A stretch of 64,000 nucleotides of DNA, taken from contig CAZUDQ010000007.1 in assembly GCA_964619365.1 (NCBI GenBank), positions 22,179-86,178 on the forward strand. The letters are read 5' to 3'. The position numbers and the translations under genes are program-made. Positions 1-64,000 of this stretch are shown here, in pieces; position 1 is the first letter of the stretch, and every line of letters begins with the position of its first letter. The stretch comes from an uncultured archaeon. GTDB taxonomy: Archaea; Altiarchaeota; Altiarchaeia; JAFGQM01. Below the pieces are notes generated by a model that saw only the letters and a program-made list of their open reading frames with translations, had not been told where the DNA came from and made no database searches.

Positions 1-131
1 AAAGGGTCTTTTACCTTGCATTCTCCATTAGAAAGCCCGGCAAGCATTATTGCCCTGTGTGTACAGCTTTTTGACGGCGGCGCTTTTACTGTGCCGTTTA
101 ATGAGTCTGTAGCTGATATCTCAAGATCCAT
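1..131 (-). CDS. aroA: EPSP synthase (3-phosphoshikimate 1-carboxyvinyltransferase), 5' part, runs off window edge
   Basis: Manual translation MDLEISATDSLNGTVKAPPSKSCTHRAIMLAGLSNGECKVKDP matches the AroA N-terminal L.G.v.aP.SKS..HR motif; not in ORF track. Confidence 0.85.
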   Translation of the reverse strand, partial: MDLEISATDSLNGTVKAPPSKSCTHRAIMLAGLSNGECKVKDP

Positions 132-273
132 TTTAATAAATATTTTAGCCCCAGTTAATTTGAAAAAACATAGAAAAAAGTAAATTATCATAAATCTTAA
201 TGCATGTAAGCTTTTTTATTCTTTACCCACTTAAAATAACAAGCTTATATAATAAATAAATAACACCAATAAA

Positions 274-1065
274 ATGGAAGCATACCCCGGTGACCCGTAC
301 GCATATTATGGCGGCGGCGGAAAAAAGTTCAGTAGTGCAGAAGGAATTCTCCCTCTGATACTCTTGATTGTAGTCGCGTTCTTCGTATTGCAGTTTTTGG
401 GAATAATCCCCTGCGTTGTACCTGTCGGATGCGGCGGTGGAGCAGACGTAATGGTAGTAGGAGTCCCAAGCTCAGATGTAGTGAGAACTCTATCCTCTAA
501 AGAGGCCTCGATGGCGGGGATAAGCTATCCCATTAACTTTGACCCGGATTTCATAACTCCGGAGATGCTTGCAAACTACGATGTTGTAGTTCTTCAAGGT
601 GACCCTGCTTTTGACATGAACACCCGTGAAGCAATAAACGAATATGTTACAAGCGGTGGAAAGCTAGTTGTTGTCGGTGACGCAGGCTCAAAGCACCCAC
701 AGTATCAGAATGTGGCAGGCTGGAGCTGGCCAGCTGGTGATGGAATCCCAGTACCTGTAAAGATTGTAGGTGAATGGGCAGGCTGGAGCGACTGGACTTA
801 TGGTGCAGATATGCTCTGGGCAGATCCAAACCACCCGATTGCACAAGGTCTAAAACAGGTTGGAGCGCACTTTGATACACCAACTCAGGTTCTTAAAGTC
901 ACATCAGACGGTAATGTCATTGCGGCAATTAAGACTAATGAGGGAACAGTTCCGGGTATAATCGAAGGCGGTGGCGGAATGGGTAAAGTTATGTACTTCG
1001 CATACGACCCAGGTACAACACCCGCAATCCTTCTTGGAACAATAAAGTACTTGTCGGGGATTTAA
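274..1065 (+). CDS. Membrane-anchored protein with class I glutamine amidotransferase-like (DUF4350/ThuA-like) domain
   Basis: N-terminal TM helix; YDVVVLQG...AINEYVTSGGKLVVVG pattern; paralog of next gene. Confidence 0.6.
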   Translation: MEAYPGDPYAYYGGGGKKFSSAEGILPLILLIVVAFFVLQFLGIIPCVVPVGCGGGADVMVVGVPSSDVVRTLSSKEASMAGISYPINFDPDFITPEMLANYDVVVLQGDPAFDMNTREAINEYVTSGGKLVVVGDAGSKHPQYQNVAGWSWPAGDGIPVPVKIVGEWAGWSDWTYGADMLWADPNHPIAQGLKQVGAHFDTPTQVLKVTSDGNVIAAIKTNEGTVPGIIEGGGGMGKVMYFAYDPGTTPAILLGTIKYLSGI

Positions 1066-1155
1066 TAATCCCTGCATCTTTTTTTATTTTTTTCTTTTAA
1101 TCTTTTTCTATTGTTTTTATGCTCTCTAGCGATAGCTAATAAAGAGAAAAAGAGG

Positions 1156-2016
1156 ATGGAAATACCAATAATCGCCGCGATTGTAATGTCGATAGCAAGC
1201 CTTGTTGTCTTTGGTATTGGCGAACAGAATTTCATCCTTCCTGAAAATAATGTCATTTCTGAAATAAATCTCGTTATCCCAGAGCCTGAACTCGAACTTG
1301 CTAAGGGGGTCTCAGTAACAATCAGCACAAGCGGAGATGACAGCACGAGTCTTGACTTAAGCGGAGGCAACGGAAGCACGGGGCCTATTGATATTATTGT
1401 AGTGGGGGTTCCCACGGTTTCAGTTGCAGATGCCCTGTCAAACAATGCTACAAAGGAGCGTGGCATACATTATCATGGTTACTTGGCACCAGCCACAATA
1501 ACAGCAAGCCTTCTTGATGATTATGATGTCGTGCTTTTGCAAGGCGACCCGTATTTTGACATGAACGCAAGAACGGCAATCGGCTCTTTTGTAGAAAATG
1601 GCGGAAGCCTGATTGTAACAGAGGATACTGGCTCAAAGCATAAGGAATATAAGAATGTTGCAGGATGGAGCTGGCCTGTCGGAGAAGGAATCCCTGTTCC
1701 TGCAATGATTGTCGGAGAATGGGAAGGCATCTCTGAGATTGCAAACGCATCAGAAATAATGATAAGGGATTATAACCACCCCATTGCAAAAGGAATAAAA
1801 ATAAAGGGAATTGACCTTGGTGGAAACCGCGTGTTTAAGACGGTCCCGCAGGGCTCAGGAGAGGTCATTATGATTGTCAACACAACTGAAGGCTACGTCC
1901 CTGCAGTCATTGCAAGCGGAATGAATGTTGGGGGCGCTGTAGCTTACTTTTCATACGACCCGGGCATCACACCAGGAATACTTCTTAACGCGGTCGAATG
2001 GACAAGAACTCCTTAA
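1156..2016 (+). CDS. Membrane-anchored/secreted GATase1-like domain protein, tandem paralog of 274..1065
   Basis: Shares LQGDPxFDMN, GSKH, NVAGWSWPxGxGIPVP and IVGEW blocks with upstream gene; ATG at 1156 preferred over TTG at 1111. Confidence 0.6.
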   Translation: MEIPIIAAIVMSIASLVVFGIGEQNFILPENNVISEINLVIPEPELELAKGVSVTISTSGDDSTSLDLSGGNGSTGPIDIIVVGVPTVSVADALSNNATKERGIHYHGYLAPATITASLLDDYDVVLLQGDPYFDMNARTAIGSFVENGGSLIVTEDTGSKHKEYKNVAGWSWPVGEGIPVPAMIVGEWEGISEIANASEIMIRDYNHPIAKGIKIKGIDLGGNRVFKTVPQGSGEVIMIVNTTEGYVPAVIASGMNVGGAVAYFSYDPGITPGILLNAVEWTRTP

Positions 2017-2027
2017 TAACTTCTTAA

Positions 2028-3002
2028 ATGGAAAAGGAGCTTATTGTCGGTATTGACCCTGGAACAAGCGTTGGAATATCTGCAATAGATTTAAACGGCG
2101 AGCTTGTAGATGTTTACAGCGCGCGCAATATCGGAATAGATGAAACTGTCCTTAAAATAGCTTCTTGGGGCATGCCCGTTGTTCTTGCAACAGACAAAAA
2201 GGAAATCCCTGCCTATGTGTCTAAACTGGGTTCGATTCTTGGCGTGCAAGTATTTAGTCCGGCCGAAGACCTCTTAGTCGAAAAAAAGCGTGAGCTTGCA
2301 GGAAACCTGACTACAAACGACCACGAACGGGACTCTCTTGCGGCGGCAATCTATGCATTCAATAACTTTCAGAACAAGATGCGAAGGGTGGAAAAGCAAA
2401 TAGAATGTGAGCTTGAAAAAACAAAGGCGCGCGTCTTAAATGGAGAGGAAGTATCAGATATTTTTGAAAGGACTGAAGATTCTGCTTCAAAAGACAGGAC
2501 ATGCGAACTGGAGGCGCAGATAAAATCACTCCAAAAGAAAATAAGGGAGCTTGAGGCTGAGAACCTGCGTCTTCAAAGAAAAAACAAGGGGCCTGATGTA
2601 AAAAGGATTCTAAGGGAAGCTGGGCGTGAGGCTAGAGAACTGATGCGTCTTGTTGCAAAAGGGAAACTTGCGATAGTAAAGGAAGTACCAAGCCTTGAAT
2701 ATTTTGAAATCAAAAACGCAATAGAGCCCAAAACAGGGGACTTTGTCTTTGCAAGAAGTAAGAAATGGGATGGAAATGGTCTAAGGTTCCTCGAGTCCCG
2801 CAGGGTCGGGGCAATAATATCCCAGGAGAAAATAGATTCTTTAATGCCAAACTGCGTTGCAGATGATATTAACATAATACGCTGGGAAGGTCTCTTTTTT
2901 GTTTACCCAGATGACATCAAAAAGGCGTGTGGCAGAAAAAAAGAGGTAAATGCGCGAGATCTCCACGACCTGCTTGTTGACTACAAGAAGGGAAGACGAT
3001 AG
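2028..3002 (+). CDS. DUF460 domain protein (RNase H-like fold plus coiled coil)
   Basis: LIVGIDPGTSVG, VVLATDK, DLLVEKKREL and NDHERDSLAAA motifs of archaeal DUF460. Confidence 0.8.
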   Translation: MEKELIVGIDPGTSVGISAIDLNGELVDVYSARNIGIDETVLKIASWGMPVVLATDKKEIPAYVSKLGSILGVQVFSPAEDLLVEKKRELAGNLTTNDHERDSLAAAIYAFNNFQNKMRRVEKQIECELEKTKARVLNGEEVSDIFERTEDSASKDRTCELEAQIKSLQKKIRELEAENLRLQRKNKGPDVKRILREAGREARELMRLVAKGKLAIVKEVPSLEYFEIKNAIEPKTGDFVFARSKKWDGNGLRFLESRRVGAIISQEKIDSLMPNCVADDINIIRWEGLFFVYPDDIKKACGRKKEVNARDLHDLLVDYKKGRR

Positions 3003-3033
3003 CAGTTCTATTGTTAAACTTTAAGATAAATTC

Positions 3034-3804
3034 TTACAACTCATTAGGCTTAACATATCCCCTGTATATCCTGCCCCCTGGGTGGACCGTTACAACACCT
3101 GGTGCCTTTTTTTTGTTTTTAGCAGTACTGCCACGCAAATGCAGATTGTCAATTATCCCGTCTTCTTTTAGTTTCTTTCCCACTTCACCAATAGACTCAT
3201 ATGCTTTTTTGGATTCTGGCAGCACGAATCCGAACCTGTGAGGCAATGGGTCACCTTTTATCCCCGTCATCTCTATCTTTGCACTTTTGGGGGAAAGCTC
3301 CCTTGCGGCACTTGCCATTTGCAAGATTACTTCATTATGTGGAATATCATGGACCTTGATGGGTTCACCTTTTTTTAGTTTTTCTTTTATTGTCCTTAGC
3401 TTTTCTGCCCGCTCTTCTTTTGGCATCTTTTCCCAGTCTTTAGCGCTCTTTGAAAAAGTATGTACTGCCTGCCTTATTGTCTTACTGCCATTGCCACCTG
3501 TTATGAATCTTTTATAAGCTCCATTATCAATTTTGCCATTAGAGTCAAATAACATAACTTTTATGGGATATACGTGATACAAGAATACTGGCTTGTCCTT
3601 TCTCCTGCTTTTCGCCTGCACAACTACTGATGAACATATCGGCATCTTAGTTGTTGCTAAGGGACGCTTATTAGCTTTCCCGACCATCTCCTCACTTATC
3701 CATCCCGGTTTAGAGAATAACGCTCTTTTTGTCTTTGCTTCAGAGCCCAGGCGAATTTTTGGCTTGAGTTTTCTGCTGACTTTCTTTTTGGGAATCGGAG
3801 ACAT
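3034..3804 (-). CDS. Basic orphan protein with a possible CheD/CNF1-like cysteine deamidase motif
   Basis: 256-aa ORF with K/R-rich leader MSPIPKKK; TxxMxxC...HxxP motif (TTKMPICSSVVV...LYHVYP). Confidence 0.45.
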   Translation of the reverse strand: MSPIPKKKVSRKLKPKIRLGSEAKTKRALFSKPGWISEEMVGKANKRPLATTKMPICSSVVVQAKSRRKDKPVFLYHVYPIKVMLFDSNGKIDNGAYKRFITGGNGSKTIRQAVHTFSKSAKDWEKMPKEERAEKLRTIKEKLKKGEPIKVHDIPHNEVILQMASAARELSPKSAKIEMTGIKGDPLPHRFGFVLPESKKAYESIGEVGKKLKEDGIIDNLHLRGSTAKNKKKAPGVVTVHPGGRIYRGYVKPNEL

Positions 3805-3879
3805 CTTTTACTAATTTACCTGACTTACAGACTAAAACCATTAGGACTAATTTTTTAGTGTCCAAAGCAAATTATTAAT

Positions 3880-5829
3880 GTGAATAAAAAAATCATTGTT
3901 CTGGTTTTTGCAATACTCTTGTTATGTCCCTTTGCACTTGGCAAAAGTTATTCCCTCAAAAGCGCTGATGTAAATTATGATATTCTTCCTGATGGGCGCG
4001 TCCTTGTCAAGCAGACAATAGCCTACGATTTTAACGGTGATTTCTCTTTTGCTTATCTTGATATTCCAAAAGGCTCCTGGCAGATAAAAGATGTTGTGGC
4101 TTATGATGTTTCTGGGCCAAGGAAAAAACTTGTAGTTGATACAAAAGGCGAAGGTGGATATGACAGGATAACCTGGTATTATTCTGCAAACAGCGAACCT
4201 AAGGACTTTGAGATAAGTTACACCCTAACTGGCGCAGTTACAAAATATGATGATGTGGCCGATTTCTACTGGAAGGTTTGGGGTGATGAGTGGGACCATT
4301 CCATTGGCGATCTCCTTGTCTCTGTTAATCTCCCTGGGAAAGTCAATCCAGATGAGCTTTACGCCTGGCGCCATGTTGAAGGTGAACGCTACGCTGATGC
4401 GAAATGGGGTCTCTTAGATGATAACAAGACTTATCTTTTTGAGGTCTTGGGCGTGCAAAGTAATACCTATGTTGAACTCCGACTTGCCATCCCAAGCGAC
4501 ATGATAACTGGAGCTTACGCAATCCAAAAATCGGGAAGCGGACTTAATGCAATAGAAGCACAGGAGGATAGCTTTGAGAAAATTGACGAATTAAACGCAG
4601 AAATATTCTCTGTTATGCTTTTTCTTTTACCGGGAGCCTTCATTCTCCTTTTTGTGGGTATCGCAGTTACTCTTTTAGGCAAGGATGACTCGGCAATTAT
4701 TGTTAGAATAGCTGTTATCGTCTTAATATCTTCCTTTGTCGTCTTTATTTCAACACTTTTCAAACCAGATTATGTCTTAACTGCGATTTTTGTCGCAATT
4801 GAAATAGCTCTTTTTGTAATCTGCAACAGGCGTTTTGTGTCACACTGGAAAACCGAGAACAAAGATATATTTGAGCGTGAGATTCCGGGTGACTATGGTC
4901 CTGCCACGTTAGGTGTCCTTCTCTCCGGATGGGGACGCGCGCCAAACGTCAAATGCATGGCAGCTGACGTTCTTGACATCTGCACGCGCGGCAAGATGAA
5001 GATTGAAAAGACGGGTGAGGGCAAAAAAGATTATAGCTTAAATATAATTAATGAAAGCGGAGCAGGTCTAACGCCCAGTGAGAAGGTTCTTTTCAGGGAA
5101 ATAAACCACGCGGCAAGATTTGGTTGGGAAAAGAATGGCTTTTTTAGCATGACAAAAAAGGTCGCAAGTTCCGACTCAAAAAGCCTCACCTTAAAAGAAT
5201 GGGAGAAATGGCTGAAAAACGACCAAAGTAATGCCCAGTCATTCTTTAACGATTGGAAAGAAGGTGCAAGCAAATATGCTAAGTCCTTAGAACTTATCCC
5301 AAAAGGTTTTAACAAGGCAATAGCTCTTTTTATCGGTATAAGTATCGGACTTCTTTTCCTTGGAATATTTGTTTCCCCTTCATCGGTCTTTGCTATGGCC
5401 GGTACTGCAATAGCCCTGATTTTACTATTCCCTAACGCGCTTGTGACAGAAACTAAAAAGGGTGCAGAAGACAGGACTCGCTGGATGCGCCTAAGAAAGT
5501 TCCTAAAGGAGGCAAGTAACATAAAGAATATGAACGCAGACGCCGTAGTTTTATGGGAAAAATACCTCGTTTACTCAATCCCTCTTGGCGTTGCAGACAA
5601 GGTTGAGCGCACGATGGGCACAGCATTTAAAGAGTATGGAAAGAACCAAGCTTATCCTGGCGTGATATTTGCCGGAAGCGCGGCAAGCTTTGCCTCATCT
5701 TCATCATTTTCAAGCGCAATTTCAGGTTTCTCGACTTCTTTTGCTTCAAGCACAGCTACTGCTGGCGGAGCTGGCATCTCTGGTGGCGGTGGTGGGGGTG
5801 GAGGAGGCGGTGGCGGTGGCGCAGGGTAA
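3880..5829 (+). CDS. DUF2207 family membrane protein
   Basis: Signal peptide, extracellular beta domain (DFYWKVWGDEWDH), TM helices, LWEKYLVYSIPLGV motif, Ser/Gly-rich tail GGGGGGGGGAG. Confidence 0.85.
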   Translation: MNKKIIVLVFAILLLCPFALGKSYSLKSADVNYDILPDGRVLVKQTIAYDFNGDFSFAYLDIPKGSWQIKDVVAYDVSGPRKKLVVDTKGEGGYDRITWYYSANSEPKDFEISYTLTGAVTKYDDVADFYWKVWGDEWDHSIGDLLVSVNLPGKVNPDELYAWRHVEGERYADAKWGLLDDNKTYLFEVLGVQSNTYVELRLAIPSDMITGAYAIQKSGSGLNAIEAQEDSFEKIDELNAEIFSVMLFLLPGAFILLFVGIAVTLLGKDDSAIIVRIAVIVLISSFVVFISTLFKPDYVLTAIFVAIEIALFVICNRRFVSHWKTENKDIFEREIPGDYGPATLGVLLSGWGRAPNVKCMAADVLDICTRGKMKIEKTGEGKKDYSLNIINESGAGLTPSEKVLFREINHAARFGWEKNGFFSMTKKVASSDSKSLTLKEWEKWLKNDQSNAQSFFNDWKEGASKYAKSLELIPKGFNKAIALFIGISIGLLFLGIFVSPSSVFAMAGTAIALILLFPNALVTETKKGAEDRTRWMRLRKFLKEASNIKNMNADAVVLWEKYLVYSIPLGVADKVERTMGTAFKEYGKNQAYPGVIFAGSAASFASSSSFSSAISGFSTSFASSTATAGGAGISGGGGGGGGGGGGGAG

Positions 5830-5862
5830 AGGTTTTAAGCTTTTATCGTGTAAGAATAACTG

Positions 5863-6333
5863 ATGCCAAAGCCTAGAATAACGGTTATGATGAAAAGAGC
5901 TGGAGATAAGCACTATCTTGGAAGTAAAGATATCTCTGGTGAGACCCGCATAGGTAGGAAGATGCATCCAGAAGGTATACACTTGCCGTTTTCACCAATA
6001 GCAGTAACTGGGAAGGAACGCGCCCTTCAAAGAATAAGGAAACTTAAAACAGAGGGACTCCGCAATGAATTTGAGGGACTTACGCCCGAGGATTTAGCAT
6101 TGTATGAGGGGATAAGTAGGCACGCAGGGACCTTTGTTCCCACTGAAAACGGAATCAGATATCATCAAGTTTCAGAAAACCCGTCATCCCATGCAAGGCT
6201 CAATGGAAGCGAGGTCTTGCCGGGCAATCATGTGGATTTGGGGCATGGTGCAATACTCACATTCCATGGGATGAATGGTGAAGAGTTAGCTCACCTGCAG
6301 GTTCATATGCAAAAACCTATGGAAAATAAATAA
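5863..6333 (+). CDS. FHA-domain protein with basic MPKPR leader
   Basis: FHA signatures in order: IGR, ISRHA, RLNG, VDLGHGAILTF. Confidence 0.6.
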   Translation: MPKPRITVMMKRAGDKHYLGSKDISGETRIGRKMHPEGIHLPFSPIAVTGKERALQRIRKLKTEGLRNEFEGLTPEDLALYEGISRHAGTFVPTENGIRYHQVSENPSSHARLNGSEVLPGNHVDLGHGAILTFHGMNGEELAHLQVHMQKPMENK

Positions 6334-6334
6334 G

Positions 6335-7366
6335 ATGCCTATACCCAGAGTTCATATCTCGGCAAAGAGATTTAACGTAAGGCCAGAGTTCAATCGAGCC
6401 TTTGCCACAAGGGAGATAAAACCTGGAGAACGAGTTCCTGTCGGCAAAAGAAAAACTAAGGGCGGCATACATCTGCCGTTTTCAGACAGAGCCGAAGAAT
6501 ATGGTCATTTGCCAGGACAAAGGATGCTTTTACCTGTGGAAAAAGGCAGAACCTATGTGGGAATTGATCCAAAGGTGGGCACGTTTAGAAATTATGGAAA
6601 AGAATTTAGATATACCCAAAATTCAGATAATGCATCTTCGCGTGTTTATCATAACGGAAGAGGGCTTTTAGGGGGTGAGGACATCGCAGTTTCTCACGGC
6701 GACCTCCTTGAATTGCGTGATAAGGAAGGCGGCCCTCTGGTTCAAATGCATGCTGACCTCAAAGAGGAAGGACCCATAGTCACATTTTCAGGATATAAGA
6801 TTACGCCTGGGGAAGAGATTCATGTAAAGGCGCATGATAGTAATTATTTTATTGACAAACATGGCGTATTGCACAGGGGTTTTAAAAAATTCGGCGAGAT
6901 AAGTCATATTGTAAATGTGAGTCCTGAAGAAAAAAGTCAATTAGTCCAGTTTAAAAGACCTGAAGAGATAACTGGAAAGGAAATTAATGAGAAATTCGGG
7001 GTTACGGATATGTTTACGCCCATTATATTTCTAAACCCAAAAGATCCAGAATATAACTTAGGGTGGGAAGAATGGAAAAAGTCCATTTGGGAGCTCAGAC
7101 ATAAGGTTTCGCCATACTTTATGCCAAGAACTATGCTGTCTGCTGAATTCAATGAACTGGCATTAGGGCGGCTTGCGCGCATTACGGTGCCCAAGGGTTC
7201 GACAAACGATTTTGTCCTTATACGCAAAAAGGGGGAAGACGGATTTCAACGATTTTATCGTATAGGTGCTACACCCCCACCCAAGATTGGCAACATAAAG
7301 TTGCCGGATATGCCTGAGGCAAAACTACCTGACTCAAGCAATGTACGTTTACTCGGGGAAAAATAA
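6335..7366 (+). CDS. Degenerate FHA-domain protein plus unknown C-terminal domain; paralog of upstream gene
   Basis: Shares GIHLPFS, GTF, RYxQxSxNxSS, NG and HG blocks with 5863..6333. Confidence 0.5.
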   Translation: MPIPRVHISAKRFNVRPEFNRAFATREIKPGERVPVGKRKTKGGIHLPFSDRAEEYGHLPGQRMLLPVEKGRTYVGIDPKVGTFRNYGKEFRYTQNSDNASSRVYHNGRGLLGGEDIAVSHGDLLELRDKEGGPLVQMHADLKEEGPIVTFSGYKITPGEEIHVKAHDSNYFIDKHGVLHRGFKKFGEISHIVNVSPEEKSQLVQFKRPEEITGKEINEKFGVTDMFTPIIFLNPKDPEYNLGWEEWKKSIWELRHKVSPYFMPRTMLSAEFNELALGRLARITVPKGSTNDFVLIRKKGEDGFQRFYRIGATPPPKIGNIKLPDMPEAKLPDSSNVRLLGEK

Positions 7367-7450
7367 TACTGGACGGATTAACTCCCCTTCTCTTTTTTAG
7401 GAAAGGGCCACTAAATTAAATAACCTTTTAAACGATGACAACAAAATAAA

Positions 7451-7627
7451 ATGACAGTAACAGTAGATAAGGAAAGGTGTGTGGGCTGTGGTGCCTGCGT
7501 AAGCATTTGTCCTGCCGGCGTCTTTGAGATAGTCGATGGCAAGGCCGAAGTAAAGAATCCAGACGCTTGTGTTATGTGCAAGAACTGCGAGAACTCCTGC
7601 CCTGCGGGCGCTATCAAAGTCGAGTAA
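7451..7627 (+). CDS. 2x[4Fe-4S] ferredoxin
   Basis: Manual translation MTVTVDKERCVGCGACVSICPAG...ACVMCKNCENSCPAGAIKVE with two CxxCxxCxxxCP motifs; 58 aa, below ORF-track cutoff. Confidence 0.92.
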   Translation: MTVTVDKERCVGCGACVSICPAGVFEIVDGKAEVKNPDACVMCKNCENSCPAGAIKVE

Positions 7628-7650
7628 AGCGTCTTTTTATTATTTTTAAA

Positions 7651-8028
7651 ATGGACGAAGAAACTTCTAAAGTAGCTGTGGTAGAAACAGTTAGGGATGA
7701 TTCAAAAGAGAAATCAGAAAGGAATTCAAAACCCGACTGGAAGAAGAAACGCCGCCAAATGGATGACAACGTCATTTATGTCGGTAAAAAGCCTGTCATG
7801 AACTATGTAATGGCAGCAATAACACAGCTTAATAAGGGTGAAAAGGAAGTCCATGTAAAGGCAAGAGGTCGAAGCATCAGTAAGGCTGTTGATGTGGTGC
7901 AACTCCTAAAGAACCGCTTTGAATGTGGTGCAGAGATATCGGGAATAGACATTGACACCGAACAAGTTGAAGCTGACGAGGGTGGCAAGATAAACGTTTC
8001 GACAATAGATATTTCGATAAAGAAATAA
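7651..8028 (+). CDS. albA: DNA/RNA-binding protein Alba with N-terminal extension
   Basis: IYVGKKPVMNYV and KARGRSISKAVDV Alba signatures; ATG at 7651. Confidence 0.93.
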   Translation: MDEETSKVAVVETVRDDSKEKSERNSKPDWKKKRRQMDDNVIYVGKKPVMNYVMAAITQLNKGEKEVHVKARGRSISKAVDVVQLLKNRFECGAEISGIDIDTEQVEADEGGKINVSTIDISIKK

Positions 8029-8049
8029 TCTTTTCTTTTTTAAGAGGCA

Positions 8050-8517
8050 ATGCCTTTTCCAATATGTGAAAGTTGTGCTAAGGACTGCGTCCTTTGCGCA
8101 TCCTGTGAAGAAAAAGTACGAAAGGGAGAGGTTTCAGCCCTTGAAGTTCTTCTATCCCAGATTCTTGCCAAACACAAGGCAAAAGGATTTGGCGAAGTGC
8201 GGGATTTTGAAACTCGCCTTGTGATATTTGCAAGTGAAGAAGATGCTCCGGCAATAATCGGGAGAGGGGGTTATGTCGCAAAAGAACTCTCGGACAAACT
8301 AGGGAAAAGAATTATTGTAATCGTTCCTGGTTGGGATTTAAAGACTACGGTGAGTTCTATTGTACGTCCCGCAAATCTTATTGAGATGAAAATAGAGCCT
8401 AGCTGGGAAGGTGAATCTATTTTAAGGTTTATACTCGATAAACATATAGACGAACGGACAAGAAACTTCATATCAGAACTTTGCGGGGGGGCAGAGATTG
8501 ATATCTTACAAAAGTAA
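8050..8517 (+). CDS. Archaeal NusA-like KH-domain protein with N-terminal Zn-binding motif
   Basis: PICESCAKDCVLCASCEEK and KH-like IIGRGG. Confidence 0.7.
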   Translation: MPFPICESCAKDCVLCASCEEKVRKGEVSALEVLLSQILAKHKAKGFGEVRDFETRLVIFASEEDAPAIIGRGGYVAKELSDKLGKRIIVIVPGWDLKTTVSSIVRPANLIEMKIEPSWEGESILRFILDKHIDERTRNFISELCGGAEIDILQK

Positions 8518-8586
8518 AAATACAAAATAATATTTGCCAGTTGCCTGATAACACCCGGCAGACGCCATAACAAAAATCAAACTAAA

Positions 8587-10356
8587 ATGAAGCGCAGCCA
8601 CAATTGCGGAGACCTTAGGGAATCAGATACCGGGAAGAAAGCATTACTCCAAGGGTGGGTCAATACAAGACGTGACCACGGGGGTGTGATATTCATCGAT
8701 TTAAGGGATAGGTACGGCCTTACACAGGTATGTTTTGACCCAAAAACATCAGAAACCGCACATAAGCTCGCCGAAGACCTCGGCCGCGAATATGTTATTG
8801 AAGTTGCAGGCACGGTTGCAAAGAGGCCGGGTGGGATGGAGAACCCAAAACTTGCAACAGGAAAAATTGAGCTTGACGCGAGTGAACTTAAGATACTAAA
8901 TGAGGCAAAAACCCCTCCTTTTGAGCTTGACGACCGTACCGATGTAAATGAGGATTTGAGGCTCAAATACCGTTATATTGACCTTAGGCGCGAGCGCATG
9001 CAAAAAAACTTGATTCTAAGGCACGTTGTGACAAAGGCGGCGCGCGATTACCTAAGTGATAACGACTTCCTTGAAATCGAAACGCCGATACTTGGCAAGT
9101 CAACGCCAGAAGGCGCACGCGACTATCTTGTGCCAAGCAGGGTTCATCCCGGAAAATTCTATGCGCTGCCGCAATCTCCTCAGCTTTTCAAACAGCTTCT
9201 TATGGTGTCTGGCTTTGACAGGTACGTCCAGTTTGCAAAGTGCTTCAGAGATGAAGATTTACGCGCAGACCGCCAGCCTGAATTTACTCAGATAGACCTT
9301 GAGATGAGCTTTGTTGAGGTTGAAGATATCCTTGAGTTAATGGAAGGAATGATTACCCGTATCTGGAAAGACGCAAAAGGCGTTGACTTAAAGACTCCAT
9401 TCCCACGTATGAAGTACGCTGAGGCTATGGCGCGCTTTGGTTCAGACAAACCTGATTTGCGCTTTGGAATGGAACTTATCGATGTTGAAGACGCCATTAA
9501 AGGCTGTGACTTCGGAGTTTTTAATAAAGCCATTGAACTGGGTGGTTGTATTCGCTGTATAAACGCCAAAGGATGCGCAAGCTTTTCAAGAAAGGACATT
9601 GACGGACTGACGAAGTTTGTTGCGATATATGGAGCAAAAGGCCTTGCCTGGATAAAAGTCTCAGAAGAAGGCAATCTCGAGTCATCAATAGTAAAATTCC
9701 TTAATGAAGATAATCAGAAGAAACTAGTAGAAGTAACTGGCGCAGAAAAAGGAGACCTGCTTCTCTTTGTCGCCGATAAGCATAAGACTGTGCATGACTC
9801 TTTAGGAGCGCTCAGATGCGAGCTTGCGCGCCGCCTTAATCTCCTGGATTCTGAGGAGTATAAGTTTGTTTGGGTTATTGACTTCCCGCTTTTTGACTGG
9901 GACGAAGATGCAGAACGCCATGTGGCAGTGCACCACCCGTTTACAGCGCCATATGAAGAAGATTTAAAGTTCCTTGAGTCTGACCCCGGGAAAGTGTGTT
10001 CAAAGGCCTATGACCTTGCCTTAAACGGAGTAGAACTCGGTGGGGGAAGCATAAGAATACATCAGAGGGATATTCAGGAAAAGATGTTTAAGGCTCTTGG
10101 GATTAGCGTAGAAGAAGCTCAGGAGAAATTCGGGTTTTTAATGAATGCTTTTACTTATGGGGCGCCACCTCACGGAGGAATCGCCTTTGGGCTTGATAGA
10201 GTAGTTGCAATACTTGCGGGTGAAGAGTCAATAAGAGAAGTCATGGCATTCCCGAAGAACAAAGCCGCCCAAAGCTTAATGGAAGAAGCTCCGGATGCAG
10301 TTTCAAACAAGCAGCTTGACGAGCTTAAAATAACCATTAAGGAAAAGAAATCCTGA
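8587..10356 (+). CDS. aspS: Aspartate--tRNA ligase, bacterial type with GAD insert, probably non-discriminating
   Basis: 589 aa; RRDHGG, STPEGARDYLVPSR, FRDEDLRADRQPEFTQ, GAPPHGGIAFGLDR; GAD domain (YGAKGLAWIKV). Confidence 0.96.
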   Translation: MKRSHNCGDLRESDTGKKALLQGWVNTRRDHGGVIFIDLRDRYGLTQVCFDPKTSETAHKLAEDLGREYVIEVAGTVAKRPGGMENPKLATGKIELDASELKILNEAKTPPFELDDRTDVNEDLRLKYRYIDLRRERMQKNLILRHVVTKAARDYLSDNDFLEIETPILGKSTPEGARDYLVPSRVHPGKFYALPQSPQLFKQLLMVSGFDRYVQFAKCFRDEDLRADRQPEFTQIDLEMSFVEVEDILELMEGMITRIWKDAKGVDLKTPFPRMKYAEAMARFGSDKPDLRFGMELIDVEDAIKGCDFGVFNKAIELGGCIRCINAKGCASFSRKDIDGLTKFVAIYGAKGLAWIKVSEEGNLESSIVKFLNEDNQKKLVEVTGAEKGDLLLFVADKHKTVHDSLGALRCELARRLNLLDSEEYKFVWVIDFPLFDWDEDAERHVAVHHPFTAPYEEDLKFLESDPGKVCSKAYDLALNGVELGGGSIRIHQRDIQEKMFKALGISVEEAQEKFGFLMNAFTYGAPPHGGIAFGLDRVVAILAGEESIREVMAFPKNKAAQSLMEEAPDAVSNKQLDELKITIKEKKS

Positions 10357-10362
10357 GTTTTT

Positions 10363-11313
10363 ATGGATGTGTCTAACGCCCTTGGCAAGTGGGGGATTTC
10401 CGGTGAACTCTGTGAAAAAATAGAGATTCATGGGAGTCCTGAACGAAGCGAGTGGCGTAGTGTTGTTAAGAGTGACTCTTCTGAAAAATTCCTTCTTGAA
10501 GAAATCTGGCCCTTCCAGATATCCACAAGAAAAAGAATTGCGCAAGCCCAGGAGGAACTTTCTTCAAACGGACTAAACGCCGTGTTTCCCTACCTCAAAA
10601 GTGAAGCTGGGGAATTTGTGGGGGAAGCAGATGGCAGATTCTGGATGCTTTCTCCGTTTATAGAGGGTCTAGAGCTCACGCGACCGGATTACATCTATGA
10701 CGAATGGCGCGGCAAGCTTCTTTCAGATTGGTTAATTGCGCTTGGAAAAAAGAGTGATGAGGTTAGTTCTTTTGGAAAGGACGCAGTCTTTGACCTTAAA
10801 GCGTATTGCTTTAAGATTTACCGGGATGTCATGCTAAATGACCCCTACATCCTGCCGCAGGTTAGTCCCATTTTTAGCTACTTGCGAAAAGAGGATGGCT
10901 TTTTTGAGAATTACCACAAGTTGCCAACATCCTTTTGTCATGGCGACTTTCACGCACTAAATGTCATTTGGGGTGAAGAATCGATAAACGCGGTCATTGA
11001 CTGGGAGTTTTGCGGATATAAGCCCGAACTTTACGATGTTGCAAACATGGTTGGATGCTTTGGGATAGAAAATCCGGCTGGTCTAAAAAAGGGTGCATGT
11101 CCTGCCTTTATTAAAAATCTCTGCGAGGGGGGCTTTGGAGAAAATGTGGGTTGGGAGAATTTTACCAAAACCGTTCTTGCACTTAGATTCGCCTGGCTTG
11201 CTGAGTGGCTAAGGAAAAAGGACAAAGAGATGACCAGTCTTGAACTTGACTACATGACTCTTTTACTTGACTCAGAAAAAGAGCTTAATTCTTCTTGGGG
11301 GATTTTAGACTAA
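10363..11313 (+). CDS. Aminoglycoside phosphotransferase family kinase (type II homoserine kinase-like)
   Basis: CHGDFHALNVIW and IDWEF catalytic motifs. Confidence 0.8.
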   Translation: MDVSNALGKWGISGELCEKIEIHGSPERSEWRSVVKSDSSEKFLLEEIWPFQISTRKRIAQAQEELSSNGLNAVFPYLKSEAGEFVGEADGRFWMLSPFIEGLELTRPDYIYDEWRGKLLSDWLIALGKKSDEVSSFGKDAVFDLKAYCFKIYRDVMLNDPYILPQVSPIFSYLRKEDGFFENYHKLPTSFCHGDFHALNVIWGEESINAVIDWEFCGYKPELYDVANMVGCFGIENPAGLKKGACPAFIKNLCEGGFGENVGWENFTKTVLALRFAWLAEWLRKKDKEMTSLELDYMTLLLDSEKELNSSWGILD

Positions 11314-11764
11314 GGGCAGAATTGACTTCGGACTCATCAAGAACGCCGTCATCAATAAGCTCTCGAACACGTTTTAGAAAATCCATTGTAAACTCTTTCA
11401 TCGCGCGCCTGAACGGTTCATTTCCCTTGCTTGTATCCTTTGGGTCCTGTAAGAGAAGTACGAGCCAGTGCATTTTTTCCGGGACAAAAAGATATTTCTT
11501 CCAGCCTCGCACTTTTTCCATTCCCTCGTTAAGAACGCCTATCCTTGAAAGTTCAGATATATGCTGGATTACTGTCTTGTTAGAATATGGGAGCGCAGCT
11601 ATTATATCTTGCTGGTAGACTTTTTCCTTAACGCCAAAACAGTCCTCTGAAAAAAACAGGGACAATATCTTGACATTTACTTTGGAGCCGAAAAAACCTT
11701 CAAGTAATTCGGATCTTGCCTTTGATTCTGCGGGTAAAAATACTATGCATGGAATTTCTGTCAT
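11285..11764 (-). CDS. Winged-helix transcriptional regulator, divergent from ECF operon
   Basis: FFGSKVNVKIL...YQQDII...SNKTVIQHISELSRIGVL wHTH pattern. Confidence 0.65.
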   Translation of the reverse strand: MTEIPCIVFLPAESKARSELLEGFFGSKVNVKILSLFFSEDCFGVKEKVYQQDIIAALPYSNKTVIQHISELSRIGVLNEGMEKVRGWKKYLFVPEKMHWLVLLLQDPKDTSKGNEPFRRAMKEFTMDFLKRVRELIDDGVLDESEVNSALSLKSPKKN

Positions 11765-11806
11765 TTTGACTTAGATATATTTTTATACTACTAACTTAAA
11801 AAACTG

Positions 11807-11840
11807 TGTAATAAATTACATGGTATTGTAAAAAAGTACA
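11807..11840. promoter_or_regulatory. Tandem palindromic operator (TGTA-N6-TACA twice)
   Basis: TGTAATAAATTACA (11807-11820, perfect 6-bp arms) and TGTAAAAAAGTACA (11827-11840), 20 bp apart, between regulator and ECF operon. Confidence 0.6.
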
Positions 11841-11850
11841 TAGATAAAAA

Positions 11851-12588
11851 ATGGAAACGACAGTAAGGCGGATAGTGCCATATTCACTTAAGATAACGAC
11901 AGTCGGCGTCTTTGCCGCGATAACTCTTGTTTTGATGATTGTGCCCTTGCCCTCTATTGGCTACATAAATTTATCGGCAGTAATGGAAACGATTGGGGGA
12001 ACTATAGGCTCAGTTTTGCTATTGGGCGCTTTAGGGGTTGTTCTTGGCTCGGTCATTTGGAATTTTGTATCGCCAAATGCGCTTTTCCTGCAACTTGGTT
12101 TTTTGCCTATGGCCGCAGGCGCGCTTTCAATAGGGCTTCTCGTACAAAAGAAGTGGATACCTGTTGTCATCTTCGGGCTTATCGTCTTTGCGCTTTTCTT
12201 CCTCTCACCGGGCGGGGCAGAAGTACCCTTGTGGACGGTTTCAGACAAGCTCGTTTCAGTATTCCTTGCAATTCCTGCCGCAATTCTTGCGGGAAAAGCC
12301 TTTGGAAAGAAACTTAATATAAAATGGCTTATTGTTGCAATCTTTCTGATATCTTTTGTCGGCTTGCAGATTGATGGAATGGTCGGAAATACGCTATTTG
12401 GCTGGTATGGGTATTCAGCAGTTGGTATGAGCGCTTCGGATGTTGCCCCTATGTTTACTGTCGGGTTTTATGTATCCATAATAGAACGAATTGTAGTCGC
12501 ATTGGTCTCAACCGGAATAACCGTTCCGATTGTTATTGCAATGGATAAAAACCCTAAAACCAGGTGGATGATACAACGAAACGAGTAA
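11851..12588 (+). CDS. ECF transporter substrate-specific (S) component
   Basis: Highly hydrophobic; VGVFAAITLVL...GYINLS and IERIVVAL; first gene of EcfA/EcfT operon. Confidence 0.7.
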   Translation: METTVRRIVPYSLKITTVGVFAAITLVLMIVPLPSIGYINLSAVMETIGGTIGSVLLLGALGVVLGSVIWNFVSPNALFLQLGFLPMAAGALSIGLLVQKKWIPVVIFGLIVFALFFLSPGGAEVPLWTVSDKLVSVFLAIPAAILAGKAFGKKLNIKWLIVAIFLISFVGLQIDGMVGNTLFGWYGYSAVGMSASDVAPMFTVGFYVSIIERIVVALVSTGITVPIVIAMDKNPKTRWMIQRNE

Positions 12589-14057
12589 GTTCAAAAACAC
12601 TCGTAGGAAGGGACATTCCTGAAAAGTTAATAGATGTAAGGGAACTTTCTTTTGCTTTTGACGGGGCAAGAGAAAAGGCCCTAAAAAAAGTCTCAACCTC
12701 AGTTTTTACGGGAGATTTTGTATCAATCCTTGGAGCAAACGGCTCAGGGAAAACAACACTTGCAATGGCAATGTGCGGACTTATTCCAAACTTCTTTTTC
12801 GGCTCATTTGAGGGCGATGTCCTTGTGAAAGGAAAATCCACTCTGGGACTAAAAGTCGGCGAGATAACAAGGGATGTTGGCATACTCCTTCAGGATTATA
12901 ATTCGCAGATATTTTTTCCGACACCAATGGAGGAAATGGAGTTTGTCCTTGATAATATGGGCCTACCGCAAAAAAGGGCAAAAGAAACGGCTTTGCGGCT
13001 TGGGATAAGCCATCTTTTCAAAAAGCCGTTTGCAACGATGAGTGAGGGCGAAAAACAAAAATGCGTGATAGCCTCTATTCTATGCGTCGGACCAAAAGCA
13101 CTCATCCTTGATGAGCCTGCAAGCCAGCTTGATCCAAAAGAAAGGTGCGATTTGCGGGAATTATTAAAAAAACTTCATGGGGAAGGGACAACAATAGTAC
13201 TTGTGACTCATGACACAGAGCTTGCCGCACTTGGCAATCGATTCATGTTTCTCTGGAAAGGAAAACTTCAGAAAGAAACCAGGGAAAGAAACTTTTTGAG
13301 CTCAGAATCTTGCGCGAAGCTTGGAGTCGAACCGCTTAATGACACGCCGGTTATAAAAAAGAAAGTAAAGCCGAAGAATCTGGGAACTGTTGCAATATTT
13401 GACGGCGTTTCTTTTAGTTTTGACGAAGCTAAGAAGGGGAAGGCTAAAGGGGAAAAGATTCTTGATGATGTGGATTTGGAGCTTAATTTGGGTGAATGCA
13501 CACTGTTGCTTGGTGCAAACGGCTCAGGAAAAACCACGCTTGCAAAGCACTTAATAAAGCTTCTTGGCACACAAGAAGGCAAGCTTGAAGTATTGGGCAG
13601 GGACGTAAGTACATACAGCCAAAGGGAAATAGCAAGAAATGTCGCATACCTCTTTCAGAATCCAGAAAGACAACTTTTCAAATCCACCGTTAGAGAGGAA
13701 ATAGAATTCTCACTTTCGCTTGTAGACGAAGAGCTCTCAGAAAGGGCTATTGAAAAGGTTCTATTGTTACTTGGTATAAAGGCGCTGATAAACCGTAACC
13801 CACAGGCTCTTTCCGGCGGTGAAAAACAACGTGTGGCACTTGGCGCAGCCCTTGCGACAAAACCAAAACTTGCAATACTTGATGAGCCTATGGCCTATCT
13901 TGATTATCCAGGCAGGCTTGAACTTCTTGATTACCTTTTTGCATTAAAGGAAAGCGGGGTATCCTTATTGATAATAACCCACCATCCTGAATGGTACAAG
14001 AGTCTTGTACAAAAGACTATTGTAATGGAAAGGGGCAAAGCGAAAATAAGGAAATGA
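12564..14057 (+). CDS. ECF transporter ATPase, fused EcfA-EcfA'
   Basis: Two Walker A GANGSGKTT motifs, signatures MSEGEKQK and LSGGEKQR, two LDEP motifs. Confidence 0.9.
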   Translation: MDDTTKRVSSKTLVGRDIPEKLIDVRELSFAFDGAREKALKKVSTSVFTGDFVSILGANGSGKTTLAMAMCGLIPNFFFGSFEGDVLVKGKSTLGLKVGEITRDVGILLQDYNSQIFFPTPMEEMEFVLDNMGLPQKRAKETALRLGISHLFKKPFATMSEGEKQKCVIASILCVGPKALILDEPASQLDPKERCDLRELLKKLHGEGTTIVLVTHDTELAALGNRFMFLWKGKLQKETRERNFLSSESCAKLGVEPLNDTPVIKKKVKPKNLGTVAIFDGVSFSFDEAKKGKAKGEKILDDVDLELNLGECTLLLGANGSGKTTLAKHLIKLLGTQEGKLEVLGRDVSTYSQREIARNVAYLFQNPERQLFKSTVREEIEFSLSLVDEELSERAIEKVLLLLGIKALINRNPQALSGGEKQRVALGAALATKPKLAILDEPMAYLDYPGRLELLDYLFALKESGVSLLIITHHPEWYKSLVQKTIVMERGKAKIRK

Positions 14058-14752
14058 AAGGCATATTCGAATTTGAGGGGGGGGAAGGAATCCTTTTTGA
14101 TATGGGCCCTGGCACAAAACTTGTGCTACTACTGATAGTCTGGGCCTTTGCCTTAATCTTTGGATTCTTCGCCCAAGTTGCAGTCTTTTTTGCAATAATA
14201 ATACTTGCTGCGCAGTCAGGTGTCCTTGGAAAATTTACTCACGAAACCAAATGGTTTTGGATAATGACAGTTCCCATGATACTGGTGATTCAAGTTCTTT
14301 TTACAGGAGGACAGGTTAATTCCATGGACCCCGGGATAATCTCTTTTGCACCGAATTTTTCGATGAATGCACTTGTGGCAGGACTTACTTCAGCACTCAG
14401 GCTTTTTTGCCTGTTTGGAAGCTCAGTACTTTTTTCCATGACGACAAATCCTCTCGCATTTGCAAAAAGGCTTGGGGAAGTAAAGGTATTTGGACGGGGA
14501 TTGCCTCAGGGACTAATATTTCTTTTTATTTTCATAAACCGCGCAAGTGCGCTAGTCTTTGCGGATATTGAAGGCATAAGGGAAGCGCAAAAAGCGCGCG
14601 GGCTTGACCTTGGAGAAGAGTCCGTTCTTGGCAAGATAAAGGGTTATGTCGCACTCTTAATCCCACTTCTGACAATATCCTTTGAACGGGCAGAAAAACA
14701 AGCAGTCGCTCTTGAGATAAAGGGCTTTGGACTAAAAGACGTGCCCGAATAA
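14054..14752 (+). CDS. ECF transporter transmembrane component T (CbiQ family)
   Basis: EAQKARG and ALEIKGF motifs; ATGA overlap with ATPase stop. Confidence 0.88.
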   Translation: MKGIFEFEGGEGILFDMGPGTKLVLLLIVWAFALIFGFFAQVAVFFAIIILAAQSGVLGKFTHETKWFWIMTVPMILVIQVLFTGGQVNSMDPGIISFAPNFSMNALVAGLTSALRLFCLFGSSVLFSMTTNPLAFAKRLGEVKVFGRGLPQGLIFLFIFINRASALVFADIEGIREAQKARGLDLGEESVLGKIKGYVALLIPLLTISFERAEKQAVALEIKGFGLKDVPE

Positions 14753-14848
14753 ACTTTTTACCTGCAAAATTTGCTTAAGTATTTATAGAAGCTACTGTAA
14801 GAATTAACGCGAACTTCGCGTTTTAAAAATAATCAACTAAGTAATAAA

Positions 14849-15178
14849 ATGGCAGCCAAAAAGAAGACAACAAAAAAGTCAAGTAAGACCAAGACAAAAT
14901 GTCTTGAAGAGCAGATTGCAGCAGAGTACGAAGTCGAGCCCCTTGAGCTTGAAGACGTCGTTGAGCACAACAATTTCATGGTAAGTGTTTTAACAGAAGT
15001 ACTCCTTGACCGCGGTCTTGTAACAGAAGTCGAACTTAAGAACAAGATGATTGAACTCCTTGAACCTATCGCACTTCTAGAAGAAGAGATGCTTGCGGCT
15101 GAAAAGAAAGCCAAGAAAAAGAAGCCTGCAAAGAAAAAGGCTCCTGCAAAGAAGAAAGCTGCAAAGAAAAAGAAATAA
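14849..15178 (+). CDS. Small protein with Lys/Ala-rich histone H1-like termini and acidic core
   Basis: MAAKKKTTKK...KKKKPAKKKAPAKKKAAKKKK; TATA-like TTTATA at 14782, T-rich tract downstream. Confidence 0.7.
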   Translation: MAAKKKTTKKSSKTKTKCLEEQIAAEYEVEPLELEDVVEHNNFMVSVLTEVLLDRGLVTEVELKNKMIELLEPIALLEEEMLAAEKKAKKKKPAKKKAPAKKKAAKKKK

Positions 15179-15296
15179 GGGGCATCCCCTCATTTCATTC
15201 TTTTTTTTCTTGTTTTTTATTTCTTTAAAAAATTATTTCTTAGTACTTGTCTTTTATCCGACGCTCTTCTATTTTTGCACTTAAATTTTAGGAGAC

Positions 15297-16052
15297 ATGA
15301 TGTACAAAGTAATACTCCTTAGGCATGGGGAAAGTACTTGGAACAAAGAAAATCTTTTTACTGGATGGACTGATGTTGACCTTTCTGAAAAAGGTGTCAG
15401 TGAGGCAAAAGAAGCAGGGCGCCTCTTAAAAGAAGAGGGCTACACTTTTGATTATGCATTTACTTCAACCTTAAAGCGCGCAATAAGGACTCTTTGGCTC
15501 ACAATGGACGAGATGGACCTCATGTGGGTCCCGACAATCCGCGCCTGGCAGATAAACGAGCGGCATTATGGTGCGCTTCAAGGTAAGAACAAAAGCCAGG
15601 TAAAAGAGGAGTTTGGTGACGAGCAGTTTATGAAGTGGCGGCGCAGTTATGATATTCGCCCGCCGGCTCTGGAAAAGAGTGATGAACGCTGGCCCGGACA
15701 CGAAGCTATGTATGCAACACTCCCGGAATCCACGCTCCCATTAACGGAATGCTTAAAGGATGTTGTGTCTCGCACGATTCCTTACTGGGAAGGCGAAATC
15801 GCACCTAAGATAAAGGAGGGAAAACAAGTGATAATCGCCGCGCACGGAAATTCTCTTCGCGCCCTTGTCAAATATCTTGACGGAGTCTCAGACGATGAGA
15901 TAACGCACCTTAACATTCCAACGGGTGTTCCACTGATTTATGAGCTTGACGACGAGCTTAATGCAGTCAACCACTATTACCTCGGAGATCAGGAAGCACT
16001 CAAGGCCAAAATAGAAGTGATAAAAAACCAGGCCAATCAAAAAAAGGAGTAA
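15297..16052 (+). CDS. gpmA: 2,3-bisphosphoglycerate-dependent phosphoglycerate mutase
   Basis: [48 protein letters not shown]. Confidence 0.96.
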
Positions 16053-16088
16053 AGCTTTAAAGCTTTTCACTTTCTAATTAATCCTGCA

Positions 16089-17363
16089 ATGGGGTTTTTT
16101 TCAAGTATTCTTGGTGGTAAGGAAAAATGTGCCAGACTCTCACTTAGCGTATCTGCGAGAATGGACTTTTCAGAGCTTTCGTCCTGGATAGAGTCCAGCA
16201 AGGCCAGTCTTAAGTGCGGTGTTGAGGAAACGGCTGAGGATGTTGGCAAAAGAGCGCTTCATGCAACTGGTGATATCGAAGAGAAGATAAAATTGCTCGA
16301 TGGGGAAGAAATAAAAAATAACATCCCCGAACACGCAAAGGATATTGTTAACGGCGCAAAGAGAAACTATTCAAAAACATTAAGGCGAGCCATTGCTATT
16401 GTAAGCCCCGAATCAGCCCCACTTAAGATTTCAGAAGAGATAAACTCCGCACTTTCCGAGATGAAGGCTGCAGACCTCAAATATGGCGAGCGCGTGAAAT
16501 TCGGGTATCCAAGTGAAGTTCAGAAAATCAGGAAGGACTTAAACCGGCTTGTTGGAGCGTCAGACGAGCTTAACACCATGCTTGATGAAAGAAAGCGCAT
16601 GCTAGTCAAAATTGGTGAGATTGAAAAGGTCTCTAAAAAGATAGAAGGAACCAGTTCTGAGATTTCCAAACTCGAGTCTGAACGAGATAATGTTAGAAAA
16701 GAGCTAAAGGCACTAGGCTCTGCTAAGAAGTCCAAGGAAGATGGAATTGATGCCGCAGAGCATAGCGACAAGGCAAGAAAGCTTGCTTCACTGGAAGCCG
16801 GGCTCACGCGGCTTAACGAGAGGAAAAGCGAACTTGAAGTCTTTGTCGCAAACATACTTAATCCGCTAAAGCGCGCCTTTAAGAAATTCGCAAGAGCGGT
16901 TTCAGAAGGAAAAGCCGAGGGGATAAATGTCGAGAGATACGCTGAAGACCCAAGTGGAACCTACCTTTGGGGCGAGCACACCCTTCCTGATCTTCTTGCA
17001 CATATGCAAAAGGCAATCCAGACAGGAATAATTGACTTTGATGCAAACGAAGCTGAGAAGACAATAAGAAAAATCAGGGCGATAAGCTTTTCCTACCTTG
17101 AGAAGGCAAGGCTTGAGCATAATGAACTTGAGTCAAAGATTAGAACAAGTGAACTTGCTCTTTCAAAACTGGCTGAGGATAACGAAGTGGCACGGCTCTC
17201 AGGTGATCTTGAAGGCTTAAAATCAAAAATTGCGGGCGAAGAAAGGAAGGAATCAAAGATAACAACCGAGATTGATTCTTTAAAAGAAAGAAAAACATCG
17301 GAATTGCATTCTGTCTCCTCATTAATATCTGAGCTTACTGGCTCACCTGTTGAGATATACTAG
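16089..17363 (+). CDS. Long coiled-coil hypothetical protein
   Basis: Heptad-rich E/K/L sequence; N-terminal amphipathic MGFFSSILGG. Confidence 0.6.
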   Translation: MGFFSSILGGKEKCARLSLSVSARMDFSELSSWIESSKASLKCGVEETAEDVGKRALHATGDIEEKIKLLDGEEIKNNIPEHAKDIVNGAKRNYSKTLRRAIAIVSPESAPLKISEEINSALSEMKAADLKYGERVKFGYPSEVQKIRKDLNRLVGASDELNTMLDERKRMLVKIGEIEKVSKKIEGTSSEISKLESERDNVRKELKALGSAKKSKEDGIDAAEHSDKARKLASLEAGLTRLNERKSELEVFVANILNPLKRAFKKFARAVSEGKAEGINVERYAEDPSGTYLWGEHTLPDLLAHMQKAIQTGIIDFDANEAEKTIRKIRAISFSYLEKARLEHNELESKIRTSELALSKLAEDNEVARLSGDLEGLKSKIAGEERKESKITTEIDSLKERKTSELHSVSSLISELTGSPVEIY

Positions 17364-17917
17364 GTTTTCTTCTTCCCCATCCAGATACCAAGCTCCTTAG
17401 CGCCGTCTTCTAACTGTCTTGGCCTCTTCCGTCCAGTTTGAGAAAGCCATCCACTATCACAAAACTCTTTTTGAAGCGTGCTTTCTGCTATCTTTGCCTT
17501 GCAGAGGAACTCCCCCAGACCACGATTACGTATTATTGAATCCCGTGGGCGGAAAACTCCGGACCAAACTGCCCACACCTTAAAAACGGTATCTGGAAAG
17601 CGCCCGCCCCCCATGTCGATTGCTAGTACATCAAAGTTCTTCTTTAGCGCCCTGACTGCATCAATAGTCTCAAAATAACGGGTATCCCCACAGACAAAGG
17701 TTACATTCTCTGGCATCTTGCCAAGCGGCCCCTTGCCGGCAAAAGCCTCCTTTGCCTGACTTGCCTTATCAACTGCAACGACTTCTTTTGCCACTTTTGC
17801 AATCTCGCGCGTGCTGGCACCTATGTGTGGGCCTATCTCAAGGACTGTGTCCCCTTCTCTGCATGTCTCTGATATGACTTTATGATAATTATCGCAATCG
17901 TAAGTTATAAGGATCAT
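17360..17917 (-). CDS. Class I SAM-dependent methyltransferase
   Basis: VLEIGPHIG motif I, VVAVD, FVCGD, FDVLAIDMGG. Confidence 0.8.
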   Translation of the reverse strand: MILITYDCDNYHKVISETCREGDTVLEIGPHIGASTREIAKVAKEVVAVDKASQAKEAFAGKGPLGKMPENVTFVCGDTRYFETIDAVRALKKNFDVLAIDMGGGRFPDTVFKVWAVWSGVFRPRDSIIRNRGLGEFLCKAKIAESTLQKEFCDSGWLSQTGRKRPRQLEDGAKELGIWMGKKKT

Positions 17918-17978
17918 CGTTTAACTTCCACTCAACTCTAAGCTAATTTTAAAGCTTTTAGGGATAAAACTACACGCA

Positions 17979-18152
17979 ATGGGTAAAAAGGCAGTTAATT
18001 GTGAGATATGCGGGACCGATATTAGTATGGGGCCTCTGGATAAGATAAGGGGAACTTATATAACAAACGGCAAGAAGAAATATGCTGTGTGTCCAGCTTG
18101 TCAGAAAGCTGGCGAATCAATACTCGCCAAGGAATTCGCAGGGAAAATATAA
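17979..18152 (+). CDS. Small Zn-finger protein (57 aa)
   Basis: Manual translation MGKKAVNCEICGTDISMGPLDKIRGTYITNGKKKYAVCPACQKAG...; two CxxC pairs; not in ORF track. Confidence 0.7.
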   Translation: MGKKAVNCEICGTDISMGPLDKIRGTYITNGKKKYAVCPACQKAGESILAKEFAGKI

Positions 18153-18158
18153 CCAAGC

Positions 18159-18443
18159 ATGACAAAAGAAATTGATGATATCGTTCGTCTGCGCGCGCAA
18201 ATCGACGCAATAGATGCCGCTATGCTTGACCTGCTTGCAAAAAGGCGTGATATCGCCCTTGAGATAGCCAAAAACAAACAAACGGCGGGAAAACAAGAGG
18301 ACGAAAAGCGCGTTGTTGCGATTCTTGATAACATCGAGGAGGAAGCAAACAAGCGCGGTCTTGACGGAAGAGCTGTAAGAGATATCTGGCGAAGAGTGAT
18401 CATGTACATGATAGAAGAGCAGATGAAAACTCACCCGTATTAA
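18159..18443 (+). CDS. Chorismate mutase (AroQ class)
   Basis: LRAQIDAIDAAMLDLLAKRRDIALEIAKNK. Confidence 0.85.
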   Translation: MTKEIDDIVRLRAQIDAIDAAMLDLLAKRRDIALEIAKNKQTAGKQEDEKRVVAILDNIEEEANKRGLDGRAVRDIWRRVIMYMIEEQMKTHPY

Positions 18444-18547
18444 GTAATGGACTCACCAGTAAATAAAGGGGTTCTATTTCATAACCACCAAACGGTGACA
18501 AAAAGACAAAGCTTTTTATCCCCTCACATTCAAATTCAATTACAAAA

Positions 18548-19345
18548 ATGAAGACTCCAGCTCTATTTGCAATAATATCTATTGCTGTTTTGGCATTAAG
18601 TGGTCTTGTTGCTGCAACTTGTCCAGGCACAAGCGGAGATTGGGCAGATGACACTTATACCCACTATGACTGTGTCCTTTTGAAACCCTCAGAGGGTTAT
18701 GAAATTGACTATTCTAACTTGAGTGTACACGAAGTTAATGCTATTGAAGGTGACGAACTTTACATTTACTGCACTAAGACTGATAACATTGGTACAAAAA
18801 CCGAAAATCCGTTATCTAGTGCATATGTGGGTATACAGGGTTATGATGAATTTGAATTCTTAGTGTTTGACGAATCTGGAAGTACTGATAAAAACGGCAT
18901 TTTTAAATTCAGTCCACCATACCCTGGAAGTTATAGGATTATAATTAATGAGTGTGATTATGATTCAATCTTAAAAGTTTCGCCCCGTCCGATAATCTGT
19001 GGAGACGATATCTGCGAAGGCGATGAACACTGGGGTACTTGCCCAGAGGACTGTGACTCAGGAGCTGATGACACTTATTGCGACATGGTCGAAGACGGAA
19101 TCTGCGACCCTGACTGTGATGAGATAACAGACATAGACTGCAAAGAGGTTGTAGTAGTTGAGGAGGAAGTTGTCATAGTATCACGCGGACCGACAGGAGC
19201 CATTGTTGCAAGCGAACTGACTTTACTTGAAACAGAAGCAAATGAGGGTGGAATCCTTAGTTTCTTAAGAGGCATTGGAAGCCCTGTTGCAAAGCAGGAG
19301 GCTTCAGGCTTAATGCTCTTTTTGATGGGCTTTTTCGGCGGATAA
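18548..19345 (+). CDS. Secreted/surface protein with Cys-rich acidic module
   Basis: Signal peptide; Ig-like segment; CGDDICEGDEHWGTCPEDC and DGICDPDC motifs; PTGAIV stalk motif. Confidence 0.65.
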   Translation: MKTPALFAIISIAVLALSGLVAATCPGTSGDWADDTYTHYDCVLLKPSEGYEIDYSNLSVHEVNAIEGDELYIYCTKTDNIGTKTENPLSSAYVGIQGYDEFEFLVFDESGSTDKNGIFKFSPPYPGSYRIIINECDYDSILKVSPRPIICGDDICEGDEHWGTCPEDCDSGADDTYCDMVEDGICDPDCDEITDIDCKEVVVVEEEVVIVSRGPTGAIVASELTLLETEANEGGILSFLRGIGSPVAKQEASGLMLFLMGFFGG

Positions 19346-19371
19346 GTGTTTTTCCGCGCGCGTCTTATATT

Positions 19372-19749
19372 TTACTTATAGACTTCTTTTGGGTCAAAGA
19401 CTTTTTGACCTATAATCTTTAAATCGTCTAGCTTGCGGTAAAAACAGCTGGAGTAGCCCATGTGGCAGGCGCCGCCCGTTATGGAACAGATGTAAAGCAG
19501 CGCATCAGCGTCGCAGTCAACACGCGCCTCACGGACTTTCATGACGTTCCCCGACTCTTCGCCTTTTTTCCAAAGCTTGTTTTTGGATGTCGAGAAAAAA
19601 TACATCTCGCCGGAGTCTTTTGTGAGATTGAATGCCTCCTTGTTTTGAAAAGCAGTCATTGCGACTTCCCCCGAGTCTTCGTTTTGAACTATAGCTAAGA
19701 CTAGCTCTGTCCCGTCGATATTCCGTTTCTTTAAGTCTTTCCAGTCCAT
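19372..19749 (-). CDS. hisI: Phosphoribosyl-AMP cyclohydrolase
   Basis: LWKKGEESGN, DCDADALL, ACHMGYSSCFY. Confidence 0.95.
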   Translation of the reverse strand: MDWKDLKKRNIDGTELVLAIVQNEDSGEVAMTAFQNKEAFNLTKDSGEMYFFSTSKNKLWKKGEESGNVMKVREARVDCDADALLYICSITGGACHMGYSSCFYRKLDDLKIIGQKVFDPKEVYK

Positions 19750-19792
19750 AGGTATAGTTTATCTGCTAATTGTTATAAAACCTGGGATAGAA

Positions 19793-20239
19793 CTAAATCC
19801 TTAAGTTAAAGATTATAACTTTCTGTCCGTCAAGAATCCCATCCGAGTCCTTCTCAAATCCGGATGAGATAAAGAACTTTTGCGCACTGGAATTTTCAGC
19901 CTTGACTTTTGACACGGCCACTTTTGCGCCAAGTGCTTTTGAATAATCAAGAGTATGCTTAAGGAGCGCCTTTGCAATGCCTTTCTTGCGCAAAAACCCC
20001 TCTACACCAACGGGTCCGATTTCGATAAACGGCAGGTGCTCATAGTTTACTCCGCAAAAGCCGACTAAGAGTGAATCCTCCTCTGCAACAAACATGGAAA
20101 AGCGAGGATGAATCGACATCTGTATCAGAAAATCCGGGTTTACCGGGTACTGGAAATGCTCAAGGTTCTTGTTGCTTAGCTCGGCAAGCGCCACTGCGTC
20201 TTTTGGCAAGAATTCGCGGATAGTGTAGTCCTTAGGCAT
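19793..20239 (-). CDS. GNAT family N-acetyltransferase
   Basis: LVGFCG, RKKGIAKALL acetyl-CoA motif, NSSAQKFFISSGF. Confidence 0.85.
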   Translation of the reverse strand: MPKDYTIREFLPKDAVALAELSNKNLEHFQYPVNPDFLIQMSIHPRFSMFVAEEDSLLVGFCGVNYEHLPFIEIGPVGVEGFLRKKGIAKALLKHTLDYSKALGAKVAVSKVKAENSSAQKFFISSGFEKDSDGILDGQKVIIFNLRI

Positions 20240-20240
20240 T

Positions 20241-21026
20241 TTAGAGCCTCATGGGGATTCCTTCTTTTGAGAGGTACTCCTTAACGTCTTTTATCGAGTA
20301 TTCCCCAAAGTGGAATATTGATGCGGCAAGAGCAGCATCGGCCTTTCCTTCCTTAAGGGCTGCGGCAAGGTGTGCAGGTTCTCCCGCGCCGCCTGAAGCG
20401 ATGACTGGGATTGATACGGCCTCGGATATTGCGCGCGTGAGTTCTAGGTCATAACCTGTTTTTACCCCGTCAGTATCCATTGATGTAAGGAGTATTTCGC
20501 CTGCTCCAAGCCGCTCAGCTTCCTTAGCCCATCCCAAAGCGTCAATACCAGTGTCTTCGCGCCCACCGTAAATCCAGACGTTCCATCCAGGACCTTCCTT
20601 GGGGGTTACATCGCGCCTTTTGGCATCAATTGCAACGACGATGCACTGATCGCCAAACTTCCTTGAGCCTTCACTAATTAGCTTTGGGTTCTTTATTGCA
20701 GCAGTATTTATCGAGGTTTTATCTGCTCCTGCGCGAAGGGCTCGCTCCATATCAGTTACAGTCCTAATCCCGCCGCCAAGCGTTACCGGAACAAAAACAC
20801 GCTCAGTTGTGCGCTTAAGGACGTCCCACATAGCCTCACGGCGCTCGTGGCTTGCAGTAATATCAAGAAAGGTGATTTCGTCAGCGCCTTCATTATAATA
20901 GAACTCTGCGCGCTCTACAGGGTCGCCCGCGTAGCGAATCTCCTTAAACTTTACCCCCTTGACAACGCGCCCGCCAGGAACCGAAAGGTCGCAATCAAGA
21001 CAAGGGATTATCCTTTTTTTAAGCAT
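20241..21026 (-). CDS. hisF: Imidazole glycerol phosphate synthase cyclase subunit
   Basis: [46 protein letters not shown]; start at ATG 21026. Confidence 0.96.
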
Positions 21027-21073
21027 CTTAAAAACAGCGTCTATTTTTGTCCTTTTGGAGATAAAACTAAGTA

Positions 21074-22765
21074 ATGGCAAGGCCGAAGGCTAAAAAGAGT
21101 GGGAATGCACCCAAAAAACTACAAAATCGGGCAAGAGTAGTTAGTTTGGATGGGGTATTCAGGCGCGCTGGAAAAACCGCGCCATTCAAGAACTCGTTGA
21201 CCTTCAGAGAGGCACTTAGAAAAGACTTAACACGATCTGTTGATGAGATTGAGCGACATGGCAGTGTAGATCAAGAACAATTACCGATAGGTCTTGCTAC
21301 ATCTCTAGAAACTAAGCGAAGGATTAGGGTTGTAGAAGAGAATGCAGCCAATGATACATGGATAAAAAATATGAAAGATGGGCAACATCCTTATCGAAAA
21401 AATAAAAGGACACTCTTGCCCGAAACTGGCATAGTGAAAATAAATGGCCAGGAGCATTATACGACAGGAAAAATCATATCTATGGCGGGCTCAAATTCTC
21501 CGTTTAAATCTCCCCAAGAACTCACGGAATATATCCGAAGGCTTCGACTCCGTACAGAAAAGCTTTCAGGCGGTGAATTCCGTCCATTAGGCTTGCCAAA
21601 GCTAAATGGTGTTAAAAACTATTCCAAAGGCAAACGAAAAAACGCAGGGCTTGTTGTTGAGGGGAAAAAGGCTAAGAAATGGATTTTAAAGTTGTCCCAG
21701 GGCGTTAATCCCTTAAATTCTAAAGAGGCGCTTCCAGGTAGATGGAAAAACTCCAACGGTGAAAAATATAGTACATTAAGTCATGCCGAAAAAGGGACTA
21801 ATATACCTCATGACACTATGAGGGGGGCAGTATTAAGACATTTTGACAGCACTAGAACCCTTCCGGAAGGTGTTGAGGAAGTAAACTGGGGCAAGACTAA
21901 GATTTTTTTGATATCTGACGGAAGACTTGCTTTATGGGGGGAAAGATATTCTGCCGGGATGAATCTAATAAAACCTGGAGAAAAGATTAAGGCTCAGGCT
22001 CAGTTTGTTGATGAAAACGGTAAAAAAATCTGGAAAGATGCAATTAGGCTAAGGGATACTGGTGAAGTTACTGGGGGAGTTTTAAGTAGAGATAGTGTAG
22101 CTTCTGCAATAAAGGGGGAGAGAATACCAAAAAGGTATATAGGTAGAAATAGTCTTTTTCCTAGGATGAAGTTCGTAGATAAAAAATATCTTGAAGATAG
22201 TGCAGAAAGGAAGAAAAATGGCAAACTTCCATATCATATTGAACAGAAAAATATTTCTCTTGTTTCAAAAAATTCAGGGGAAAAGTTTCGGCCCGTCTCC
22301 AATATTAAGGAACTCAGCAACGGCCACATAAAGAACTCGAAAGAATTCAATCTACTACGACGAAGAGGTAGAATACCAGATAGCGAAGTCATAGAGTATA
22401 AGGATGGAGGGAAAAGGTTAGCCATTTCAGAAAGATTTCTAAGCCTTATGACACAAAGAGATAAAAGGGGATTAACTTCAGTTCCGACAAAGGCTGAGAT
22501 AGAACTGCACGGGCATGGAATGAGTGATGTTGGAAGCCCAGAATGGGCAAAGGATAACAAGGGCGCATTCAAGCAGTATATTGAATTGGAATCTGCCATA
22601 AAAGCCAATAATCTGGGACCTGCTGAACTAAAGCGAAATCTAAGGGAAAGAAACAAGCTCCTAGAGGATATGGGACTAAACTTAAACAACAATAGGCGTG
22701 ACCCAGATGAAGTTATACTTCAAGGCCTGAATTTTTTAAGGGACTCTGAAAATCTAACAACTTAG
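21074..22765 (+). CDS. Large basic orphan protein with HTH-like repeats and GSPEWA C-terminal domain
   Basis: 563-aa open frame, very K/R-rich; C-terminus similar to downstream gene. Confidence 0.55.
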
Positions 22766-22892
22766 TTGGAGAAAGAAAACCTCTAAGGGCCAATCCTATT
22801 TTGTTATTTAGTGCTTGTCTTTTTGAGTCTATTTTTCTTCTTTTAGAGATAAATGTACATAACAACGTTGCCCATGTTCTCAAGTAAAAATA

Positions 22893-23630
22893 ATGAAATT
22901 TAATCGGCATAAACCTGGAATCTGGCTCAATGAAAAGGGCATTAAACATTATTCTGTTAAGGAGGCAAGCAAGGTATCAGGCGTTCCAAATACCAAGCTG
23001 AATAATAAGATCCAAGGTAGCAAGCAAAAAGAAGGGAAACTCCCGGCTAACGTCCATCAGATTCAGACGAATGGGCGTCGGTCCCTATATGTCATTAACG
23101 AAAATGAGCTCACCTTGTGGAAAAGTGAACATGAGGCAAGCATCAAGCGCTTAAAACAACGGGCTGAGAAGAAAGCTCTTGACGAAACAAAACGTAAAGA
23201 TAAGTTGGTCAGAAAAGCGACTGTTTCAGGGATTCGGGCAGCATTTAAGTCAGATGCTGCGCATAATGAGCTTGCACGTACTGATAGGACCCTTTCCAAA
23301 CGGTCCCTTGAAATAGCTAAGGCGCGCATTAGTTACAAGGTTCCTTCGTTTCTAAGCCCAAGAGAAATCGTCAATAGGCACCCAGGGAGCCCGGAATGGG
23401 CCGAATTACATGAAGAAAACATTCCTCGATTATTGGAAACCAATAAGAAGGTACATGAATTATCCCTCAGACTCAACAAAACGCACGATGAAAAGATTAA
23501 AGTGGAATTAAATGGGATGATGGAAAAGCAGGAAAAACTCCAGCAACATATGAATCTTTCCAGTAGTAATGAGAATCCTAGTGAGATTGCCCTCAGTGGG
23601 CTAAAAGCTCTACGAATGAAAAATAATTAA
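22893..23630 (+). CDS. Basic orphan protein with N-terminal excisionase/MerR-like HTH and GSPEWA C-terminal domain
   Basis: HYSVKEASKVSGVPNTKL HTH-like segment; PGSPEWA...PSEIALSGLKALR. Confidence 0.55.
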   Translation: MKFNRHKPGIWLNEKGIKHYSVKEASKVSGVPNTKLNNKIQGSKQKEGKLPANVHQIQTNGRRSLYVINENELTLWKSEHEASIKRLKQRAEKKALDETKRKDKLVRKATVSGIRAAFKSDAAHNELARTDRTLSKRSLEIAKARISYKVPSFLSPREIVNRHPGSPEWAELHEENIPRLLETNKKVHELSLRLNKTHDEKIKVELNGMMEKQEKLQQHMNLSSSNENPSEIALSGLKALRMKNN

Positions 23631-23710
23631 ATAAGAGCAGTCTATGTTTTTTAGACCGCCCTTCAAAATATACGCTTAGTATTACTAGACTTAAGCGGGT
23701 GGAAAAGTAA

Positions 23711-24304
23711 ATGGATAAGAAAAAGATTCTTGAGGCTCTTGCTTCGGCTGGCGTCGTTCGTTTTGGCGAATTCACTTTAGTTTCAGGTGACAAAAGTCCG
23801 ATATACGTTGATATGAGGATTCTGCCATCTTATCCAAAAGAGTTTGACACTATAACCAGCGCTCTTGCCGACGAGGCAAAAGACAAAGGGACTGAAATCC
23901 TGTGTGGTATGGAAACAGCCGGGATTCCGCTTGCCGCCGCAATGGCTGTCAAAGCAAAGCTTCCCATGGTATACATCCGGAAGAAGCCAAAGGATTATGG
24001 CACAAAATCACGTATTGAAGGGATTATCGGTGAAGGTAAAAAAGCGCTTCTTGTTGACGACTTGATAACGCGCGGGACAAGTAAATTAAGCTTTATTGAC
24101 CCTGTAAAGGACTCAGGAGCCGAACTTATCGGCGCAATTGTAATACTTGACCGTGAACAGGGTGGGGAAGACGTCATGATGGAAAAGGGCGTAAGCCTCT
24201 ATAAGCTTGTGACGCTAAAAGAGCTTCTTTCCTATATGCTTGAGAAAAAACTAATGACGGAAAAGCAATATGAAGAAGTGATGCAATATTTAAGTTCAAA
24301 TTAA
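23711..24304 (+). CDS. pyrE: Orotate phosphoribosyltransferase
   Basis: FGEFTLVSGDKSPIYVD, YIRKKPKDYGT, LLVDDLITRG PRPP motif. Confidence 0.95.
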   Translation: MDKKKILEALASAGVVRFGEFTLVSGDKSPIYVDMRILPSYPKEFDTITSALADEAKDKGTEILCGMETAGIPLAAAMAVKAKLPMVYIRKKPKDYGTKSRIEGIIGEGKKALLVDDLITRGTSKLSFIDPVKDSGAELIGAIVILDREQGGEDVMMEKGVSLYKLVTLKELLSYMLEKKLMTEKQYEEVMQYLSSN

Positions 24305-24320
24305 TTAATCGCATCTAAAA

Positions 24321-25319
24321 ATGAAATCGGCAAGCGCTTATGTGATAGGCGGCTCGGGATATACAGGAGGGGAACTCCTGCGAATGCTTGGAGAGCATCC
24401 GAATATCGGCGAGATTTTTGTCAGCTCGCGCTCTTTAATCGGAAGGGACGCAAGCGAAATCCATCGCGGACTCCCGCCGGGACTTTCCTTTGAGGATTTC
24501 GACGCAAGTAAGGCTGACTCCTGCGACTTTGTTTTTACATGCACGCCACACACAAAGGCAATGGAATTCTCAAAAAATATAAAAAAAGCAAAGATAGTCG
24601 ACCTTTCAGCAGACTTCCGTTTAAAGGACTACAAAATCTATGAGGATACATATAAGGTCAAACACAGCGCTAAAGAACTTCTCGGCGAGGCAGTATACGG
24701 CCTTCCGGAGATTCACCGAAAGGAGATAAAAAAGGCGCGCATTGTAGCAAATCCCGGCTGTCTTGCATCAGGTGCCATACTTGCGTTATATCCTCTTGCA
24801 AAAGAATTCGGGGCAACAATAGAACGTGTGGTAATAGACTCAAAGACGGGAATTTCCGGAGCTGGAAAGGAGGCAACTGATGACACTCATTTTGCATGGG
24901 TAAACGAAAATGTGCGCCCATATCAGGTCACATGTCACCGTCACGTACCTGAAATCGAGCAGGAGTGTGGCATGGGAGTCCATTTCACGCCTCACGTCGT
25001 ACCTTTGACGCGCGGAATACAGACTACGCTTCATGTGTTTACCGAAGCTGATGATGTCGCGATAATTGAGGCGTATGAAAAAGCCTATGCAAACGAGCCG
25101 TTCACACGCGTGACAAAATACATACCGACGCCCCTTGAAGTGCGTGGCAGCAATAACTGCCTTGTCGGAGGGTTTGCACGGGATTGCGAGCGTTTCCTAG
25201 TCTTTTCTGCAATGGATAACCTTGTAAAAGGCGCTTCAGGCCAGGCAATCCAGAACATGAACATCATGGCTGGCTGGGATGAGACTCTAGGACTTGAGAC
25301 CTGCGGACTTTGTCCATAA
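24321..25319 (+). CDS. argC: N-acetyl-gamma-glutamyl-phosphate reductase (ArgC/LysY family)
   Basis: GGSGYTGGEL, DLSADFRL, VANPGC, SGAG, DNLVKGASGQAIQNMN. Confidence 0.92.
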   Translation: MKSASAYVIGGSGYTGGELLRMLGEHPNIGEIFVSSRSLIGRDASEIHRGLPPGLSFEDFDASKADSCDFVFTCTPHTKAMEFSKNIKKAKIVDLSADFRLKDYKIYEDTYKVKHSAKELLGEAVYGLPEIHRKEIKKARIVANPGCLASGAILALYPLAKEFGATIERVVIDSKTGISGAGKEATDDTHFAWVNENVRPYQVTCHRHVPEIEQECGMGVHFTPHVVPLTRGIQTTLHVFTEADDVAIIEAYEKAYANEPFTRVTKYIPTPLEVRGSNNCLVGGFARDCERFLVFSAMDNLVKGASGQAIQNMNIMAGWDETLGLETCGLCP

Positions 25320-25397
25320 ACTATATTAGTTAAGGTTCAAAGATAGTTGAAGCTTATTTATATAATATCCGCAGATATCTTACATGAGAAAAATAAG

Positions 25398-26720
25398 ATG
25401 GACTCTAAATCTATCATGGCTCTTGCCTGCGTGAGCGCTCTAGTTTTTGTAATGGGTGTCTCAGCAAGCGAGGTCGAAACAAAGGTCGGGGAAGTTATAG
25501 TATATCCCCAGTCAGTGTCCTTAATCAAGGAGACAGGGACTACTGGAACGGGAACGCAGTTTTTGACAAAAGTAAACGGCAATGCATATATTGATTCCCT
25601 AAGAATAGTTGGGGCAAGTGAAATATCGATTATGACTCCGGAATGGATGAGCCAGAGTATATCTGAGCAGATTCTTAGTCAGTTAATCGGAGAGCAGGTT
25701 ACTGTTGGCAACAACTCAGGGACACTTAAGTGGACAAAAAGCTCATGGGTTGGTTTGTTATCCCCAGTCGGCTTTATCTCAATGCCACTAAGTTCTGATG
25801 ATATAACATCAATCGGCGAGATTGCCGAGCCAAAGAATTATAAGGATGCAAAATATGATGTAAACTGGCTTGGAAGCGCAAACAGCCCGGTTGCAATGAG
25901 CTACCTTTCAAGCGGCCTTTCATGGGAGCCAATCTATTTCCTTGACGCAACAGAAACAGGAGCCTCGCGCTTTGAGTTCTGGGCTGAAGTTGATAACACC
26001 CTAGAAGACCTTGATGCGACAATCAAGCTTGTCGGTGGTGAGATAAACGTTTACAACACTGGAAGCAACAGGGCTTCGATGGACTATGATGACGGAATGT
26101 ACTACGCTGAAGCCGCAATGGCTCCAAGTCCAAAGATGGGAGGAGGCAGCGCACCTACAGTCTCGACAAGTGGAGAATATGAGGTCTATGACCTTGGCAA
26201 GCGCGCGCTTTTAAAGGATGAAAGCCGCCTGGTTTCAATCTTTGCCGGAGCTGTAAACCCAGTGCGTGAATATGTCTGGGATACCTATAGCAGCGATGTG
26301 GAGAGGAACTATAAAATTGAAAACACGGGCCGCGCGTGGCCGGCAGGTACAGTCAAAGTCTATGAGAACGGAATGCTCATGGGCGAAGACTCGATTAGCT
26401 GGACAGCAAAAGGCGCTGATGCCGATATTGTAATAGGGAACGCTCCAGACATAGTTGTCGAGAAGAAGACAGATTCTTCAAACGTCAACAAACGCGACCT
26501 TGGAAGCGATGACTACGGTTACAAAGTGACTTTAAGCATCGAGAACAACAAGGCGCAGTCGGTGATAGTCTCAGTTACAGACCACATCCCAAGTTATATC
26601 ATGGAAGGCACACTAACAATTCCGGCAGAGCTCGAACAGGCTCCAGGAAACGAACTAGTTGGCAATGTGACTGTTGGGTCAGGGCAGACAAAAGAGATTG
26701 TATACACATACATGACATAA
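25398..26720 (+). CDS. Secreted DUF4139-domain protein
   Basis: Signal peptide; SYLSSGLSWEPIY, WPAGTVKVY, VSVTDHIP patterns. Confidence 0.7.
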   Translation: MDSKSIMALACVSALVFVMGVSASEVETKVGEVIVYPQSVSLIKETGTTGTGTQFLTKVNGNAYIDSLRIVGASEISIMTPEWMSQSISEQILSQLIGEQVTVGNNSGTLKWTKSSWVGLLSPVGFISMPLSSDDITSIGEIAEPKNYKDAKYDVNWLGSANSPVAMSYLSSGLSWEPIYFLDATETGASRFEFWAEVDNTLEDLDATIKLVGGEINVYNTGSNRASMDYDDGMYYAEAAMAPSPKMGGGSAPTVSTSGEYEVYDLGKRALLKDESRLVSIFAGAVNPVREYVWDTYSSDVERNYKIENTGRAWPAGTVKVYENGMLMGEDSISWTAKGADADIVIGNAPDIVVEKKTDSSNVNKRDLGSDDYGYKVTLSIENNKAQSVIVSVTDHIPSYIMEGTLTIPAELEQAPGNELVGNVTVGSGQTKEIVYTYMT

Positions 26721-26736
26721 GCATCGGCTCTAAAAC

Positions 26737-26802
26737 TTAAAGTAAGAAAATCTTACCTCGCATCATCCCCCAGATGGGTGGGGTAAGAAAATCTTACTTT
26801 AA
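26737..26802. repeat. Long inverted repeat built from two copies of the palindrome GTAAGAAAATCTTAC
   Basis: Copies at 26742-26756 and 26783-26797; outer arms TTAAAGTAAGA/TCTTACTTTAA are perfectly complementary; followed by T-rich tract. Confidence 0.75.
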
Positions 26803-26870
26803 TATTTTTTTCTTTTTTACTCTTTTTCTTTTAACAAGTTTTTACATTCCTAACCCTTAGATTAAGCGCT

Positions 26871-28619
26871 ATGGAATTCTTGGCTGTTGCAGAGGCGTTT
26901 GACAAGCTTGAGGCTACCGCATCCCGCCTGGAGATGACAGATATCCTAGCTGAGCTCTTTAGTTCTGCCCCCCCTGAAGAAGTGGGTAAGATATCTTATC
27001 TTTGCCTTGGGCATTTTGGTCCAGAATATGACGAGCGCGTCTTGGGTCTGGGGGATAAGATTATGCTCAAGGCGATTGCCATGGCAACGCACAGATTAGC
27101 TTCAGACGTCGATAAGAAGTTTAAGGAGCTTGGCGACCTGGGTCTTGTTGCAGAGGATATGATGAGTTCTGGAAAGGGCTTTTCCCTGGCTGCATTTACA
27201 GGTGAGAAAAGGGATAAGATAACTGTATCGCGGCTTTTTGCATCACTTGATAAAATTTCGAAGGCGTCCGGGCAAAAAAGCCAGGACCAAAAAATTAAGC
27301 TTATTGCAGGTCTTCTTGCAGACGCTAGTGGCACTGAAGCAAAGTATATTGTTAGAATCGGCCTTGAGACTATGCGCCTTGGAACGGCTGTCATGACCCT
27401 TCTTGATGCTCTTGCCCAGGTCTATTGCGGCGACAGAAAAGAACGTCCAAAAATAGAGTGGGCCTATAACATATCAAGTGATATCGGACTTATTGCAACG
27501 ACTCTTGGGACTGGCGGCCTTAAGGCCGTTGAGAAAATAGAACCCACTGTCGGGCGCCCGATAAAGATGATGGCGGCTCAAAGGGTAACTGAGCTTGAAC
27601 TCATCCCTGAAAAGATGCCAAAGTACGCAATAGAAGGGAAGTATGACGGCGAGCGGGCCCAAATCCATAAAGACGGCAGTAGTGTAAAGATATTTTCCCG
27701 AAGGCTTGATGAGATAACAGACCAGTATCCTGATGTCGTCGAGTACGTAAAATCCGGAGTCAAGGAGAAATCTGTAATTCTTGAAGGGGAGATTGTCGCA
27801 ATCAAGGGTGAGAAGCTAATGCCCTTCCAGTACCTCATGCAAAGAAAACGAAAGTATGACATAAGGGAATACGTAGCTAAGATTCCTGTAAAAGTATTCC
27901 TCTTTGACGTCCTTTACGCAAAAGGCAAGAGTGTTATGGGTAAGAATTACCCCGATAGAAGAAAACTGCTTGAAGATATGGTCGTCCCTTCAAAAAACCT
28001 TGGAACTTCAATCAGAATAATTCCAAATAACCTTGAGGAAGTCCAAGACTTCTTTGAAAAAGGCCTTGCCCATGGTACTGAAGGCATAATGGCAAAGTCG
28101 CTTGGGGAGGATTCCATTTACCGTGCAGGCGCGCGTGCATGGCTTTGGATAAAATGGAAAAAAGATTATCTTGAGGGGGAAATTGATACTTTTGACCTTG
28201 TCCTGCTTGGTGCTATTAAGGGTACTGGAAAAAGGACGGGGAAATACGGAACTGTAATTGCCGCGACTTGGAACCCTGAACGTGACATCTTTGAGAGTTT
28301 CTGCAAAATTGGGACAGGCTTTACTGATGAGACGCTTGACGGCATGCCTGAGAAATTCAAGAAAATCGAGACTAAAAATAAGCCTAAAAACGTAGAATGC
28401 GAGCTTGATGCCGACATCTGGTTTGTGCCTGAGATTGTCCTTGAAGTATCTGGCGCTGAGATTACTGAGTCCCCACTTCATGCGTGTGCCAAGACCGAAC
28501 TTAGAAAGGGTCTCTCGCTTCGTTTCCCACGCTTTAAGCAGTATAGGGAAAACAAGTCTGCAGAGCAGGCGACAACAACTGCTGAAGTGATATCAATGTA
28601 TGAAGGTGCAAAGAATTAG
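26871..28619 (+). CDS. lig: ATP-dependent DNA ligase
   Basis: EGKYDGERAQIH, EGIMAKS, WIKWKKDY, SLRFPRF. Confidence 0.97.
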   Translation: MEFLAVAEAFDKLEATASRLEMTDILAELFSSAPPEEVGKISYLCLGHFGPEYDERVLGLGDKIMLKAIAMATHRLASDVDKKFKELGDLGLVAEDMMSSGKGFSLAAFTGEKRDKITVSRLFASLDKISKASGQKSQDQKIKLIAGLLADASGTEAKYIVRIGLETMRLGTAVMTLLDALAQVYCGDRKERPKIEWAYNISSDIGLIATTLGTGGLKAVEKIEPTVGRPIKMMAAQRVTELELIPEKMPKYAIEGKYDGERAQIHKDGSSVKIFSRRLDEITDQYPDVVEYVKSGVKEKSVILEGEIVAIKGEKLMPFQYLMQRKRKYDIREYVAKIPVKVFLFDVLYAKGKSVMGKNYPDRRKLLEDMVVPSKNLGTSIRIIPNNLEEVQDFFEKGLAHGTEGIMAKSLGEDSIYRAGARAWLWIKWKKDYLEGEIDTFDLVLLGAIKGTGKRTGKYGTVIAATWNPERDIFESFCKIGTGFTDETLDGMPEKFKKIETKNKPKNVECELDADIWFVPEIVLEVSGAEITESPLHACAKTELRKGLSLRFPRFKQYRENKSAEQATTTAEVISMYEGAKN

Positions 28620-29173
28620 GGTCTGCTCATTTTTGCCATATCCTCGTAAGTCTTAATTACCGTTCCGTGATATGGGTGCCTCATAGAATCTGCCATTAGC
28701 TCTTTTGAATGATTCTCAAGCTGTTTTTTATCGAGCGTGCTATTAAACTTCATAAATTTCTTAAATCCTCTTTCTGAAGGGAAATTGCGTCTAAGCTGTG
28801 CAAGTCTAAATGCGTTTTCAGGACCGACGTTGTGATACTTAAGAACTTCATTTGTTGTTTTTATGCTGTGAACATTATTTGCTCTTGCAACAAGCTGCAA
28901 GTCCTTTGCCGTTTTGACTTTAGGATGGCTTGCAGCGGCTTCAGTTTCTTCTGGATGATTCTGGACAATGTAACGTGTGAAATGTTCAAGGCTTGCGCCG
29001 TCTATTTTTCCACTATAAAGCTTGTGCTGCTTGCTTGCCGCATTTACCGCGTCTGCCCCCCATGAATCCTGAAGCCTTCTGACTTCCGGGTTGCTTACTA
29101 CCATTGGTTTTTTCCTAAAGAAAAATCCAAAAAAGCCTCTTTTTTTAGGGGCTCTTTGTTTTGGTTTTGGCAT
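28616..29173 (-). CDS. Basic orphan protein with MPKPK leader
   Basis: 185-aa ORF with upstream TATA-like GCTTTTATC; no recognisable family. Confidence 0.55.
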   Translation of the reverse strand: MPKPKQRAPKKRGFFGFFFRKKPMVVSNPEVRRLQDSWGADAVNAASKQHKLYSGKIDGASLEHFTRYIVQNHPEETEAAASHPKVKTAKDLQLVARANNVHSIKTTNEVLKYHNVGPENAFRLAQLRRNFPSERGFKKFMKFNSTLDKKQLENHSKELMADSMRHPYHGTVIKTYEDMAKMSRP

Positions 29174-29286
29174 TTGTTTTCAATTAAGTTTACAATAAAA
29201 GGGATAAAAGCTAAGCTTTTATTCAACAAGAAGCAAAATCGCAAACTTTTAAAATGGGTTCGGGGGGATATTTTTGTTCTCAATAA

Positions 29287-30171
29287 TCACATAGCTCTTA
29301 GTTTCTCAATTCTTTGTTCTATTGGCGGGTGTGTCGCAAAAAGCGAGTTAAGGGCGCTGTGTTTTGGGTCTGCGATATAAAGGTGGGATACTGCGTCACT
29401 TACCTTTTTGTTTCCCTTGTTAAGCTTTGCTATCTTCTCTAGAGCTGAGGCGAGCCCGGGCGGGTATCTTGTTATCTTTGCTGCTGTGGCGTCAGCCAAA
29501 AACTCGCGCTTTCTTGATATTGAAAGCTGGACAAGCCTGACTACTATTGGGGCGATGACGGCAAACAATATTGCGACAAGAAGTATTATGCCATTGTCGT
29601 CACGCCTGCCGCCGCCAAATATCATCCCGCGAAGGAAGGTCTGCCCGATTATTGCAACAAGACCGACAAAGACTGCGACAAGAAGCATATAGCGGATATC
29701 GTAGTTTCCGATATGGCTCATCTCGTGGGCAAGAACACCTTCAAGCTCCTGGCGGTTTAGCTTTTCGAGCGCGCCTTTTGTAACTGCAATTGATGCATGC
29801 GCAGGGTCTCTTCCAGTAGCATATGCGTTTATGTCTTTGTCAGGTAGTATGTAGACTTTTGGAACAGGAATTCCTGAGGCCAGCGCAAGCCCTTCAACAG
29901 CATTCATCAAATAAAGGTTTTTTCCGGGTTCAGCAAGCTTTGCTTTTGTTGACCTAAGGACGACTGAATCGCCTTTGTAATAAGAGAATACAGCATCGAC
30001 TATGACAAGAGCGGCAAGTATCGGCAAGATTAGGTACATCCAGCCCGGCGCAAATGCCTGGGCAATTACCCACAAAAGAATCGCAACTATGACTAGGACT
30101 ATTATCACAAGAAAGATTGAATCCCTCTTGTTCTTCCCTATCTCAGTATAGAAATTTATCTTTGCTGACAT
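29287..30171 (-). CDS. htpX: Zinc metalloprotease HtpX (M48 family)
   Basis: INAYATGRDP, LAHEMSH, SRKREFLAD, ATHPPIEQRI. Confidence 0.93.
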   Translation of the reverse strand: MSAKINFYTEIGKNKRDSIFLVIIVLVIVAILLWVIAQAFAPGWMYLILPILAALVIVDAVFSYYKGDSVVLRSTKAKLAEPGKNLYLMNAVEGLALASGIPVPKVYILPDKDINAYATGRDPAHASIAVTKGALEKLNRQELEGVLAHEMSHIGNYDIRYMLLVAVFVGLVAIIGQTFLRGMIFGGGRRDDNGIILLVAILFAVIAPIVVRLVQLSISRKREFLADATAAKITRYPPGLASALEKIAKLNKGNKKVSDAVSHLYIADPKHSALNSLFATHPPIEQRIEKLRAM

Positions 30172-30204
30172 CTAAACCTTGTTTTTTAACAAAAAAACTG
30201 TCCC

Positions 30205-30765
30205 TTAGTCGAACTTGACTTTTGGGACTGCCTTCTCGCTTTCTTCAATCTCAAAATAAGGTTGTTGAGTTCTTGAGCCTGCAAACCAAACGCCGGGGAT
30301 CGTCTGAATGACGTTGTTATAATTTAGCGCCGCATCGTTGTAGAACTGGCGTGCGTATGCAATCTTGCTTTCAATGCCATCAAGCTGCTCCTGGAAAGTC
30401 CTGAAGTTCTCACTTGCCTTAAGGTCCGGATAATTTTCAGCGACTGCAAAAAGGCTTTTAAGGGCTCCTGTCAGTTGGTTGTTTGCTGCGGCTTTCTTTT
30501 CTACGGTCTGAGCGCCAAGGATTGCAGAGCGCGCTTTTGTGACTTCATAGAACACAGTCTTTTCGTGCTTAGCATAAGCCTTGACCGTCTCAACAAGATT
30601 CGGAACAAGGTCTGTCCTCTTTTTGAGTTGGACGTTAATTTGTGCCCATGCATTTTTTGTCGTGTTAAAAGACCTTACAATCTTGTTCTTGTAGTATATC
30701 ACGATTAAAATCGCGATTCCTGCGATAATTAGTATCGCTATTAAGAGCCACATTATTGCGTCCAT
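30205..30765 (-). CDS. lemA: LemA family protein
   Basis: [39 protein letters not shown]; ATG at 30765. Confidence 0.93.
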
Positions 30766-30766
30766 T

Positions 30767-31423
30767 TTATTTTTTTGATTTTTTGTTTTTAGCTTTATAT
30801 GGATTTGCCTTGGCGTATTCACCCGCGGCGGCAACAAGGTTTGTCGAGACAAATTCAGAATCCGGTCTTGTTAAAAGGTAGAAATAGCTGATAAGGCCTA
30901 TTATTAGCGCACCTATGCCGTCAACGACAAGATCTCCCATGGTGTCATCGTTTCCGTGCTGAAGGTCCTGGTCGAAGAATAAGTCGCCTGTGTACTCGCC
31001 AATCTCCCAGATTACACCAAATGAGATTGTAAGAAGAACAACAAATATCACCATAAGCTCCCTGCTCATCCTAAGGCTCGTGTAGCGGTTAAGGATATAT
31101 ACTAATGTGAATGCAAGGACTGCAATTGTCGCGCATGATGTAAAGTGGGCAATCTTGTCAAATCCTGGGATTGTTATATACCAGCCATTGACATTTCCTA
31201 CCTGATGCAAATAAAGGGCAATTGTTATTACCAAGGTAAGTGCAACAGGAAGCTGCATCTTCATATCGCGCTGGACTATTGCCGGGATAAAAGTCACAAA
31301 GAGTGAGAAGAGACCCCACCCTACCCAGAACCACTCGCCAAAGAAGGCGGCGCTAGCGCAAGAGATAAGAATTAATATCTGAAGTATTACGACAATTATT
31401 CTTCCAGTCTCATTCCAGTCCAT
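30767..31423 (-). CDS. DUF2238-like integral membrane protein
   Basis: FDKIAHF, WEIGEY, DDTMGDL motifs within multiple TM helices. Confidence 0.7.
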
Positions 31424-31458
31424 CTTAAAGTTATTTGTTTGGCAAATATAAAGGGAGC

Positions 31459-33516
31459 TTAAGTCTTAAATACCCACTTGTGGCTTCCTATGAAATTCAC
31501 GCCAAAGACAAGAAGCATCGCCACGACTTCTGAAAGCAGGTAATTGACGTCCCATGAAAGTAGGACTGAGAATATCCCCATGTTAAGGGCAAATGTGGCG
31601 ACATTAAGTGCAACATACTTTGCAAACATGCGACCGTTGCTGTTAAGCCGCGCGTCTGAAAAGCCCCATGAGTGGTTTAGTGCATAGCTAAAGACTGTCG
31701 AACATAGAAGAGAGAAGAAAAGCGGTGTTAAGCCTGAACCGAAAACAAAGTTTGTAAAAGCATAAAGGAGTATTAAGTTTAGTATTGATGCGAAGAGGCT
31801 CACAAGCCCGTACTTGACGAATTTTATGAAGTCGTGGTTCTTCCAGTTGAAGTACTTGCACTCAGGGTCAACGGCCTTGACCATATCAACAATCATATCT
31901 TTTGACTGCCCTGCGTACGGGCGCTTTCCAAATTTCATTTTGCCGGCGGCCCGATGCATGAAAATCCCTGAGGCAAGACAAACGATACCACCCAATAAAA
32001 AGAGGTACATACCGATTCCAACGCCCCAGTTAACAGTCGCATTGATTTGTCCGCCAAGCGACATGGATTCAGTTCCTCCAAAGACTCCCTTTGAAAGAAT
32101 CTCCGGAATAAGATCTGCTTCAAAATCAAGCACCATGCTGTTTGAATCGGCTGGCAAAATGACTTCAAGGGATGAGAAAACAGATATTATGAGAAGAAAG
32201 ATTATTATTGAAAGAACGCCGACAGAAAGGAAATGGCGCGAGAGTATCTGGCCGCTTTTTGCGACAACCACGTCAAGAAGCATGACGACAAGAAAACCTA
32301 TGAATATCAGGCCAAATGGTATTGGAAAATTAAAGACTGTGACCATCCCGGTCTCACCAAGCCCGTTTACAGAAAGGCCGTTTATCCCGCCAAAAGATAC
32401 CAGGTGCGCTGATTCGCCTGCCCCATAGCGCCCGCCAGTGATATTTATTGAGACGTCATACCAAGAAAGACCCACTCCCAAAAGGAGAACTGCCATTGCA
32501 ATTATCCCTATTACCAAGGGTTTTTTAAAGGGATTTGAAAAGAAGAGATCGACCTGCAATCCTATTGTATAATAAATCTTTGGTATGTGATATAATTTCC
32601 ACGCACAAACCGCTGATAAGAAGATGAGGAAAAATAACCATAAATTGTATAAAAACCAGTTCCAGAACTCGTATTGGGCCGACGGGACTTTCTGCTCCAT
32701 TGCCCAGCCTGCCGGGTCGTCCCATGCGTCTTTATTGGTGATTATGTGTGGCGGTCCAAATGGTCCGCTCACTTCAGAAAGGGGACTCGTATCATTTAGT
32801 ATTTTGCCCCAGCGCCCGCCGTATAAAAGCCATTTGTTAGAAGCATTATCTTCCTCTATAAAAAATATTTCGGCTTTTTCGGGACTTATCACGTCTCCAT
32901 TTCCTGCGACCTCGTCGTTCCTTAATCCAAATTGCCCGTTATAGCTGTGAAAATAACTTGTGTGTGAGCCTTTTGCCGGATAAAGAACCGGGTTTCCATT
33001 CTGTTTTTCAACTGCGTCCCAGGCAAGCCTTTGCCCTGAATTATCCTGCATATAAGCGGCCCATACTGGTTCGCCGTTTTCGAAGAGGAATGTGACCATC
33101 TCCCAGTCTCCCTCGTGTTTTGCAACAGAGCCGTCGTCATAAGGGTAATAGAACCAATACTGGAGGGCAGTTGTTCCATTGCCATAATCGACTTTGCGCG
33201 CATAATAAGTAATTTTGGGCGTATTTGCAGAGTAGAATTCCTCGATGTCCCCCAAATCTCCAAGAACTGTCGTTATGTAATAGTCAGGCCCGGAATAAGG
33301 AGCCATTATGCTTGTTTCTATCGGAGCGCCGTCAATTATGGTCCCGTTTATGATGAGGTTGGAGTTATTAAGGGCAAAATCGATTGGAGTTGCAAAAAAC
33401 GTCTCCTCCATATTATATTTTATGACAGGAGCATATTCCTCAATAGGGCTTGCAAGGATTCCTGCCGGGAGGATGAGTAAGAGCGCTACTAGCATTAATG
33501 TGACTTGTCGTTTCAT
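31459..33516 (-). CDS. Vps62-like domain plus multi-TM region plus C-terminal GtrA-like domain
   Basis: Signal peptide; LQYWFYYPY...HEGDWE, AKGSH, GRWG, GPFGP; C-terminal FIKFVKYGLVS...NFIGSHKWVFK. Confidence 0.6.
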   Translation of the reverse strand: MKRQVTLMLVALLLILPAGILASPIEEYAPVIKYNMEETFFATPIDFALNNSNLIINGTIIDGAPIETSIMAPYSGPDYYITTVLGDLGDIEEFYSANTPKITYYARKVDYGNGTTALQYWFYYPYDDGSVAKHEGDWEMVTFLFENGEPVWAAYMQDNSGQRLAWDAVEKQNGNPVLYPAKGSHTSYFHSYNGQFGLRNDEVAGNGDVISPEKAEIFFIEEDNASNKWLLYGGRWGKILNDTSPLSEVSGPFGPPHIITNKDAWDDPAGWAMEQKVPSAQYEFWNWFLYNLWLFFLIFLSAVCAWKLYHIPKIYYTIGLQVDLFFSNPFKKPLVIGIIAMAVLLLGVGLSWYDVSINITGGRYGAGESAHLVSFGGINGLSVNGLGETGMVTVFNFPIPFGLIFIGFLVVMLLDVVVAKSGQILSRHFLSVGVLSIIIFLLIISVFSSLEVILPADSNSMVLDFEADLIPEILSKGVFGGTESMSLGGQINATVNWGVGIGMYLFLLGGIVCLASGIFMHRAAGKMKFGKRPYAGQSKDMIVDMVKAVDPECKYFNWKNHDFIKFVKYGLVSLFASILNLILLYAFTNFVFGSGLTPLFFSLLCSTVFSYALNHSWGFSDARLNSNGRMFAKYVALNVATFALNMGIFSVLLSWDVNYLLSEVVAMLLVFGVNFIGSHKWVFKT

Positions 33517-33581
33517 GTCTGCTTTATTTTTAGTTTTTGTTATCAAAAAGTTTTAGTTTGCAGTTTAGTATAATAAAGGCA

Positions 33582-34439
33582 ATGTCTAAAAGCCCTAAAT
33601 TAAAACCCTGGAAAAAGCCCTTGCGTGCTCAGGATATATTATTCGATGCCCTTTTGGTCTTTGCTGTTGCCGTATTCATTGTTATAATCTATGCTGTTGC
33701 GATAGGGCCTTACTCGCTTTGCGTTGAAACAATAGAACTCGAGCTGCCGGGTGAGTCTTGTGTGCGCTTTGCTCTTATTGCGGATCTGCATCTTACAAGC
33801 GAGTATGCTGCCGAACATGCAAAGCACGCTGCAGAGGAGATAGCAGAGCTTTCTCCCGATTATATAATAATTGATGGGGACATAATAGATTCTGAGGAGA
33901 CGGGGCTAAAATATGTGGATGTCCTTAATGAATTTCCTGCAAATAAGACTATTGTCACCCTTGGGAACCATGAATACGGGTGGGCGGCAGAAAACGAGAC
34001 TCTTGCAAACGAGTTTTCAGACTGGCTTGTTGATAATGGGTTTATCCTCCTTAGAAATGAGAATATGCGAATAGAGCGAGACGAAGGCGACATCTGTCTG
34101 ATTGGTGTTGATTCCCTTTGGTCTGGAAACGCGGATTTAGACAAAGCTTACGCGGGCGTCTCTAACTGTACAGAAATCCTCATTTCACATAACCCCGATA
34201 TCATGTGGGAACTCGGGAATTACTCCCCGGACATTACTCTTTCAGGCCACACACATGGTACTCAGGTTTGCGTTCCTGTGATAAACTGGGGCTTTTCCCC
34301 GTCAAACATAACTGAGAACTGCAGTCGGGGCGAATATGAAATAGAAGGAAACAGACTCTACATCACTAGGGGCCTTGGAAGTACCTACCCCATAAGGTTT
34401 AACTCAAACCCTGAGATTACGATAATCGATGCTTGTTAG
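33582..34439 (+). CDS. Membrane-anchored calcineurin-like metallophosphoesterase (YkuE-like)
   Basis: ADLH, GDIID, LGNHE, SHNPD, SGHTHG motifs. Confidence 0.9.
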   Translation: MSKSPKLKPWKKPLRAQDILFDALLVFAVAVFIVIIYAVAIGPYSLCVETIELELPGESCVRFALIADLHLTSEYAAEHAKHAAEEIAELSPDYIIIDGDIIDSEETGLKYVDVLNEFPANKTIVTLGNHEYGWAAENETLANEFSDWLVDNGFILLRNENMRIERDEGDICLIGVDSLWSGNADLDKAYAGVSNCTEILISHNPDIMWELGNYSPDITLSGHTHGTQVCVPVINWGFSPSNITENCSRGEYEIEGNRLYITRGLGSTYPIRFNSNPEITIIDAC

Positions 34440-34876
34440 CGGTTTTCTTTCAGCACTTTTTTTATTATGTTCCAGCGGCGGTTCTCCTTAGACCTGTAGC
34501 TAAGCTCCCAATATAAAAAGAGGAATGCGACTGTCACCGATATCGCGCCTGAAAGCAGGTAAGGCAGAGCAAAAAGTATTGTTATTAGGATATAAACTAG
34601 TATATTTACAAGACCGACAAAAAGCAAAAGTACAAAGCGCTTGAAAAGAGGCTGGGTCCCATCCCAAAAGCGCTTTCCACCGAATCCCGCCCGCCTTGCG
34701 ATAAGATATGATAATATAATTGTTATATACGCCGCAAAAAGGACTGCAAGAATCGAGTTCCCAAGAAATAATTCTGTAAAAACGACAAGAAGTATCAAGT
34801 TTGCGAGCAATGCAAAAACATACAAGTTCAACACTTTTTTGCTGTGTGTGGTTCCTTTGCCATCCTTTTTTGCCAT
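34436..34876 (-). CDS. Small four-TM protein, GtrA-like
   Basis: Four hydrophobic helices with sequence resembling the GtrA domain of 31459..33516. Confidence 0.5.
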   Translation of the reverse strand: MAKKDGKGTTHSKKVLNLYVFALLANLILLVVFTELFLGNSILAVLFAAYITIILSYLIARRAGFGGKRFWDGTQPLFKRFVLLLFVGLVNILVYILITILFALPYLLSGAISVTVAFLFLYWELSYRSKENRRWNIIKKVLKENR

Positions 34877-34955
34877 TGCTTAGTTCTAAAGGGACGGAAA
34901 ACAAAAAGAAGCGTCTTTGCTTTTATTCTTCCAAATCAAAATAAGAAAAGAAACA

Positions 34956-35957
34956 ATGGCAAGCCAAAAGTCTAAGGAAATCGCGCTAAAGCTTGAAGGT
35001 CTCGGCAAGAAGTACGGGGACTTTGAAGCGGTTAAGGATATTGACCTCGAAGTCTATGACGGAGAAGTATTCGGCCTTCTTGGACCAAACGGCGCAGGAA
35101 AAACGACAACAATTTCAATGATTGTTACGATGCGCCGCCCGACAAGTGGCACAGCATCAGTCTACGGCCACGATATAATTCATGAGAAAGATGATGTCAG
35201 AGAGTGTTTGGGCATAGTCTTTCAGGACCAGACCCTTGATAAAGAGCTAACAGCTAGAGAGAACCTTGACATTCACGCAATGCTTTATGGCATCCCAAAA
35301 AAAGAAAGAGAGGCACGTATAAAAGAGCTTGTTAAGATTGTGAAACTTGAGGACAAACTTGATGAACGTGTAAAGAAATTCTCGGGTGGAATGAAACGAA
35401 GGCTTGAAATTGCAAGAAGCCTGATACATCAACCAAAAATAATATTTCTAGACGAACCCACAACAGGCCTTGATACACAGACTCGGGCCGCTATATGGGG
35501 TTACATAAAGACTCTTAATCAGGAAAAGGGAATAACGATAATTTTAACCACTCATTATATGGATGAAGCTGATGCCGCATGCAGCCGCTTGGCAATAATT
35601 GACCATGGCAAAATTGTTGCTATGGGCTCTCCAAAGGAGCTAAAGGATGAGCTCGGGGGGGATATCATAACTATTGAGACTGCAGATTCTGAAGAATTAC
35701 GGACTGCCCTTAAAAAGATGAAATGGGCAAAATCCATTAAAGTACATGATAAGGAAATTGCAATCAAAGCTGAGAAAGGTGAAAAAAGACTTGTTGAAAT
35801 TGTCAAATTGGCTGAGAAGATTGGAACAAGTATAGTCTCACTAAATCTTAGAAAGCCTACTTTAGATGATGTTTTTATCCACTACACCGGAGGGAGCATA
35901 AGGCAGCAAGCGGCAGACTCGCGTGATAATATGAAACATATGCCAATGAGGCGATAA
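34956..35957 (+). CDS. ABC-2 exporter ATP-binding subunit (DrrA-like)
   Basis: GPNGAGKTT, FSGGMKRRLEIA, LDEPTTGLD, TTHYMDEA, KPTLDDVF. Confidence 0.93.
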   Translation: MASQKSKEIALKLEGLGKKYGDFEAVKDIDLEVYDGEVFGLLGPNGAGKTTTISMIVTMRRPTSGTASVYGHDIIHEKDDVRECLGIVFQDQTLDKELTARENLDIHAMLYGIPKKEREARIKELVKIVKLEDKLDERVKKFSGGMKRRLEIARSLIHQPKIIFLDEPTTGLDTQTRAAIWGYIKTLNQEKGITIILTTHYMDEADAACSRLAIIDHGKIVAMGSPKELKDELGGDIITIETADSEELRTALKKMKWAKSIKVHDKEIAIKAEKGEKRLVEIVKLAEKIGTSIVSLNLRKPTLDDVFIHYTGGSIRQQAADSRDNMKHMPMRR

Positions 35958-35971
35958 GCATTAAGCAGACT

Positions 35972-36745
35972 ATGGAAAAAAGACACGAACTTGAAGGCGT
36001 TTATGCCCTTTGGAAAAGGGAGATAATAAACTATTTCCGCGCGCACTCAAGGATAATCGGAAGCGTCGGGATGCCGCTATTCATATTCATAATTCTTGGT
36101 TCGGGGCTGACTGGAGTCATTGACTCAAGCGCGATTCCAGGTGGGGAAGATTACTTAACATTCCTGGCTCCAGGAATTATTGCAATGAGCCTTATGTTTG
36201 CTTCAACCATGGCTGGCGTTATTGTCATAATGGACAGGCAGTTTGGTTTCTTAAAAGAGACTCTTGTGGCGCCCATCAGACGAGTTTCTATTGTTACTGG
36301 AAAGGCTCTAGGTGGCGCTACGACCTCAATGATTCAGGGGACAATCGTTCTTTGTGTAGCTCTCCTTGTCGGGGCGAATATTGAGATTCTGGCAATAATC
36401 CCTGCAATGATATTCATGTTCCTTGTGGCAACGATGTTTGTAACTCTTGGAATAGCAATCGCCTCAACAATGGAGGATTTTCAAGGCTTCCAGCTGATTA
36501 TAACTTTCCTTGTGATGCCTATGTTCTTTTTGTCAGGTGCCATGTTCCCGCTTGATTCTGCGCCTGAGGCACTGCAGATCGCCGCGTACCTTGACCCTTT
36601 GACTTATGCTGTTGAAGGCCTAAGGGACCTTTTGACAAGTGCTGAAGGACAAATACCGTTTTACATCTGTCTTGGTATAATACTTCTTTTTGATGTGATA
36701 TTCTCAGCAATCGCAATCCGACAGTTTAGCAGGATAGAAGAATAA
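35972..36745 (+). CDS. ABC-2 exporter permease
   Basis: FLAPGII, DRQFGFLKETLVAP, FLSGAMFP, PLTYAVEGLR. Confidence 0.92.
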   Translation: MEKRHELEGVYALWKREIINYFRAHSRIIGSVGMPLFIFIILGSGLTGVIDSSAIPGGEDYLTFLAPGIIAMSLMFASTMAGVIVIMDRQFGFLKETLVAPIRRVSIVTGKALGGATTSMIQGTIVLCVALLVGANIEILAIIPAMIFMFLVATMFVTLGIAIASTMEDFQGFQLIITFLVMPMFFLSGAMFPLDSAPEALQIAAYLDPLTYAVEGLRDLLTSAEGQIPFYICLGIILLFDVIFSAIAIRQFSRIEE

Positions 36746-36783
36746 GCATCTTGGTTTATCTTCGTCTAAGGGCTAATCAAAAC

Positions 36784-36882
36784 AGCTTCGATGAGGATGC
36801 GAACAACCCCTGAATAAAGGGTTTATGGTAGTCTAAACTGCCTAAGGCTTTTTCTGATGACAAATAGGCGAACTGAGAGGCT
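36784..36882 (+). ncRNA. Box C/D methylation-guide sRNA targeting the 23S rRNA A-loop (predicted Um2552 and Cm2558, E. coli numbering)
   Basis: Terminal stem AGCTTC/GAGGCT; C box ATGAGGA 36791-36797; D' CTGA 36810-36813; C' CTGATGA 36854-36860; D CTGA 36873-36876; guides complementary to GGGUUGUUCGC and UUCGCCUAUU. Confidence 0.85.
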
Positions 36883-37225
36883 AACTCAAATATTCTGTAA
36901 ACTTGTTGTTCTCATCAACGAGGATAACCTTGGGACTTATTGGCTCGTCAGTAAGTTCAAAAGCCATAATTATGACCGTATCGCCTACTTTAACAAGGTT
37001 TGCAGCAGCGCCGTTAAGGCAGATTACACCTGAACCTTTTTCTCCCGCGATTGCGTAAGTTTCAAGGCGGTTTCCGTTATTGATGTCTGCAATCAGGACT
37101 CGCTCGTTTTCAAGGATTCCCGTCTTTTCCATTAACTCAGAATCTATTGTTATGCTACCAATATAATCTGGCTCGGCTTGTGTGACTGTTGCCCTATGAA
37201 TCTTTGCGTGGAGGATTTGTTTCAT
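36881..37225 (-). CDS. panD: Aspartate 1-decarboxylase (pyruvoyl-dependent)
   Basis: [17 protein letters not shown] (G-S autocleavage site), [19 protein letters not shown]. Confidence 0.95.
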
Positions 37226-37237
37226 TTAAAAGAGGTT

Positions 37238-37492
37238 TTAGTCGTGCTCATAAAACATCTTGTCCTGCGTTTTATCAGCCTTTCTGATGTACTCAATAAG
37301 CATTGCGGCGTGTTCTTTTTCCTCGTCGCGGTTGTGCTCAAGAATCTTTTTTAGGGCTTTATCTTTTGTCACTTCAGCGCGTTCCTGGTACCAGTTTATC
37401 GCTTCAAGTTCTTCAATTAAGGACTGGCGTGCGCGCTCAAGGTCCTTTGTCTTCTCGCCTAAGTTTTCCCTGCCTTCGTGTTCTCCAGTCAT
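37238..37492 (-). CDS. Encapsulin-associated ferritin-like protein (EncFtn type)
   Basis: RARQSLIEELEAINWYQER...ILEHNRDEEKEHAAML ferroxidase motifs. Confidence 0.88.
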   Translation of the reverse strand: MTGEHEGRENLGEKTKDLERARQSLIEELEAINWYQERAEVTKDKALKKILEHNRDEEKEHAAMLIEYIRKADKTQDKMFYEHD

Positions 37493-37594
37493 TTTGATTT
37501 CGGTATAATAGAAAGTCTGGCTTATTAATCTTTTTCAGAGATATTTTGTTTAATAATTCAAAAACATTAAAGAAAGGTGGGATTTGAGTGTAAA

Positions 37595-38377
37595 ATGAAT
37601 TTGAAAAAACTTATAAAGGGGGAACCAAAGGAAAAGCCAAATTTCAAAAAGATAGCACAAAAGCAACCTTTGTGGGGTAATGCAAAAAGCATATTTGAAA
37701 ACTTAATAAACTCCAAAGTATTTGTGATACATACTGTAACGGATGACAATAAGAAGCCTATTGTCTTTGTAGATCAAAATCCAAGGTCATTTGTGCCCAT
37801 CTTTACTAAGGAGGGGAATGTTAAGCACTACTTGACGGATTATAAAGAGGGGATAGCAGAGAGTGCAAAACATATCTATCCAAAAGGCCTTAAGCATATC
37901 AATTTCTATTTCCCTGAGATGGATGCGAAGAAATTCTTTACTTGGGCTTCAAAAGTGGGAGTACCCAACGTTGTGATAAATCCATATACCAAGGAACCCA
38001 TAAACCTAAACAAGCAAGAAATCAAGTATCTGGCAAAGGGGGATATTGCGGCAGATTACGAACCTGCATTAACTATACTGGAAAGCAAACTATCCAAGCT
38101 ATTTGAAAAAACAGATTCAGTAAAAGAGGCTTTTTTCGCCGTGAGTCTAGAAGGTCCAGGTCTTTTGGAATACTCATTAATAATCATTACCAAAAAGCTC
38201 TCGGATAAAGAACTTGCTGAACTTTCTAATAAAAAAATCGGGTCAGTATTAAATGGACTCTGTAAAGACTACGCGGTAAGTGTTTCTATATTTCAGGGAG
38301 AATCGAATAGGACAGAAAAGGATGAGAAAGAAGGGAAAATCGTAAAGTTCTATTCAAAAATAGGGATTCTAACTTGA
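37595..38377 (+). CDS. SseB-family protein (N- and C-terminal domains)
   Basis: FVPIFT, VVINPY, and C-terminal VKEAFFA...KFY patterns. Confidence 0.55.
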   Translation: MNLKKLIKGEPKEKPNFKKIAQKQPLWGNAKSIFENLINSKVFVIHTVTDDNKKPIVFVDQNPRSFVPIFTKEGNVKHYLTDYKEGIAESAKHIYPKGLKHINFYFPEMDAKKFFTWASKVGVPNVVINPYTKEPINLNKQEIKYLAKGDIAADYEPALTILESKLSKLFEKTDSVKEAFFAVSLEGPGLLEYSLIIITKKLSDKELAELSNKKIGSVLNGLCKDYAVSVSIFQGESNRTEKDEKEGKIVKFYSKIGILT

Positions 38378-38482
38378 AAAAGGATGCTCCGCCAGGATGT
38401 TGAGGTGTATGTATCTGCCGTGCACATGTCCTTGACCTCGGCAAGTGCATGTTTGAGGCTACCGCTGGTATGGATTAAAACA

Positions 38483-38557
38483 TGCTCCCGCCGGGATTCG
38501 AACCCGGGTCTTCGGCTCGAAAGGCCGAAATGATTGGCCGTGCTACACTACAGGAGC
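38483..38557 (-). tRNA. tRNA-Glu(TTC), CCA not encoded
   Basis: Reverse complement GCTCCTG-TAGTGTAGCACGGCCAATCAT-TTCGGC CT TTC GA GCCGA-AGAC-CCGGG TTCGAAT CCCGG-CGGGAGC-A folds as a cloverleaf. Confidence 0.96.
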
Positions 38558-38786
38558 AAATGAAATTGTAGAATAGAGCCGAAAAGAAAATTCAGCCTAG
38601 CACAAGTGCGGAATTTAGAACTAGGGCATATAAAAAGCTTACGCGCTATTGACTTTACTGATAAAATAGTCAAATCGCTTTAATCTAAGGGCAAAGGGAT
38701 GATTTTAGGGCAAAAAGTAATGAGTTTATCTCTTATTTTTATTACTCTAGTGTTTATATTATAAGAATAGGCAGTTAACCGATAAA

Positions 38787-39467
38787 ATGACATCTAAAAT
38801 TGAAAGAATATCTACTGGAGTGGAAGGTTTAGATAAATTGATGGAAGGAGGCATCCCAAAGGGTTCAAGTCTACTCATAAGTGGTGCACCTGGAACTGGA
38901 AAAAGCACATTAGCCAGTCAATTTATTGAAACCGGTTTACAGAATGGCGAGAAATGTTGTTATGTAAGTATTGAACAAGATCGGGATTCAATTTTAATGC
39001 AAAATCAGCGATTGGGCATATTCAAGGACAAAGAACCAGAAATACTCACATTAAAGGACTTGAAATCAGATGTTCTGAAAACCAAACCCAAAACAAGAGA
39101 GGATTTAACTAATATAATATTGGATAAAATTGAATCAATGAATCCTGACAGAGTCGTTTTGGACTCAATAAATGCATTAATGCTTGAAGATTCTCAAGAC
39201 AATAGAGAAGTTAGTAGAAAAATATGTAGAAAGCTAACTGATGATTCAACTACAGCAATACTCATTGGTGAAGCTTTATCTGGTGATTATCCCGATGAGT
39301 ACACTCCGTTTTTAATGGACGGCGCGATTGTGTTATATTACATCAATTTTGGACCTCAAACAGGTAGAAGTTTGTTAATCAAAAAGATGCGATTTACTGA
39401 ACACAGCGAAGATATTCATCCAATAAAAATTAGTACGGGAAAGGGTTTCCAAGTAATCGGACAATAG
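38787..39467 (+). CDS. KaiC-like/RAD55 RecA-superfamily ATPase (single domain)
   Basis: ISTGVEGLDKLMEGGIP, GAPGTGKS, RVVLDSI, IKKMR. Confidence 0.9.
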   Translation: MTSKIERISTGVEGLDKLMEGGIPKGSSLLISGAPGTGKSTLASQFIETGLQNGEKCCYVSIEQDRDSILMQNQRLGIFKDKEPEILTLKDLKSDVLKTKPKTREDLTNIILDKIESMNPDRVVLDSINALMLEDSQDNREVSRKICRKLTDDSTTAILIGEALSGDYPDEYTPFLMDGAIVLYYINFGPQTGRSLLIKKMRFTEHSEDIHPIKISTGKGFQVIGQ

Positions 39468-39485
39468 GGTGTTGTCTAATAAACT

Positions 39486-40799
39486 TCATTCTGTAAGAAG
39501 CTTATCGTAGATGACTAAGGAAGTGACTGTTTGATTGTTGAACTGTACAGACCTTCCCCATTTTGATCCTATCTCTCCAAATGTGAAGAATCCAAAGAAA
39601 GGGGTATCGCCCACATCCTTTTTGAGTAATTTTAATGATTCGGGAAGATTCTCACCCAAAATTGCCTTTCTTGAAGAGCACTCAAAGGCCAGAATCACGC
39701 CCATTTTTTCTCCTTTGTGATCCCTATTTGCCTGCCTTACCGAATCCCTTAGGGCAGATTTTACATTTGAATCATCATACTGGGCAATATCGACAAATGA
39801 GTTTTCAACTAATCTGGGTATGGTCGCAAAAGAGTTGCCGTCTGGCGTAACTGCAATTGTCCTTAGATATATCTCCCCGTCAGAATCAAGCGTGGCAAAT
39901 GGATTTGTGAACGTGTATTGCCAAGGATTCTTTAAGAAATCTTCCTTTTTTATGCCTAAAATTTTGCAGTATTCAGATACCGCTTCATTGTCATTTAGTT
40001 TGGTTATTATTCTTCCATCACCTGCTAGCTGCGATAGAAGTTCGATTCTTGGCGTAGCTTTGTAACCATGTTCTAGCCCGTACGAAAAATATAGGTCGGA
40101 CACTGCAAATATGACGACAGCAGCCTTAGAATACACTTTGCCGTTTACAATCTGCCAACTCTCGGCGATATTTTGAGAGAGTTTTACAAAATCACTTGAA
40201 GCTGATGCCCCAAATATCGGAACGTGAGTACCTATTGCGTTAGTTATCCCATTCAAAAACTCTGTTTCTTTGCCTGGAACGGGAACTCCCTTCTCATACC
40301 TTTGTCCGTCAATAAAAAGAAGAGTAAAATACGGTGGGTTCTTTATTATGTCGGCATAGCTCTTTTTTGTATGTCTCGAAAACTGAATATACGGGTCAGT
40401 AAGTCGGTCCGAATGGATATTTTCTGTAGCCTGTGTAATTGCAATCTTTCCTTTTTCTTCAGCATCTTCACGATAATTCTCGGCAACTGCGACACTAAAA
40501 TGAAGATATTTGCTTGCAATTGAGAGAACCTGAATGCTATTTGATGCGTAACCTACCTCACTACTTATCTCTCCGTCTGAAGAAACCGCCGCCCAGTTTT
40601 CAGTACCAAGTATCCTGCTAAGGCCTTTGTTTACTTTTTCGGCATCATAATTTGAAGAGAAGAAAATGAGTGAGAACGTAGGATTTTCAGAAAGTTTGTT
40701 TACTGCCTTTTTAGCAGCTTCCATGCTAGCTTCATAAGCATCCTTTAAATCACTTGAACCTATTGCTACCTTGATATTTTTTCCAGATGGTTTATTCAT
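39486..40799 (-). CDS. FIST signal-transduction domain protein (FIST_N plus FIST_C)
   Basis: SSDGEIS, PIFGASAS, HGY, FECSSRK, GFFTFGEIG, FNNQTV. Confidence 0.88.
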   Translation of the reverse strand: MNKPSGKNIKVAIGSSDLKDAYEASMEAAKKAVNKLSENPTFSLIFFSSNYDAEKVNKGLSRILGTENWAAVSSDGEISSEVGYASNSIQVLSIASKYLHFSVAVAENYREDAEEKGKIAITQATENIHSDRLTDPYIQFSRHTKKSYADIIKNPPYFTLLFIDGQRYEKGVPVPGKETEFLNGITNAIGTHVPIFGASASSDFVKLSQNIAESWQIVNGKVYSKAAVVIFAVSDLYFSYGLEHGYKATPRIELLSQLAGDGRIITKLNDNEAVSEYCKILGIKKEDFLKNPWQYTFTNPFATLDSDGEIYLRTIAVTPDGNSFATIPRLVENSFVDIAQYDDSNVKSALRDSVRQANRDHKGEKMGVILAFECSSRKAILGENLPESLKLLKKDVGDTPFFGFFTFGEIGSKWGRSVQFNNQTVTSLVIYDKLLTE

Positions 40800-40938
40800 A
40801 TTACTCAATATATATTATTTAACTTATGTACTATCTTTAAAAATGCACTTAATGGGCTATCTAATCCATAATTATAATTACTAATAGGTTTTATTGCAAC
40901 GAGACTCAAATATAGCGGTTTTGATAGTGGTGAATACT

Positions 40939-42210
40939 ATGGCGATATTAAAGTGCATTGCATGCGGGAAAACTTATGAGATAACTGACCTTCGTTACCG
41001 TTGCGACTGTGGCGAGCTTCTTGAAGTGGAGCACGATCTTGAGACGCTTAAGGAGACCTTTACTAAGGAGCTTCTTGACTCACGTCTTGGCGCCCTTAAA
41101 CTGCCATATTCAAGCGGTGTATGGCGCTATAAAGAACTAATCCTTGACATTGATGACAAGTTCATCTGCTCGCGCCCTGAAGGAAACACCAATCAATACA
41201 AGTCTGAAAAAATCGCAGAGTATACTGGCCTTTCAGATTTCTCACTTAAACACGAGGGCGAAAACCCGACTGGCTCATTTAAGGACCGCGGGATGACAGG
41301 AGGCATAAGCGCAGCAAAGATGCTTGGAGCAAAGACTGTTGCCTGCGCCTCAACCGGAAACACCTCAGCTTCAATGGCCGCGTATGCCGCAATGAACGGC
41401 ATGAATGGTGTTGTCTTTATCCCTGAAGGAAAAATCGCCTTTGGAAAGCTCGCTCAGGCGATAGCCTACGGTTCAAAGGTAATCCAGATAGAAGGCGACT
41501 TTGACGATGCTATGGCACTAGTCCAGGAAGCCTCCTTAGAACTTGGAATGTATCTTCTTAACTCTGTTAACCCATTTAGGATTGAGGGGCAAAAGGCAAT
41601 TTCAATTGAAGCCATCCAACAAAGAGGCTGGGATGTTCCTGACTGGTTTGTCCTTCCGGGTGGAAACCTTGGTAACTCAAGTGCCATGGGCAAAGCCATG
41701 ATGGAATTAAAAGAACTCGGCATAATCGATAAGGTTCCGCGAATAGCTGTTATTCAGGCGCATGGTGCAAACCCGTTCTATAAATATTTCAATAACGATT
41801 ACCAGGACTTTGCTTCAGTCAAGGCCGATACTCTTGCCACAGCAATTAAGATTGGAAATCCTGTGAGCTACAAAAAACTTGAAAAAGTCATGAAATGGTG
41901 TAACGGTATTGTTGATGAAGTAAGCGAGCAGGAGATTGTTGATGCAAAGGCGATTGTTGATGCCTCAGGAATTGGAGCTGAACCTGCATCTTGCGCCACA
42001 GTTGCAGGAGCCAAAAAACTCTGCGAAAAAGGCATCATAAAGGCTGATGACTCGGTCGTAGGTATCCTTACAGGAAACCTCCTTAAAGACCCTGATGTTG
42101 TTGTCAACTATCACAAAGGCGCACTTCCCGGCCTTGAGTCAAAATACGCAAATAAGACCATTCAGATAAAGCCTGAATTAAGCGAAGTAAAGCGAGTCCT
42201 TGGCAAATGA
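40939..42210 (+). CDS. thrC: Threonine synthase with N-terminal Zn ribbon
   Basis: KHEGENPTGSFKDRG, CASTGNTSAS, NSVNPFRIEGQK, EPAS, TGNLLKD; GGTGA upstream of ATG 40939. Confidence 0.95.
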   Translation: MAILKCIACGKTYEITDLRYRCDCGELLEVEHDLETLKETFTKELLDSRLGALKLPYSSGVWRYKELILDIDDKFICSRPEGNTNQYKSEKIAEYTGLSDFSLKHEGENPTGSFKDRGMTGGISAAKMLGAKTVACASTGNTSASMAAYAAMNGMNGVVFIPEGKIAFGKLAQAIAYGSKVIQIEGDFDDAMALVQEASLELGMYLLNSVNPFRIEGQKAISIEAIQQRGWDVPDWFVLPGGNLGNSSAMGKAMMELKELGIIDKVPRIAVIQAHGANPFYKYFNNDYQDFASVKADTLATAIKIGNPVSYKKLEKVMKWCNGIVDEVSEQEIVDAKAIVDASGIGAEPASCATVAGAKKLCEKGIIKADDSVVGILTGNLLKDPDVVVNYHKGALPGLESKYANKTIQIKPELSEVKRVLGK

Positions 42211-43433
42211 AATACGCAATAATAATAGCAGACGGCGCAGCCGATTACAAGCTTCCTGAACTTGGGGGTAAAACTCCTCTTGAAGCGGCCAATAAGCCTG
42301 TAATAGATTCGCTAGTTAAAAGGGGCGCCATGGGTCTTGCTAAAACAGTTCCTGATGGTTACTCCCCTGGAAGTGATGTTGCAAACATGTCAATCCTTGG
42401 TTATGACCCAGATCTTTTCTTCCCAGGGGGAAGAGGAGTAATTGAGGCTGCAAGCCGTGGGATTAAAGTTGCAACTGATGAGATTCCCATGCGCGCAAAT
42501 ATAATCACGGTTAAGGACGGAAAGATTATTGATTATAGCGCAGACAACATAAGAGATGAAGAAAGTGCGCAATTGATGGATACTGCAAATGAGTTCCTTT
42601 CAAATGAAGAGATAAAATTTTATCCAGGTGTTAGTTACAGGAATCTTGCGGTAATTAAAGATGCTAAGTTAAGCCCTGGGGACCTTGAGTTCTTCCCACC
42701 TCACGACCACCCAAACGAGCCTGTTTCAAACTGGCTTTGTCGCGGCACAAACGAAATTGGAGACGCGTGGGCACAGAAGCTTAATGCCATAATGCTTAAG
42801 TCAATTGATTTGTTCTCGGGACACACCCTCAATCGCAAACGCATGATGGAAAAGCGCCCGCCTGCAAACATGCTTTGGTTCTGGGGACCTGGGAAAAAGA
42901 AGCGTGAGATGCCGCTGATACCGCAGCGTTTTGGTAAAGAGGGGAGTGTTATTACGGGAATCGATTTAATCCGCGGTCTTGGGCGCCTCGCAGGGCTTAA
43001 GATAAAAAATGTTCCGGGCGCAACAGCTTACTTTAACACAGACTACGAAGGAAAGGCGGACGCTGCAATAGAATGCCTTGATTCAGGAGACGATTTTGTT
43101 GTCGTGCATGTTGAAGCGCCTGATGAAGCGGGGCATGAAGGCAAGCTTGAAGAGAAGGTAAAGGCGATTGAGAACATAGATTCCCGCCTTGTATCAAGAA
43201 TCATGCAAAAGATGGGAAAGGACGACTTTAGGATAGGAATACTCCCTGACCATTATACACCGATTCCATTAAGAACTCATGCTATGGGTGATGTGCCTTT
43301 TGTAATATCTGGCTCGGGAGTTGAAGCTGACTCAACAGAATCCTTTACAGAAGACTGGGCAACAAAAGGAGAATATGGAAGTATCAAAGGGTATCGCTTT
43401 ATCGAAAAGCTATTTGGAAACGACTTAGATTAA
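42207..43433 (+). CDS. apgM: Cofactor-independent phosphoglycerate mutase family protein (ApgM; subfamily proposed to act in homoserine phosphorylation)
   Basis: IIADGAAD, GKTPLEAA, PGSDVANMSILGY, HVEAPDEAGH, LPDHYTP; ATGA overlap with thrC. Confidence 0.88.
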   Translation: MKYAIIIADGAADYKLPELGGKTPLEAANKPVIDSLVKRGAMGLAKTVPDGYSPGSDVANMSILGYDPDLFFPGGRGVIEAASRGIKVATDEIPMRANIITVKDGKIIDYSADNIRDEESAQLMDTANEFLSNEEIKFYPGVSYRNLAVIKDAKLSPGDLEFFPPHDHPNEPVSNWLCRGTNEIGDAWAQKLNAIMLKSIDLFSGHTLNRKRMMEKRPPANMLWFWGPGKKKREMPLIPQRFGKEGSVITGIDLIRGLGRLAGLKIKNVPGATAYFNTDYEGKADAAIECLDSGDDFVVVHVEAPDEAGHEGKLEEKVKAIENIDSRLVSRIMQKMGKDDFRIGILPDHYTPIPLRTHAMGDVPFVISGSGVEADSTESFTEDWATKGEYGSIKGYRFIEKLFGNDLD

Positions 43434-43434
43434 C

Positions 43435-44781
43435 TTGGACCTTACTGCCTGGATACAAGAGGCGCCAAAAGAGGCAAAAAAGGAGACTTGCGCAACCGAA
43501 GTGAAGCCTAAGGACAAAAAGGAGAGCGCAACTCCCAAAACGCACCCAGCCCCCCCTAAGGAAAAAAAGATTCCCTGGTTTGAGAAATATCGCCCGGATA
43601 AAATAGAGGATATAGTAGGCAACCCCTCTGCAGTCGAATCTGCACTTAAGTGGGCTAACGGCTGGAATGGAAAAAAGGCTCCGAAGAAAAAGGCTGTAAT
43701 AATATACGGACCTTGCGGAACCGGGAAAACCTGCCTTGCAAACTGCCTTTGCGACCATTTTGGATGGGAAATTCTTGAGATGAACGCATCTGATAAGCGC
43801 AGTAAGGAGATTATAGAGCGGATTGCGGGAATCGGTTCACAGACAAAATCATTTTCAGGCGCAGGAAAGGGAATAATTGTTGAAGAAATGGAAGGGCTCT
43901 CAGGGATTGCCGACAGAGGCGCAAGCCAGGCCTTAACAAAGATAATAAAGGAGTCGCGCGTGCCTATAATCCTAACCTGTAACGACATCAAGTCAAAAAA
44001 GCTTTCTGGAATAAAACCGTATTGTGAGAAAATTCCCCTAAAACACATTTCCCTGGGGACAATAGTTAAACTTCTTGCGAAGATACTTTTTGCCGAAGGC
44101 ATAAAATTCAAGGATATAAAAGTCCTTCAAAAAGTCGCCGATAATTCAGGCGGGGACCTTAGGTCTGCGCTAAACGATCTTCAGGCAATGGCCCAGGGGG
44201 AAAAAGAACTTTCCCCTGAAAGCATATTCCTAAGTGAACGCGACCGTCCAATTGATGTCTATAAGGCTATGGCCAGAATCTTTAAGGCAAAAGATTACAA
44301 AGAATGCAGGCGTGTGATGTGGAGTCTTGATACTGAACCCAGAAATTTTGGCGCCTGGCTTGATGAGAATATCCCTGTTGAGTACAAAGGAAAGACAATG
44401 GCGCGCGCTTATGATAATCTTTCGACTGCAGATATATTCTTAGGCAGGATAACAAATCGCCAGTACTGGGGTTTTTTGCGCTATGTGAATGATTTAATGA
44501 CCGTTGGGATACGTTACTCAACAGAAAAGCCGAATTTTGGCTTTCCCGATTACAAATTCCCCTCGCTAATTAGCAAAATGGGGGCAACCCGCGGGACGCG
44601 TGCTAAGGACGCATCGATTGCGGGGAAAATATCACCAGTAGTCCACGCGTCAAAAAACAGGATTATTGTAGATTACATACCTCTCCTAAAGGGAGTTTAT
44701 GCTCAAAATGCGCAGGCTGGGCGCGTTTTATGTGAGAAATTCGAGCTTGATGAGGAGGAAATGGAGTATCTTGAGCGCTAA
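43435..44781 (+). CDS. rfcL: Replication factor C large subunit
   Basis: PWFEKYRP, GPCGTGKT, EMNASDKR, GDLRSALNDLQ, WLDENIP, QYWGFLRY. Confidence 0.92.
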   Translation: MDLTAWIQEAPKEAKKETCATEVKPKDKKESATPKTHPAPPKEKKIPWFEKYRPDKIEDIVGNPSAVESALKWANGWNGKKAPKKKAVIIYGPCGTGKTCLANCLCDHFGWEILEMNASDKRSKEIIERIAGIGSQTKSFSGAGKGIIVEEMEGLSGIADRGASQALTKIIKESRVPIILTCNDIKSKKLSGIKPYCEKIPLKHISLGTIVKLLAKILFAEGIKFKDIKVLQKVADNSGGDLRSALNDLQAMAQGEKELSPESIFLSERDRPIDVYKAMARIFKAKDYKECRRVMWSLDTEPRNFGAWLDENIPVEYKGKTMARAYDNLSTADIFLGRITNRQYWGFLRYVNDLMTVGIRYSTEKPNFGFPDYKFPSLISKMGATRGTRAKDASIAGKISPVVHASKNRIIVDYIPLLKGVYAQNAQAGRVLCEKFELDEEEMEYLER

Positions 44782-44837
44782 ATCTTATGTATTTTTATTT
44801 TTTTATACTCAAACACATTTAACTTACGTAAAATAAA

Positions 44838-45806
44838 ATGGTTCTTGACGCGGGTTCACTTGTTCAAAGTGCGGCTGATGTAGCAATAAACATCGGGATT
44901 TTTGTTGCAGTAATCCTTATTGGGATTTTTGCAGGTTATGTGATAGGCGCACTTCTTGCAGCAATCGTCAGGCGCATTATGCGCATAAAGGAGATAAAAG
45001 AACAGATTGCGGGAAGCGAGATTCTTTCGCTTTCTTTTTGGAACAAGCTTACTGATGCCGTATCAATATATGTAAAGTGGCTCTTTGTAGCTGTCGGCCT
45101 CCGCGCTATGCTTGGCTGGGCGGCAACAGGCGAATTTGGCAATGAGTCCTTATTCGGGCTTCTTTTGCAATACGCACAGACCTTCCAGGACTTAATGGTA
45201 AATCTTGGTGTATTCATCATCTTCTCAGTTGTTGGAATCGTTGTCGGTGCGATAGTCTATAAGATAATAAAGGCGACTCTTGACTCGATGAGGGTTGAAG
45301 AGAAACTTGCAAAGCACGGACTTCAAGACGCCCTTGGGGGAATAGGCTTAACAAAGGTTCTTGCGGGAATATTCATGATATATATTATTATCGTGCTTAT
45401 GGGAAGCGGTATTGACGCTGTTGCCGTGCGTGCTGGCCCCGAATTCTCAAATATCAGCCTCGTTCAGATGTTTAAGTCCTTAATCGAGCTTTACCCTGAA
45501 TTTGTTCTTGGCGGTCTTATAATCATCGCCGGTGCCCTCATCGGAGACTTCCTCCAAGAAAAGATTAGGAAGAACAAGGCTTCGATTGCAACAGAGAGTA
45601 CGGGCTTTATAATAAAGGGTATGGTGATTTTCTTTGCAATAGTGCTTGCCCTCCCACACTTCCAAATCCAGGAAAATGTGGACGTCTTAACAGACTCCTT
45701 TAAGATAATTGTCGCAGGCGTTGCAATCGGTCTTGCAATCGCTATGGGTCTTGGACTCTCAGAAACCTTCTCCCACTGGGGCAAGAAACTTGAAAAGAAA
45801 GTCTAA
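44838..45806 (+). CDS. Membrane protein with conserved TM-helix repeats (CmpX/MscS-associated type)
   Basis: Repeated hydrophobic helices; GLAIAMGLG C-terminal motif. Confidence 0.65.
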   Translation: MVLDAGSLVQSAADVAINIGIFVAVILIGIFAGYVIGALLAAIVRRIMRIKEIKEQIAGSEILSLSFWNKLTDAVSIYVKWLFVAVGLRAMLGWAATGEFGNESLFGLLLQYAQTFQDLMVNLGVFIIFSVVGIVVGAIVYKIIKATLDSMRVEEKLAKHGLQDALGGIGLTKVLAGIFMIYIIIVLMGSGIDAVAVRAGPEFSNISLVQMFKSLIELYPEFVLGGLIIIAGALIGDFLQEKIRKNKASIATESTGFIIKGMVIFFAIVLALPHFQIQENVDVLTDSFKIIVAGVAIGLAIAMGLGLSETFSHWGKKLEKKV

Positions 45807-45809
45807 AGA

Positions 45810-46247
45810 ATGCTTTTTCACAAGATTCGCCTTGAGGCATTCTCTTATGACACCGAGGACTTAGAAAAGGTAAAGGGTGCACTTGCCCTTCTCATACCCT
45901 TTCGGCTTGAAGATAAGAATTTTGAGATAACAAACACTACAGGGAGTTTTGGAAACAAGATAACTATTGTAGCCCTCGAATTCCAAAACAGTGGGAAGAT
46001 AAGGAATATCTGCGCCCACGTCCGCGATTCTATGGGAGAAAAAGAGCTTTTAGGTTTAGATATCGGAACTTGTCTTTATCCAAATTGCGCATTTCGCCTG
46101 AGGATATCAAAGCAGGACGCGTGCCTTGGGAAAATTAAGATAGGGGACGCAGATTCTATTCTCCTTTGGGGGAAAGTTGCTGTATATCCTGCAAAGGAAG
46201 AAATAGCAAGGAAAATACTTGAAGATTTTTGGAAGAGGGGACAATAA
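45810..46247 (+). CDS. DUF54-family RNA-binding protein (predicted exosome-associated)
   Basis: YDTEDLEKVKGAL, GSFGNKI, LRISKQDA, KVAVYP. Confidence 0.78.
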   Translation: MLFHKIRLEAFSYDTEDLEKVKGALALLIPFRLEDKNFEITNTTGSFGNKITIVALEFQNSGKIRNICAHVRDSMGEKELLGLDIGTCLYPNCAFRLRISKQDACLGKIKIGDADSILLWGKVAVYPAKEEIARKILEDFWKRGQ

Positions 46248-46296
46248 ATGAGTAAATGCAGGATTTATTGATAAAGACTAAAAATATAACGCTAAA

Positions 46297-47481
46297 ATGA
46301 TAAAAAGCGCTCTTATTCTTGCAGCAGGCGCAGGGACGCGCATGGCACCTTTAACAGAAGGTCGCCCAAAGCCACTAATCCCGGTTGCAGGAAAGCCTAT
46401 AATCAAATGGACTATTGACGCCCTGCGTTCTGCAGGGATTACTGACATCTGGGTTCTTATCCGCGCGGGCGACACTAAGATTAGGGACTATTTTGGTGAC
46501 TCGGTGGGGTACATAGTCCAAGAAAAGGCGCTTGGAACGGCAAACGCGATATCATGCGCCAAAGGAAAGATAACTGGAGCCTTTATCTGTGTAAACGGCG
46601 ACCTTGCAGTTGAGCCTTCGATGTTTTCAGGCCTGATAAAATCCTACTCACTCTTTAAAACAAATATTGTCGCTGTAACTGAATCAAGCGACCCGAAACA
46701 CTTTGGCGTCCTTGAGATTACGCCAGACATGTCTGTCTCATCAATTGAAGAAAAGCCAAAAAACCCCAAAGGCAGCTATATCAATGCGGGGGCTTATGTT
46801 TTCTCAGAAGAGATATTTAGTCTTATCGAAAAGACAAAAAAATCCCCAAGAGGGGAATTCGAGATAACTGATTCTATTATGATGGCGCCACTTCATGCCC
46901 ACAGGTATGAAGGAGTCTGGCTTGACATAGGAAAACCCTGGGATCTTCTTGACGGCAACGAGTTCTACCTAAACCATCTTGTAAATCAGATAAATGGGGA
47001 TGTTAGCAAGCTTGCTGTCTTTGAAGGAAATGTAGAGATTGGAAAGGGTACTAAAGTCCTTCCGGGAGTCTATATAGAAGGTCCTGTTAAAATCGGTGAG
47101 AACTGCAAGATTGGGCCAAACTGCTACCTGCGCCCGCACAGTTCGATAGGAAACAACTGCCATATTGGAAGCGCCGTTGAAATAAAAAACAGCATAATAA
47201 TGGATAGCTCCAATGTTCCACATCTTTCTTATGTCGGTGATTCCATAATCGGTGAGAACTGCAATTTTGGGGCAGGTACAAATGTCGCAAATCTTCGTTT
47301 TGACGATGGCGAGGTCAAACTTAACATTCGTGGTGAAAAAGAAAGTTCTGGCAGGCGCAAATTCGGTTGTGTTGTAGGCGATAATGTAAAGACCGGGATT
47401 AATGTCTCAATAATGCCTGGTAAAAAAATATCCTCTGGAAAAAGAGTTCCGCCGTGCGCTGTTGTTTCAAAGGACCTCTAA
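46297..47481 (+). CDS. glmU: Archaeal bifunctional sugar-1-phosphate nucleotidylyltransferase/acetyltransferase
   Basis: LAAGAGTRMAPLT..RPKPL, hexapeptide repeats, HLSYVGDS, ANLRFD, GRRKFG. Confidence 0.9.
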   Translation: MIKSALILAAGAGTRMAPLTEGRPKPLIPVAGKPIIKWTIDALRSAGITDIWVLIRAGDTKIRDYFGDSVGYIVQEKALGTANAISCAKGKITGAFICVNGDLAVEPSMFSGLIKSYSLFKTNIVAVTESSDPKHFGVLEITPDMSVSSIEEKPKNPKGSYINAGAYVFSEEIFSLIEKTKKSPRGEFEITDSIMMAPLHAHRYEGVWLDIGKPWDLLDGNEFYLNHLVNQINGDVSKLAVFEGNVEIGKGTKVLPGVYIEGPVKIGENCKIGPNCYLRPHSSIGNNCHIGSAVEIKNSIIMDSSNVPHLSYVGDSIIGENCNFGAGTNVANLRFDDGEVKLNIRGEKESSGRRKFGCVVGDNVKTGINVSIMPGKKISSGKRVPPCAVVSKDL

Positions 47482-47495
47482 ATATTGTTTCCTTC

Positions 47496-48923
47496 TTATG
47501 TGTTCTTTGGTTTTGAGAGTGCGAACTCTGCATGGCAATGTGGACATTTATACTTGACGAATTTTTCTTCTCCCTGAACCGACTCTGCACATTTTGAGCA
47601 AAAGGGCTTCCCGCATGATGAACAATAAACAAGTGTCGTTCCTTTCTTACCGCAATTAGGGCAACCAGAATCTGTCCTGTTTTCGGTCTCAAACATCGCC
47701 CCGTCTGTCTCTAAATCAAAGGAATTCTCATCGAGGTTCCCAAAATCTGTTGCAAGGTCGTCGAATTCGCCAACGCCTCCCATGTCGCCTTCGGGACCCG
47801 TTCCAATTCCAAGGCTTCCAAAAGAAAGGTCGTCTTCAAAAAGCTCTATATTGTCTGAAGAGTCAAAATCACCAGAACCAATTGCTTCCTGAATATCGCC
47901 TGTTGTACTTTCTGATGAACTTGATGTTAAAGATTTTAGGCCGCTTGCTATTTCCGATATTTGCCCTTTGTTTTGCTCTTCTTTTGAGATACTACCCTTA
48001 AGCTCGCCGATAAGACCACTTAGCTTTTCCTGCTTCTCGTCCTCAAGATGCTTTTCCTTTACTTTCTGTTCTAATTCACCGATAAGTGATTTGCGCTCAT
48101 TCTGTGATTTTTCGATTTCTGCCTTTAACTCATCGCGAACTCCGGGTGAATTCAAGAGCATGCGAAGCTTTTCCCTTGTAATCGTATTTTTCGTCGGAGT
48201 TTTTACTTGTTCTGCTTTCTTTTCTTCTTTTGCCGGCTTTTTGGTAGATATTCTCACAGGGGCGATGTCTGTTGTTTGTGCGGGAGGTATTATCTCAGAA
48301 AGCTCTTTTGATTCTTGGCCTGGTGGAATACCCATGAGTTTATCTTCGTTTTGGCCAAGGTCGGCTATCATAACCTTTCTTGCAACTTCAGTTATGACTT
48401 TGCTGCGGGTTTCACGCTCGCGCTTGACTGAATCGTTTATGCGCGATATGAGGCCGTCAACATCCGCGTCATGCCCTATCTCTTCACCTATTTCTTTTGT
48501 GAGTTCCTTTATCTTTTGAACTTTTGGATTGGATTTGCGCAAAGGCGAGTTTTTTGCAGATGCCATCATACTGCGGGGGATTCCAACCAAGTTGGATGGA
48601 GACGAACGCTCTGCGATGATATTGACAAGGGACGTTGCCATTATTAATGTAAAGAAAAACAGGCCTATCATGAAAAGGAGATTGCCCTCGGATTCAAAGA
48701 AAATGGGGCTTTTTCCAATTGGGGAGTATGCCGCAACAACGAGTCCAGATAGCGCAACGGCGGCAGAAAACGCATATGTCAAAAGACCAAATGCCACATA
48801 AAGTGCCCATCGCTTGGTTTTTGAGCGAAGCATTATGTCGGGGTATGCAAACTGCAAGGCAAGGGCTCCAAGAAGAGGACTTAAAATCATCACCGCCAGA
48901 TATCCAAAGGGAGCCATGTCCAT
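47496..48923 (-). CDS. Hypothetical protein: three N-terminal TMs, coiled coil, acidic linker, C-terminal Zn ribbons
   Basis: C-terminal CPNC, CSSC, CSKC and CPHC pairs. Confidence 0.6.
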   Translation of the reverse strand: MDMAPFGYLAVMILSPLLGALALQFAYPDIMLRSKTKRWALYVAFGLLTYAFSAAVALSGLVVAAYSPIGKSPIFFESEGNLLFMIGLFFFTLIMATSLVNIIAERSSPSNLVGIPRSMMASAKNSPLRKSNPKVQKIKELTKEIGEEIGHDADVDGLISRINDSVKRERETRSKVITEVARKVMIADLGQNEDKLMGIPPGQESKELSEIIPPAQTTDIAPVRISTKKPAKEEKKAEQVKTPTKNTITREKLRMLLNSPGVRDELKAEIEKSQNERKSLIGELEQKVKEKHLEDEKQEKLSGLIGELKGSISKEEQNKGQISEIASGLKSLTSSSSESTTGDIQEAIGSGDFDSSDNIELFEDDLSFGSLGIGTGPEGDMGGVGEFDDLATDFGNLDENSFDLETDGAMFETENRTDSGCPNCGKKGTTLVYCSSCGKPFCSKCAESVQGEEKFVKYKCPHCHAEFALSKPKNT

Positions 48924-48977
48924 GACTTTATATTCTAAAAGAGCAAATTAAAACTCAAGAAAGGAGCTATCTACAGG

Positions 48978-49361
48978 ATGACAAGAACACAAGTATCTGC
49001 AAAGCTGTTTCCAAGCGAGGATGGGGAGAGAGTAAAAAGGGCCATAAAAAACATTTTTTGTGATATAACTCTGACAAAAAAGGAGGATATCGTTTCAGGA
49101 GAATGTGAGGGTAGGGACTGCCTTTTGGATTTTAAGGAAATCTTAAAAAAGAACTGTATACAAGACAGTGCTTATTCCTTTTTTTATTCACACATCAGTG
49201 AGGAAACTCCGGCCGCGCTAGAATTTGAGTTAAATAAACAGGCAGCTTTTGCTGGGAAGATAAGCTTTGTTACTTTTGAGATAGTTCTTGGCTGCATAAA
49301 AGTCAGGATAGAAGACGAGGATATCGAATCGCTCGTCTCTTGGCTGACGCAAATGGACTAA
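48978..49361 (+). CDS. UPF0201/DUF54 RNA-binding protein
   Basis: FPSEDGERVKRAIKNIF, IQDSA, LNKQAAFAGKISF. Confidence 0.8.
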   Translation: MTRTQVSAKLFPSEDGERVKRAIKNIFCDITLTKKEDIVSGECEGRDCLLDFKEILKKNCIQDSAYSFFYSHISEETPAALEFELNKQAAFAGKISFVTFEIVLGCIKVRIEDEDIESLVSWLTQMD

Positions 49362-49370
49362 ATGCTTTCC

Positions 49371-50834
49371 TTATTCTATTTCGGATAAAATCCTATCTAG
49401 TGGAACCCTTTTTTGCTCCATTGTATCGCGGTCACGTATTGTAACTGTGCCGTCCTCGAGAGTGTCATAGTCGACAGTTATGCAAAAGGGTACTCCTACT
49501 TCATCGGCGCGCGCGTATCTGCGTCCTATGCTTCCTGCGTTGTCCCACTGGACAAAATAGCCCGCCTTTCTTATGATATCAAAGACTTCGCGGGCTTTTT
49601 CCGGTATTCCGTTCTTTTTGACAAGTGGGAATACGGCTGCACGATAAGGTGCAATATCCTTTGGGAAGGCAAAATATGACCTTTCTTTTTCGCCTGTATC
49701 TTCTTTATAACAGCTTTCAAGCGTACAGTAAAAGGGTCTGTCAATACCATAGGCTACCTCAACAACGTGCGGAACGAACTTGCGCCCGTCCTTAGTTACC
49801 TCCATGCTTGATTTTGAGAGATTCTGGTGTGCGGACAAGTCGTAATCTGTCCTGTCTGAGATTCCTACCATCTCAACGCGACCAAAGGAATCTGAGAGGT
49901 ACTCTATGTCCCAAGTGTCACTTGAATAAAACGCCCTTTCATCACTTTTGTGCTGGCGAAGTTGCAGTTTCTCTGAAGGTATTCCCATTGCTAAAAATAT
50001 CTGCCAGCTGCGGGCAATCTGATAAGCCAGGAAAGGAATCTTGACTATGCCTGAATCTAGCATTTCGCCAATTGTCATGGCTTCAGGCTCTTTTTCTGCA
50101 AGCTGTAAGGCTTCGTGCCATACCCGTACTTTCATGTCACGCACTTCATCTATGCGCTCGGCTTCCTTATGCTCTGGGTCAAGGAAAAACTGAACCTCTG
50201 CCTGCGTGAATTCCCTTAATCGTAGCATTCCTTGTCTGGGGGATATCTCGTTTCTAAAGGAGTGTCCTATCTGAAGGACGCCAAGCGGAAGGCGCTCACG
50301 TCCAGCGTTGTAAAGCCGCCTGAAAAGAAGGTATGTGGTCTGTGCAGTTTCAGGCCTGAGGTATGCCTGAATCTTATTTTTTCCAGGACCGATATATGTG
50401 CCAAACATCAGGTTGTAATCATACGGCACGCCAAGAGTACCTTTGCATTTCGGGCACACTATCCTGTTTTCGATTATGTGATTTTCAAGTTCGGGAATCT
50501 TCATCCCGTCTGTCTGAATTTTAAGGTGCTCTTCTACAAGGTGGTCGGCGCGGTAGGGTTCTCCACATTTTGTACACTCGACAAGAACGTCTGAGAAGGA
50601 TTCAACGTGTCCTGAAGCGACCCAAGGCTCGCCAATGTTTACTGTTGGTGATGACACCTCAAGGCATCCGTCTTCAACCACATACTGTCTGCGAACGAGT
50701 TCTTCAATGTTTCGTTTCAGAAGAGACCCCATGGGTCCGTAATCGTAAAAACCCTTTGCCCCGCCGTATATCTCGAAACTGGGCCAAACAAATCCTCTCC
50801 TAAGCGATACATCCATAACTTTATCATTTGCCAT
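49371..50834 (-). CDS. glyS: Glycine--tRNA ligase (archaeal/eukaryotic alpha2 type)
   Basis: IYGGAKGFYDYGPMG, YLRPETAQ, FRNEISPRQGMLRLREFTQAE, GSIGRRYARADEVG. Confidence 0.96.
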   Translation of the reverse strand: MANDKVMDVSLRRGFVWPSFEIYGGAKGFYDYGPMGSLLKRNIEELVRRQYVVEDGCLEVSSPTVNIGEPWVASGHVESFSDVLVECTKCGEPYRADHLVEEHLKIQTDGMKIPELENHIIENRIVCPKCKGTLGVPYDYNLMFGTYIGPGKNKIQAYLRPETAQTTYLLFRRLYNAGRERLPLGVLQIGHSFRNEISPRQGMLRLREFTQAEVQFFLDPEHKEAERIDEVRDMKVRVWHEALQLAEKEPEAMTIGEMLDSGIVKIPFLAYQIARSWQIFLAMGIPSEKLQLRQHKSDERAFYSSDTWDIEYLSDSFGRVEMVGISDRTDYDLSAHQNLSKSSMEVTKDGRKFVPHVVEVAYGIDRPFYCTLESCYKEDTGEKERSYFAFPKDIAPYRAAVFPLVKKNGIPEKAREVFDIIRKAGYFVQWDNAGSIGRRYARADEVGVPFCITVDYDTLEDGTVTIRDRDTMEQKRVPLDRILSEIE

Positions 50835-50928
50835 TTTATTTATTTCGCCGACACAACGGAATTTGTGCGGCTCTAAAACTAGTGTCTAATTTTACTCACT
50901 TTCGTTAAAAACAAAGGAGAAATGGGGC

Positions 50929-51504
50929 TTAAGACTGCCAGACACATATCTCAAATATACCGTAACACATGTCACCAGCTTCGCCCCCGCCACCCGTTGT
51001 ACAATCCCCTTGTGGATAGGTTAAAGCCGCGCTCGCACATGAGCGCCCTCCTGCCTGCTGGTCAAAGGTTGCTGAACTTGTCACCTGCGGGTTTGAGGAG
51101 ATTATCGTCTCATCCATAAGTGTTGTGCCGCCGTCTAGGAATCCAAACATGAAATGCCAACCAAGATTTTGATAATACATATTCAGGAGATCTTGTATCT
51201 TGTTTCCAATAACGCTATTTTTAAGGTCAGAGTTGCCTTTTGAAAGCTCTTCGGAGACTCCCACCATAAGCGACTTGCGATATGTATCTACCGAGTCCTG
51301 GTCCTGGTCTGTTATGTGATACGTGGAGAGAAGTGAGTTCTGAGCAAGCTTTTGAGCGTAGTTGTCACGGTATATTTCAAGTGGGAGCGAGCCATAGTCG
51401 CCTGCGATGCTAAGAAGAGCAACGCCACAGGTTGCTGCGATAAGAAGCAGTATAAGACCGTCGATAATCTCCGTTTGTCCTTTCTTTCCAAAAGTCTTAA
51501 GCAT
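50929..51504 (-). CDS. Class III signal peptide (pilin-like) protein
   Basis: GKKGQ followed by TEIIDGLILLLI hydrophobic helix. Confidence 0.75.
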   Translation of the reverse strand: MLKTFGKKGQTEIIDGLILLLIAATCGVALLSIAGDYGSLPLEIYRDNYAQKLAQNSLLSTYHITDQDQDSVDTYRKSLMVGVSEELSKGNSDLKNSVIGNKIQDLLNMYYQNLGWHFMFGFLDGGTTLMDETIISSNPQVTSSATFDQQAGGRSCASAALTYPQGDCTTGGGGEAGDMCYGIFEICVWQS

Positions 51505-51512
51505 CTTTGTCT

Positions 51513-52013
51513 TTACTTATACACATATACTTTTATGAGTGCGGGGAATATGTCCATGTCTGTTGCCCCGTCAGGCTTCATTGCAATCGGGAATCTTTTT
51601 GAAAGTGCTACTGCCGATTCTGGTGGTTTTTCTCCATCCGAATGGCATTCTGGAGAATCTGGATTCATGCATTGGGGTGGATTTACGCCTTCAAAGGGCA
51701 TGCCTTGTATCTCAACGTATGTATTGACCCCATAGCTTTCTTCTATCTTTCGGATACTTAGCTCCCAGAAATCGGATGTGGACTGGAGTTCTGAAGGAGT
51801 TATCTTCGCATTATTCTTCAAAAAGACGCCAGCTGCTTCGACAAGAGCCGCTTCCATATCGATACTTGCCTTCTTTGAGTCGAACTGCTCCATTGCAAGA
51901 TATATGCATGATATGAAAAACGCGATACTAAGAACTATCATTATGATTGAGGGGATATCCCCTGAAAGGGCGCTTTCTTGTCCCTTTTTGCCTATGGGTG
52001 TCATATGCCTCAT
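51513..52013 (-). CDS. Class III signal peptide (pilin-like) protein
   Basis: GKKGQ followed by ESALSGDIPSIIMIVL. Confidence 0.72.
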   Translation of the reverse strand: MRHMTPIGKKGQESALSGDIPSIIMIVLSIAFFISCIYLAMEQFDSKKASIDMEAALVEAAGVFLKNNAKITPSELQSTSDFWELSIRKIEESYGVNTYVEIQGMPFEGVNPPQCMNPDSPECHSDGEKPPESAVALSKRFPIAMKPDGATDMDIFPALIKVYVYK

Positions 52014-52555
52014 GTTTCTCTATATTCCTCCTGGAAGCTCATGAAGTTTCCGCACGACTCTGATGCGTCTAACTTAACGTCTACAATATAATAAACGGCG
52101 TGCACCGTATTGCGGTATTCGTACTTGCTTTCTTTTTCTATATCAAAAGTGACGCCATCCCATACCTGCTGAGGATTGCATACTATGTCTGTCCCTCCGG
52201 TTTTATCCATCATTATGCCAAATCGTGACAAACCCATTGTGCCCTCATATGGATATTGTGCAAGTGTCAGAAGAACGACTCCCTTGTCGTTTATCGTAAG
52301 ATTATAAGGAACTTCATCCCGACCTATTTCAAGAACTCGCTTCAGGTGCACTTTGCCTGAATTACTGACTCCTTTAAACCCCACTATCTCATCAATCTCT
52401 TTTGCTATGCGTGTTGCCTCAGAATCCACAATCTTCTTTGCACTTCCTGCCTCAATTGAATCCTGCAAGGACATAAAGATTCCAACAAGTGCGACAATAA
52501 ATATGAACATAACAGTCTTTGTCATGATGTACTCATACATACCTTTTTGTTTCAT
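52010..52555 (-). CDS. Class III signal peptide (pilin-like) protein
   Basis: MKQKG followed by MYEYIMTKTVMFIFIV. Confidence 0.72.
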   Translation of the reverse strand: MKQKGMYEYIMTKTVMFIFIVALVGIFMSLQDSIEAGSAKKIVDSEATRIAKEIDEIVGFKGVSNSGKVHLKRVLEIGRDEVPYNLTINDKGVVLLTLAQYPYEGTMGLSRFGIMMDKTGGTDIVCNPQQVWDGVTFDIEKESKYEYRNTVHAVYYIVDVKLDASESCGNFMSFQEEYRET

Positions 52556-52564
52556 GATTACAAC

Positions 52565-53113
52565 TTAGATATTGTCTATTGTTATGACATCAACGCCCGT
52601 TTTCTTTATTGAGATTCCTCTTGAAGAACCAATATAAAGGGAACCTTGCATCAGCACATTTTCTGTGTCCTCGCTTGTTATTTCTCCAAGTATCTCGGAC
52701 TCTAGTTTCATGTCAGAGCTTATGTCTATACACTCAAAATCGGCATAGCCCTTGCTACCGCATGACCTGTCGGCAAAAATCACCCAACAATCGTTAGGAT
52801 GATTTGGACAAAACGCTTTACACCGCCCCATTCCGGATGGATTTGTCAGCTTTTGTAAATGAATGGATTTTGCGCAACCTCCAAGAGTATCTACTTCAAC
52901 ATTCATCGCCTCGCGGCTGTTTATGTCGCCTTGACCAACACTTGCGATTCTCTCGCGAAGTTCTACTAGTTCTGCGTCAAGCTGTTCATTACACTTCCAG
53001 CAGGTAACCTGATCATATAGGTAGAAACCAAGACTCATTGCAATACCAAGAACTACGACACTTATCATTAGCTGAAACGGGCCGCCAAGCATTCCTTTTT
53101 GCTTCTGGCTCAT
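52565..53113 (-). CDS. Class III signal peptide (pilin-like) protein, Cys-rich
   Basis: KQKG followed by MLGGPFQLMISVVV; multiple Cys in globular part. Confidence 0.72.
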   Translation of the reverse strand: MSQKQKGMLGGPFQLMISVVVLGIAMSLGFYLYDQVTCWKCNEQLDAELVELRERIASVGQGDINSREAMNVEVDTLGGCAKSIHLQKLTNPSGMGRCKAFCPNHPNDCWVIFADRSCGSKGYADFECIDISSDMKLESEILGEITSEDTENVLMQGSLYIGSSRGISIKKTGVDVITIDNI

Positions 53114-53331
53114 TTTATCACTGAAAGATATTGCAAATCAGAAAGCGTGGTTTGTATTGCCAGTCCCGGCATTGCAAGATTGTCGAGAAGGACTTCCTCG
53201 ACAGTCTTTTGTGTGACTTTTGCAGACTCTTGGAAATAACTTTTGGCAACGGCAAGGGCGATTATAGCAATTATTGCCACAACAAGAAGTTTTATCAGGC
53301 CTTCGCCCTGTCCTTTTTTGCCAATAGTCAT
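53110..53331 (-). CDS. Short class III signal peptide pilin
   Basis: GKKGQ followed by GEGLIKLLVVAIIAII. Confidence 0.75.
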   Translation of the reverse strand: MTIGKKGQGEGLIKLLVVAIIAIIALAVAKSYFQESAKVTQKTVEEVLLDNLAMPGLAIQTTLSDLQYLSVIK

Positions 53332-53380
53332 ATTATAATAATATGGGACACTTATTAAAAGTGCCCCTTAATCAAGCTGC

Positions 53381-53821
53381 TTAAGGGTTCTTAACGTAGC
53401 ATACACAATTGGTGTTTCCGCTACTGCTTGACTCACATTCTATAAGCGCTACAAACTGTGTCTTCTGTAATGCTTTTATGCTGTCTGTACTTATCTCAAT
53501 GTCCGTATCACATACAACAGCGTCCCCTTCACAGTCAAAGGTAATGTCTTTTACGCCAGTTACTTTTGAAGCAAGAGCTCTTCCTGTGATAACTGCGCCC
53601 TTATCAAGGCAAATCGGGGTGCTTGGGAGCTTTAATCCTTCACCATCTTTTGCTTTTTGTATGGCATTAGTAAAACTTGTTATTGGGTTTCCTACACACT
53701 GGAGGTCTGTCACGTTAATTGATGTCAATACCGATGCAACAATAGCAAGAATCGCCATTGCGACAACAGCTGCGATAAGCAACTTGAAGGTATCGCTTTG
53801 TCCTTTTGTTTTAAAATCCAT
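53381..53821 (-). CDS. Class III signal peptide pilin (candidate major pilin)
   Basis: KTKGQ followed by SDTFKLLIAAVVAMAIL; TATA-like TTTATA around 53872-53878 upstream. Confidence 0.75.
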   Translation of the reverse strand: MDFKTKGQSDTFKLLIAAVVAMAILAIVASVLTSINVTDLQCVGNPITSFTNAIQKAKDGEGLKLPSTPICLDKGAVITGRALASKVTGVKDITFDCEGDAVVCDTDIEISTDSIKALQKTQFVALIECESSSSGNTNCVCYVKNP

Positions 53822-53886
53822 TTTTGGGTTTTTGGGTATTTAATTAATTGTTAGTATTATACGCATATAGTTTATAAATTCTTGTG

Positions 53887-56253
53887 TTAGCCGCCTGCCA
53901 TGCCGCCCATTAGCATTTGACCGGCGTATAAGGCTCCAGTAAATACCAGGACTGCTATCGGAAGAGACTTTCCGACTGTAAGGAGCATCGCATTTTTATC
54001 ATCTCCATATTTGACGCGCGCTGTAAAATAAGACAGGATAATTGCAAGTATAATTATGTAACCGGCGATTATAAGCTGGAACTCCAGGTCTGAAGCCATA
54101 AGCTGTTCGATTGGAAGAGATTCACTACCAAAAAGTCCTGTTGAGCTTGCGGCGCTGCTTGTAGTTGACGCGGTTGTCGTACCCGGAACTATCTGAACTA
54201 TTACTTTTTGCAAGGAAGCGACCATGCCAAGGATTATTGGCCCTATGAATGTCGCCATGGAACTCATCATGCCCGTAACTTCATCAAGAAGCTTTCTCAT
54301 AAGCTGCTTTATTCTCTGGGTGTTTCGTATCTGTTCTGAAACCGACATGAGGGAATATGATGCGACTTCAGGGCCCAAATCTATTGAGTCCACCATTATC
54401 CTAAAGGACGAATCCATGAGTCTTGAAGGCACATTTTTCATTGCGCCGTATACTGGGTCGAATATTGCTGAGCGTAACGTGAGGCCAAGTAGCATGATAT
54501 TTCGTTGTATATCAGAAAAAACACCTGTTGCAAGAGGGCTTAGGGGCATAAACTTCTGCACGTAGCCTAGACAGTCTTCAAGCGGCTTTTTGTCTCCGAG
54601 GCGACTTGCCAAAAGATACATGGCATCTTTAAAGTCATCCTCCATCCTTACTACCTTGTCCTGCTCCTTTTTCTTGCCTATGGATTTTGCATATAGTAAG
54701 AAACCTAGCGGAATTGCAAAGGCAAGTGGTAGGTAATATTGTGCGAGTGTTGCCGCTGGGTAAACCTCTTTGTCAGGGTTCATTTGCAAGTAATATTTTA
54801 CTTCAAGATCTGTTGGCTTAATGAGGCCTTCTGCAAAATATCCTGCAAGAATAATAAGTATTACAAGGACTATTGCTAGGGGTATTATTGGTAGTGATAT
54901 TCCGCCGACTTTAAAGACTCCTTTTTTGGGCAGGCCTGGATAATCATCAGGTATTTGTGGTGGCGTGTAACCTCCAGGTCGTTTAGAAAGAATATTTCTT
55001 GCAAAAAGGAAGGTTAAAATTGGGAAGGCAAAAATGTATAAGGCAATTAGTATTGGGGCTGTTGCTATTGGCATACTGGCAAAGGCCGCGGCAACCGGAA
55101 GCATGATAAGAATCATAAGCGGCATCAAAATCGCTATATAGAAAAGATATGTTGATGGCTGCTTCATGGAACGCGCATAAGATTCCATTTTCTCTTTTGT
55201 CGACTCGAGTATGTCTTCTATTACCTTGTCATAAAGAACGCTCCTTTCGGCATCATTTGGAATGAGAACTGATGCGCGTATCATTGTTATTGCGTGTTTG
55301 AATTCCTCGCTATAAGGCTCCCATTTATATGCCATCTCATCCAGACCCTCTTCGATGCCGTCATAAAGTCCTACGCTGTTTTTCCAGATAAGTATGCGGA
55401 ATTCTTCTGCTATCCTTCCTTCGCCGTGATCTGCAGCAAAGCTAACTGCAGTCTCAAGATTTGGTTTTAACCTCATCTTCATGATGAGGTAATTCATTAT
55501 CTCAGGGACGTATGTGAGCGCGCGGAGTTTCTCGCTTTCTGCTGCAGATGTTGGATAACTTTGTGTGTAATACATCATCCCCCCAAGACAGCCTATCGGC
55601 AAAAGTCCAAGAATCAAAAGAAGCATAAGAGGCATTCCCCCGCTACCTTGGAGTCTTTCGTCAAGCACGCTTAATGCCAGCCCTAGATTTTCACCGCAAT
55701 CCTGGGGACAGCTATCCTCGGTTTCCCCATTTGCCATGCCCATCGAGCAGTATCCGTCACCACATACTATAGTGACTGTGGGATTATCAAGAAGAGTGAA
55801 TCCGACAAATGCCACGCCTGAGATTACAAGTCCTACGACAAGCCCTAATACTGCCGCAATCATTGGCATAGTCATGACAACATTTTTGTCAAGATGCCAG
55901 CCCAAGAAATCAAATGCCTCCCTATACTCTTTTGGAAGCTCTTTATTTTTTTTCTTCTTTGGTTTTTTCTTCTTATCTTTTGAATCTTCAAGACCCAAAT
56001 CAAACTCTACTTCATCGGGAAGCTCGTATTCCTTTGCCTTTTTCTTTACAAAGTGCTTTTCTGTGAATGCATAAAGCCACATATAGAAATTCTCATGGCC
56101 GAGAAATCCTTTTTTCTTTTTCTTCTTTATTGCGGCAAGCGCCTTTTCTTCTGCGGCTTCAGGAGTTGTCAGTTCGCCATAAATGCTTTCGCGGAGGCTA
56201 TATCTATTATTGATATCTGCTCCTTTTTTCCTTTCCCCCTCCGTTGGGCTCAT
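53887..56253 (-). CDS. Type IV pilus membrane platform protein, TadB/TadC-like with two T2SS-F-like domains
   Basis: PEIMNYLIMKMRLKPNLETAV and FKDAMYLLASRLGDKKPLE repeats; many TMs; adjacent to pilin cluster. Confidence 0.75.
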   Translation of the reverse strand: MSPTEGERKKGADINNRYSLRESIYGELTTPEAAEEKALAAIKKKKKKGFLGHENFYMWLYAFTEKHFVKKKAKEYELPDEVEFDLGLEDSKDKKKKPKKKKNKELPKEYREAFDFLGWHLDKNVVMTMPMIAAVLGLVVGLVISGVAFVGFTLLDNPTVTIVCGDGYCSMGMANGETEDSCPQDCGENLGLALSVLDERLQGSGGMPLMLLLILGLLPIGCLGGMMYYTQSYPTSAAESEKLRALTYVPEIMNYLIMKMRLKPNLETAVSFAADHGEGRIAEEFRILIWKNSVGLYDGIEEGLDEMAYKWEPYSEEFKHAITMIRASVLIPNDAERSVLYDKVIEDILESTKEKMESYARSMKQPSTYLFYIAILMPLMILIMLPVAAAFASMPIATAPILIALYIFAFPILTFLFARNILSKRPGGYTPPQIPDDYPGLPKKGVFKVGGISLPIIPLAIVLVILIILAGYFAEGLIKPTDLEVKYYLQMNPDKEVYPAATLAQYYLPLAFAIPLGFLLYAKSIGKKKEQDKVVRMEDDFKDAMYLLASRLGDKKPLEDCLGYVQKFMPLSPLATGVFSDIQRNIMLLGLTLRSAIFDPVYGAMKNVPSRLMDSSFRIMVDSIDLGPEVASYSLMSVSEQIRNTQRIKQLMRKLLDEVTGMMSSMATFIGPIILGMVASLQKVIVQIVPGTTTASTTSSAASSTGLFGSESLPIEQLMASDLEFQLIIAGYIIILAIILSYFTARVKYGDDKNAMLLTVGKSLPIAVLVFTGALYAGQMLMGGMAGG

Positions 56254-56328
56254 TCCGTTTTTATGGGGCGATTTTTTCCAGTCAGACTTTTCTTGCCTGC
56301 TGGCGCTTGGGTTAAAGGGGAAAGATGA

Positions 56329-56724
56329 TTACTTTTTCTTCTTGAGCTCGAGATCTGCCATCTGCGAGTAAAAGCCATACATCATCTGCTCGACATAGCG
56401 CCTGCGCATATTATAATAAATGGCAAGGATTATTGCTGCGACAATGAGGATGAATATTGGGAACTGGACTGCCCAGAAACTTGATACTTCTGTTCCAAGG
56501 ACTGTTGGAACGTCAGCTGGCATTGCAACCGAGAAGAAATTCACAAGCAAGAGTAAGAATGCTGATGCCAAAAGCAGGAATATAAAGAGAAACTCGTTAC
56601 CCCACGAATTAAGGTACTCAAGAAGCATTAAGGGCTGCGCTTTTTCTGCGCGCACCATAAATTCCTTGTTTTCAAACGCCGCCTGCATAGCTGGCAGTTC
56701 CTTGGAGTCTTTTTTAGCTTCCAT
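56329..56724 (-). CDS. Small two-TM hypothetical protein
   Basis: 131-aa ORF with two hydrophobic helices, upstream of the platform gene. Confidence 0.55.
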   Translation of the reverse strand: MEAKKDSKELPAMQAAFENKEFMVRAEKAQPLMLLEYLNSWGNEFLFIFLLLASAFLLLLVNFFSVAMPADVPTVLGTEVSSFWAVQFPIFILIVAAIILAIYYNMRRRYVEQMMYGFYSQMADLELKKKK

Positions 56725-56840
56725 TTTATTCTTCTTTAAGATTATTGGGTGATTAATAAAAAGGCTGGAAACTATAGTTGTTTTTGAGAGAAAACTAAGG
56801 GGTTAGAAGAAATCGATAAAAATCATTAAAAGAAAAACAT

Positions 56841-56869
56841 AAAAAAGTCCCCTCCGTTACCGAAGGGGC
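56841..56869 (-). terminator. Hairpin plus U-tract terminator after rpl12
   Basis: Minus strand GCCCCTTCG-GTAA-CGGAGGGGAC followed by TTTTTT (GNRA loop). Confidence 0.65.
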
Positions 56870-56916
56870 GTTTTTGCCTTTTGTAAATTGCTTACAAAAA
56901 AGCTTTTTTCGTGCCT

Positions 56917-57231
56917 TTATCCAAAGAGCGCGCCAAGTCCTGCTGCGGCATCCTCTTCAGCCTTTGCATTGTCCTCTGCAGAAGTGTCCTCTGCCGCGGG
57001 AGCGGCTTTGTCACCTGCAGCAGGGGCTGCGGCTGTTGGGGCTGCGACTGCAACTGCAGCGGCCTTTTCAACTGCTTCATCGATGTTTACACCATCAAGG
57101 GATGCGACAAGAGCCTTTATCTTAGCCTCGTCAACCGATGTGCCTGAGGCTGTAATGACCTTTTTGAGGGTCGCCTCATCAATTGCCTGACCTGCTGAGT
57201 GGAGCAGCAATGCACCATATACGTATTCCAT
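56917..57231 (-). CDS. rpl12: 50S ribosomal protein P1 (archaeal L12)
   Basis: [11 protein letters not shown]...[10 protein letters not shown]. Confidence 0.97.
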
Positions 57232-57251
57232 TTTATTTTATTTTGCTTATT

Positions 57252-58256
57252 TTAGCTTGATTCTGGGGCTTCGCCCTCAGATTTAGCGTCATTACTTGAT
57301 TCCGCGGGGGTCGCCTGAGTCTCCTCGGGCTTATCCCCTGTAGTGTCTTCTGTTTTTTCCTCAGAAGGAGTCTCTTCTTTTTTCTCTTCTGCAACCGGAG
57401 CAGGCGCGGATGCACCTGGCTCATAGTTTGCGGCTTTTGCAACTGAGTTTGCCTCGCGAGTACCTTTCTCAAGGAAGTAGTCGACTGTCTCATCATTGAT
57501 GATTTCAGCCTCTATTGCAAGGTTTCTTGCCCAGGTTGCAGCCTTTGTCAAGAGTATTGGCATTGTCTGCTTTGTCGGATATGCAACCTCGACTGCAAGA
57601 TTCTGAGCCTTGCGAGCTGCATCGACAAATTGTGCGAATGTCGTTTCTGTATCTATGTTAAGAGTGTCTGAAGAGTAAATCATTCCGTCTTCAAGCGCTA
57701 CACGGATATTCACTCCGATTTCCATCGGGAATATCTCAAGCTGCGTTAGGACGTTTGCAAGTTGTGAACTGAAAACTTCGCCTTCTTTTATGACTGGCGA
57801 GTCTGCAACAATCACAATTATCGGTCCTTGTATCTTTGCTTTTATGCCCACAGCCTGAAGGTCTCCGATTATTGGGCCTGGTTTAAAAGATGTATCTCCT
57901 GCTGGAACGATTAAGTCCATTGGAGCTTTCTGACCTGCCTTTGCAGGTGCGTTAACACGGCTTGAATAGAACTTCTGATAAAGCTTAAAGGGGTTATCAT
58001 TCGAAAAGATGAATGCGGTTGGCCCGTCGATTGACTCAAGAAGATCTGTTGCACCCGGGCGACTGCTCTTTTTAATAGCCATCTTCGCAAGGGTGTTTTT
58101 TGTCACCTTCATGTCAAGGTCATCCCTTACTTTTGCACGAATCTCTGCCATCTGGCGAGAAGGCATACCTAAAATTGAAGCTACTGCAACGACTTTGCTC
58201 TCGTTTATCTTCTTTGTCAGCTCCTCGACTGCCTTATATTTCCACTTAGCTGGCAT
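57252..58256 (-). CDS. rplP0: 50S ribosomal protein P0 (L10)
   Basis: KVTKNTL, SNDNPFKL, APAKAG, PAGDTSFKPGP. Confidence 0.95.
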   Translation of the reverse strand: MPAKWKYKAVEELTKKINESKVVAVASILGMPSRQMAEIRAKVRDDLDMKVTKNTLAKMAIKKSSRPGATDLLESIDGPTAFIFSNDNPFKLYQKFYSSRVNAPAKAGQKAPMDLIVPAGDTSFKPGPIIGDLQAVGIKAKIQGPIIVIVADSPVIKEGEVFSSQLANVLTQLEIFPMEIGVNIRVALEDGMIYSSDTLNIDTETTFAQFVDAARKAQNLAVEVAYPTKQTMPILLTKAATWARNLAIEAEIINDETVDYFLEKGTREANSVAKAANYEPGASAPAPVAEEKKEETPSEEKTEDTTGDKPEETQATPAESSNDAKSEGEAPESS

Positions 58257-58257
58257 T

Positions 58258-58893
58258 TTACTTGCTAATCAACTTGACCGCAGGACCCATGGTCTGCTTA
58301 ATCATTACTGTCTTTATGTTATTTTCCCTTGTTGGAAGCTTCTCAACAAGCGCGTTATATACTGCTACGGTGTTTGCCGCGAGCTGGGAGTCTGCCATAT
58401 CCTCTGTTCCTATTGAACAGGAAATAGTCTGAGGTGTATTCCCCTTGCTCTTAAGTGTTATTGTATTTTTGAATCTTGTTACCATCGGCGTAGGATCTGC
58501 TGCCGGTGGAAGTGGCTGAGGCATTTTTCCTCTTGTAGAAAGGTACTTACCCCATCCCTTACCGATTTCAACCATAAGGTTTGCCTGGGCGATGAAAAAG
58601 TCCATTGACTCAGCAACCTTCCTCATCTCCTTTGGCGTCTTCTTTATCTCTTTGTCTGTTATCTTAAGGTCGGCATTCTTTGCCTTGCCCAAGAAATCAG
58701 TGTCCCCGAAAAGACCTACTTTTAGGTCCTTGCCACGACCCTGCGGCAAGATTACTTTTAGGTCTATTCTATTTGAGGGGTTCTTGAAATCAATATTTTG
58801 CAGATTGAAGACTAAGTCTACAGACTGCTTGAATTTGCGCTTTGGTGTGTTTCGCACCTGCGCCATTGCTGTTAGAACATCTTGTTCGTTCAT
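58258..58893 (-). CDS. rpl1: 50S ribosomal protein L1
   Basis: KRKFKQSVDL, RGKMPQP, IGTEDM, KQTMGP. Confidence 0.95.
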   Translation of the reverse strand: MNEQDVLTAMAQVRNTPKRKFKQSVDLVFNLQNIDFKNPSNRIDLKVILPQGRGKDLKVGLFGDTDFLGKAKNADLKITDKEIKKTPKEMRKVAESMDFFIAQANLMVEIGKGWGKYLSTRGKMPQPLPPAADPTPMVTRFKNTITLKSKGNTPQTISCSIGTEDMADSQLAANTVAVYNALVEKLPTRENNIKTVMIKQTMGPAVKLISK

Positions 58894-59013
58894 CTTGTTA
58901 ATGTGATATCAAAAGAACTACTGCAACTAAGACAGTAAGCGCTTAGTTTGCAACACATAGTATAAAAAGCTTTCGTGAAAATAATAAAAAAGAAAAGAAA
59001 TAATGGAGGAAGA

Positions 59014-59703
59014 TTATTCCTCCTTCTTTTCATCTTCTGCCGTTTCAGCTTCGGGAGTTTCTCCTTCTGCGTCAACTTTTCCAGCTTCTGCCTTTTCAGC
59101 GTCTGCTTCTGCCTTTTCAGCTTCTGCGGCTTCCAAATCAGCGAGTTCGCCTGCGTGCTCAAGCTTGGCATCCTCTAGTTCTGAATCCATAAGCTTTTGT
59201 TTTTCTGCTGAAACTTCGGTTTTGCCTCCGTAGATTGCATCGTCGAATTTTCCTGCGTTTACAGCCTTTATCGCGTCGGCAGGTTCCATCCCTTCTACAA
59301 GGACTCCAAGAGATGTGCATGAACCGATTATGGTTTTGGCCGCACTCTTTAAGTCACTGCAATTAAGGGAATCAATCTTCATTGTTGATACTTTTATAAT
59401 CTGCTCAATAGCAAGATTTCCTACCTTATCAACTTTTGGATTTCCTGAGAGCTTATCAATGCCCATCTCCTTTTTTACAAGCTGTGAAACCGGTGGTGAT
59501 CCTGTCTTTATCTCAAAGGCTTTTGTCGCAATGTCGATTGTGACTTCGACAGGGACTTTCATGCCCGCAAAATCTTTTGTCTTCTCGTTTATTGCGGCAA
59601 TTACTTGCCCTACGTTTATCCCTGTTGGTCCTAGTGCAGGTCCAAGGGGGGGTCCGGCTGATGCCTTGCCCGCCTCGACAAGCACGTTTATTTTTTGTGC
59701 CAT
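59014..59703 (-). CDS. rpl11: 50S ribosomal protein L11 with acidic C-terminal extension
   Basis: GKASAGPPLGPALGP, INEKTKDFAGMKVPV, IIGSCTSLGV. Confidence 0.95.
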   Translation of the reverse strand: MAQKINVLVEAGKASAGPPLGPALGPTGINVGQVIAAINEKTKDFAGMKVPVEVTIDIATKAFEIKTGSPPVSQLVKKEMGIDKLSGNPKVDKVGNLAIEQIIKVSTMKIDSLNCSDLKSAAKTIIGSCTSLGVLVEGMEPADAIKAVNAGKFDDAIYGGKTEVSAEKQKLMDSELEDAKLEHAGELADLEAAEAEKAEADAEKAEAGKVDAEGETPEAETAEDEKKEE

Positions 59704-59741
59704 TTTTTCTAAGGAAGTTTGCGAAGTCCGAGAAAGGTTTC

Positions 59742-60554
59742 CTAAGCTTTCTTTGAGACTATTATCTCAGGGTCGTCATCGTCGTCCCCTCCGAAGTAAT
59801 TAGCATCTTCTTCAGCTGCCTTTTCTTCGTCGATATCGTCTTCATTTTCTGCTTTGGAGACCTCACTGTCCTCCTCTTTTGAATCTGATTTTTTCTCCTC
59901 TTTCTTTGGCTTTATAGGTTCCTCATAGGTATCCTTTGCCAGGAAAAGGTCTTCTTCCTCTTCATCATCATCGTCCATTTTAAGCGCAGGAAGCGGACCT
60001 TCGCCTATCATTGGCCCGACAATCTTTTTCGCTTTTTCCTTGGCACGTGAAGCTTCTGCGGTTTCCTGAGTGACACGGTCAACAACCTTTATGTGCATAC
60101 CTTTTGCAGTAACGGGTATTGGTACTGTCGCCTCGATAAGTTCGACTGTGACTTCTTCTTTGCCGCTATCAATTCTGATGACTTTTGCTTTCTCACCCTT
60201 AAACGGTCCTGCGATAAGTTCGACCATATCGCCTTTTGAAACGTCAAGAACTGCAGACTTTGGTTCAAGGAGGTGCTTTACTTCTTTTTCAAATTCAAGC
60301 TCGCCTTTGACAAAACCTTTTGTGTGGGGCACACCCTGAACAAGGAGAATCGCATCTCCGAGGTCGCGTGCCTCCATGAAAACATATCCTTTAATCGGGG
60401 CAGGGTGGAATAAACCATATACACCAGGACCTTCTCCGCCGGTTCTCTTTGCGTATTCTATTTCGCCTATAGCTTTCTGGTAAAGCATATCAACAACTGA
60501 GTCTTCCTGAGTTGTCGTTGTCCTTAGGAGGTAAAAATGCGATTCTTCTTCCAT
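59742..60554 (-). CDS. spt5: Transcription elongation factor Spt5 (NGN plus KOW) with long acidic tail
   Basis: KGYVFMEA, GDMVELIAGPFKGEKAKV, EATVPIPVT. Confidence 0.94.
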   Translation of the reverse strand: MEEESHFYLLRTTTTQEDSVVDMLYQKAIGEIEYAKRTGGEGPGVYGLFHPAPIKGYVFMEARDLGDAILLVQGVPHTKGFVKGELEFEKEVKHLLEPKSAVLDVSKGDMVELIAGPFKGEKAKVIRIDSGKEEVTVELIEATVPIPVTAKGMHIKVVDRVTQETAEASRAKEKAKKIVGPMIGEGPLPALKMDDDDEEEEDLFLAKDTYEEPIKPKKEEKKSDSKEEDSEVSKAENEDDIDEEKAAEEDANYFGGDDDDDPEIIVSKKA

Positions 60555-60605
60555 TTTGTTTGATAATATTATAGTTAATTAACTGTGTGAGTAAGTAATA
60601 GCGCC

Positions 60606-60797
60606 TTAGAGTATTCCTGAAAGGAGCGATTTTACGAGTATGAACACGAGACCTATTGTCCCTAAGATGACTATACCTATTGCAGTTATCTTTGCGACGT
60701 CGTCGTACTCCATGCGCGTCGGCTTCTTTGAGAGTTTTAGTATGCGCTTTGCCTCAGTTGGAAAATGCGCCAAGATTTGTAGCGTGCTTTCAGTCAT
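60606..60797 (-). CDS. secE: Protein translocase SecE/Sec61-gamma
   Basis: RILKLSKKPTRMEY...GIVILGTIG; conserved ftsZ-secE-spt5 order. Confidence 0.9.
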   Translation of the reverse strand: MTESTLQILAHFPTEAKRILKLSKKPTRMEYDDVAKITAIGIVILGTIGLVFILVKSLLSGIL

Positions 60798-60960
60798 CGT
60801 TCTTAGATAGTGAACCCTAAGCTAGTAGATTCAATGGAATTTAGCGGTATATGGTATAAAAATAAAACTCATGTGTTACGAGAGAACAAGAAAAATAATT
60901 ATAAAATAAAAAAGTTTTTCCGGCGACAAAACAGCCGCCGGGTTTTTGCTGCTCTTGAAA

Positions 60961-62067
60961 TTAGATATACTCTACATCAAGGTCAACAGGTTGCTTTTTT
61001 GAGTGATGGCCGCCCAAGTCCATGTCAGGGGATGACCTGACGCCTGAGACGACAAGCATTACCTGAACAACGTTCTTTGAGAGGTTCTCATCAATCTGAG
61101 CTCCCCAGAGAATATTCGAGTCTGGCGATATCTTGCCTGAGAGATACTCAACGGCAGCTTCAGCTTCCTGTAAGGTCATATCGGGGCCGCCGATAACGTT
61201 TACGAGAGCGCGGTCTGCAGTTGAAACATCAGTGTCAAGCAGCGGGCTCTGGAGTGCTTCTTCGATTGCCTCGATTGCACGGTTCTCAGAGAATGTTTCG
61301 CTGGTTGATTCGCCCATTCCAATAACTGCTGTACCGCCGTTTGAAAGGACTGTTCTAAGGTCTGCAAAGTCAAGGTTTACAAGACCTGGCTTTGTCACCA
61401 TCTCTGTTGTCCCCTTAAGCGAGTTTGCAAGAAGCTCATCAGCGACCTTAAATGCCGCGTTAAGTGGCAAGTCTGGAACGATGCTAAGAAGCTTATCATT
61501 CGGTATTACAATTACTGTGTCTGTGTTCTTCCTTAGTTTTGCAAGAGCTTCTTCGGCATTCTGCCAGCGCGTTTTTCCTTCCACATGGAAGGGTGCTGTG
61601 ACAATTGCCACTGTGACGGAACCTGAATCTTTTGCGACTTCTGCAATGACAGGTGCCGCGCCGGATCCTGTTCCTCCACCAAGTCCGCATGTGATAAATG
61701 TAAGGTCGCTTCCCTGAAGGGCTGCTGCAATCTCATCAAGACTCTCTTTTGCTGAACTTTCTCCAACCGTTGGGTCAGAGCCTGCGCCAAGACCGCCTGT
61801 AAGCTCTGCGCCAAGAAGAACTTTCTTGTCAGATACTGCATACAAAAGATCCTGAGCATCAGTGTTCATGGTTACTGTCTCAGAGCCGTCTACCCCCATC
61901 TCAGTAAGGCGAGTTACAGTGTTGCATCCTGCACCACCTACGCCAACTACCTTAATTGATGTTTTAAGACCATCAATGAGCCTCATTAGCTGCTCATCTG
62001 TCTCACTTAATTGTCCCCCTTCAAAGCGCATTGACTTGTCTGCCGCACTCTTAACTATTTTTCTCAT
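60961..62067 (-). CDS. ftsZ: Cell division protein FtsZ
   Basis: VGVGGAGCN, GLGGGTGSG tubulin signature, NLDFAD. Confidence 0.97.
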   Translation of the reverse strand: MRKIVKSAADKSMRFEGGQLSETDEQLMRLIDGLKTSIKVVGVGGAGCNTVTRLTEMGVDGSETVTMNTDAQDLLYAVSDKKVLLGAELTGGLGAGSDPTVGESSAKESLDEIAAALQGSDLTFITCGLGGGTGSGAAPVIAEVAKDSGSVTVAIVTAPFHVEGKTRWQNAEEALAKLRKNTDTVIVIPNDKLLSIVPDLPLNAAFKVADELLANSLKGTTEMVTKPGLVNLDFADLRTVLSNGGTAVIGMGESTSETFSENRAIEAIEEALQSPLLDTDVSTADRALVNVIGGPDMTLQEAEAAVEYLSGKISPDSNILWGAQIDENLSKNVVQVMLVVSGVRSSPDMDLGGHHSKKQPVDLDVEYI

Positions 62068-62202
62068 TTTAACTTACCACCGTTATCATTAAAGTCGGAG
62101 CGATTTTGCAAATACACTTTCACCCTCCACTAAAAAGTGGTATGTGCGCTAGTTGCCCCAACACAGCGTGAAATTAAATGAAGAGAGTTAAAAAACCTTA
62201 CT

Positions 62203-62340
62203 CTTGGATATACTAGTATGGTATAACTCTTGGGATATGTTCTTCCCTAAAAATAAGCCCCATATGGGCTGAGCTTAATTCACGAGGGAAAAGGGGAACT
62301 GAGGGGGGTCATTTAGTTATACTATGCCAGTATTACTAAG
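62203..62340 (+). ncRNA. Putative structured RNA element in the ftsZ-pheS intergenic region
   Basis: TACTAGTATGGTATAACT pairs with AGTTATACTATGCCAGTA (17 of 18, including G-U); inner AGCCC-CATAT-GGGCT hairpin; TTCCCT/AGGGAA stem. Confidence 0.4.
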
Positions 62341-62434
62341 CTCAAAATACTGTATTTGATAATGGGACAGAGATTGGATGAATTACTGCTTGTTTTTTTA
62401 GGTCGCAATCGGCAAAATATGTGACAACGATAAA

Positions 62435-63910
62435 ATGCCAAGTGCAAGAGAAATAGAGTTTTTGGGGCTTATTGAAAAGATGCCCTTTGGCGATGCCGTC
62501 ACAAAATCAGGGATGGGTGATGGCGCCTACTCTGCAGCCCACGCTCTAGCTCAAGAAGGCTTAATCAACCTTTCAGAAAAAGTTTCAGAAATAGTCTCAT
62601 TGGGACCTGAAGGAGAAACTTATGCAAAAGAAGGTCTGCCAGAAAGGCGCGCCATTTCCTCGGCAAAGAATGGCGAGATAGAAATCAGGTCGCTTGGCAA
62701 AGAGACTCCAATTGTCCTTTCCTGGATTAAAAGAAAGGGGTGGGGGGATATTGCCGGCGGGAAAATCGTTCTTAACAAAAGTGATAAAGACATGGGAAGG
62801 GGTGATGATGAAAAAGTCCTTGAAATCTTGCTTGACGGTCCAAAGCCCTTATCTGAACTGGCAAATCTAAAAGAAGGAATAAATCTTCTTCTGGCTCGCC
62901 AAAACAACATCACGATAAAAGAGGAAAAAACCTTCTCTGCCAAGATAACCCCTGCTGGCAAAAAGCTCCTTTCGGGCGGCAAAATACCTGAGTCGGGTGT
63001 TGGCGAACTCACTCATGATATGCTTATGGCGGGAAGCTTGCAAGGTAAATCATTCAGACGCTACGGAATAAGGGAGGCTGAAGAAGTATATCCCGCAAAG
63101 CCTCATCCACTCAGGCTTGCAATAGATAAGATAAGAAAGATATATTTTGAGATGGGTTTTGAAGAGGTGACGGGCGACTTTGTCGAATCTGCCTTCTGGA
63201 ACTTTGACGCCCTTTTTCAGCCACAAGACCACCCCGCACGGGATATGGCCGATACATTCTACCTTTCAAACATCAGCCATGAGGTGCCGGGGAAAGAAGC
63301 AAAAGAAGTCTCAAAGATGCATGAGAACGGAGGAGACCTTAACTCTCGTGGATGGGGGTACAAATGGGATCCTGCGGTTGCGGCTCAAAGCATCCTTAGG
63401 ACGCACACTACAACGCTTTCTGCTAGAGGCCTTGGAAAAATGGACGCTTCAGAGCTTCCAAAAAAGTTATTTTCAGTAGGGCGCGTATTCAGGAACGAGA
63501 CTCTTGATTACAAACACTTAGCAGAGTTCCACCAAGTAGAAGGAATAGTTATTGGAAAAGAAGGCGAAGAGCCTAATTTCAGGAATCTTCTCTGGTATCT
63601 AAAGAAGTTCTACAACAAACTTGGCTTTGAGAAGGTGCGCTTCCGACCTGCTTACTTCCCATATACTGAGATGAGCTGTGAACCTGAAGTATATTTTAAG
63701 GAAAGAAAGGAGTGGGTAGAGCTTGGAGGTTCCGGGATACTCAGGCCTGAAGTTGTAAAACCACTTCTTGGAATTGACGTTCCTGTCCTTGCATGGGGCC
63801 TTGGAATAGAGCGCGCAGTCATGTTAAGGATGGGGGTAAGCGACCTTAGAACATTCTACAAAAACGACCTTGACTGGCTAAGAAAGTATTCTGTCAGAAA
63901 CGTTATCTAA
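62435..63910 (+). CDS. pheS: Phenylalanine--tRNA ligase alpha subunit (archaeal type)
   Basis: FWNFDALFQPQDHPARDMADTF, LRTHTT, FRNETLDYKHLAEFHQVEG, FRPAYFPYTE, WGLGIER. Confidence 0.97.
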   Translation: MPSAREIEFLGLIEKMPFGDAVTKSGMGDGAYSAAHALAQEGLINLSEKVSEIVSLGPEGETYAKEGLPERRAISSAKNGEIEIRSLGKETPIVLSWIKRKGWGDIAGGKIVLNKSDKDMGRGDDEKVLEILLDGPKPLSELANLKEGINLLLARQNNITIKEEKTFSAKITPAGKKLLSGGKIPESGVGELTHDMLMAGSLQGKSFRRYGIREAEEVYPAKPHPLRLAIDKIRKIYFEMGFEEVTGDFVESAFWNFDALFQPQDHPARDMADTFYLSNISHEVPGKEAKEVSKMHENGGDLNSRGWGYKWDPAVAAQSILRTHTTTLSARGLGKMDASELPKKLFSVGRVFRNETLDYKHLAEFHQVEGIVIGKEGEEPNFRNLLWYLKKFYNKLGFEKVRFRPAYFPYTEMSCEPEVYFKERKEWVELGGSGILRPEVVKPLLGIDVPVLAWGLGIERAVMLRMGVSDLRTFYKNDLDWLRKYSVRNVI

Positions 63911-64000
63911 GAATAAGCTTAGAGTTTCTCTGGTTTCACTCCCGTTTTTCTCCTGGATGCAAAGACTATAATCAATATGGCTGCGATTATTACTGCAATA

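Follow-up and report, generated by a model that had tools for sequence, protein, structure and literature searches.

The DNA examined here, a window of 64,000 nucleotides from an uncultured archaeon, raises the question of why orphan genes dispersed along it should open with the same kind of leader, rich in proline, lysine and arginine, and of what such a leader might do. A first-pass annotation saw in it a signal for the delivery of effector proteins into a host cell.

Six basic orphan genes

The six ORFs at issue were all found at the positions, on the strands and with the opening residues that had been described for them. P0001 (3034..3804, minus strand) encodes a protein of 256 aa and pI 10.2 with the leader MSPIPKKKVSRKLKPK. 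P0002 (5863..6333, plus strand; 156 aa, pI 9.3, body pI 6.8, leader MPKPRITVMMKR) is a short tandem paralog of P0003 (6335..7366, plus strand; 343 aa, pI 9.5, leader MPIPRVHISAKR). The two share 32% identity over ~150 residues, the homology in P0003 lying in its N-terminal 150 residues, with M1, P2, P4, R5, K11 and R12 invariant, and the description of five unrelated orphans was to that extent overstated. P0004 (21074..22765, plus strand) encodes 563 aa with a pI of 10.1 and a leader of 15 letters (not shown). P0005 (22893..23630, plus strand; 245 aa, pI 10.1) is, as had been proposed, a shortened paralog of it (BLASTP E 4e-9 and 2e-6; tblastn 2.4e-5), with an alignment covering P0004 residues 221-318 and 379-560; it starts with MKFNRHKPG and lacks the strict leader. 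The promoter and 5' region of P0004 (21039..21074, plus strand) has a second copy ahead of P0005 (22827-22862, plus strand; 81% identity), and the two genes lie in a lineage-specific insertion of 2.6 kb, flanked on one side by HisF and on the other by a phosphoribosyltransferase gene, which are directly adjacent in four relatives. P0006 (28616..29173, minus strand; 185 aa, pI 10.2) has the leader MPKPKQRAPKKR, after which come GFFGFFF and, behind it, RKKP. Clusters of the K-[KR]-x-[KR] type are present in P0001 (PKKKVSRK) and P0006 (PKKR). The claim that these K/R-rich orphans are unlike the acidic surface proteins is borne out by a pI of 9.3-10.2 against ~4.1 for the surface-protein family of 45 members. 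None of the six has a predicted TM segment or a Pfam match worth naming at E<=1.

All six are genuine genes, narrowly distributed. The first start codon past an in-frame stop is the start of each, the stop in the case of P0004 lying 6 nt upstream of the ATG, and no long ORF competes with them on either strand; they score low for dicodon coding (0.09-0.38 per residue vs ~0.55). No homolog of P0001 was found at E<=0.001 among 5.8e9 protein clusters, a full phmmer search of 1.84e9 representatives matched P0003 to itself alone, and P0004 was a singleton in the large protein collection searched and had no relative in the viral contigs searched. P0003, P0004 and P0006 found no match among 40 relatives, the same genus included. 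The sole tRNA gene in the window (38482-38558) is ~9 kb from the nearest of the six, and no integrase or transposase was noticed among the window genes in Pfam scans.

The leader is real, N-terminus-specific and selected mainly at the amino-acid level

Gene calls made for the analysis numbered 1168, and removal of five with an X or a stop left 1163 proteins. A basic soluble set of 198 (pI>=9, no predicted TM segment, at least 60 aa) was split by Pfam at E<=1e-4 into 74 Pfam-negative and 124 Pfam-positive proteins. The pattern ^M.{0,2}P.P[KR] occurs in 13 of the 1163 proteins, every one with a pI of at least 9.3. When histidine is admitted (^M.{0,2}P.P[KRH]) it is found in 15/74 Pfam-negative and 0/124 Pfam-positive basic soluble proteins (Fisher 1.5e-7), and the leader is thus far commoner in orphans than in conserved basic proteins, as the first-pass annotation had supposed. 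Two or more prolines at residues 2-9 show the same bias (30/74 vs 4/124, 2e-11). The 15 proteins fall into 13 groups unrelated by BLAST. Placement is equally strict: MP.P[KR] was observed 10 times against an expectation of 0.03 based on the body composition of the same proteins, and P.P[KR] within the bodies occurs at 0.2 per 1000 aa against 0.41 expected. The DNA pattern for MPKPK has 7 matches in the genome vs 0 for a reversed control, and all 7, one of which is the start of P0006, begin ORFs of at least 119 aa. Across 40 relatives the same pattern gave 20 matches vs 17 for the control, and only 3 of the 20 begin an ORF of at least 80 aa with no upstream in-frame ATG.

The class of leader-bearing proteins amounts to ~34 of the 1163, which corresponds to ~3% of the gene complement and nearly half of those that are basic and Pfam-negative. 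Its members are soluble, very basic, His-rich and Cys-poor (0.4% vs 1.2-1.6%), and their genes, which turn over quickly between relatives, are dispersed as singles or pairs across 13 contigs, with a GC3 of 0.375 vs 0.41 and atypical dicodon scores. The leader itself runs to ~10-18 residues, with Pro at 2 and/or 4 directly behind the initiator Met, or S/A-P once Met is removed; the prolines precede a Lys/Arg run and acidic and hydrophobic residues are almost absent. Among 68 basic Pfam-negative proteins of at least 100 aa, Pro makes up 22.8% of residues 2-5 vs 4.7% of the body, K+R 28-32% of residues 2-13 vs 19%, and D+E 4% vs 12%, the basic enrichment and acid depletion extending over 13-16 residues. 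This N-terminal peak is absent from basic Pfam-positive and from non-basic proteins.

Codon choice for Pro and Lys is the same in leader and body (p 0.15 and 0.50), and selection acts mainly on the amino acids. Some selection at the nucleotide level also exists, since leader Arg codons avoid G (AGA 63% vs 32%, p 7e-4) and mRNA around the start folds a little less strongly than that of housekeeping genes (-3.0 vs -3.9 kcal/mol, p 0.03). Shine-Dalgarno sites are found in ~10% of orphans and housekeeping genes alike, and the position of TATA-like boxes, at -36 to -28 relative to the ATG, implies that 5' leaders are very short. The AAA-ATG-G start context of housekeeping genes is missing from the orphans, and the sole common content of the regions upstream of the MPKPK genes is promoter-like elements. 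Translation from the first ATG must occur for a motif to be maintained at exactly that ATG in 13 unrelated groups, and the start sites therefore retain the leaders.

Homologs in three other genomes of the family keep the leader type (MPKSKRSRAK, MARAPLKKLGG, MRLPLRIFRQKPEPK and MPKKRPIYAFKPP), which is retained between paralogs and across genera while the sequence drifts. The association of the leader with orphans was seen in two relatives as well (12/39 vs 6/96). Together the observations support the view that unrelated, fast-evolving proteins have in common an N-terminal module that is under selection.

The bodies behind the leader

The leader is closely tied to basic bodies. From residue 21 to the end a pI of at least 9 was found in 38/48 soluble proteins with a loose leader vs 155/696 others (p 1.6e-15), and among proteins with the strict motif 14/16 have a body pI of at least 9.3, the other two being near neutral (pI 6.2 and 6.8). 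Leader-style N-termini also occur on Pfam-positive proteins, namely S3Ae (MAKPAKKSK), L5e/L18 (MATGPKYSVKFRR), a tRNA-splicing endonuclease (MPAKKSLIK), two PadR regulators and Nre, and similar ones on two GT2 glycosyltransferases. Of the nine basic Pfam-positive proteins that have Pro in residues 2-6 and at least three K/R, six are known nucleic-acid binders.

The cargo domains had been called a CheD/CNF1-like deamidase, FHA domains and HTH-like repeats. For P0001 the ESM Atlas's own model (pTM 0.76) gave rows to NTAN1 (TM 0.51), CheD (0.50/0.66) and AvrXv3 (0.48), all 'under the bar', and a single-sequence AF2 model had a pLDDT of 39. Pfam gave no CheD or NTAN1 match at E<=1, and a CheD HMM run genome-wide at E<=10 matched another place, not P0001. 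The protein has a Cys (PICSS) and a His (LYHVYP), which, read by eye against the known motifs, may correspond to the catalytic pair. Its body is possibly of the CheD/NTAN1-type Cys-His deamidase fold, and the earlier call is left as a structural lead. The FHA call gained no support: no FHA domain was found in P0002/P0003 by Pfam at E<=1, and no FHA chain by a two-sequence profile against PDB sequences at E<=10. P0004/P0005 matched Mga HTH in Pfam at E 0.29 only, and P0005 found nothing relevant among PDB sequences; Atlas rows to multi-HTH_17 proteins (TM 0.14-0.23 by query, model pTM 0.27) leave the HTH-like repeats as a weak structural lead.

Outside the window, a conserved leader-bearing family (C2:151722) gave the one good AF2 model, from 9 sequences (pLDDT 81, pTM 0.81), in which residues 1-18 are predicted to be disordered ahead of a folded enzyme-like body resembling a GNAT acyltransferase. 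Methyltransferase-like motifs were read by eye in some members of the class. The possibility, raised at the outset, that the orphans would resolve to ordinary cytoplasmic families was realized by half: one family appears to have the GNAT fold, and GT2 enzymes, the tRNA-splicing endonuclease and ribosomal proteins carry similar N-termini.

Candidate roles of the leader

The reading that we tentatively prefer is that the leader is a protease- and acetylation-resistant polycationic tail, which would anchor proteins within the cell to nucleic acid or some other polyanion. The Lys/Arg run would bind the polyanion inside the cell; as the likeliest partner we infer nucleic acid (nucleoid, ribosome or RNA), with anionic membrane a possible partner for members with a basic-Phe-Phe-basic stretch. 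Since aminopeptidases act poorly on X-Pro bonds and acetylation of the N-terminus is blocked where Pro is at mature position 1 or 2, we infer that the N-terminal prolines may protect the exposed tail from trimming and leave its alpha-amino group unmodified. The domains attached would be diverse and quickly evolving, among them HTH-like repeats, a GNAT-like acyltransferase, a deamidase-like fold and methyltransferase-like proteins. This reading is preferred because the leader accompanies basic bodies and not arbitrary cargo, because intracellular nucleic-acid binders such as S3Ae and L5e/L18 share its style, because it is a distinct compositional module, predicted to be disordered ahead of a folded body, because selection acts mainly on amino acids and the leader type is kept as the sequence drifts, and because P0004/P0005 have weak rows to multi-HTH DNA binders. 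Several observations tell against it. Fixed prolines at 2 and 4 are not needed for plain electrostatics, yet the motif is strictly N-terminal. Neither AT-hook cores (GRP or RGR in the first 25 residues, 1/34 leaders) nor K[KR].[KR] clusters of the NLS type (4/34 vs 14/124 basic Pfam-positive proteins) are enriched. Some bodies with predicted enzyme-like folds (GNAT, deamidase-like, GT2) have no evident connection with nucleic acid, the bodies of two strict-motif proteins are near neutral, and the Arg codon shift and weaker start folding reveal nucleotide-level selection too.

Basic N-terminal tails of chromatin proteins include those of the HMGN and H2B type. The leader is like these and like ribosomal tails, which bind a polyanion, in being a short, apparently disordered, Lys/Arg-rich and acid-free N-terminal segment, often with Pro; it differs in that ~30 unrelated, lineage-restricted proteins bear it, in a Pro register fixed at 2 and 4, and in that its binding is putative. 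The MARCKS effector domain is a polybasic-aromatic membrane-binding segment, and three members only, P0006 (PKKRGFFGFFFRKKP) and two others (PKPRFFGLLKPKRK and PPPKGFFARRKARK), have comparable Phe clusters flanked by Lys/Arg. A further parallel, which favours the tether, is the reported occurrence of basic NLS-type segments in archaeal ribosomal proteins (10.1101/671966; PMC7189692), and the same style is seen here on S3Ae and L5e/L18.

It is unlikely, but deserves the most serious hearing among the alternatives, that the leader has no binding or targeting role and is a feature of maturation, stability or translation only. N-terminal Pro/Lys codons would then aid initiation on short-leader mRNAs, or determine what becomes of the N-terminus (Met removed, acetylation avoided, long half-life), and the leader would be a mark of genes, young or foreign, without the start context of housekeeping genes. 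The confinement of the motif to the very N-terminus is as expected from this, and so are the spacing of the TATA-like boxes, the lack of Shine-Dalgarno use in either class, the missing AAA-ATG-G, the G-avoiding Arg codons and the slightly weaker folding. The like choice of Pro and Lys codons in leader and body argues otherwise, as does a change of charge that extends over 13-16 residues, and the restriction to basic bodies is left unexplained. The substrate consensus of NTM1/NRMT is a mature N-terminus [A/S/P/G]-P-[K/R]; ^M[ASPG]P[KR] was found in 1/34 and ^MP[KR] in 10/34 leader-bearing orphans, and the 85%-complete genome yielded neither NTM1 (PF05891, E<=0.01) nor an S9 prolyl or dipeptidyl peptidase.

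Distinctly unlikely is an address tag, in which the Pro-x-Pro-Lys/Arg N-terminus would send fast-evolving enzymes and DNA binders, by a route distinct from Sec and Tat, either to the outside or into another cell, be it a partner or a competitor. One N-terminus-anchored motif common to 13 unrelated groups is what such a signal would look like, and extreme turnover (P0001, P0003 and P0004 are singletons), tandem duplications, the lineage-specific insertion, low Cys and fold leads typical of effectors or toxins (the deamidase-like fold with its AvrXv3 row, GNAT, methyltransferase-like by eye) fit with it. GNAT, SAM-methyltransferase and GT2 are, however, also the commonest cytoplasmic enzyme folds, and the near-confinement of the leader to basic bodies, together with its presence on ribosomal and tRNA-processing proteins, is unlike the prediction for a freely portable tag. 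Known export signals share with the leader an N-terminal position and, in Sec, Tat and class III signals, a positively charged n-region. The leaders do lack a hydrophobic h-region, as had been claimed: an 8-residue Kyte-Doolittle window of at least 2.0 within the first 40 residues was found in 0/34, as opposed to 70/92 acidic membrane or surface proteins. The twin-arginine motif of Tat was found in 0/34, and a prepilin-like [KR]G with a hydrophobic stretch in 1/34 by a loose pattern, whereas the pilin-like genes of the window show KKGQ and a hydrophobic helix. Oomycete RxLR motifs follow a Sec signal peptide. Type III signals and RxLR resemble the leader as short unstructured N-terminal features of unrelated, fast-diversifying, lineage-specific proteins, some with effector-type folds; the differences are that a Sec signal peptide is absent here, that no secretion machine was found, that the leader is coupled to basic bodies and that export is putative.

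No machine is linked to the genes, scattered as they are. The locus at 50929-56253, which had been put forward as a pilus system and route of delivery, holds six pilin-like genes and a 788-aa Pfam-negative protein, and no assembly ATPase was detected in it. Six T2SSE-family ATPases lie above the Pfam cut-off in the genome, which speaks for an export route; a VirB4-type ATPase was not found in the 85%-complete genome. The organism retains genes for making histidine, arginine and the aromatic amino acids, so that an obligate symbiotic lifestyle, and with it dependence on a host, is an assumption. Nothing positive was found for the leader as an export or host-delivery signal. To our knowledge there is no such route in archaea, and a literature search for an archaeal route of this type found none. 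We therefore regard as improbable the fuller proposal that the leader is the address tag of an undescribed delivery route, akin in function to type III signals or RxLR, by which an Altiarchaeota-like salt-lake archaeon would pass effectors to partner or competitor cells, jointly with the idea that the rapidly diversifying deamidase-like, GNAT-like, methyltransferase-like and HTH-repeat cargo is its repertoire.

There is little likelihood that the genes owe their leader to shared descent or to a mobile pool, whether as remnants of one old family or as virus or plasmid genes, in which the N-terminus alone would still show a likeness and whose basic tails once served genome packaging or something similar. 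The P0004/P0005 insertion missing from four relatives, tandem duplications that carry the promoter, the lower GC3, atypical dicodon use and orphan status are compatible with such an origin. The bodies nevertheless differ in predicted fold, the genes are dispersed and not gathered in islands, the MPKPK upstream regions share promoter-like elements only, and the 74 orphans had no credible match among 38,880 PHROG families (best E 3.6e-4) and none in PADLOC; the lack of a P0004 relative on viral contigs and of an integrase or transposase in the window weighs the same way. That the ORFs are artefacts, or start downstream so that the leaders are never made, is scarcely credible in spite of the low dicodon scores, given open frames of 156-563 codons at 43% GC that do not arise by chance, correctly spaced promoter-like elements, homologs elsewhere that keep the leader type and one family with a confident predicted fold.

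Small-genome archaea have many lineage-specific genes that are unexplained by databases, and here a single N-terminal feature unites a sizeable share of them. If the preferred reading of a polyanion tether is true, these genes would encode rapidly evolving proteins associated with the nucleoid, RNA or membrane, and the leader would provide a handle for pull-down. If it were instead a translocation tag, archaea would have their first signal of the effector type, and the molecular basis of archaeal cell-cell interaction would become accessible to experiment. Under either reading the motif would serve as a cheap classifier for other genomes of the lineage.

The orphan ORFs and their bodies

The assembly (1.21 Mb in 17 contigs, 43% GC, 85% complete) was called with a dicodon model trained on 454 long ORFs, giving 1168 genes; removal of five calls with X or a stop left the 1163 that were used, covering 90% of the genome, and both gene calls and start choices are our own. 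The window corresponds to C7:22179-86178 of this assembly. Its Pfam content includes Alba, DUF460, archaeal ribosomal proteins, FtsZ and genes of the histidine, arginine and chorismate pathways. The window is present, whole or in part, in nine DNA runs that carry the label salt lake metagenome, and four of these, compared over 3000-22900, revealed no differences within the orphan ORFs; RNA runs were absent from the list of matching datasets. The six ORFs singled out by the first-pass annotation are P0001 (3034..3804, minus strand), P0002 (5863..6333, plus), P0003 (6335..7366, plus), P0004 (21074..22765, plus), P0005 (22893..23630, plus) and P0006 (28616..29173, minus). Their translations match the quoted N-termini exactly, each begins with the earliest start codon in its frame and all are basic, as had been described (pI 9.3-10.2); none gave a usable match to Pfam at E<=1.

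The bodies of these proteins, that is the parts beyond the leader, had been likened to host-manipulation tools. For P0001, proposed as a CheD/CNF1-like deamidase, the ESM Atlas model (pTM 0.76) has structural neighbours such as CheD, the AvrXv3 effector family and N-terminal asparagine amidohydrolase, none of which reaches the tool's naming bar; profile searches gave no support and a single-sequence AF2 structure prediction was unusable (pLDDT 39). HTH-like repeats in P0004 found an echo in weak Atlas rows to multi-HTH_17 proteins and in nothing else, while the FHA domains suggested for P0002 and P0003 were unsupported by Pfam or by a PDB sequence search with a two-sequence profile. Searches of PDB sequences with P0001, the P0002/P0003 profile, P0005 and profile A2 returned nothing relevant.

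Elsewhere in the window, the aspartyl-tRNA synthetase at 8587-10356 (+) carries a GAD insertion domain, a bacterial-type architecture that was unexpected for an archaeon, and an encapsulated-ferritin-like protein adjoins an aspartate decarboxylase (37238-37492 and 36881-37225, both minus strand). A Lys-rich protein of 109 aa encoded at 14849-15178 (+), with the N-terminus MAAKKKTTKKSSKTKTK... and no Pfam match, has the top coding score per residue (0.89) of the window genes listed and is possibly an abundant nucleoid protein or RNA binder.

A module specific to the N-terminus

Orphans were defined as Pfam-negative at E<=1e-4, which divides the basic set of 198 proteins (pI>=9, at least 60 aa, without a predicted TM segment) into 74 negative and 124 positive. 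The expectation that Pro/Lys/Arg-rich leaders are commoner in orphans than in conserved basic proteins was upheld: the strict motif ^M.{0,2}P.P[KRH], with K, R or H after P.P, opens 15/74 of the Pfam-negative proteins versus 0/124 of the Pfam-positive, at least two Pro lie within residues 2-9 in 30/74 versus 4/124, and Pro occupies residue 2 in 22/74 versus 9/124. Residue 4 is likewise Pro in 22/74 of the Pfam-negative proteins. In the form ^M.{0,2}P.P[KR] the motif is found in 13 proteins of the called set, each with a pI of at least 9.3 and a low coding score. MPKPK opens seven ORFs in the genome; a degenerate DNA pattern for it gave 7 matches versus 0 for a reversed control, and all 7 open ORFs of at least 119 aa. 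A broader definition (Pro in residues 2-6, at least three K/R in 2-14, no D/E in 2-10) yields 34 leader-bearing orphans, dispersed singly or in pairs over 13 contigs.

Among the 68 basic Pfam-negative proteins of at least 100 aa, Pro makes up 22.8% of residues 2-5 versus 4.7% of the body, K+R 28-32% of residues 2-13 versus 19%, and D+E 4% of residues 2-9 versus 12%, a profile absent from basic Pfam-positive and from non-basic soluble proteins. MP.P[KR] was observed 10 times versus 0.03 expected from body composition, and P.P[KR] is if anything under-represented within bodies. Neither a hydrophobic core nor a twin-arginine motif was present in any of the 34 leader-bearing orphans. The leader is a distinct module specific to the N-terminus, real and selected.

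Since the choice of Pro and Lys codons is equal in leader and body, selection on the leader acts mainly on amino acids; a shift of leader Arg codons to AGA and slightly weaker folding of the start region are a minor nucleotide-level effect. Almost no Shine-Dalgarno sites were found in either gene class. That the leader is purely a feature of maturation or translation is rather unlikely. N-terminal methylation was rejected, as no NTM1 enzyme was found in the 85%-complete genome and the motif mostly misfits, and so was stepwise removal of X-Pro dipeptides of the DPP-IV type, with no S9 peptidase found there and the Pro register unlike between the MP- and MSP- classes. Housekeeping genes have an AAA-ATG-G start context.

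The proposed export and the pilin locus

The leader had been read as a non-Sec export signal for delivery into a host, possibly via a pilus system, and a role in translocation is now quite unlikely. In favour of a signal-like role, the Pro register is fixed beside the N-terminus, the motif is common to unrelated families with fast turnover, and the tentative folds may have an effector-like flavour. Against a portable export tag, the leader is coupled to basic bodies (38/48 versus 155/696) and is also borne by plainly cytoplasmic nucleic-acid binders. The Pfam-positive proteins that begin in a similar way include two GT2 enzymes, a tRNA-splicing endonuclease, S3Ae, L5e/L18, two PadR regulators and Nre. 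There is also no linked machine. Six small pilin-like genes, encoding [KR]GQ and then a hydrophobic helix, lie at 50929-56253 (minus strand) adjoining a 788-aa protein; none of the seven has a Pfam match, an assembly ATPase was not detectable in the locus, and the suggested pilus link is unsupported. VirB4 was not found in the 85%-complete genome, and the six ATPases of the T2SSE family that pass the Pfam cut-off all lie outside the window.

Descent and distribution among relatives

Shared or mobile descent of the leader proteins is very unlikely. The 15 strict-motif proteins form 13 groups without a BLASTP link at E<=1e-4, and paralogy therefore does not account for the excess. The five leader-bearing ORFs first listed as unrelated do include one pair of tandem paralogs, P0002 and P0003 (32% overall identity), in whose leaders M1, P2, P4, R5, K11 and R12 are invariant, and P0005 is, as had been noted, a paralog of P0004, aligning to two parts of it. 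The genes for HisF and a phosphoribosyltransferase are adjacent in four relatives; here 2.6 kb with P0004 and P0005 intervenes, and a second copy of the promoter and 5' region of P0004 stands ahead of P0005. Around this insertion no flanking repeats or target duplications were found beyond the promoter duplication, and no relative of P0004 was found in viral contigs. Against PHROGs and PADLOC the 74 basic Pfam-negative proteins gave only scattered matches at E 3.6e-4 to 9e-3, taken as chance. A promoter-plus-leader cassette spreading among genes was ruled out, the regions upstream of MPKPK sharing only BRE/TATA-like elements. For the HisF gene (20241-21080, minus strand) the probable start is an ATG near 21026 (MLKKRII) instead of the TTG at 21080, relatives beginning MLTKRII; the divergent start codons of HisF and P0004 would then be only ~47 bp apart. 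TATA-like boxes 28-36 nt upstream of the ATG agree in spacing with the annotated starts, and an artefact of ORFs or leaders is scarcely credible.

P0001 and P0004 matched only themselves in a collection of 5.8e9 protein clusters, as did P0003 by full phmmer among 1.84e9 representatives, and tblastn found no match to P0003, P0004 or P0006 in 40 relatives, including a same-genus genome that is itself distant (ligase 66% identical, HisF 79%). Across the forty relatives the MPKPK DNA pattern gave 20 matches versus 17 for the control, of which 3/20 open an ORF of at least 80 aa without an upstream in-frame ATG. In two relatives, each sampled in part (302 and 435 called genes), the strict motif was rare (1 and 0); a looser leader was present in 12/39 of their basic Pfam-negative versus 6/96 of their basic Pfam-positive proteins, and under identical rules in 32/65 versus 6/86 in the present genome. 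One leader-bearing family has homologs confined to the taxonomic family (4/61 class genomes searched, the present one counted), and its N-termini vary in sequence while mostly keeping their type.

Within one taxonomic family, the G001 and G004 loci (from two relatives) and the present genome show a sharp spread in proteome pI and GC, with a median pI of 6.2 at 43% GC here and of 7.0 and 8.4 at 49% GC in two relatives. An acidic family of 45 BLAST-linked members genome-wide, including 18548-19345 (+), has a pI of about 4.1-4.5 in nearly all, mostly 1-3 predicted TM segments and lengths up to 4275 aa; these are presumably surface proteins. Clusters of eight and five basic Pfam-negative paralogs lie on contigs C13 (~13.7-18.1 kb) and C6 (~47.7-51.4 kb) of the present genome, some with Cys-x-x-Cys pairs close to the N-terminus and one neighbour with a HATPase_c domain. 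In the relative G004 an intein bearing a LAGLIDADG domain splits an archaeal helicase of 1177 aa (L100:4260-7793).

Searches of open-access full text turned up no account of such a leader; the roles assigned to proline, and comparisons with HMGN, H2B, MARCKS, RxLR and type III, rest on general knowledge. The leader class also occurs beyond this genome. The reading we tentatively prefer is that the leader may be a Pro-capped polycationic tether, which would act inside the cell.

Follow-up and report, generated by a model that had tools for sequence, protein, structure and literature searches.

A dual-guide box C/D sRNA of Candidatus Altiarchaeota, predicted to direct methylation of the 23S rRNA A-loop and carrying a hairpin between its D' and C' boxes

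The window analyzed here, a continuous stretch of 64,000 nucleotides, lies on one contig (G000:C7) of a Candidatus Altiarchaeota metagenome-assembled genome (MAG), a 1.21-Mb assembly of 17 contigs that is 85% complete. Within the window, a gene for an ABC-2 permease (35972-36745, +) and a convergent gene for an aspartate decarboxylase, panD (36881-37225, -), are separated by a gap of 135 nt, and this gap holds a sequence with all the parts of a dual-guide box C/D sRNA (Table 1), the last 2 nt of which overlap the stop codon of the panD open reading frame. A TTTAT motif upstream may serve as an archaeal promoter element, but transcription may just as well run on from the ABC-transporter genes that precede the sRNA on this strand. 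When five neighboring proteins of the window were compared by tblastn with nine homologous loci, no match was found at E <= 1e-3, and the context of the sRNA gene therefore differs even within the genus. No Rfam family other than tRNA reached its gathering score over the window, and the sRNA thus falls outside all curated C/D families; under permissive settings its best match, to sR3, scored 9.9 bits where 41 are required. The tRNA gene in question, at 38483-38557 (-), follows the sRNA 1.6 kb downstream and matches RF00005 at 60 bits. The product of panD is a pyruvoyl aspartate 1-decarboxylase of the bacterial type (PF02261, E 7e-45), encoded here in an archaeal genome.

Table 1. Parts of the box C/D sRNA and a putative upstream element, in window coordinates.
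Feature	Position	Strand	Basis
Whole box C/D sRNA	36784-36882	+	read from sequence
5' half of terminal stem, AGCUUC (DNA AGCTTC)	36784-36789	+	sequence and fold
C box, AUGAGGA (DNA ATGAGGA)	36791-36797	+	sequence; columns conserved in alignment A1
D' guide, 12 nt, DNA TGCGAACAACCC, RNA UGCGAACAACCC	36798-36809	+	sequence
D' box, CUGA	36810-36813	+	sequence; invariant in alignment A1
D'-C' insert, 41-nt hairpin	36814-36854	+	sequence and folding
C' box, UGAUGA	36855-36860	+	sequence; invariant in alignment A1
D guide, 12 nt, DNA CAAATAGGCGAA, RNA CAAAUAGGCGAA	36861-36872	+	sequence
D box, CUGA	36873-36876	+	sequence; columns conserved in alignment A1
3' half of terminal stem, GAGGCU	36877-36882	+	sequence and stem covariation
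Possible TATA-like element, TTTAT	36755-36759	+	~27 nt upstream of 5' stem, read from sequence

An earlier reading of the window, made from its letters and referred to here as the sequence-only reading, had placed a box C/D sRNA with a 6-bp terminal stem and two pairs of boxes at this site, and its coordinates, stem, and C/D and D'/C' boxes were borne out to the base. One of the six stem pairs is U.G, a single G separates the 5' half of the stem from the C box, and the C box deviates from the RUGAUGA consensus given in PMC6009581 at one position, the fifth, where U is replaced by G. The intervals that hold the guides, C to D' and C' to D, are both exactly 12 nt. Compared with the description of the K-turn in PMC7994747, the C/D end is predicted to have K-turn geometry, with G-A-U as the three bulged bases ahead of the GA of the C box. 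The fold of the RNA as a whole is unremarkable (z -1.14).

Both guides are complementary to helix 92 of the 23S rRNA encoded by the same genome (G000:C8:18871-21744), in a target region, AGGUUGUUCGCCUAUU, that occurs once. Positions are given in E. coli numbering, for which the region was aligned to an annotated E. coli 23S rRNA (a 2901-nt copy) and counted from the 3' end. Positions 2-11 of the D' guide form 10 contiguous Watson-Crick pairs with 2549-2558, and positions 1-10 of the D guide form 10 contiguous Watson-Crick pairs with 2554-2563. The N+5 nucleotide of the D' guide (A36805) faces U2552, position 2547 in the genome's own numbering, which in this alignment opens the five-base loop of helix 92, and the first A-loop base is named as E. 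coli U2552 in PMC4644070. The N+5 nucleotide of the D guide (G36868) faces C2558, position 2553 in the genome's own numbering, six bases past U2552 and in the 3' strand of the helix 92 stem. Each of these points had been proposed in the sequence-only reading (a dual-guide sRNA, overlapping targets in helix 92, and both N+5 assignments), and all of them hold when the guides are aligned to the 23S rRNA of this genome and of E. coli. The 16-nt target that this reading had expected stood at 15 of its 16 bases, the rRNA reading AGGTTGTTCGCCTATT, and failed at position 2548, which is A rather than G and lies opposite guide position 1. Five bases (2554-2558) belong to both target segments. The two guides should therefore be unable to pair with one rRNA molecule simultaneously, and each of them would have to open helix 92 in order to pair.

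The sRNA is widely distributed among the relatives of the source genome. A scan of one genome per prokaryotic species with a pattern made of the C box, the D' guide, and the D' box returned 44 stretches, of which 23 were in records titled Altiarchaeota, Altiarchaeales, or Altiarchaeia and 16 in uncultured or unclassified archaeal MAG records; five were in bacteria, all of them without a second half-sRNA, and were dismissed as chance matches. For the phylum, we used 61 genomes of the class to which the window belongs, the class and phylum sets being identical and all 61 being MAGs of 57-97% completeness. The pattern of guide plus D box, GCGAACAACCNCTGA, was present in 37 of these genomes and absent from a reversed control. 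A covariance model (R1) was trained on 24 of 25 distinct dual-guide sequences, the one left out being the second copy in G035, which is without a terminal stem. It gave full-length type A matches at E <= 1e-13 in 34 of the 61 genomes and matches of any kind at E <= 0.01 in 46, the training sequences being among these matches. Across the 24 sequences, every cell of the homologous 5-bp terminal stem (120 of 120) is paired, with GC, AU, CG, GU, and UA variants; three of its pairs covary, 22 cells are changed on both sides, and the compensatory changes include members with long inserts. None of 500 shuffles reached the observed covariation, and control stems slid along the alignment were paired in 24-55% of cells.

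The guides have also changed together with their target. Among the 23S rRNA sequences of 30 relatives, those of the window's family read GGUAAGGUUGUUCGCCUAU and those of all other families GGUGGGGUUGUUCGCCCAU, and the 2548-2560 pair is accordingly A-U in the window's family and G-C elsewhere. Position 7 of the D guide tracks the change at 2560 from C in other families to U in this one, being A in the window's family and G elsewhere, and positions 1 and 10, which are G in other families and form G.U wobbles, are A in the window's family and form A-U pairs. Compared with the compact homologues from the rest of the phylum, the D guide of the window thus differs at three positions, which match or improve its fit to the 23S rRNA of its own family. 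Position 1 of the D' guide, facing 2548, is A, G, or T among 22 compact relatives and is therefore not conserved.

Archaeal sRNAs generally have a short D'-C' spacer that forms a K-loop (PMC7994747, PMC6009581), and in this respect the window sRNA departs from them, with a hairpin of 41 nt where the sequence-only reading had noted one of about 40 nt. This alters the architecture of the RNA but not its class. The insert folds into helices of 5, 4, and 6 bp closed by a CUAA loop, at -12.7 kcal/mol (z -3.3 against mononucleotide shuffles), and all 11 of the D'-C' inserts that were folded are stable hairpins (z -2.5 to -5.2, likewise against mononucleotide shuffles). Most relatives, by contrast, are compact: the homologues at loci such as L012, L013, and L023 have the same boxes, both targets, 12-nt guides, and a 5-bp stem in a total of 62-64 nt, with a K-loop spacer of 3-5 nt. 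Among the dual A-loop sRNAs, long spacers occur in the window's family in G000 (the source genome, 41 nt), G002 (47 nt), and G001 (55 nt, in an sRNA with a CCGA D box), and the second, stemless copy in G035 is also long-spacered. A metagenome contig (L169) has guides of the type found in this family with a compact spacer of 3-4 nt, which indicates that the hairpin is dispensable for guide function. A repeat or a mobile element was considered as the origin of the insert and rejected, as blastn-short searches of the genome and of the fetched loci returned no copy of it and only chance matches of at most 16 nt.

We regard the hairpin as a tolerated, lineage-specific extension, and most likely it supplies a canonical stem by which C'/D' would be closed as a K-turn rather than as a K-loop. 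In G004 and G006, where the spacer reads GGCUUUC-GCAA-GAAAG(C/U)C followed by GG, the C-stem is that of a textbook K-turn, three-base bulge included, and shows a G-C/G.U change. In the minimum free energy fold of the window insert, two unpaired bases lie between D' and the first hairpin pair, and its internal K-turn geometry is for that reason not textbook and less clean than that of G004 and G006. In G002, the insert of the A-loop sRNA (L010, 509-614, -) and that of a tRNA-Met sRNA (L172, G002:C100) share their first 10 and last 19 bases, so that either the module has moved between paralogues or one gene was derived from the other; the shared ends suggest an exchange of the hairpin module between the two.

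The source genome itself encodes a second sRNA of this kind, at G000:C3:52494-52577 (-), with a 26-nt hairpin spacer and a D' guide identical in its 11-nt core to the U2552 guide of the window. Its D guide forms 10 contiguous base pairs with an intron-containing pre-tRNA-Met(CAU) (G000:C1:207733-207865, -), with N+5 on C34; two of the 10 pairs are with intron bases, leaving 8 contiguous pairs to the spliced tRNA. Previous work has described sRNAs that guide Cm34 in tRNA-Met and pair in part with the intron (PMC2584109), and the difference seen here between precursor and spliced tRNA matches that description. The second type of sRNA is present in seven of the eight genomes of the window's family, the eighth being 64% complete, and its spacers across the family are hairpins of 20-66 nt. 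In all, about three credible C/D sRNAs are visible in the source genome. In the third candidate (G000:C5, ~22630-22710, +), a C box is followed by a non-canonical stretch of 19 nt before CUGA, and after a spacer of 11 nt come a C' box and a guide of 12 nt that forms 9 bp with 16S rRNA, placing N+5 at U730 of the genome's own 16S rRNA.

The proteins of a C/D ribonucleoprotein (RNP) are encoded in the same genome, namely fibrillarin (245 bits), Nop5 (195 bits), and L7Ae (94 bits), as would be expected under the sequence-only reading, which had set RNA-guided modification against the stand-alone enzyme RlmE. No credible RlmE was found either in the source genome (85% complete) or in the 61 genomes, all MAGs of 57-97% completeness. 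In the source genome, Pfam FtsJ gave only partial matches, of 24 and 19 bits, to proteins whose best families were the generic Methyltransf_11/25/31. As the MAG is 85% complete, this absence alone is no proof. Across the 61 genomes, however, the best FtsJ matches were partial and at most 38 bits, with one exception, and the RlmE equivalog TIGR00438 exceeded its cut-off in none of them (best 34 bits); the same search was positive in the controls M. jannaschii, H. volcanii, and M. acetivorans. The lack of a credible match across the phylum weighs more than that in the single genome, although it is drawn from MAGs of 57-97% completeness, and RlmE appears to be missing from the phylum. The exception, at G020:C6:2627-2863 (L133), is the only FtsJ-like match above 40 bits in the phylum (71 bits, model positions 1-79, at a contig end) and could be a real RlmE fragment or contamination.

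RNA-guided formation of Um2552 has been predicted in archaea since 2000. Specifically, P. abyssi sR25 is predicted to guide it (PMC2584109), and Dennis et al. 2015 predicted guide-directed methylation of U2552 in five of seven species and of C2556 in two (PMC4644070). Since such guides are already in print, the window sRNA is a known kind of RNA with a variant architecture: it is new for the phylum and absent from Rfam, and its kind and its main target, Um2552, were known before. The likeness to sR25 and to the five-species predictions is one of RNP type and target, the first base of the A-loop, and not of demonstrated sequence homology; the window sRNA differs in its phylum, in its second guide, on C2558, and in having a 41-nt hairpin for a K-loop spacer. 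The available text of PMC4644070 names only U2552 and C2556 in the loop, and we found no precedent for Cm2558. The same product, Um2552, is made in bacteria and haloarchaea by the protein RlmE (RrmJ, FtsJ), as in E. coli, and a homologue has been assigned to it in H. volcanii, but this is a stand-alone enzyme that is not RNA-guided (PMC2584109). In yeast, methylation of the equivalent site (Um2921 of 25S rRNA) is guided by snR52; the RNP is there a snoRNP of the eukaryotic type, backed up by the protein Spb1, and no homology is implied (PMC2584109). The compact Altiarchaeota D guide has a counterpart in sR106 of M. maripaludis, in which the D guide likewise ends, ahead of CUGA, in the 10-nt core GAUGGGCGAG; the D' guide of sR106 is unrelated, and neither of its guides has a predicted target (PMC4644070 supplement). 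Given the shared core, helix 92 may be the target of sR106. In two other sRNAs of M. maripaludis, sR105 and sR107, D' and C' are also set farther apart (PMC4644070 supplement). In eukaryotic box C/D snoRNAs whose D'-C' regions are long and structured, C' and D' are joined by a stem, not a short loop. Guides and spacing vary in eukaryotes, however, whereas the window sRNA keeps strictly to the archaeal spacing of 12 nt.

Taken together, the locus almost certainly encodes a conserved and, to judge from its sequence, functional dual-guide box C/D sRNA for the A-loop. The anatomy of the RNA, its complementarity to 23S rRNA, its conservation and covariation, the presence of the protein genes, and the failure to find RlmE are the observations on which this conclusion is based, and from them we infer its transcription, its assembly into an RNP, both methylations, an order of guide use, which the sequence-only reading took to be sequential, and a role for the hairpin. 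The reading that we favor, and consider very probable, is that this is a working guide RNA of Candidatus Altiarchaeota that directs methylation of the A-loop and tolerates a hairpin extension. On this model, L7Ae, Nop5, and fibrillarin would join the sRNA to form the RNP. The D' guide would unwind the 5' strand and loop of helix 92 and bring U2552 into the active site of fibrillarin, yielding Um2552, and the D guide would pair with the loop and the 3' strand and bring C2558 into the fibrillarin site. Both guides would act before helix 92 folds, one at a time, and the hairpin would leave the 12-nt guide spacing, and hence the geometry of the RNP, untouched.

Several other explanations must be weighed against this one. 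Intergenic DNA might come to resemble such an sRNA by chance, in its boxes as in its complementarities; this would fit with the unremarkable folding score of the whole sequence, but nothing else speaks for it. Of 200,000 random 12-mers drawn from the same genome, 1.1% have at least 10 contiguous base pairs to 16S or 23S rRNA, and here two independent 10-bp guides, each in the register set by its box, land on a single rRNA hairpin, a coincidence that stands at 1.1% for each guide before register or proximity is demanded. The strict half-motif TGA[TGC]GA-N12-CTGA occurs nine times in the whole 1.2-Mb genome, against three in a reversed-sequence control, and four of the nine belong to the A-loop sRNA and one paralogue; four others look like chance matches. 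With conservation across the phylum added, the distribution of the guide pattern, the covariation of the stem, and the covariance-model matches refute chance, and its probability is negligible. We consider it highly improbable, too, that splicing removes the 41-nt insert as an archaeal intron and leaves a compact sRNA. It is true that compact homologues exist and that this genome splices an intron from a tRNA-Met, but the predicted folds, judged by eye, contain no bulge-helix-bulge, that is, no 3-nt bulges around a 4-bp helix. A somewhat less remote alternative, though still improbable, is that the copy in the window is decaying, the hairpin in the K-loop having inactivated it and the second sRNA, for U2552 and tRNA-Met, now doing the work. 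The redundancy of the U2552 guide within one genome, the non-consensus C box, the CCGA D box of the sister genome G001, and the fact that four of the eight genomes of the family (G003, G004, G006, and G007) show only the second type of sRNA would all be in line with decay. Yet three genomes have preserved all four boxes, the terminal stem, and the 12-nt spacing of both guides despite strongly diverged inserts, every insert has kept a stable hairpin, and the compensatory changes in the terminal stem extend to long-insert members.

The D guide leaves more room for doubt. The sRNA might be real and install Um2552 while its D guide does not lead to methylation of C2558, acting instead as an antisense chaperone for the 3' strand of helix 92 or persisting by linkage as a relic. 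Position 2558 lies within the stem, where the available text of PMC4644070 names no modification, and sR106 of M. maripaludis has the same D-guide core with no predicted target (PMC4644070 supplement). However, the D guide fits exactly, at 12 nt, between canonical C' and D boxes, its conservation is phylum-wide, it has been updated to follow the change at 2560, and no feature of its sequence sets it apart from an active guide. We think a chaperone or relic unlikely, though less so than the other alternatives, and keep to the reading of a functional dual guide.

As far as our literature search shows, in which no paper on Altiarchaeota guide RNAs was found, these are the first to be described from the phylum, and they point to the probable source of the near-universal Um2552 in a lineage apparently lacking RlmE. 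Less ordinary than the target are the closing of C'/D' by a hairpin, two targets that overlap in one small helix and take in both of its strands, a U2552 guide that is duplicated within a very small repertoire of sRNAs, and the apparent lack of RlmE throughout the phylum. In vitro, the short C'/D' loop reportedly determines whether mono- or di-sRNPs assemble, and the debate over these two forms turned on that loop (PMC5062973, PMC7994747), which lends interest to natural sRNAs in which C'/D' is closed by a stem. We would tentatively go one step further, to a view that is possible although on balance doubtful, namely that in a phylum in which RlmE apparently was never present or has been lost, Um2552 is the core job of a minimal C/D system, and that in the window's family an exchangeable hairpin module has taken the place of the K-loop, making these sRNAs natural two-K-turn guides. 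The idea of a minimal system rests on some three sRNAs per genome, two of them with the same U2552 guide. If the two-K-turn view is true, these sRNAs could assemble differently, as mono- or di-sRNPs, from the K-loop sRNAs that have been studied, and the target of the orphan Methanococcus guide could be settled.

The survey of the phylum also brought to light several variants of the sRNA. At seven loci (L011 in G014, L014 in G024, L042, L059, L060, L063, and L069) the order of the guides is swapped, with C2558 first and U2552 second, so that the dual-guide sRNA is circularly permuted; a terminal stem of its own and a short spacer are present in each. Eight genomes have a U2552 guide that begins with ACGAAC or AUGAAC at its 5' end and not with GCGAAC (L156, L159, L161-L165, and L168, in G026, G016, G028, G023, G033, G053, G049, and G030), with guide pairs 10-11 weakened or lost and positions 2-9 kept. 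Finally, a tandem paralogue lies ~130-190 nt upstream of the compact sRNA at L016 (~1322), L017 (~1381, -), and L027 (~1341), which shares the stem and C box of the compact sRNA but has the guide GCGAACUACC, lacks a D' box, and contains a long hairpin-rich sequence.
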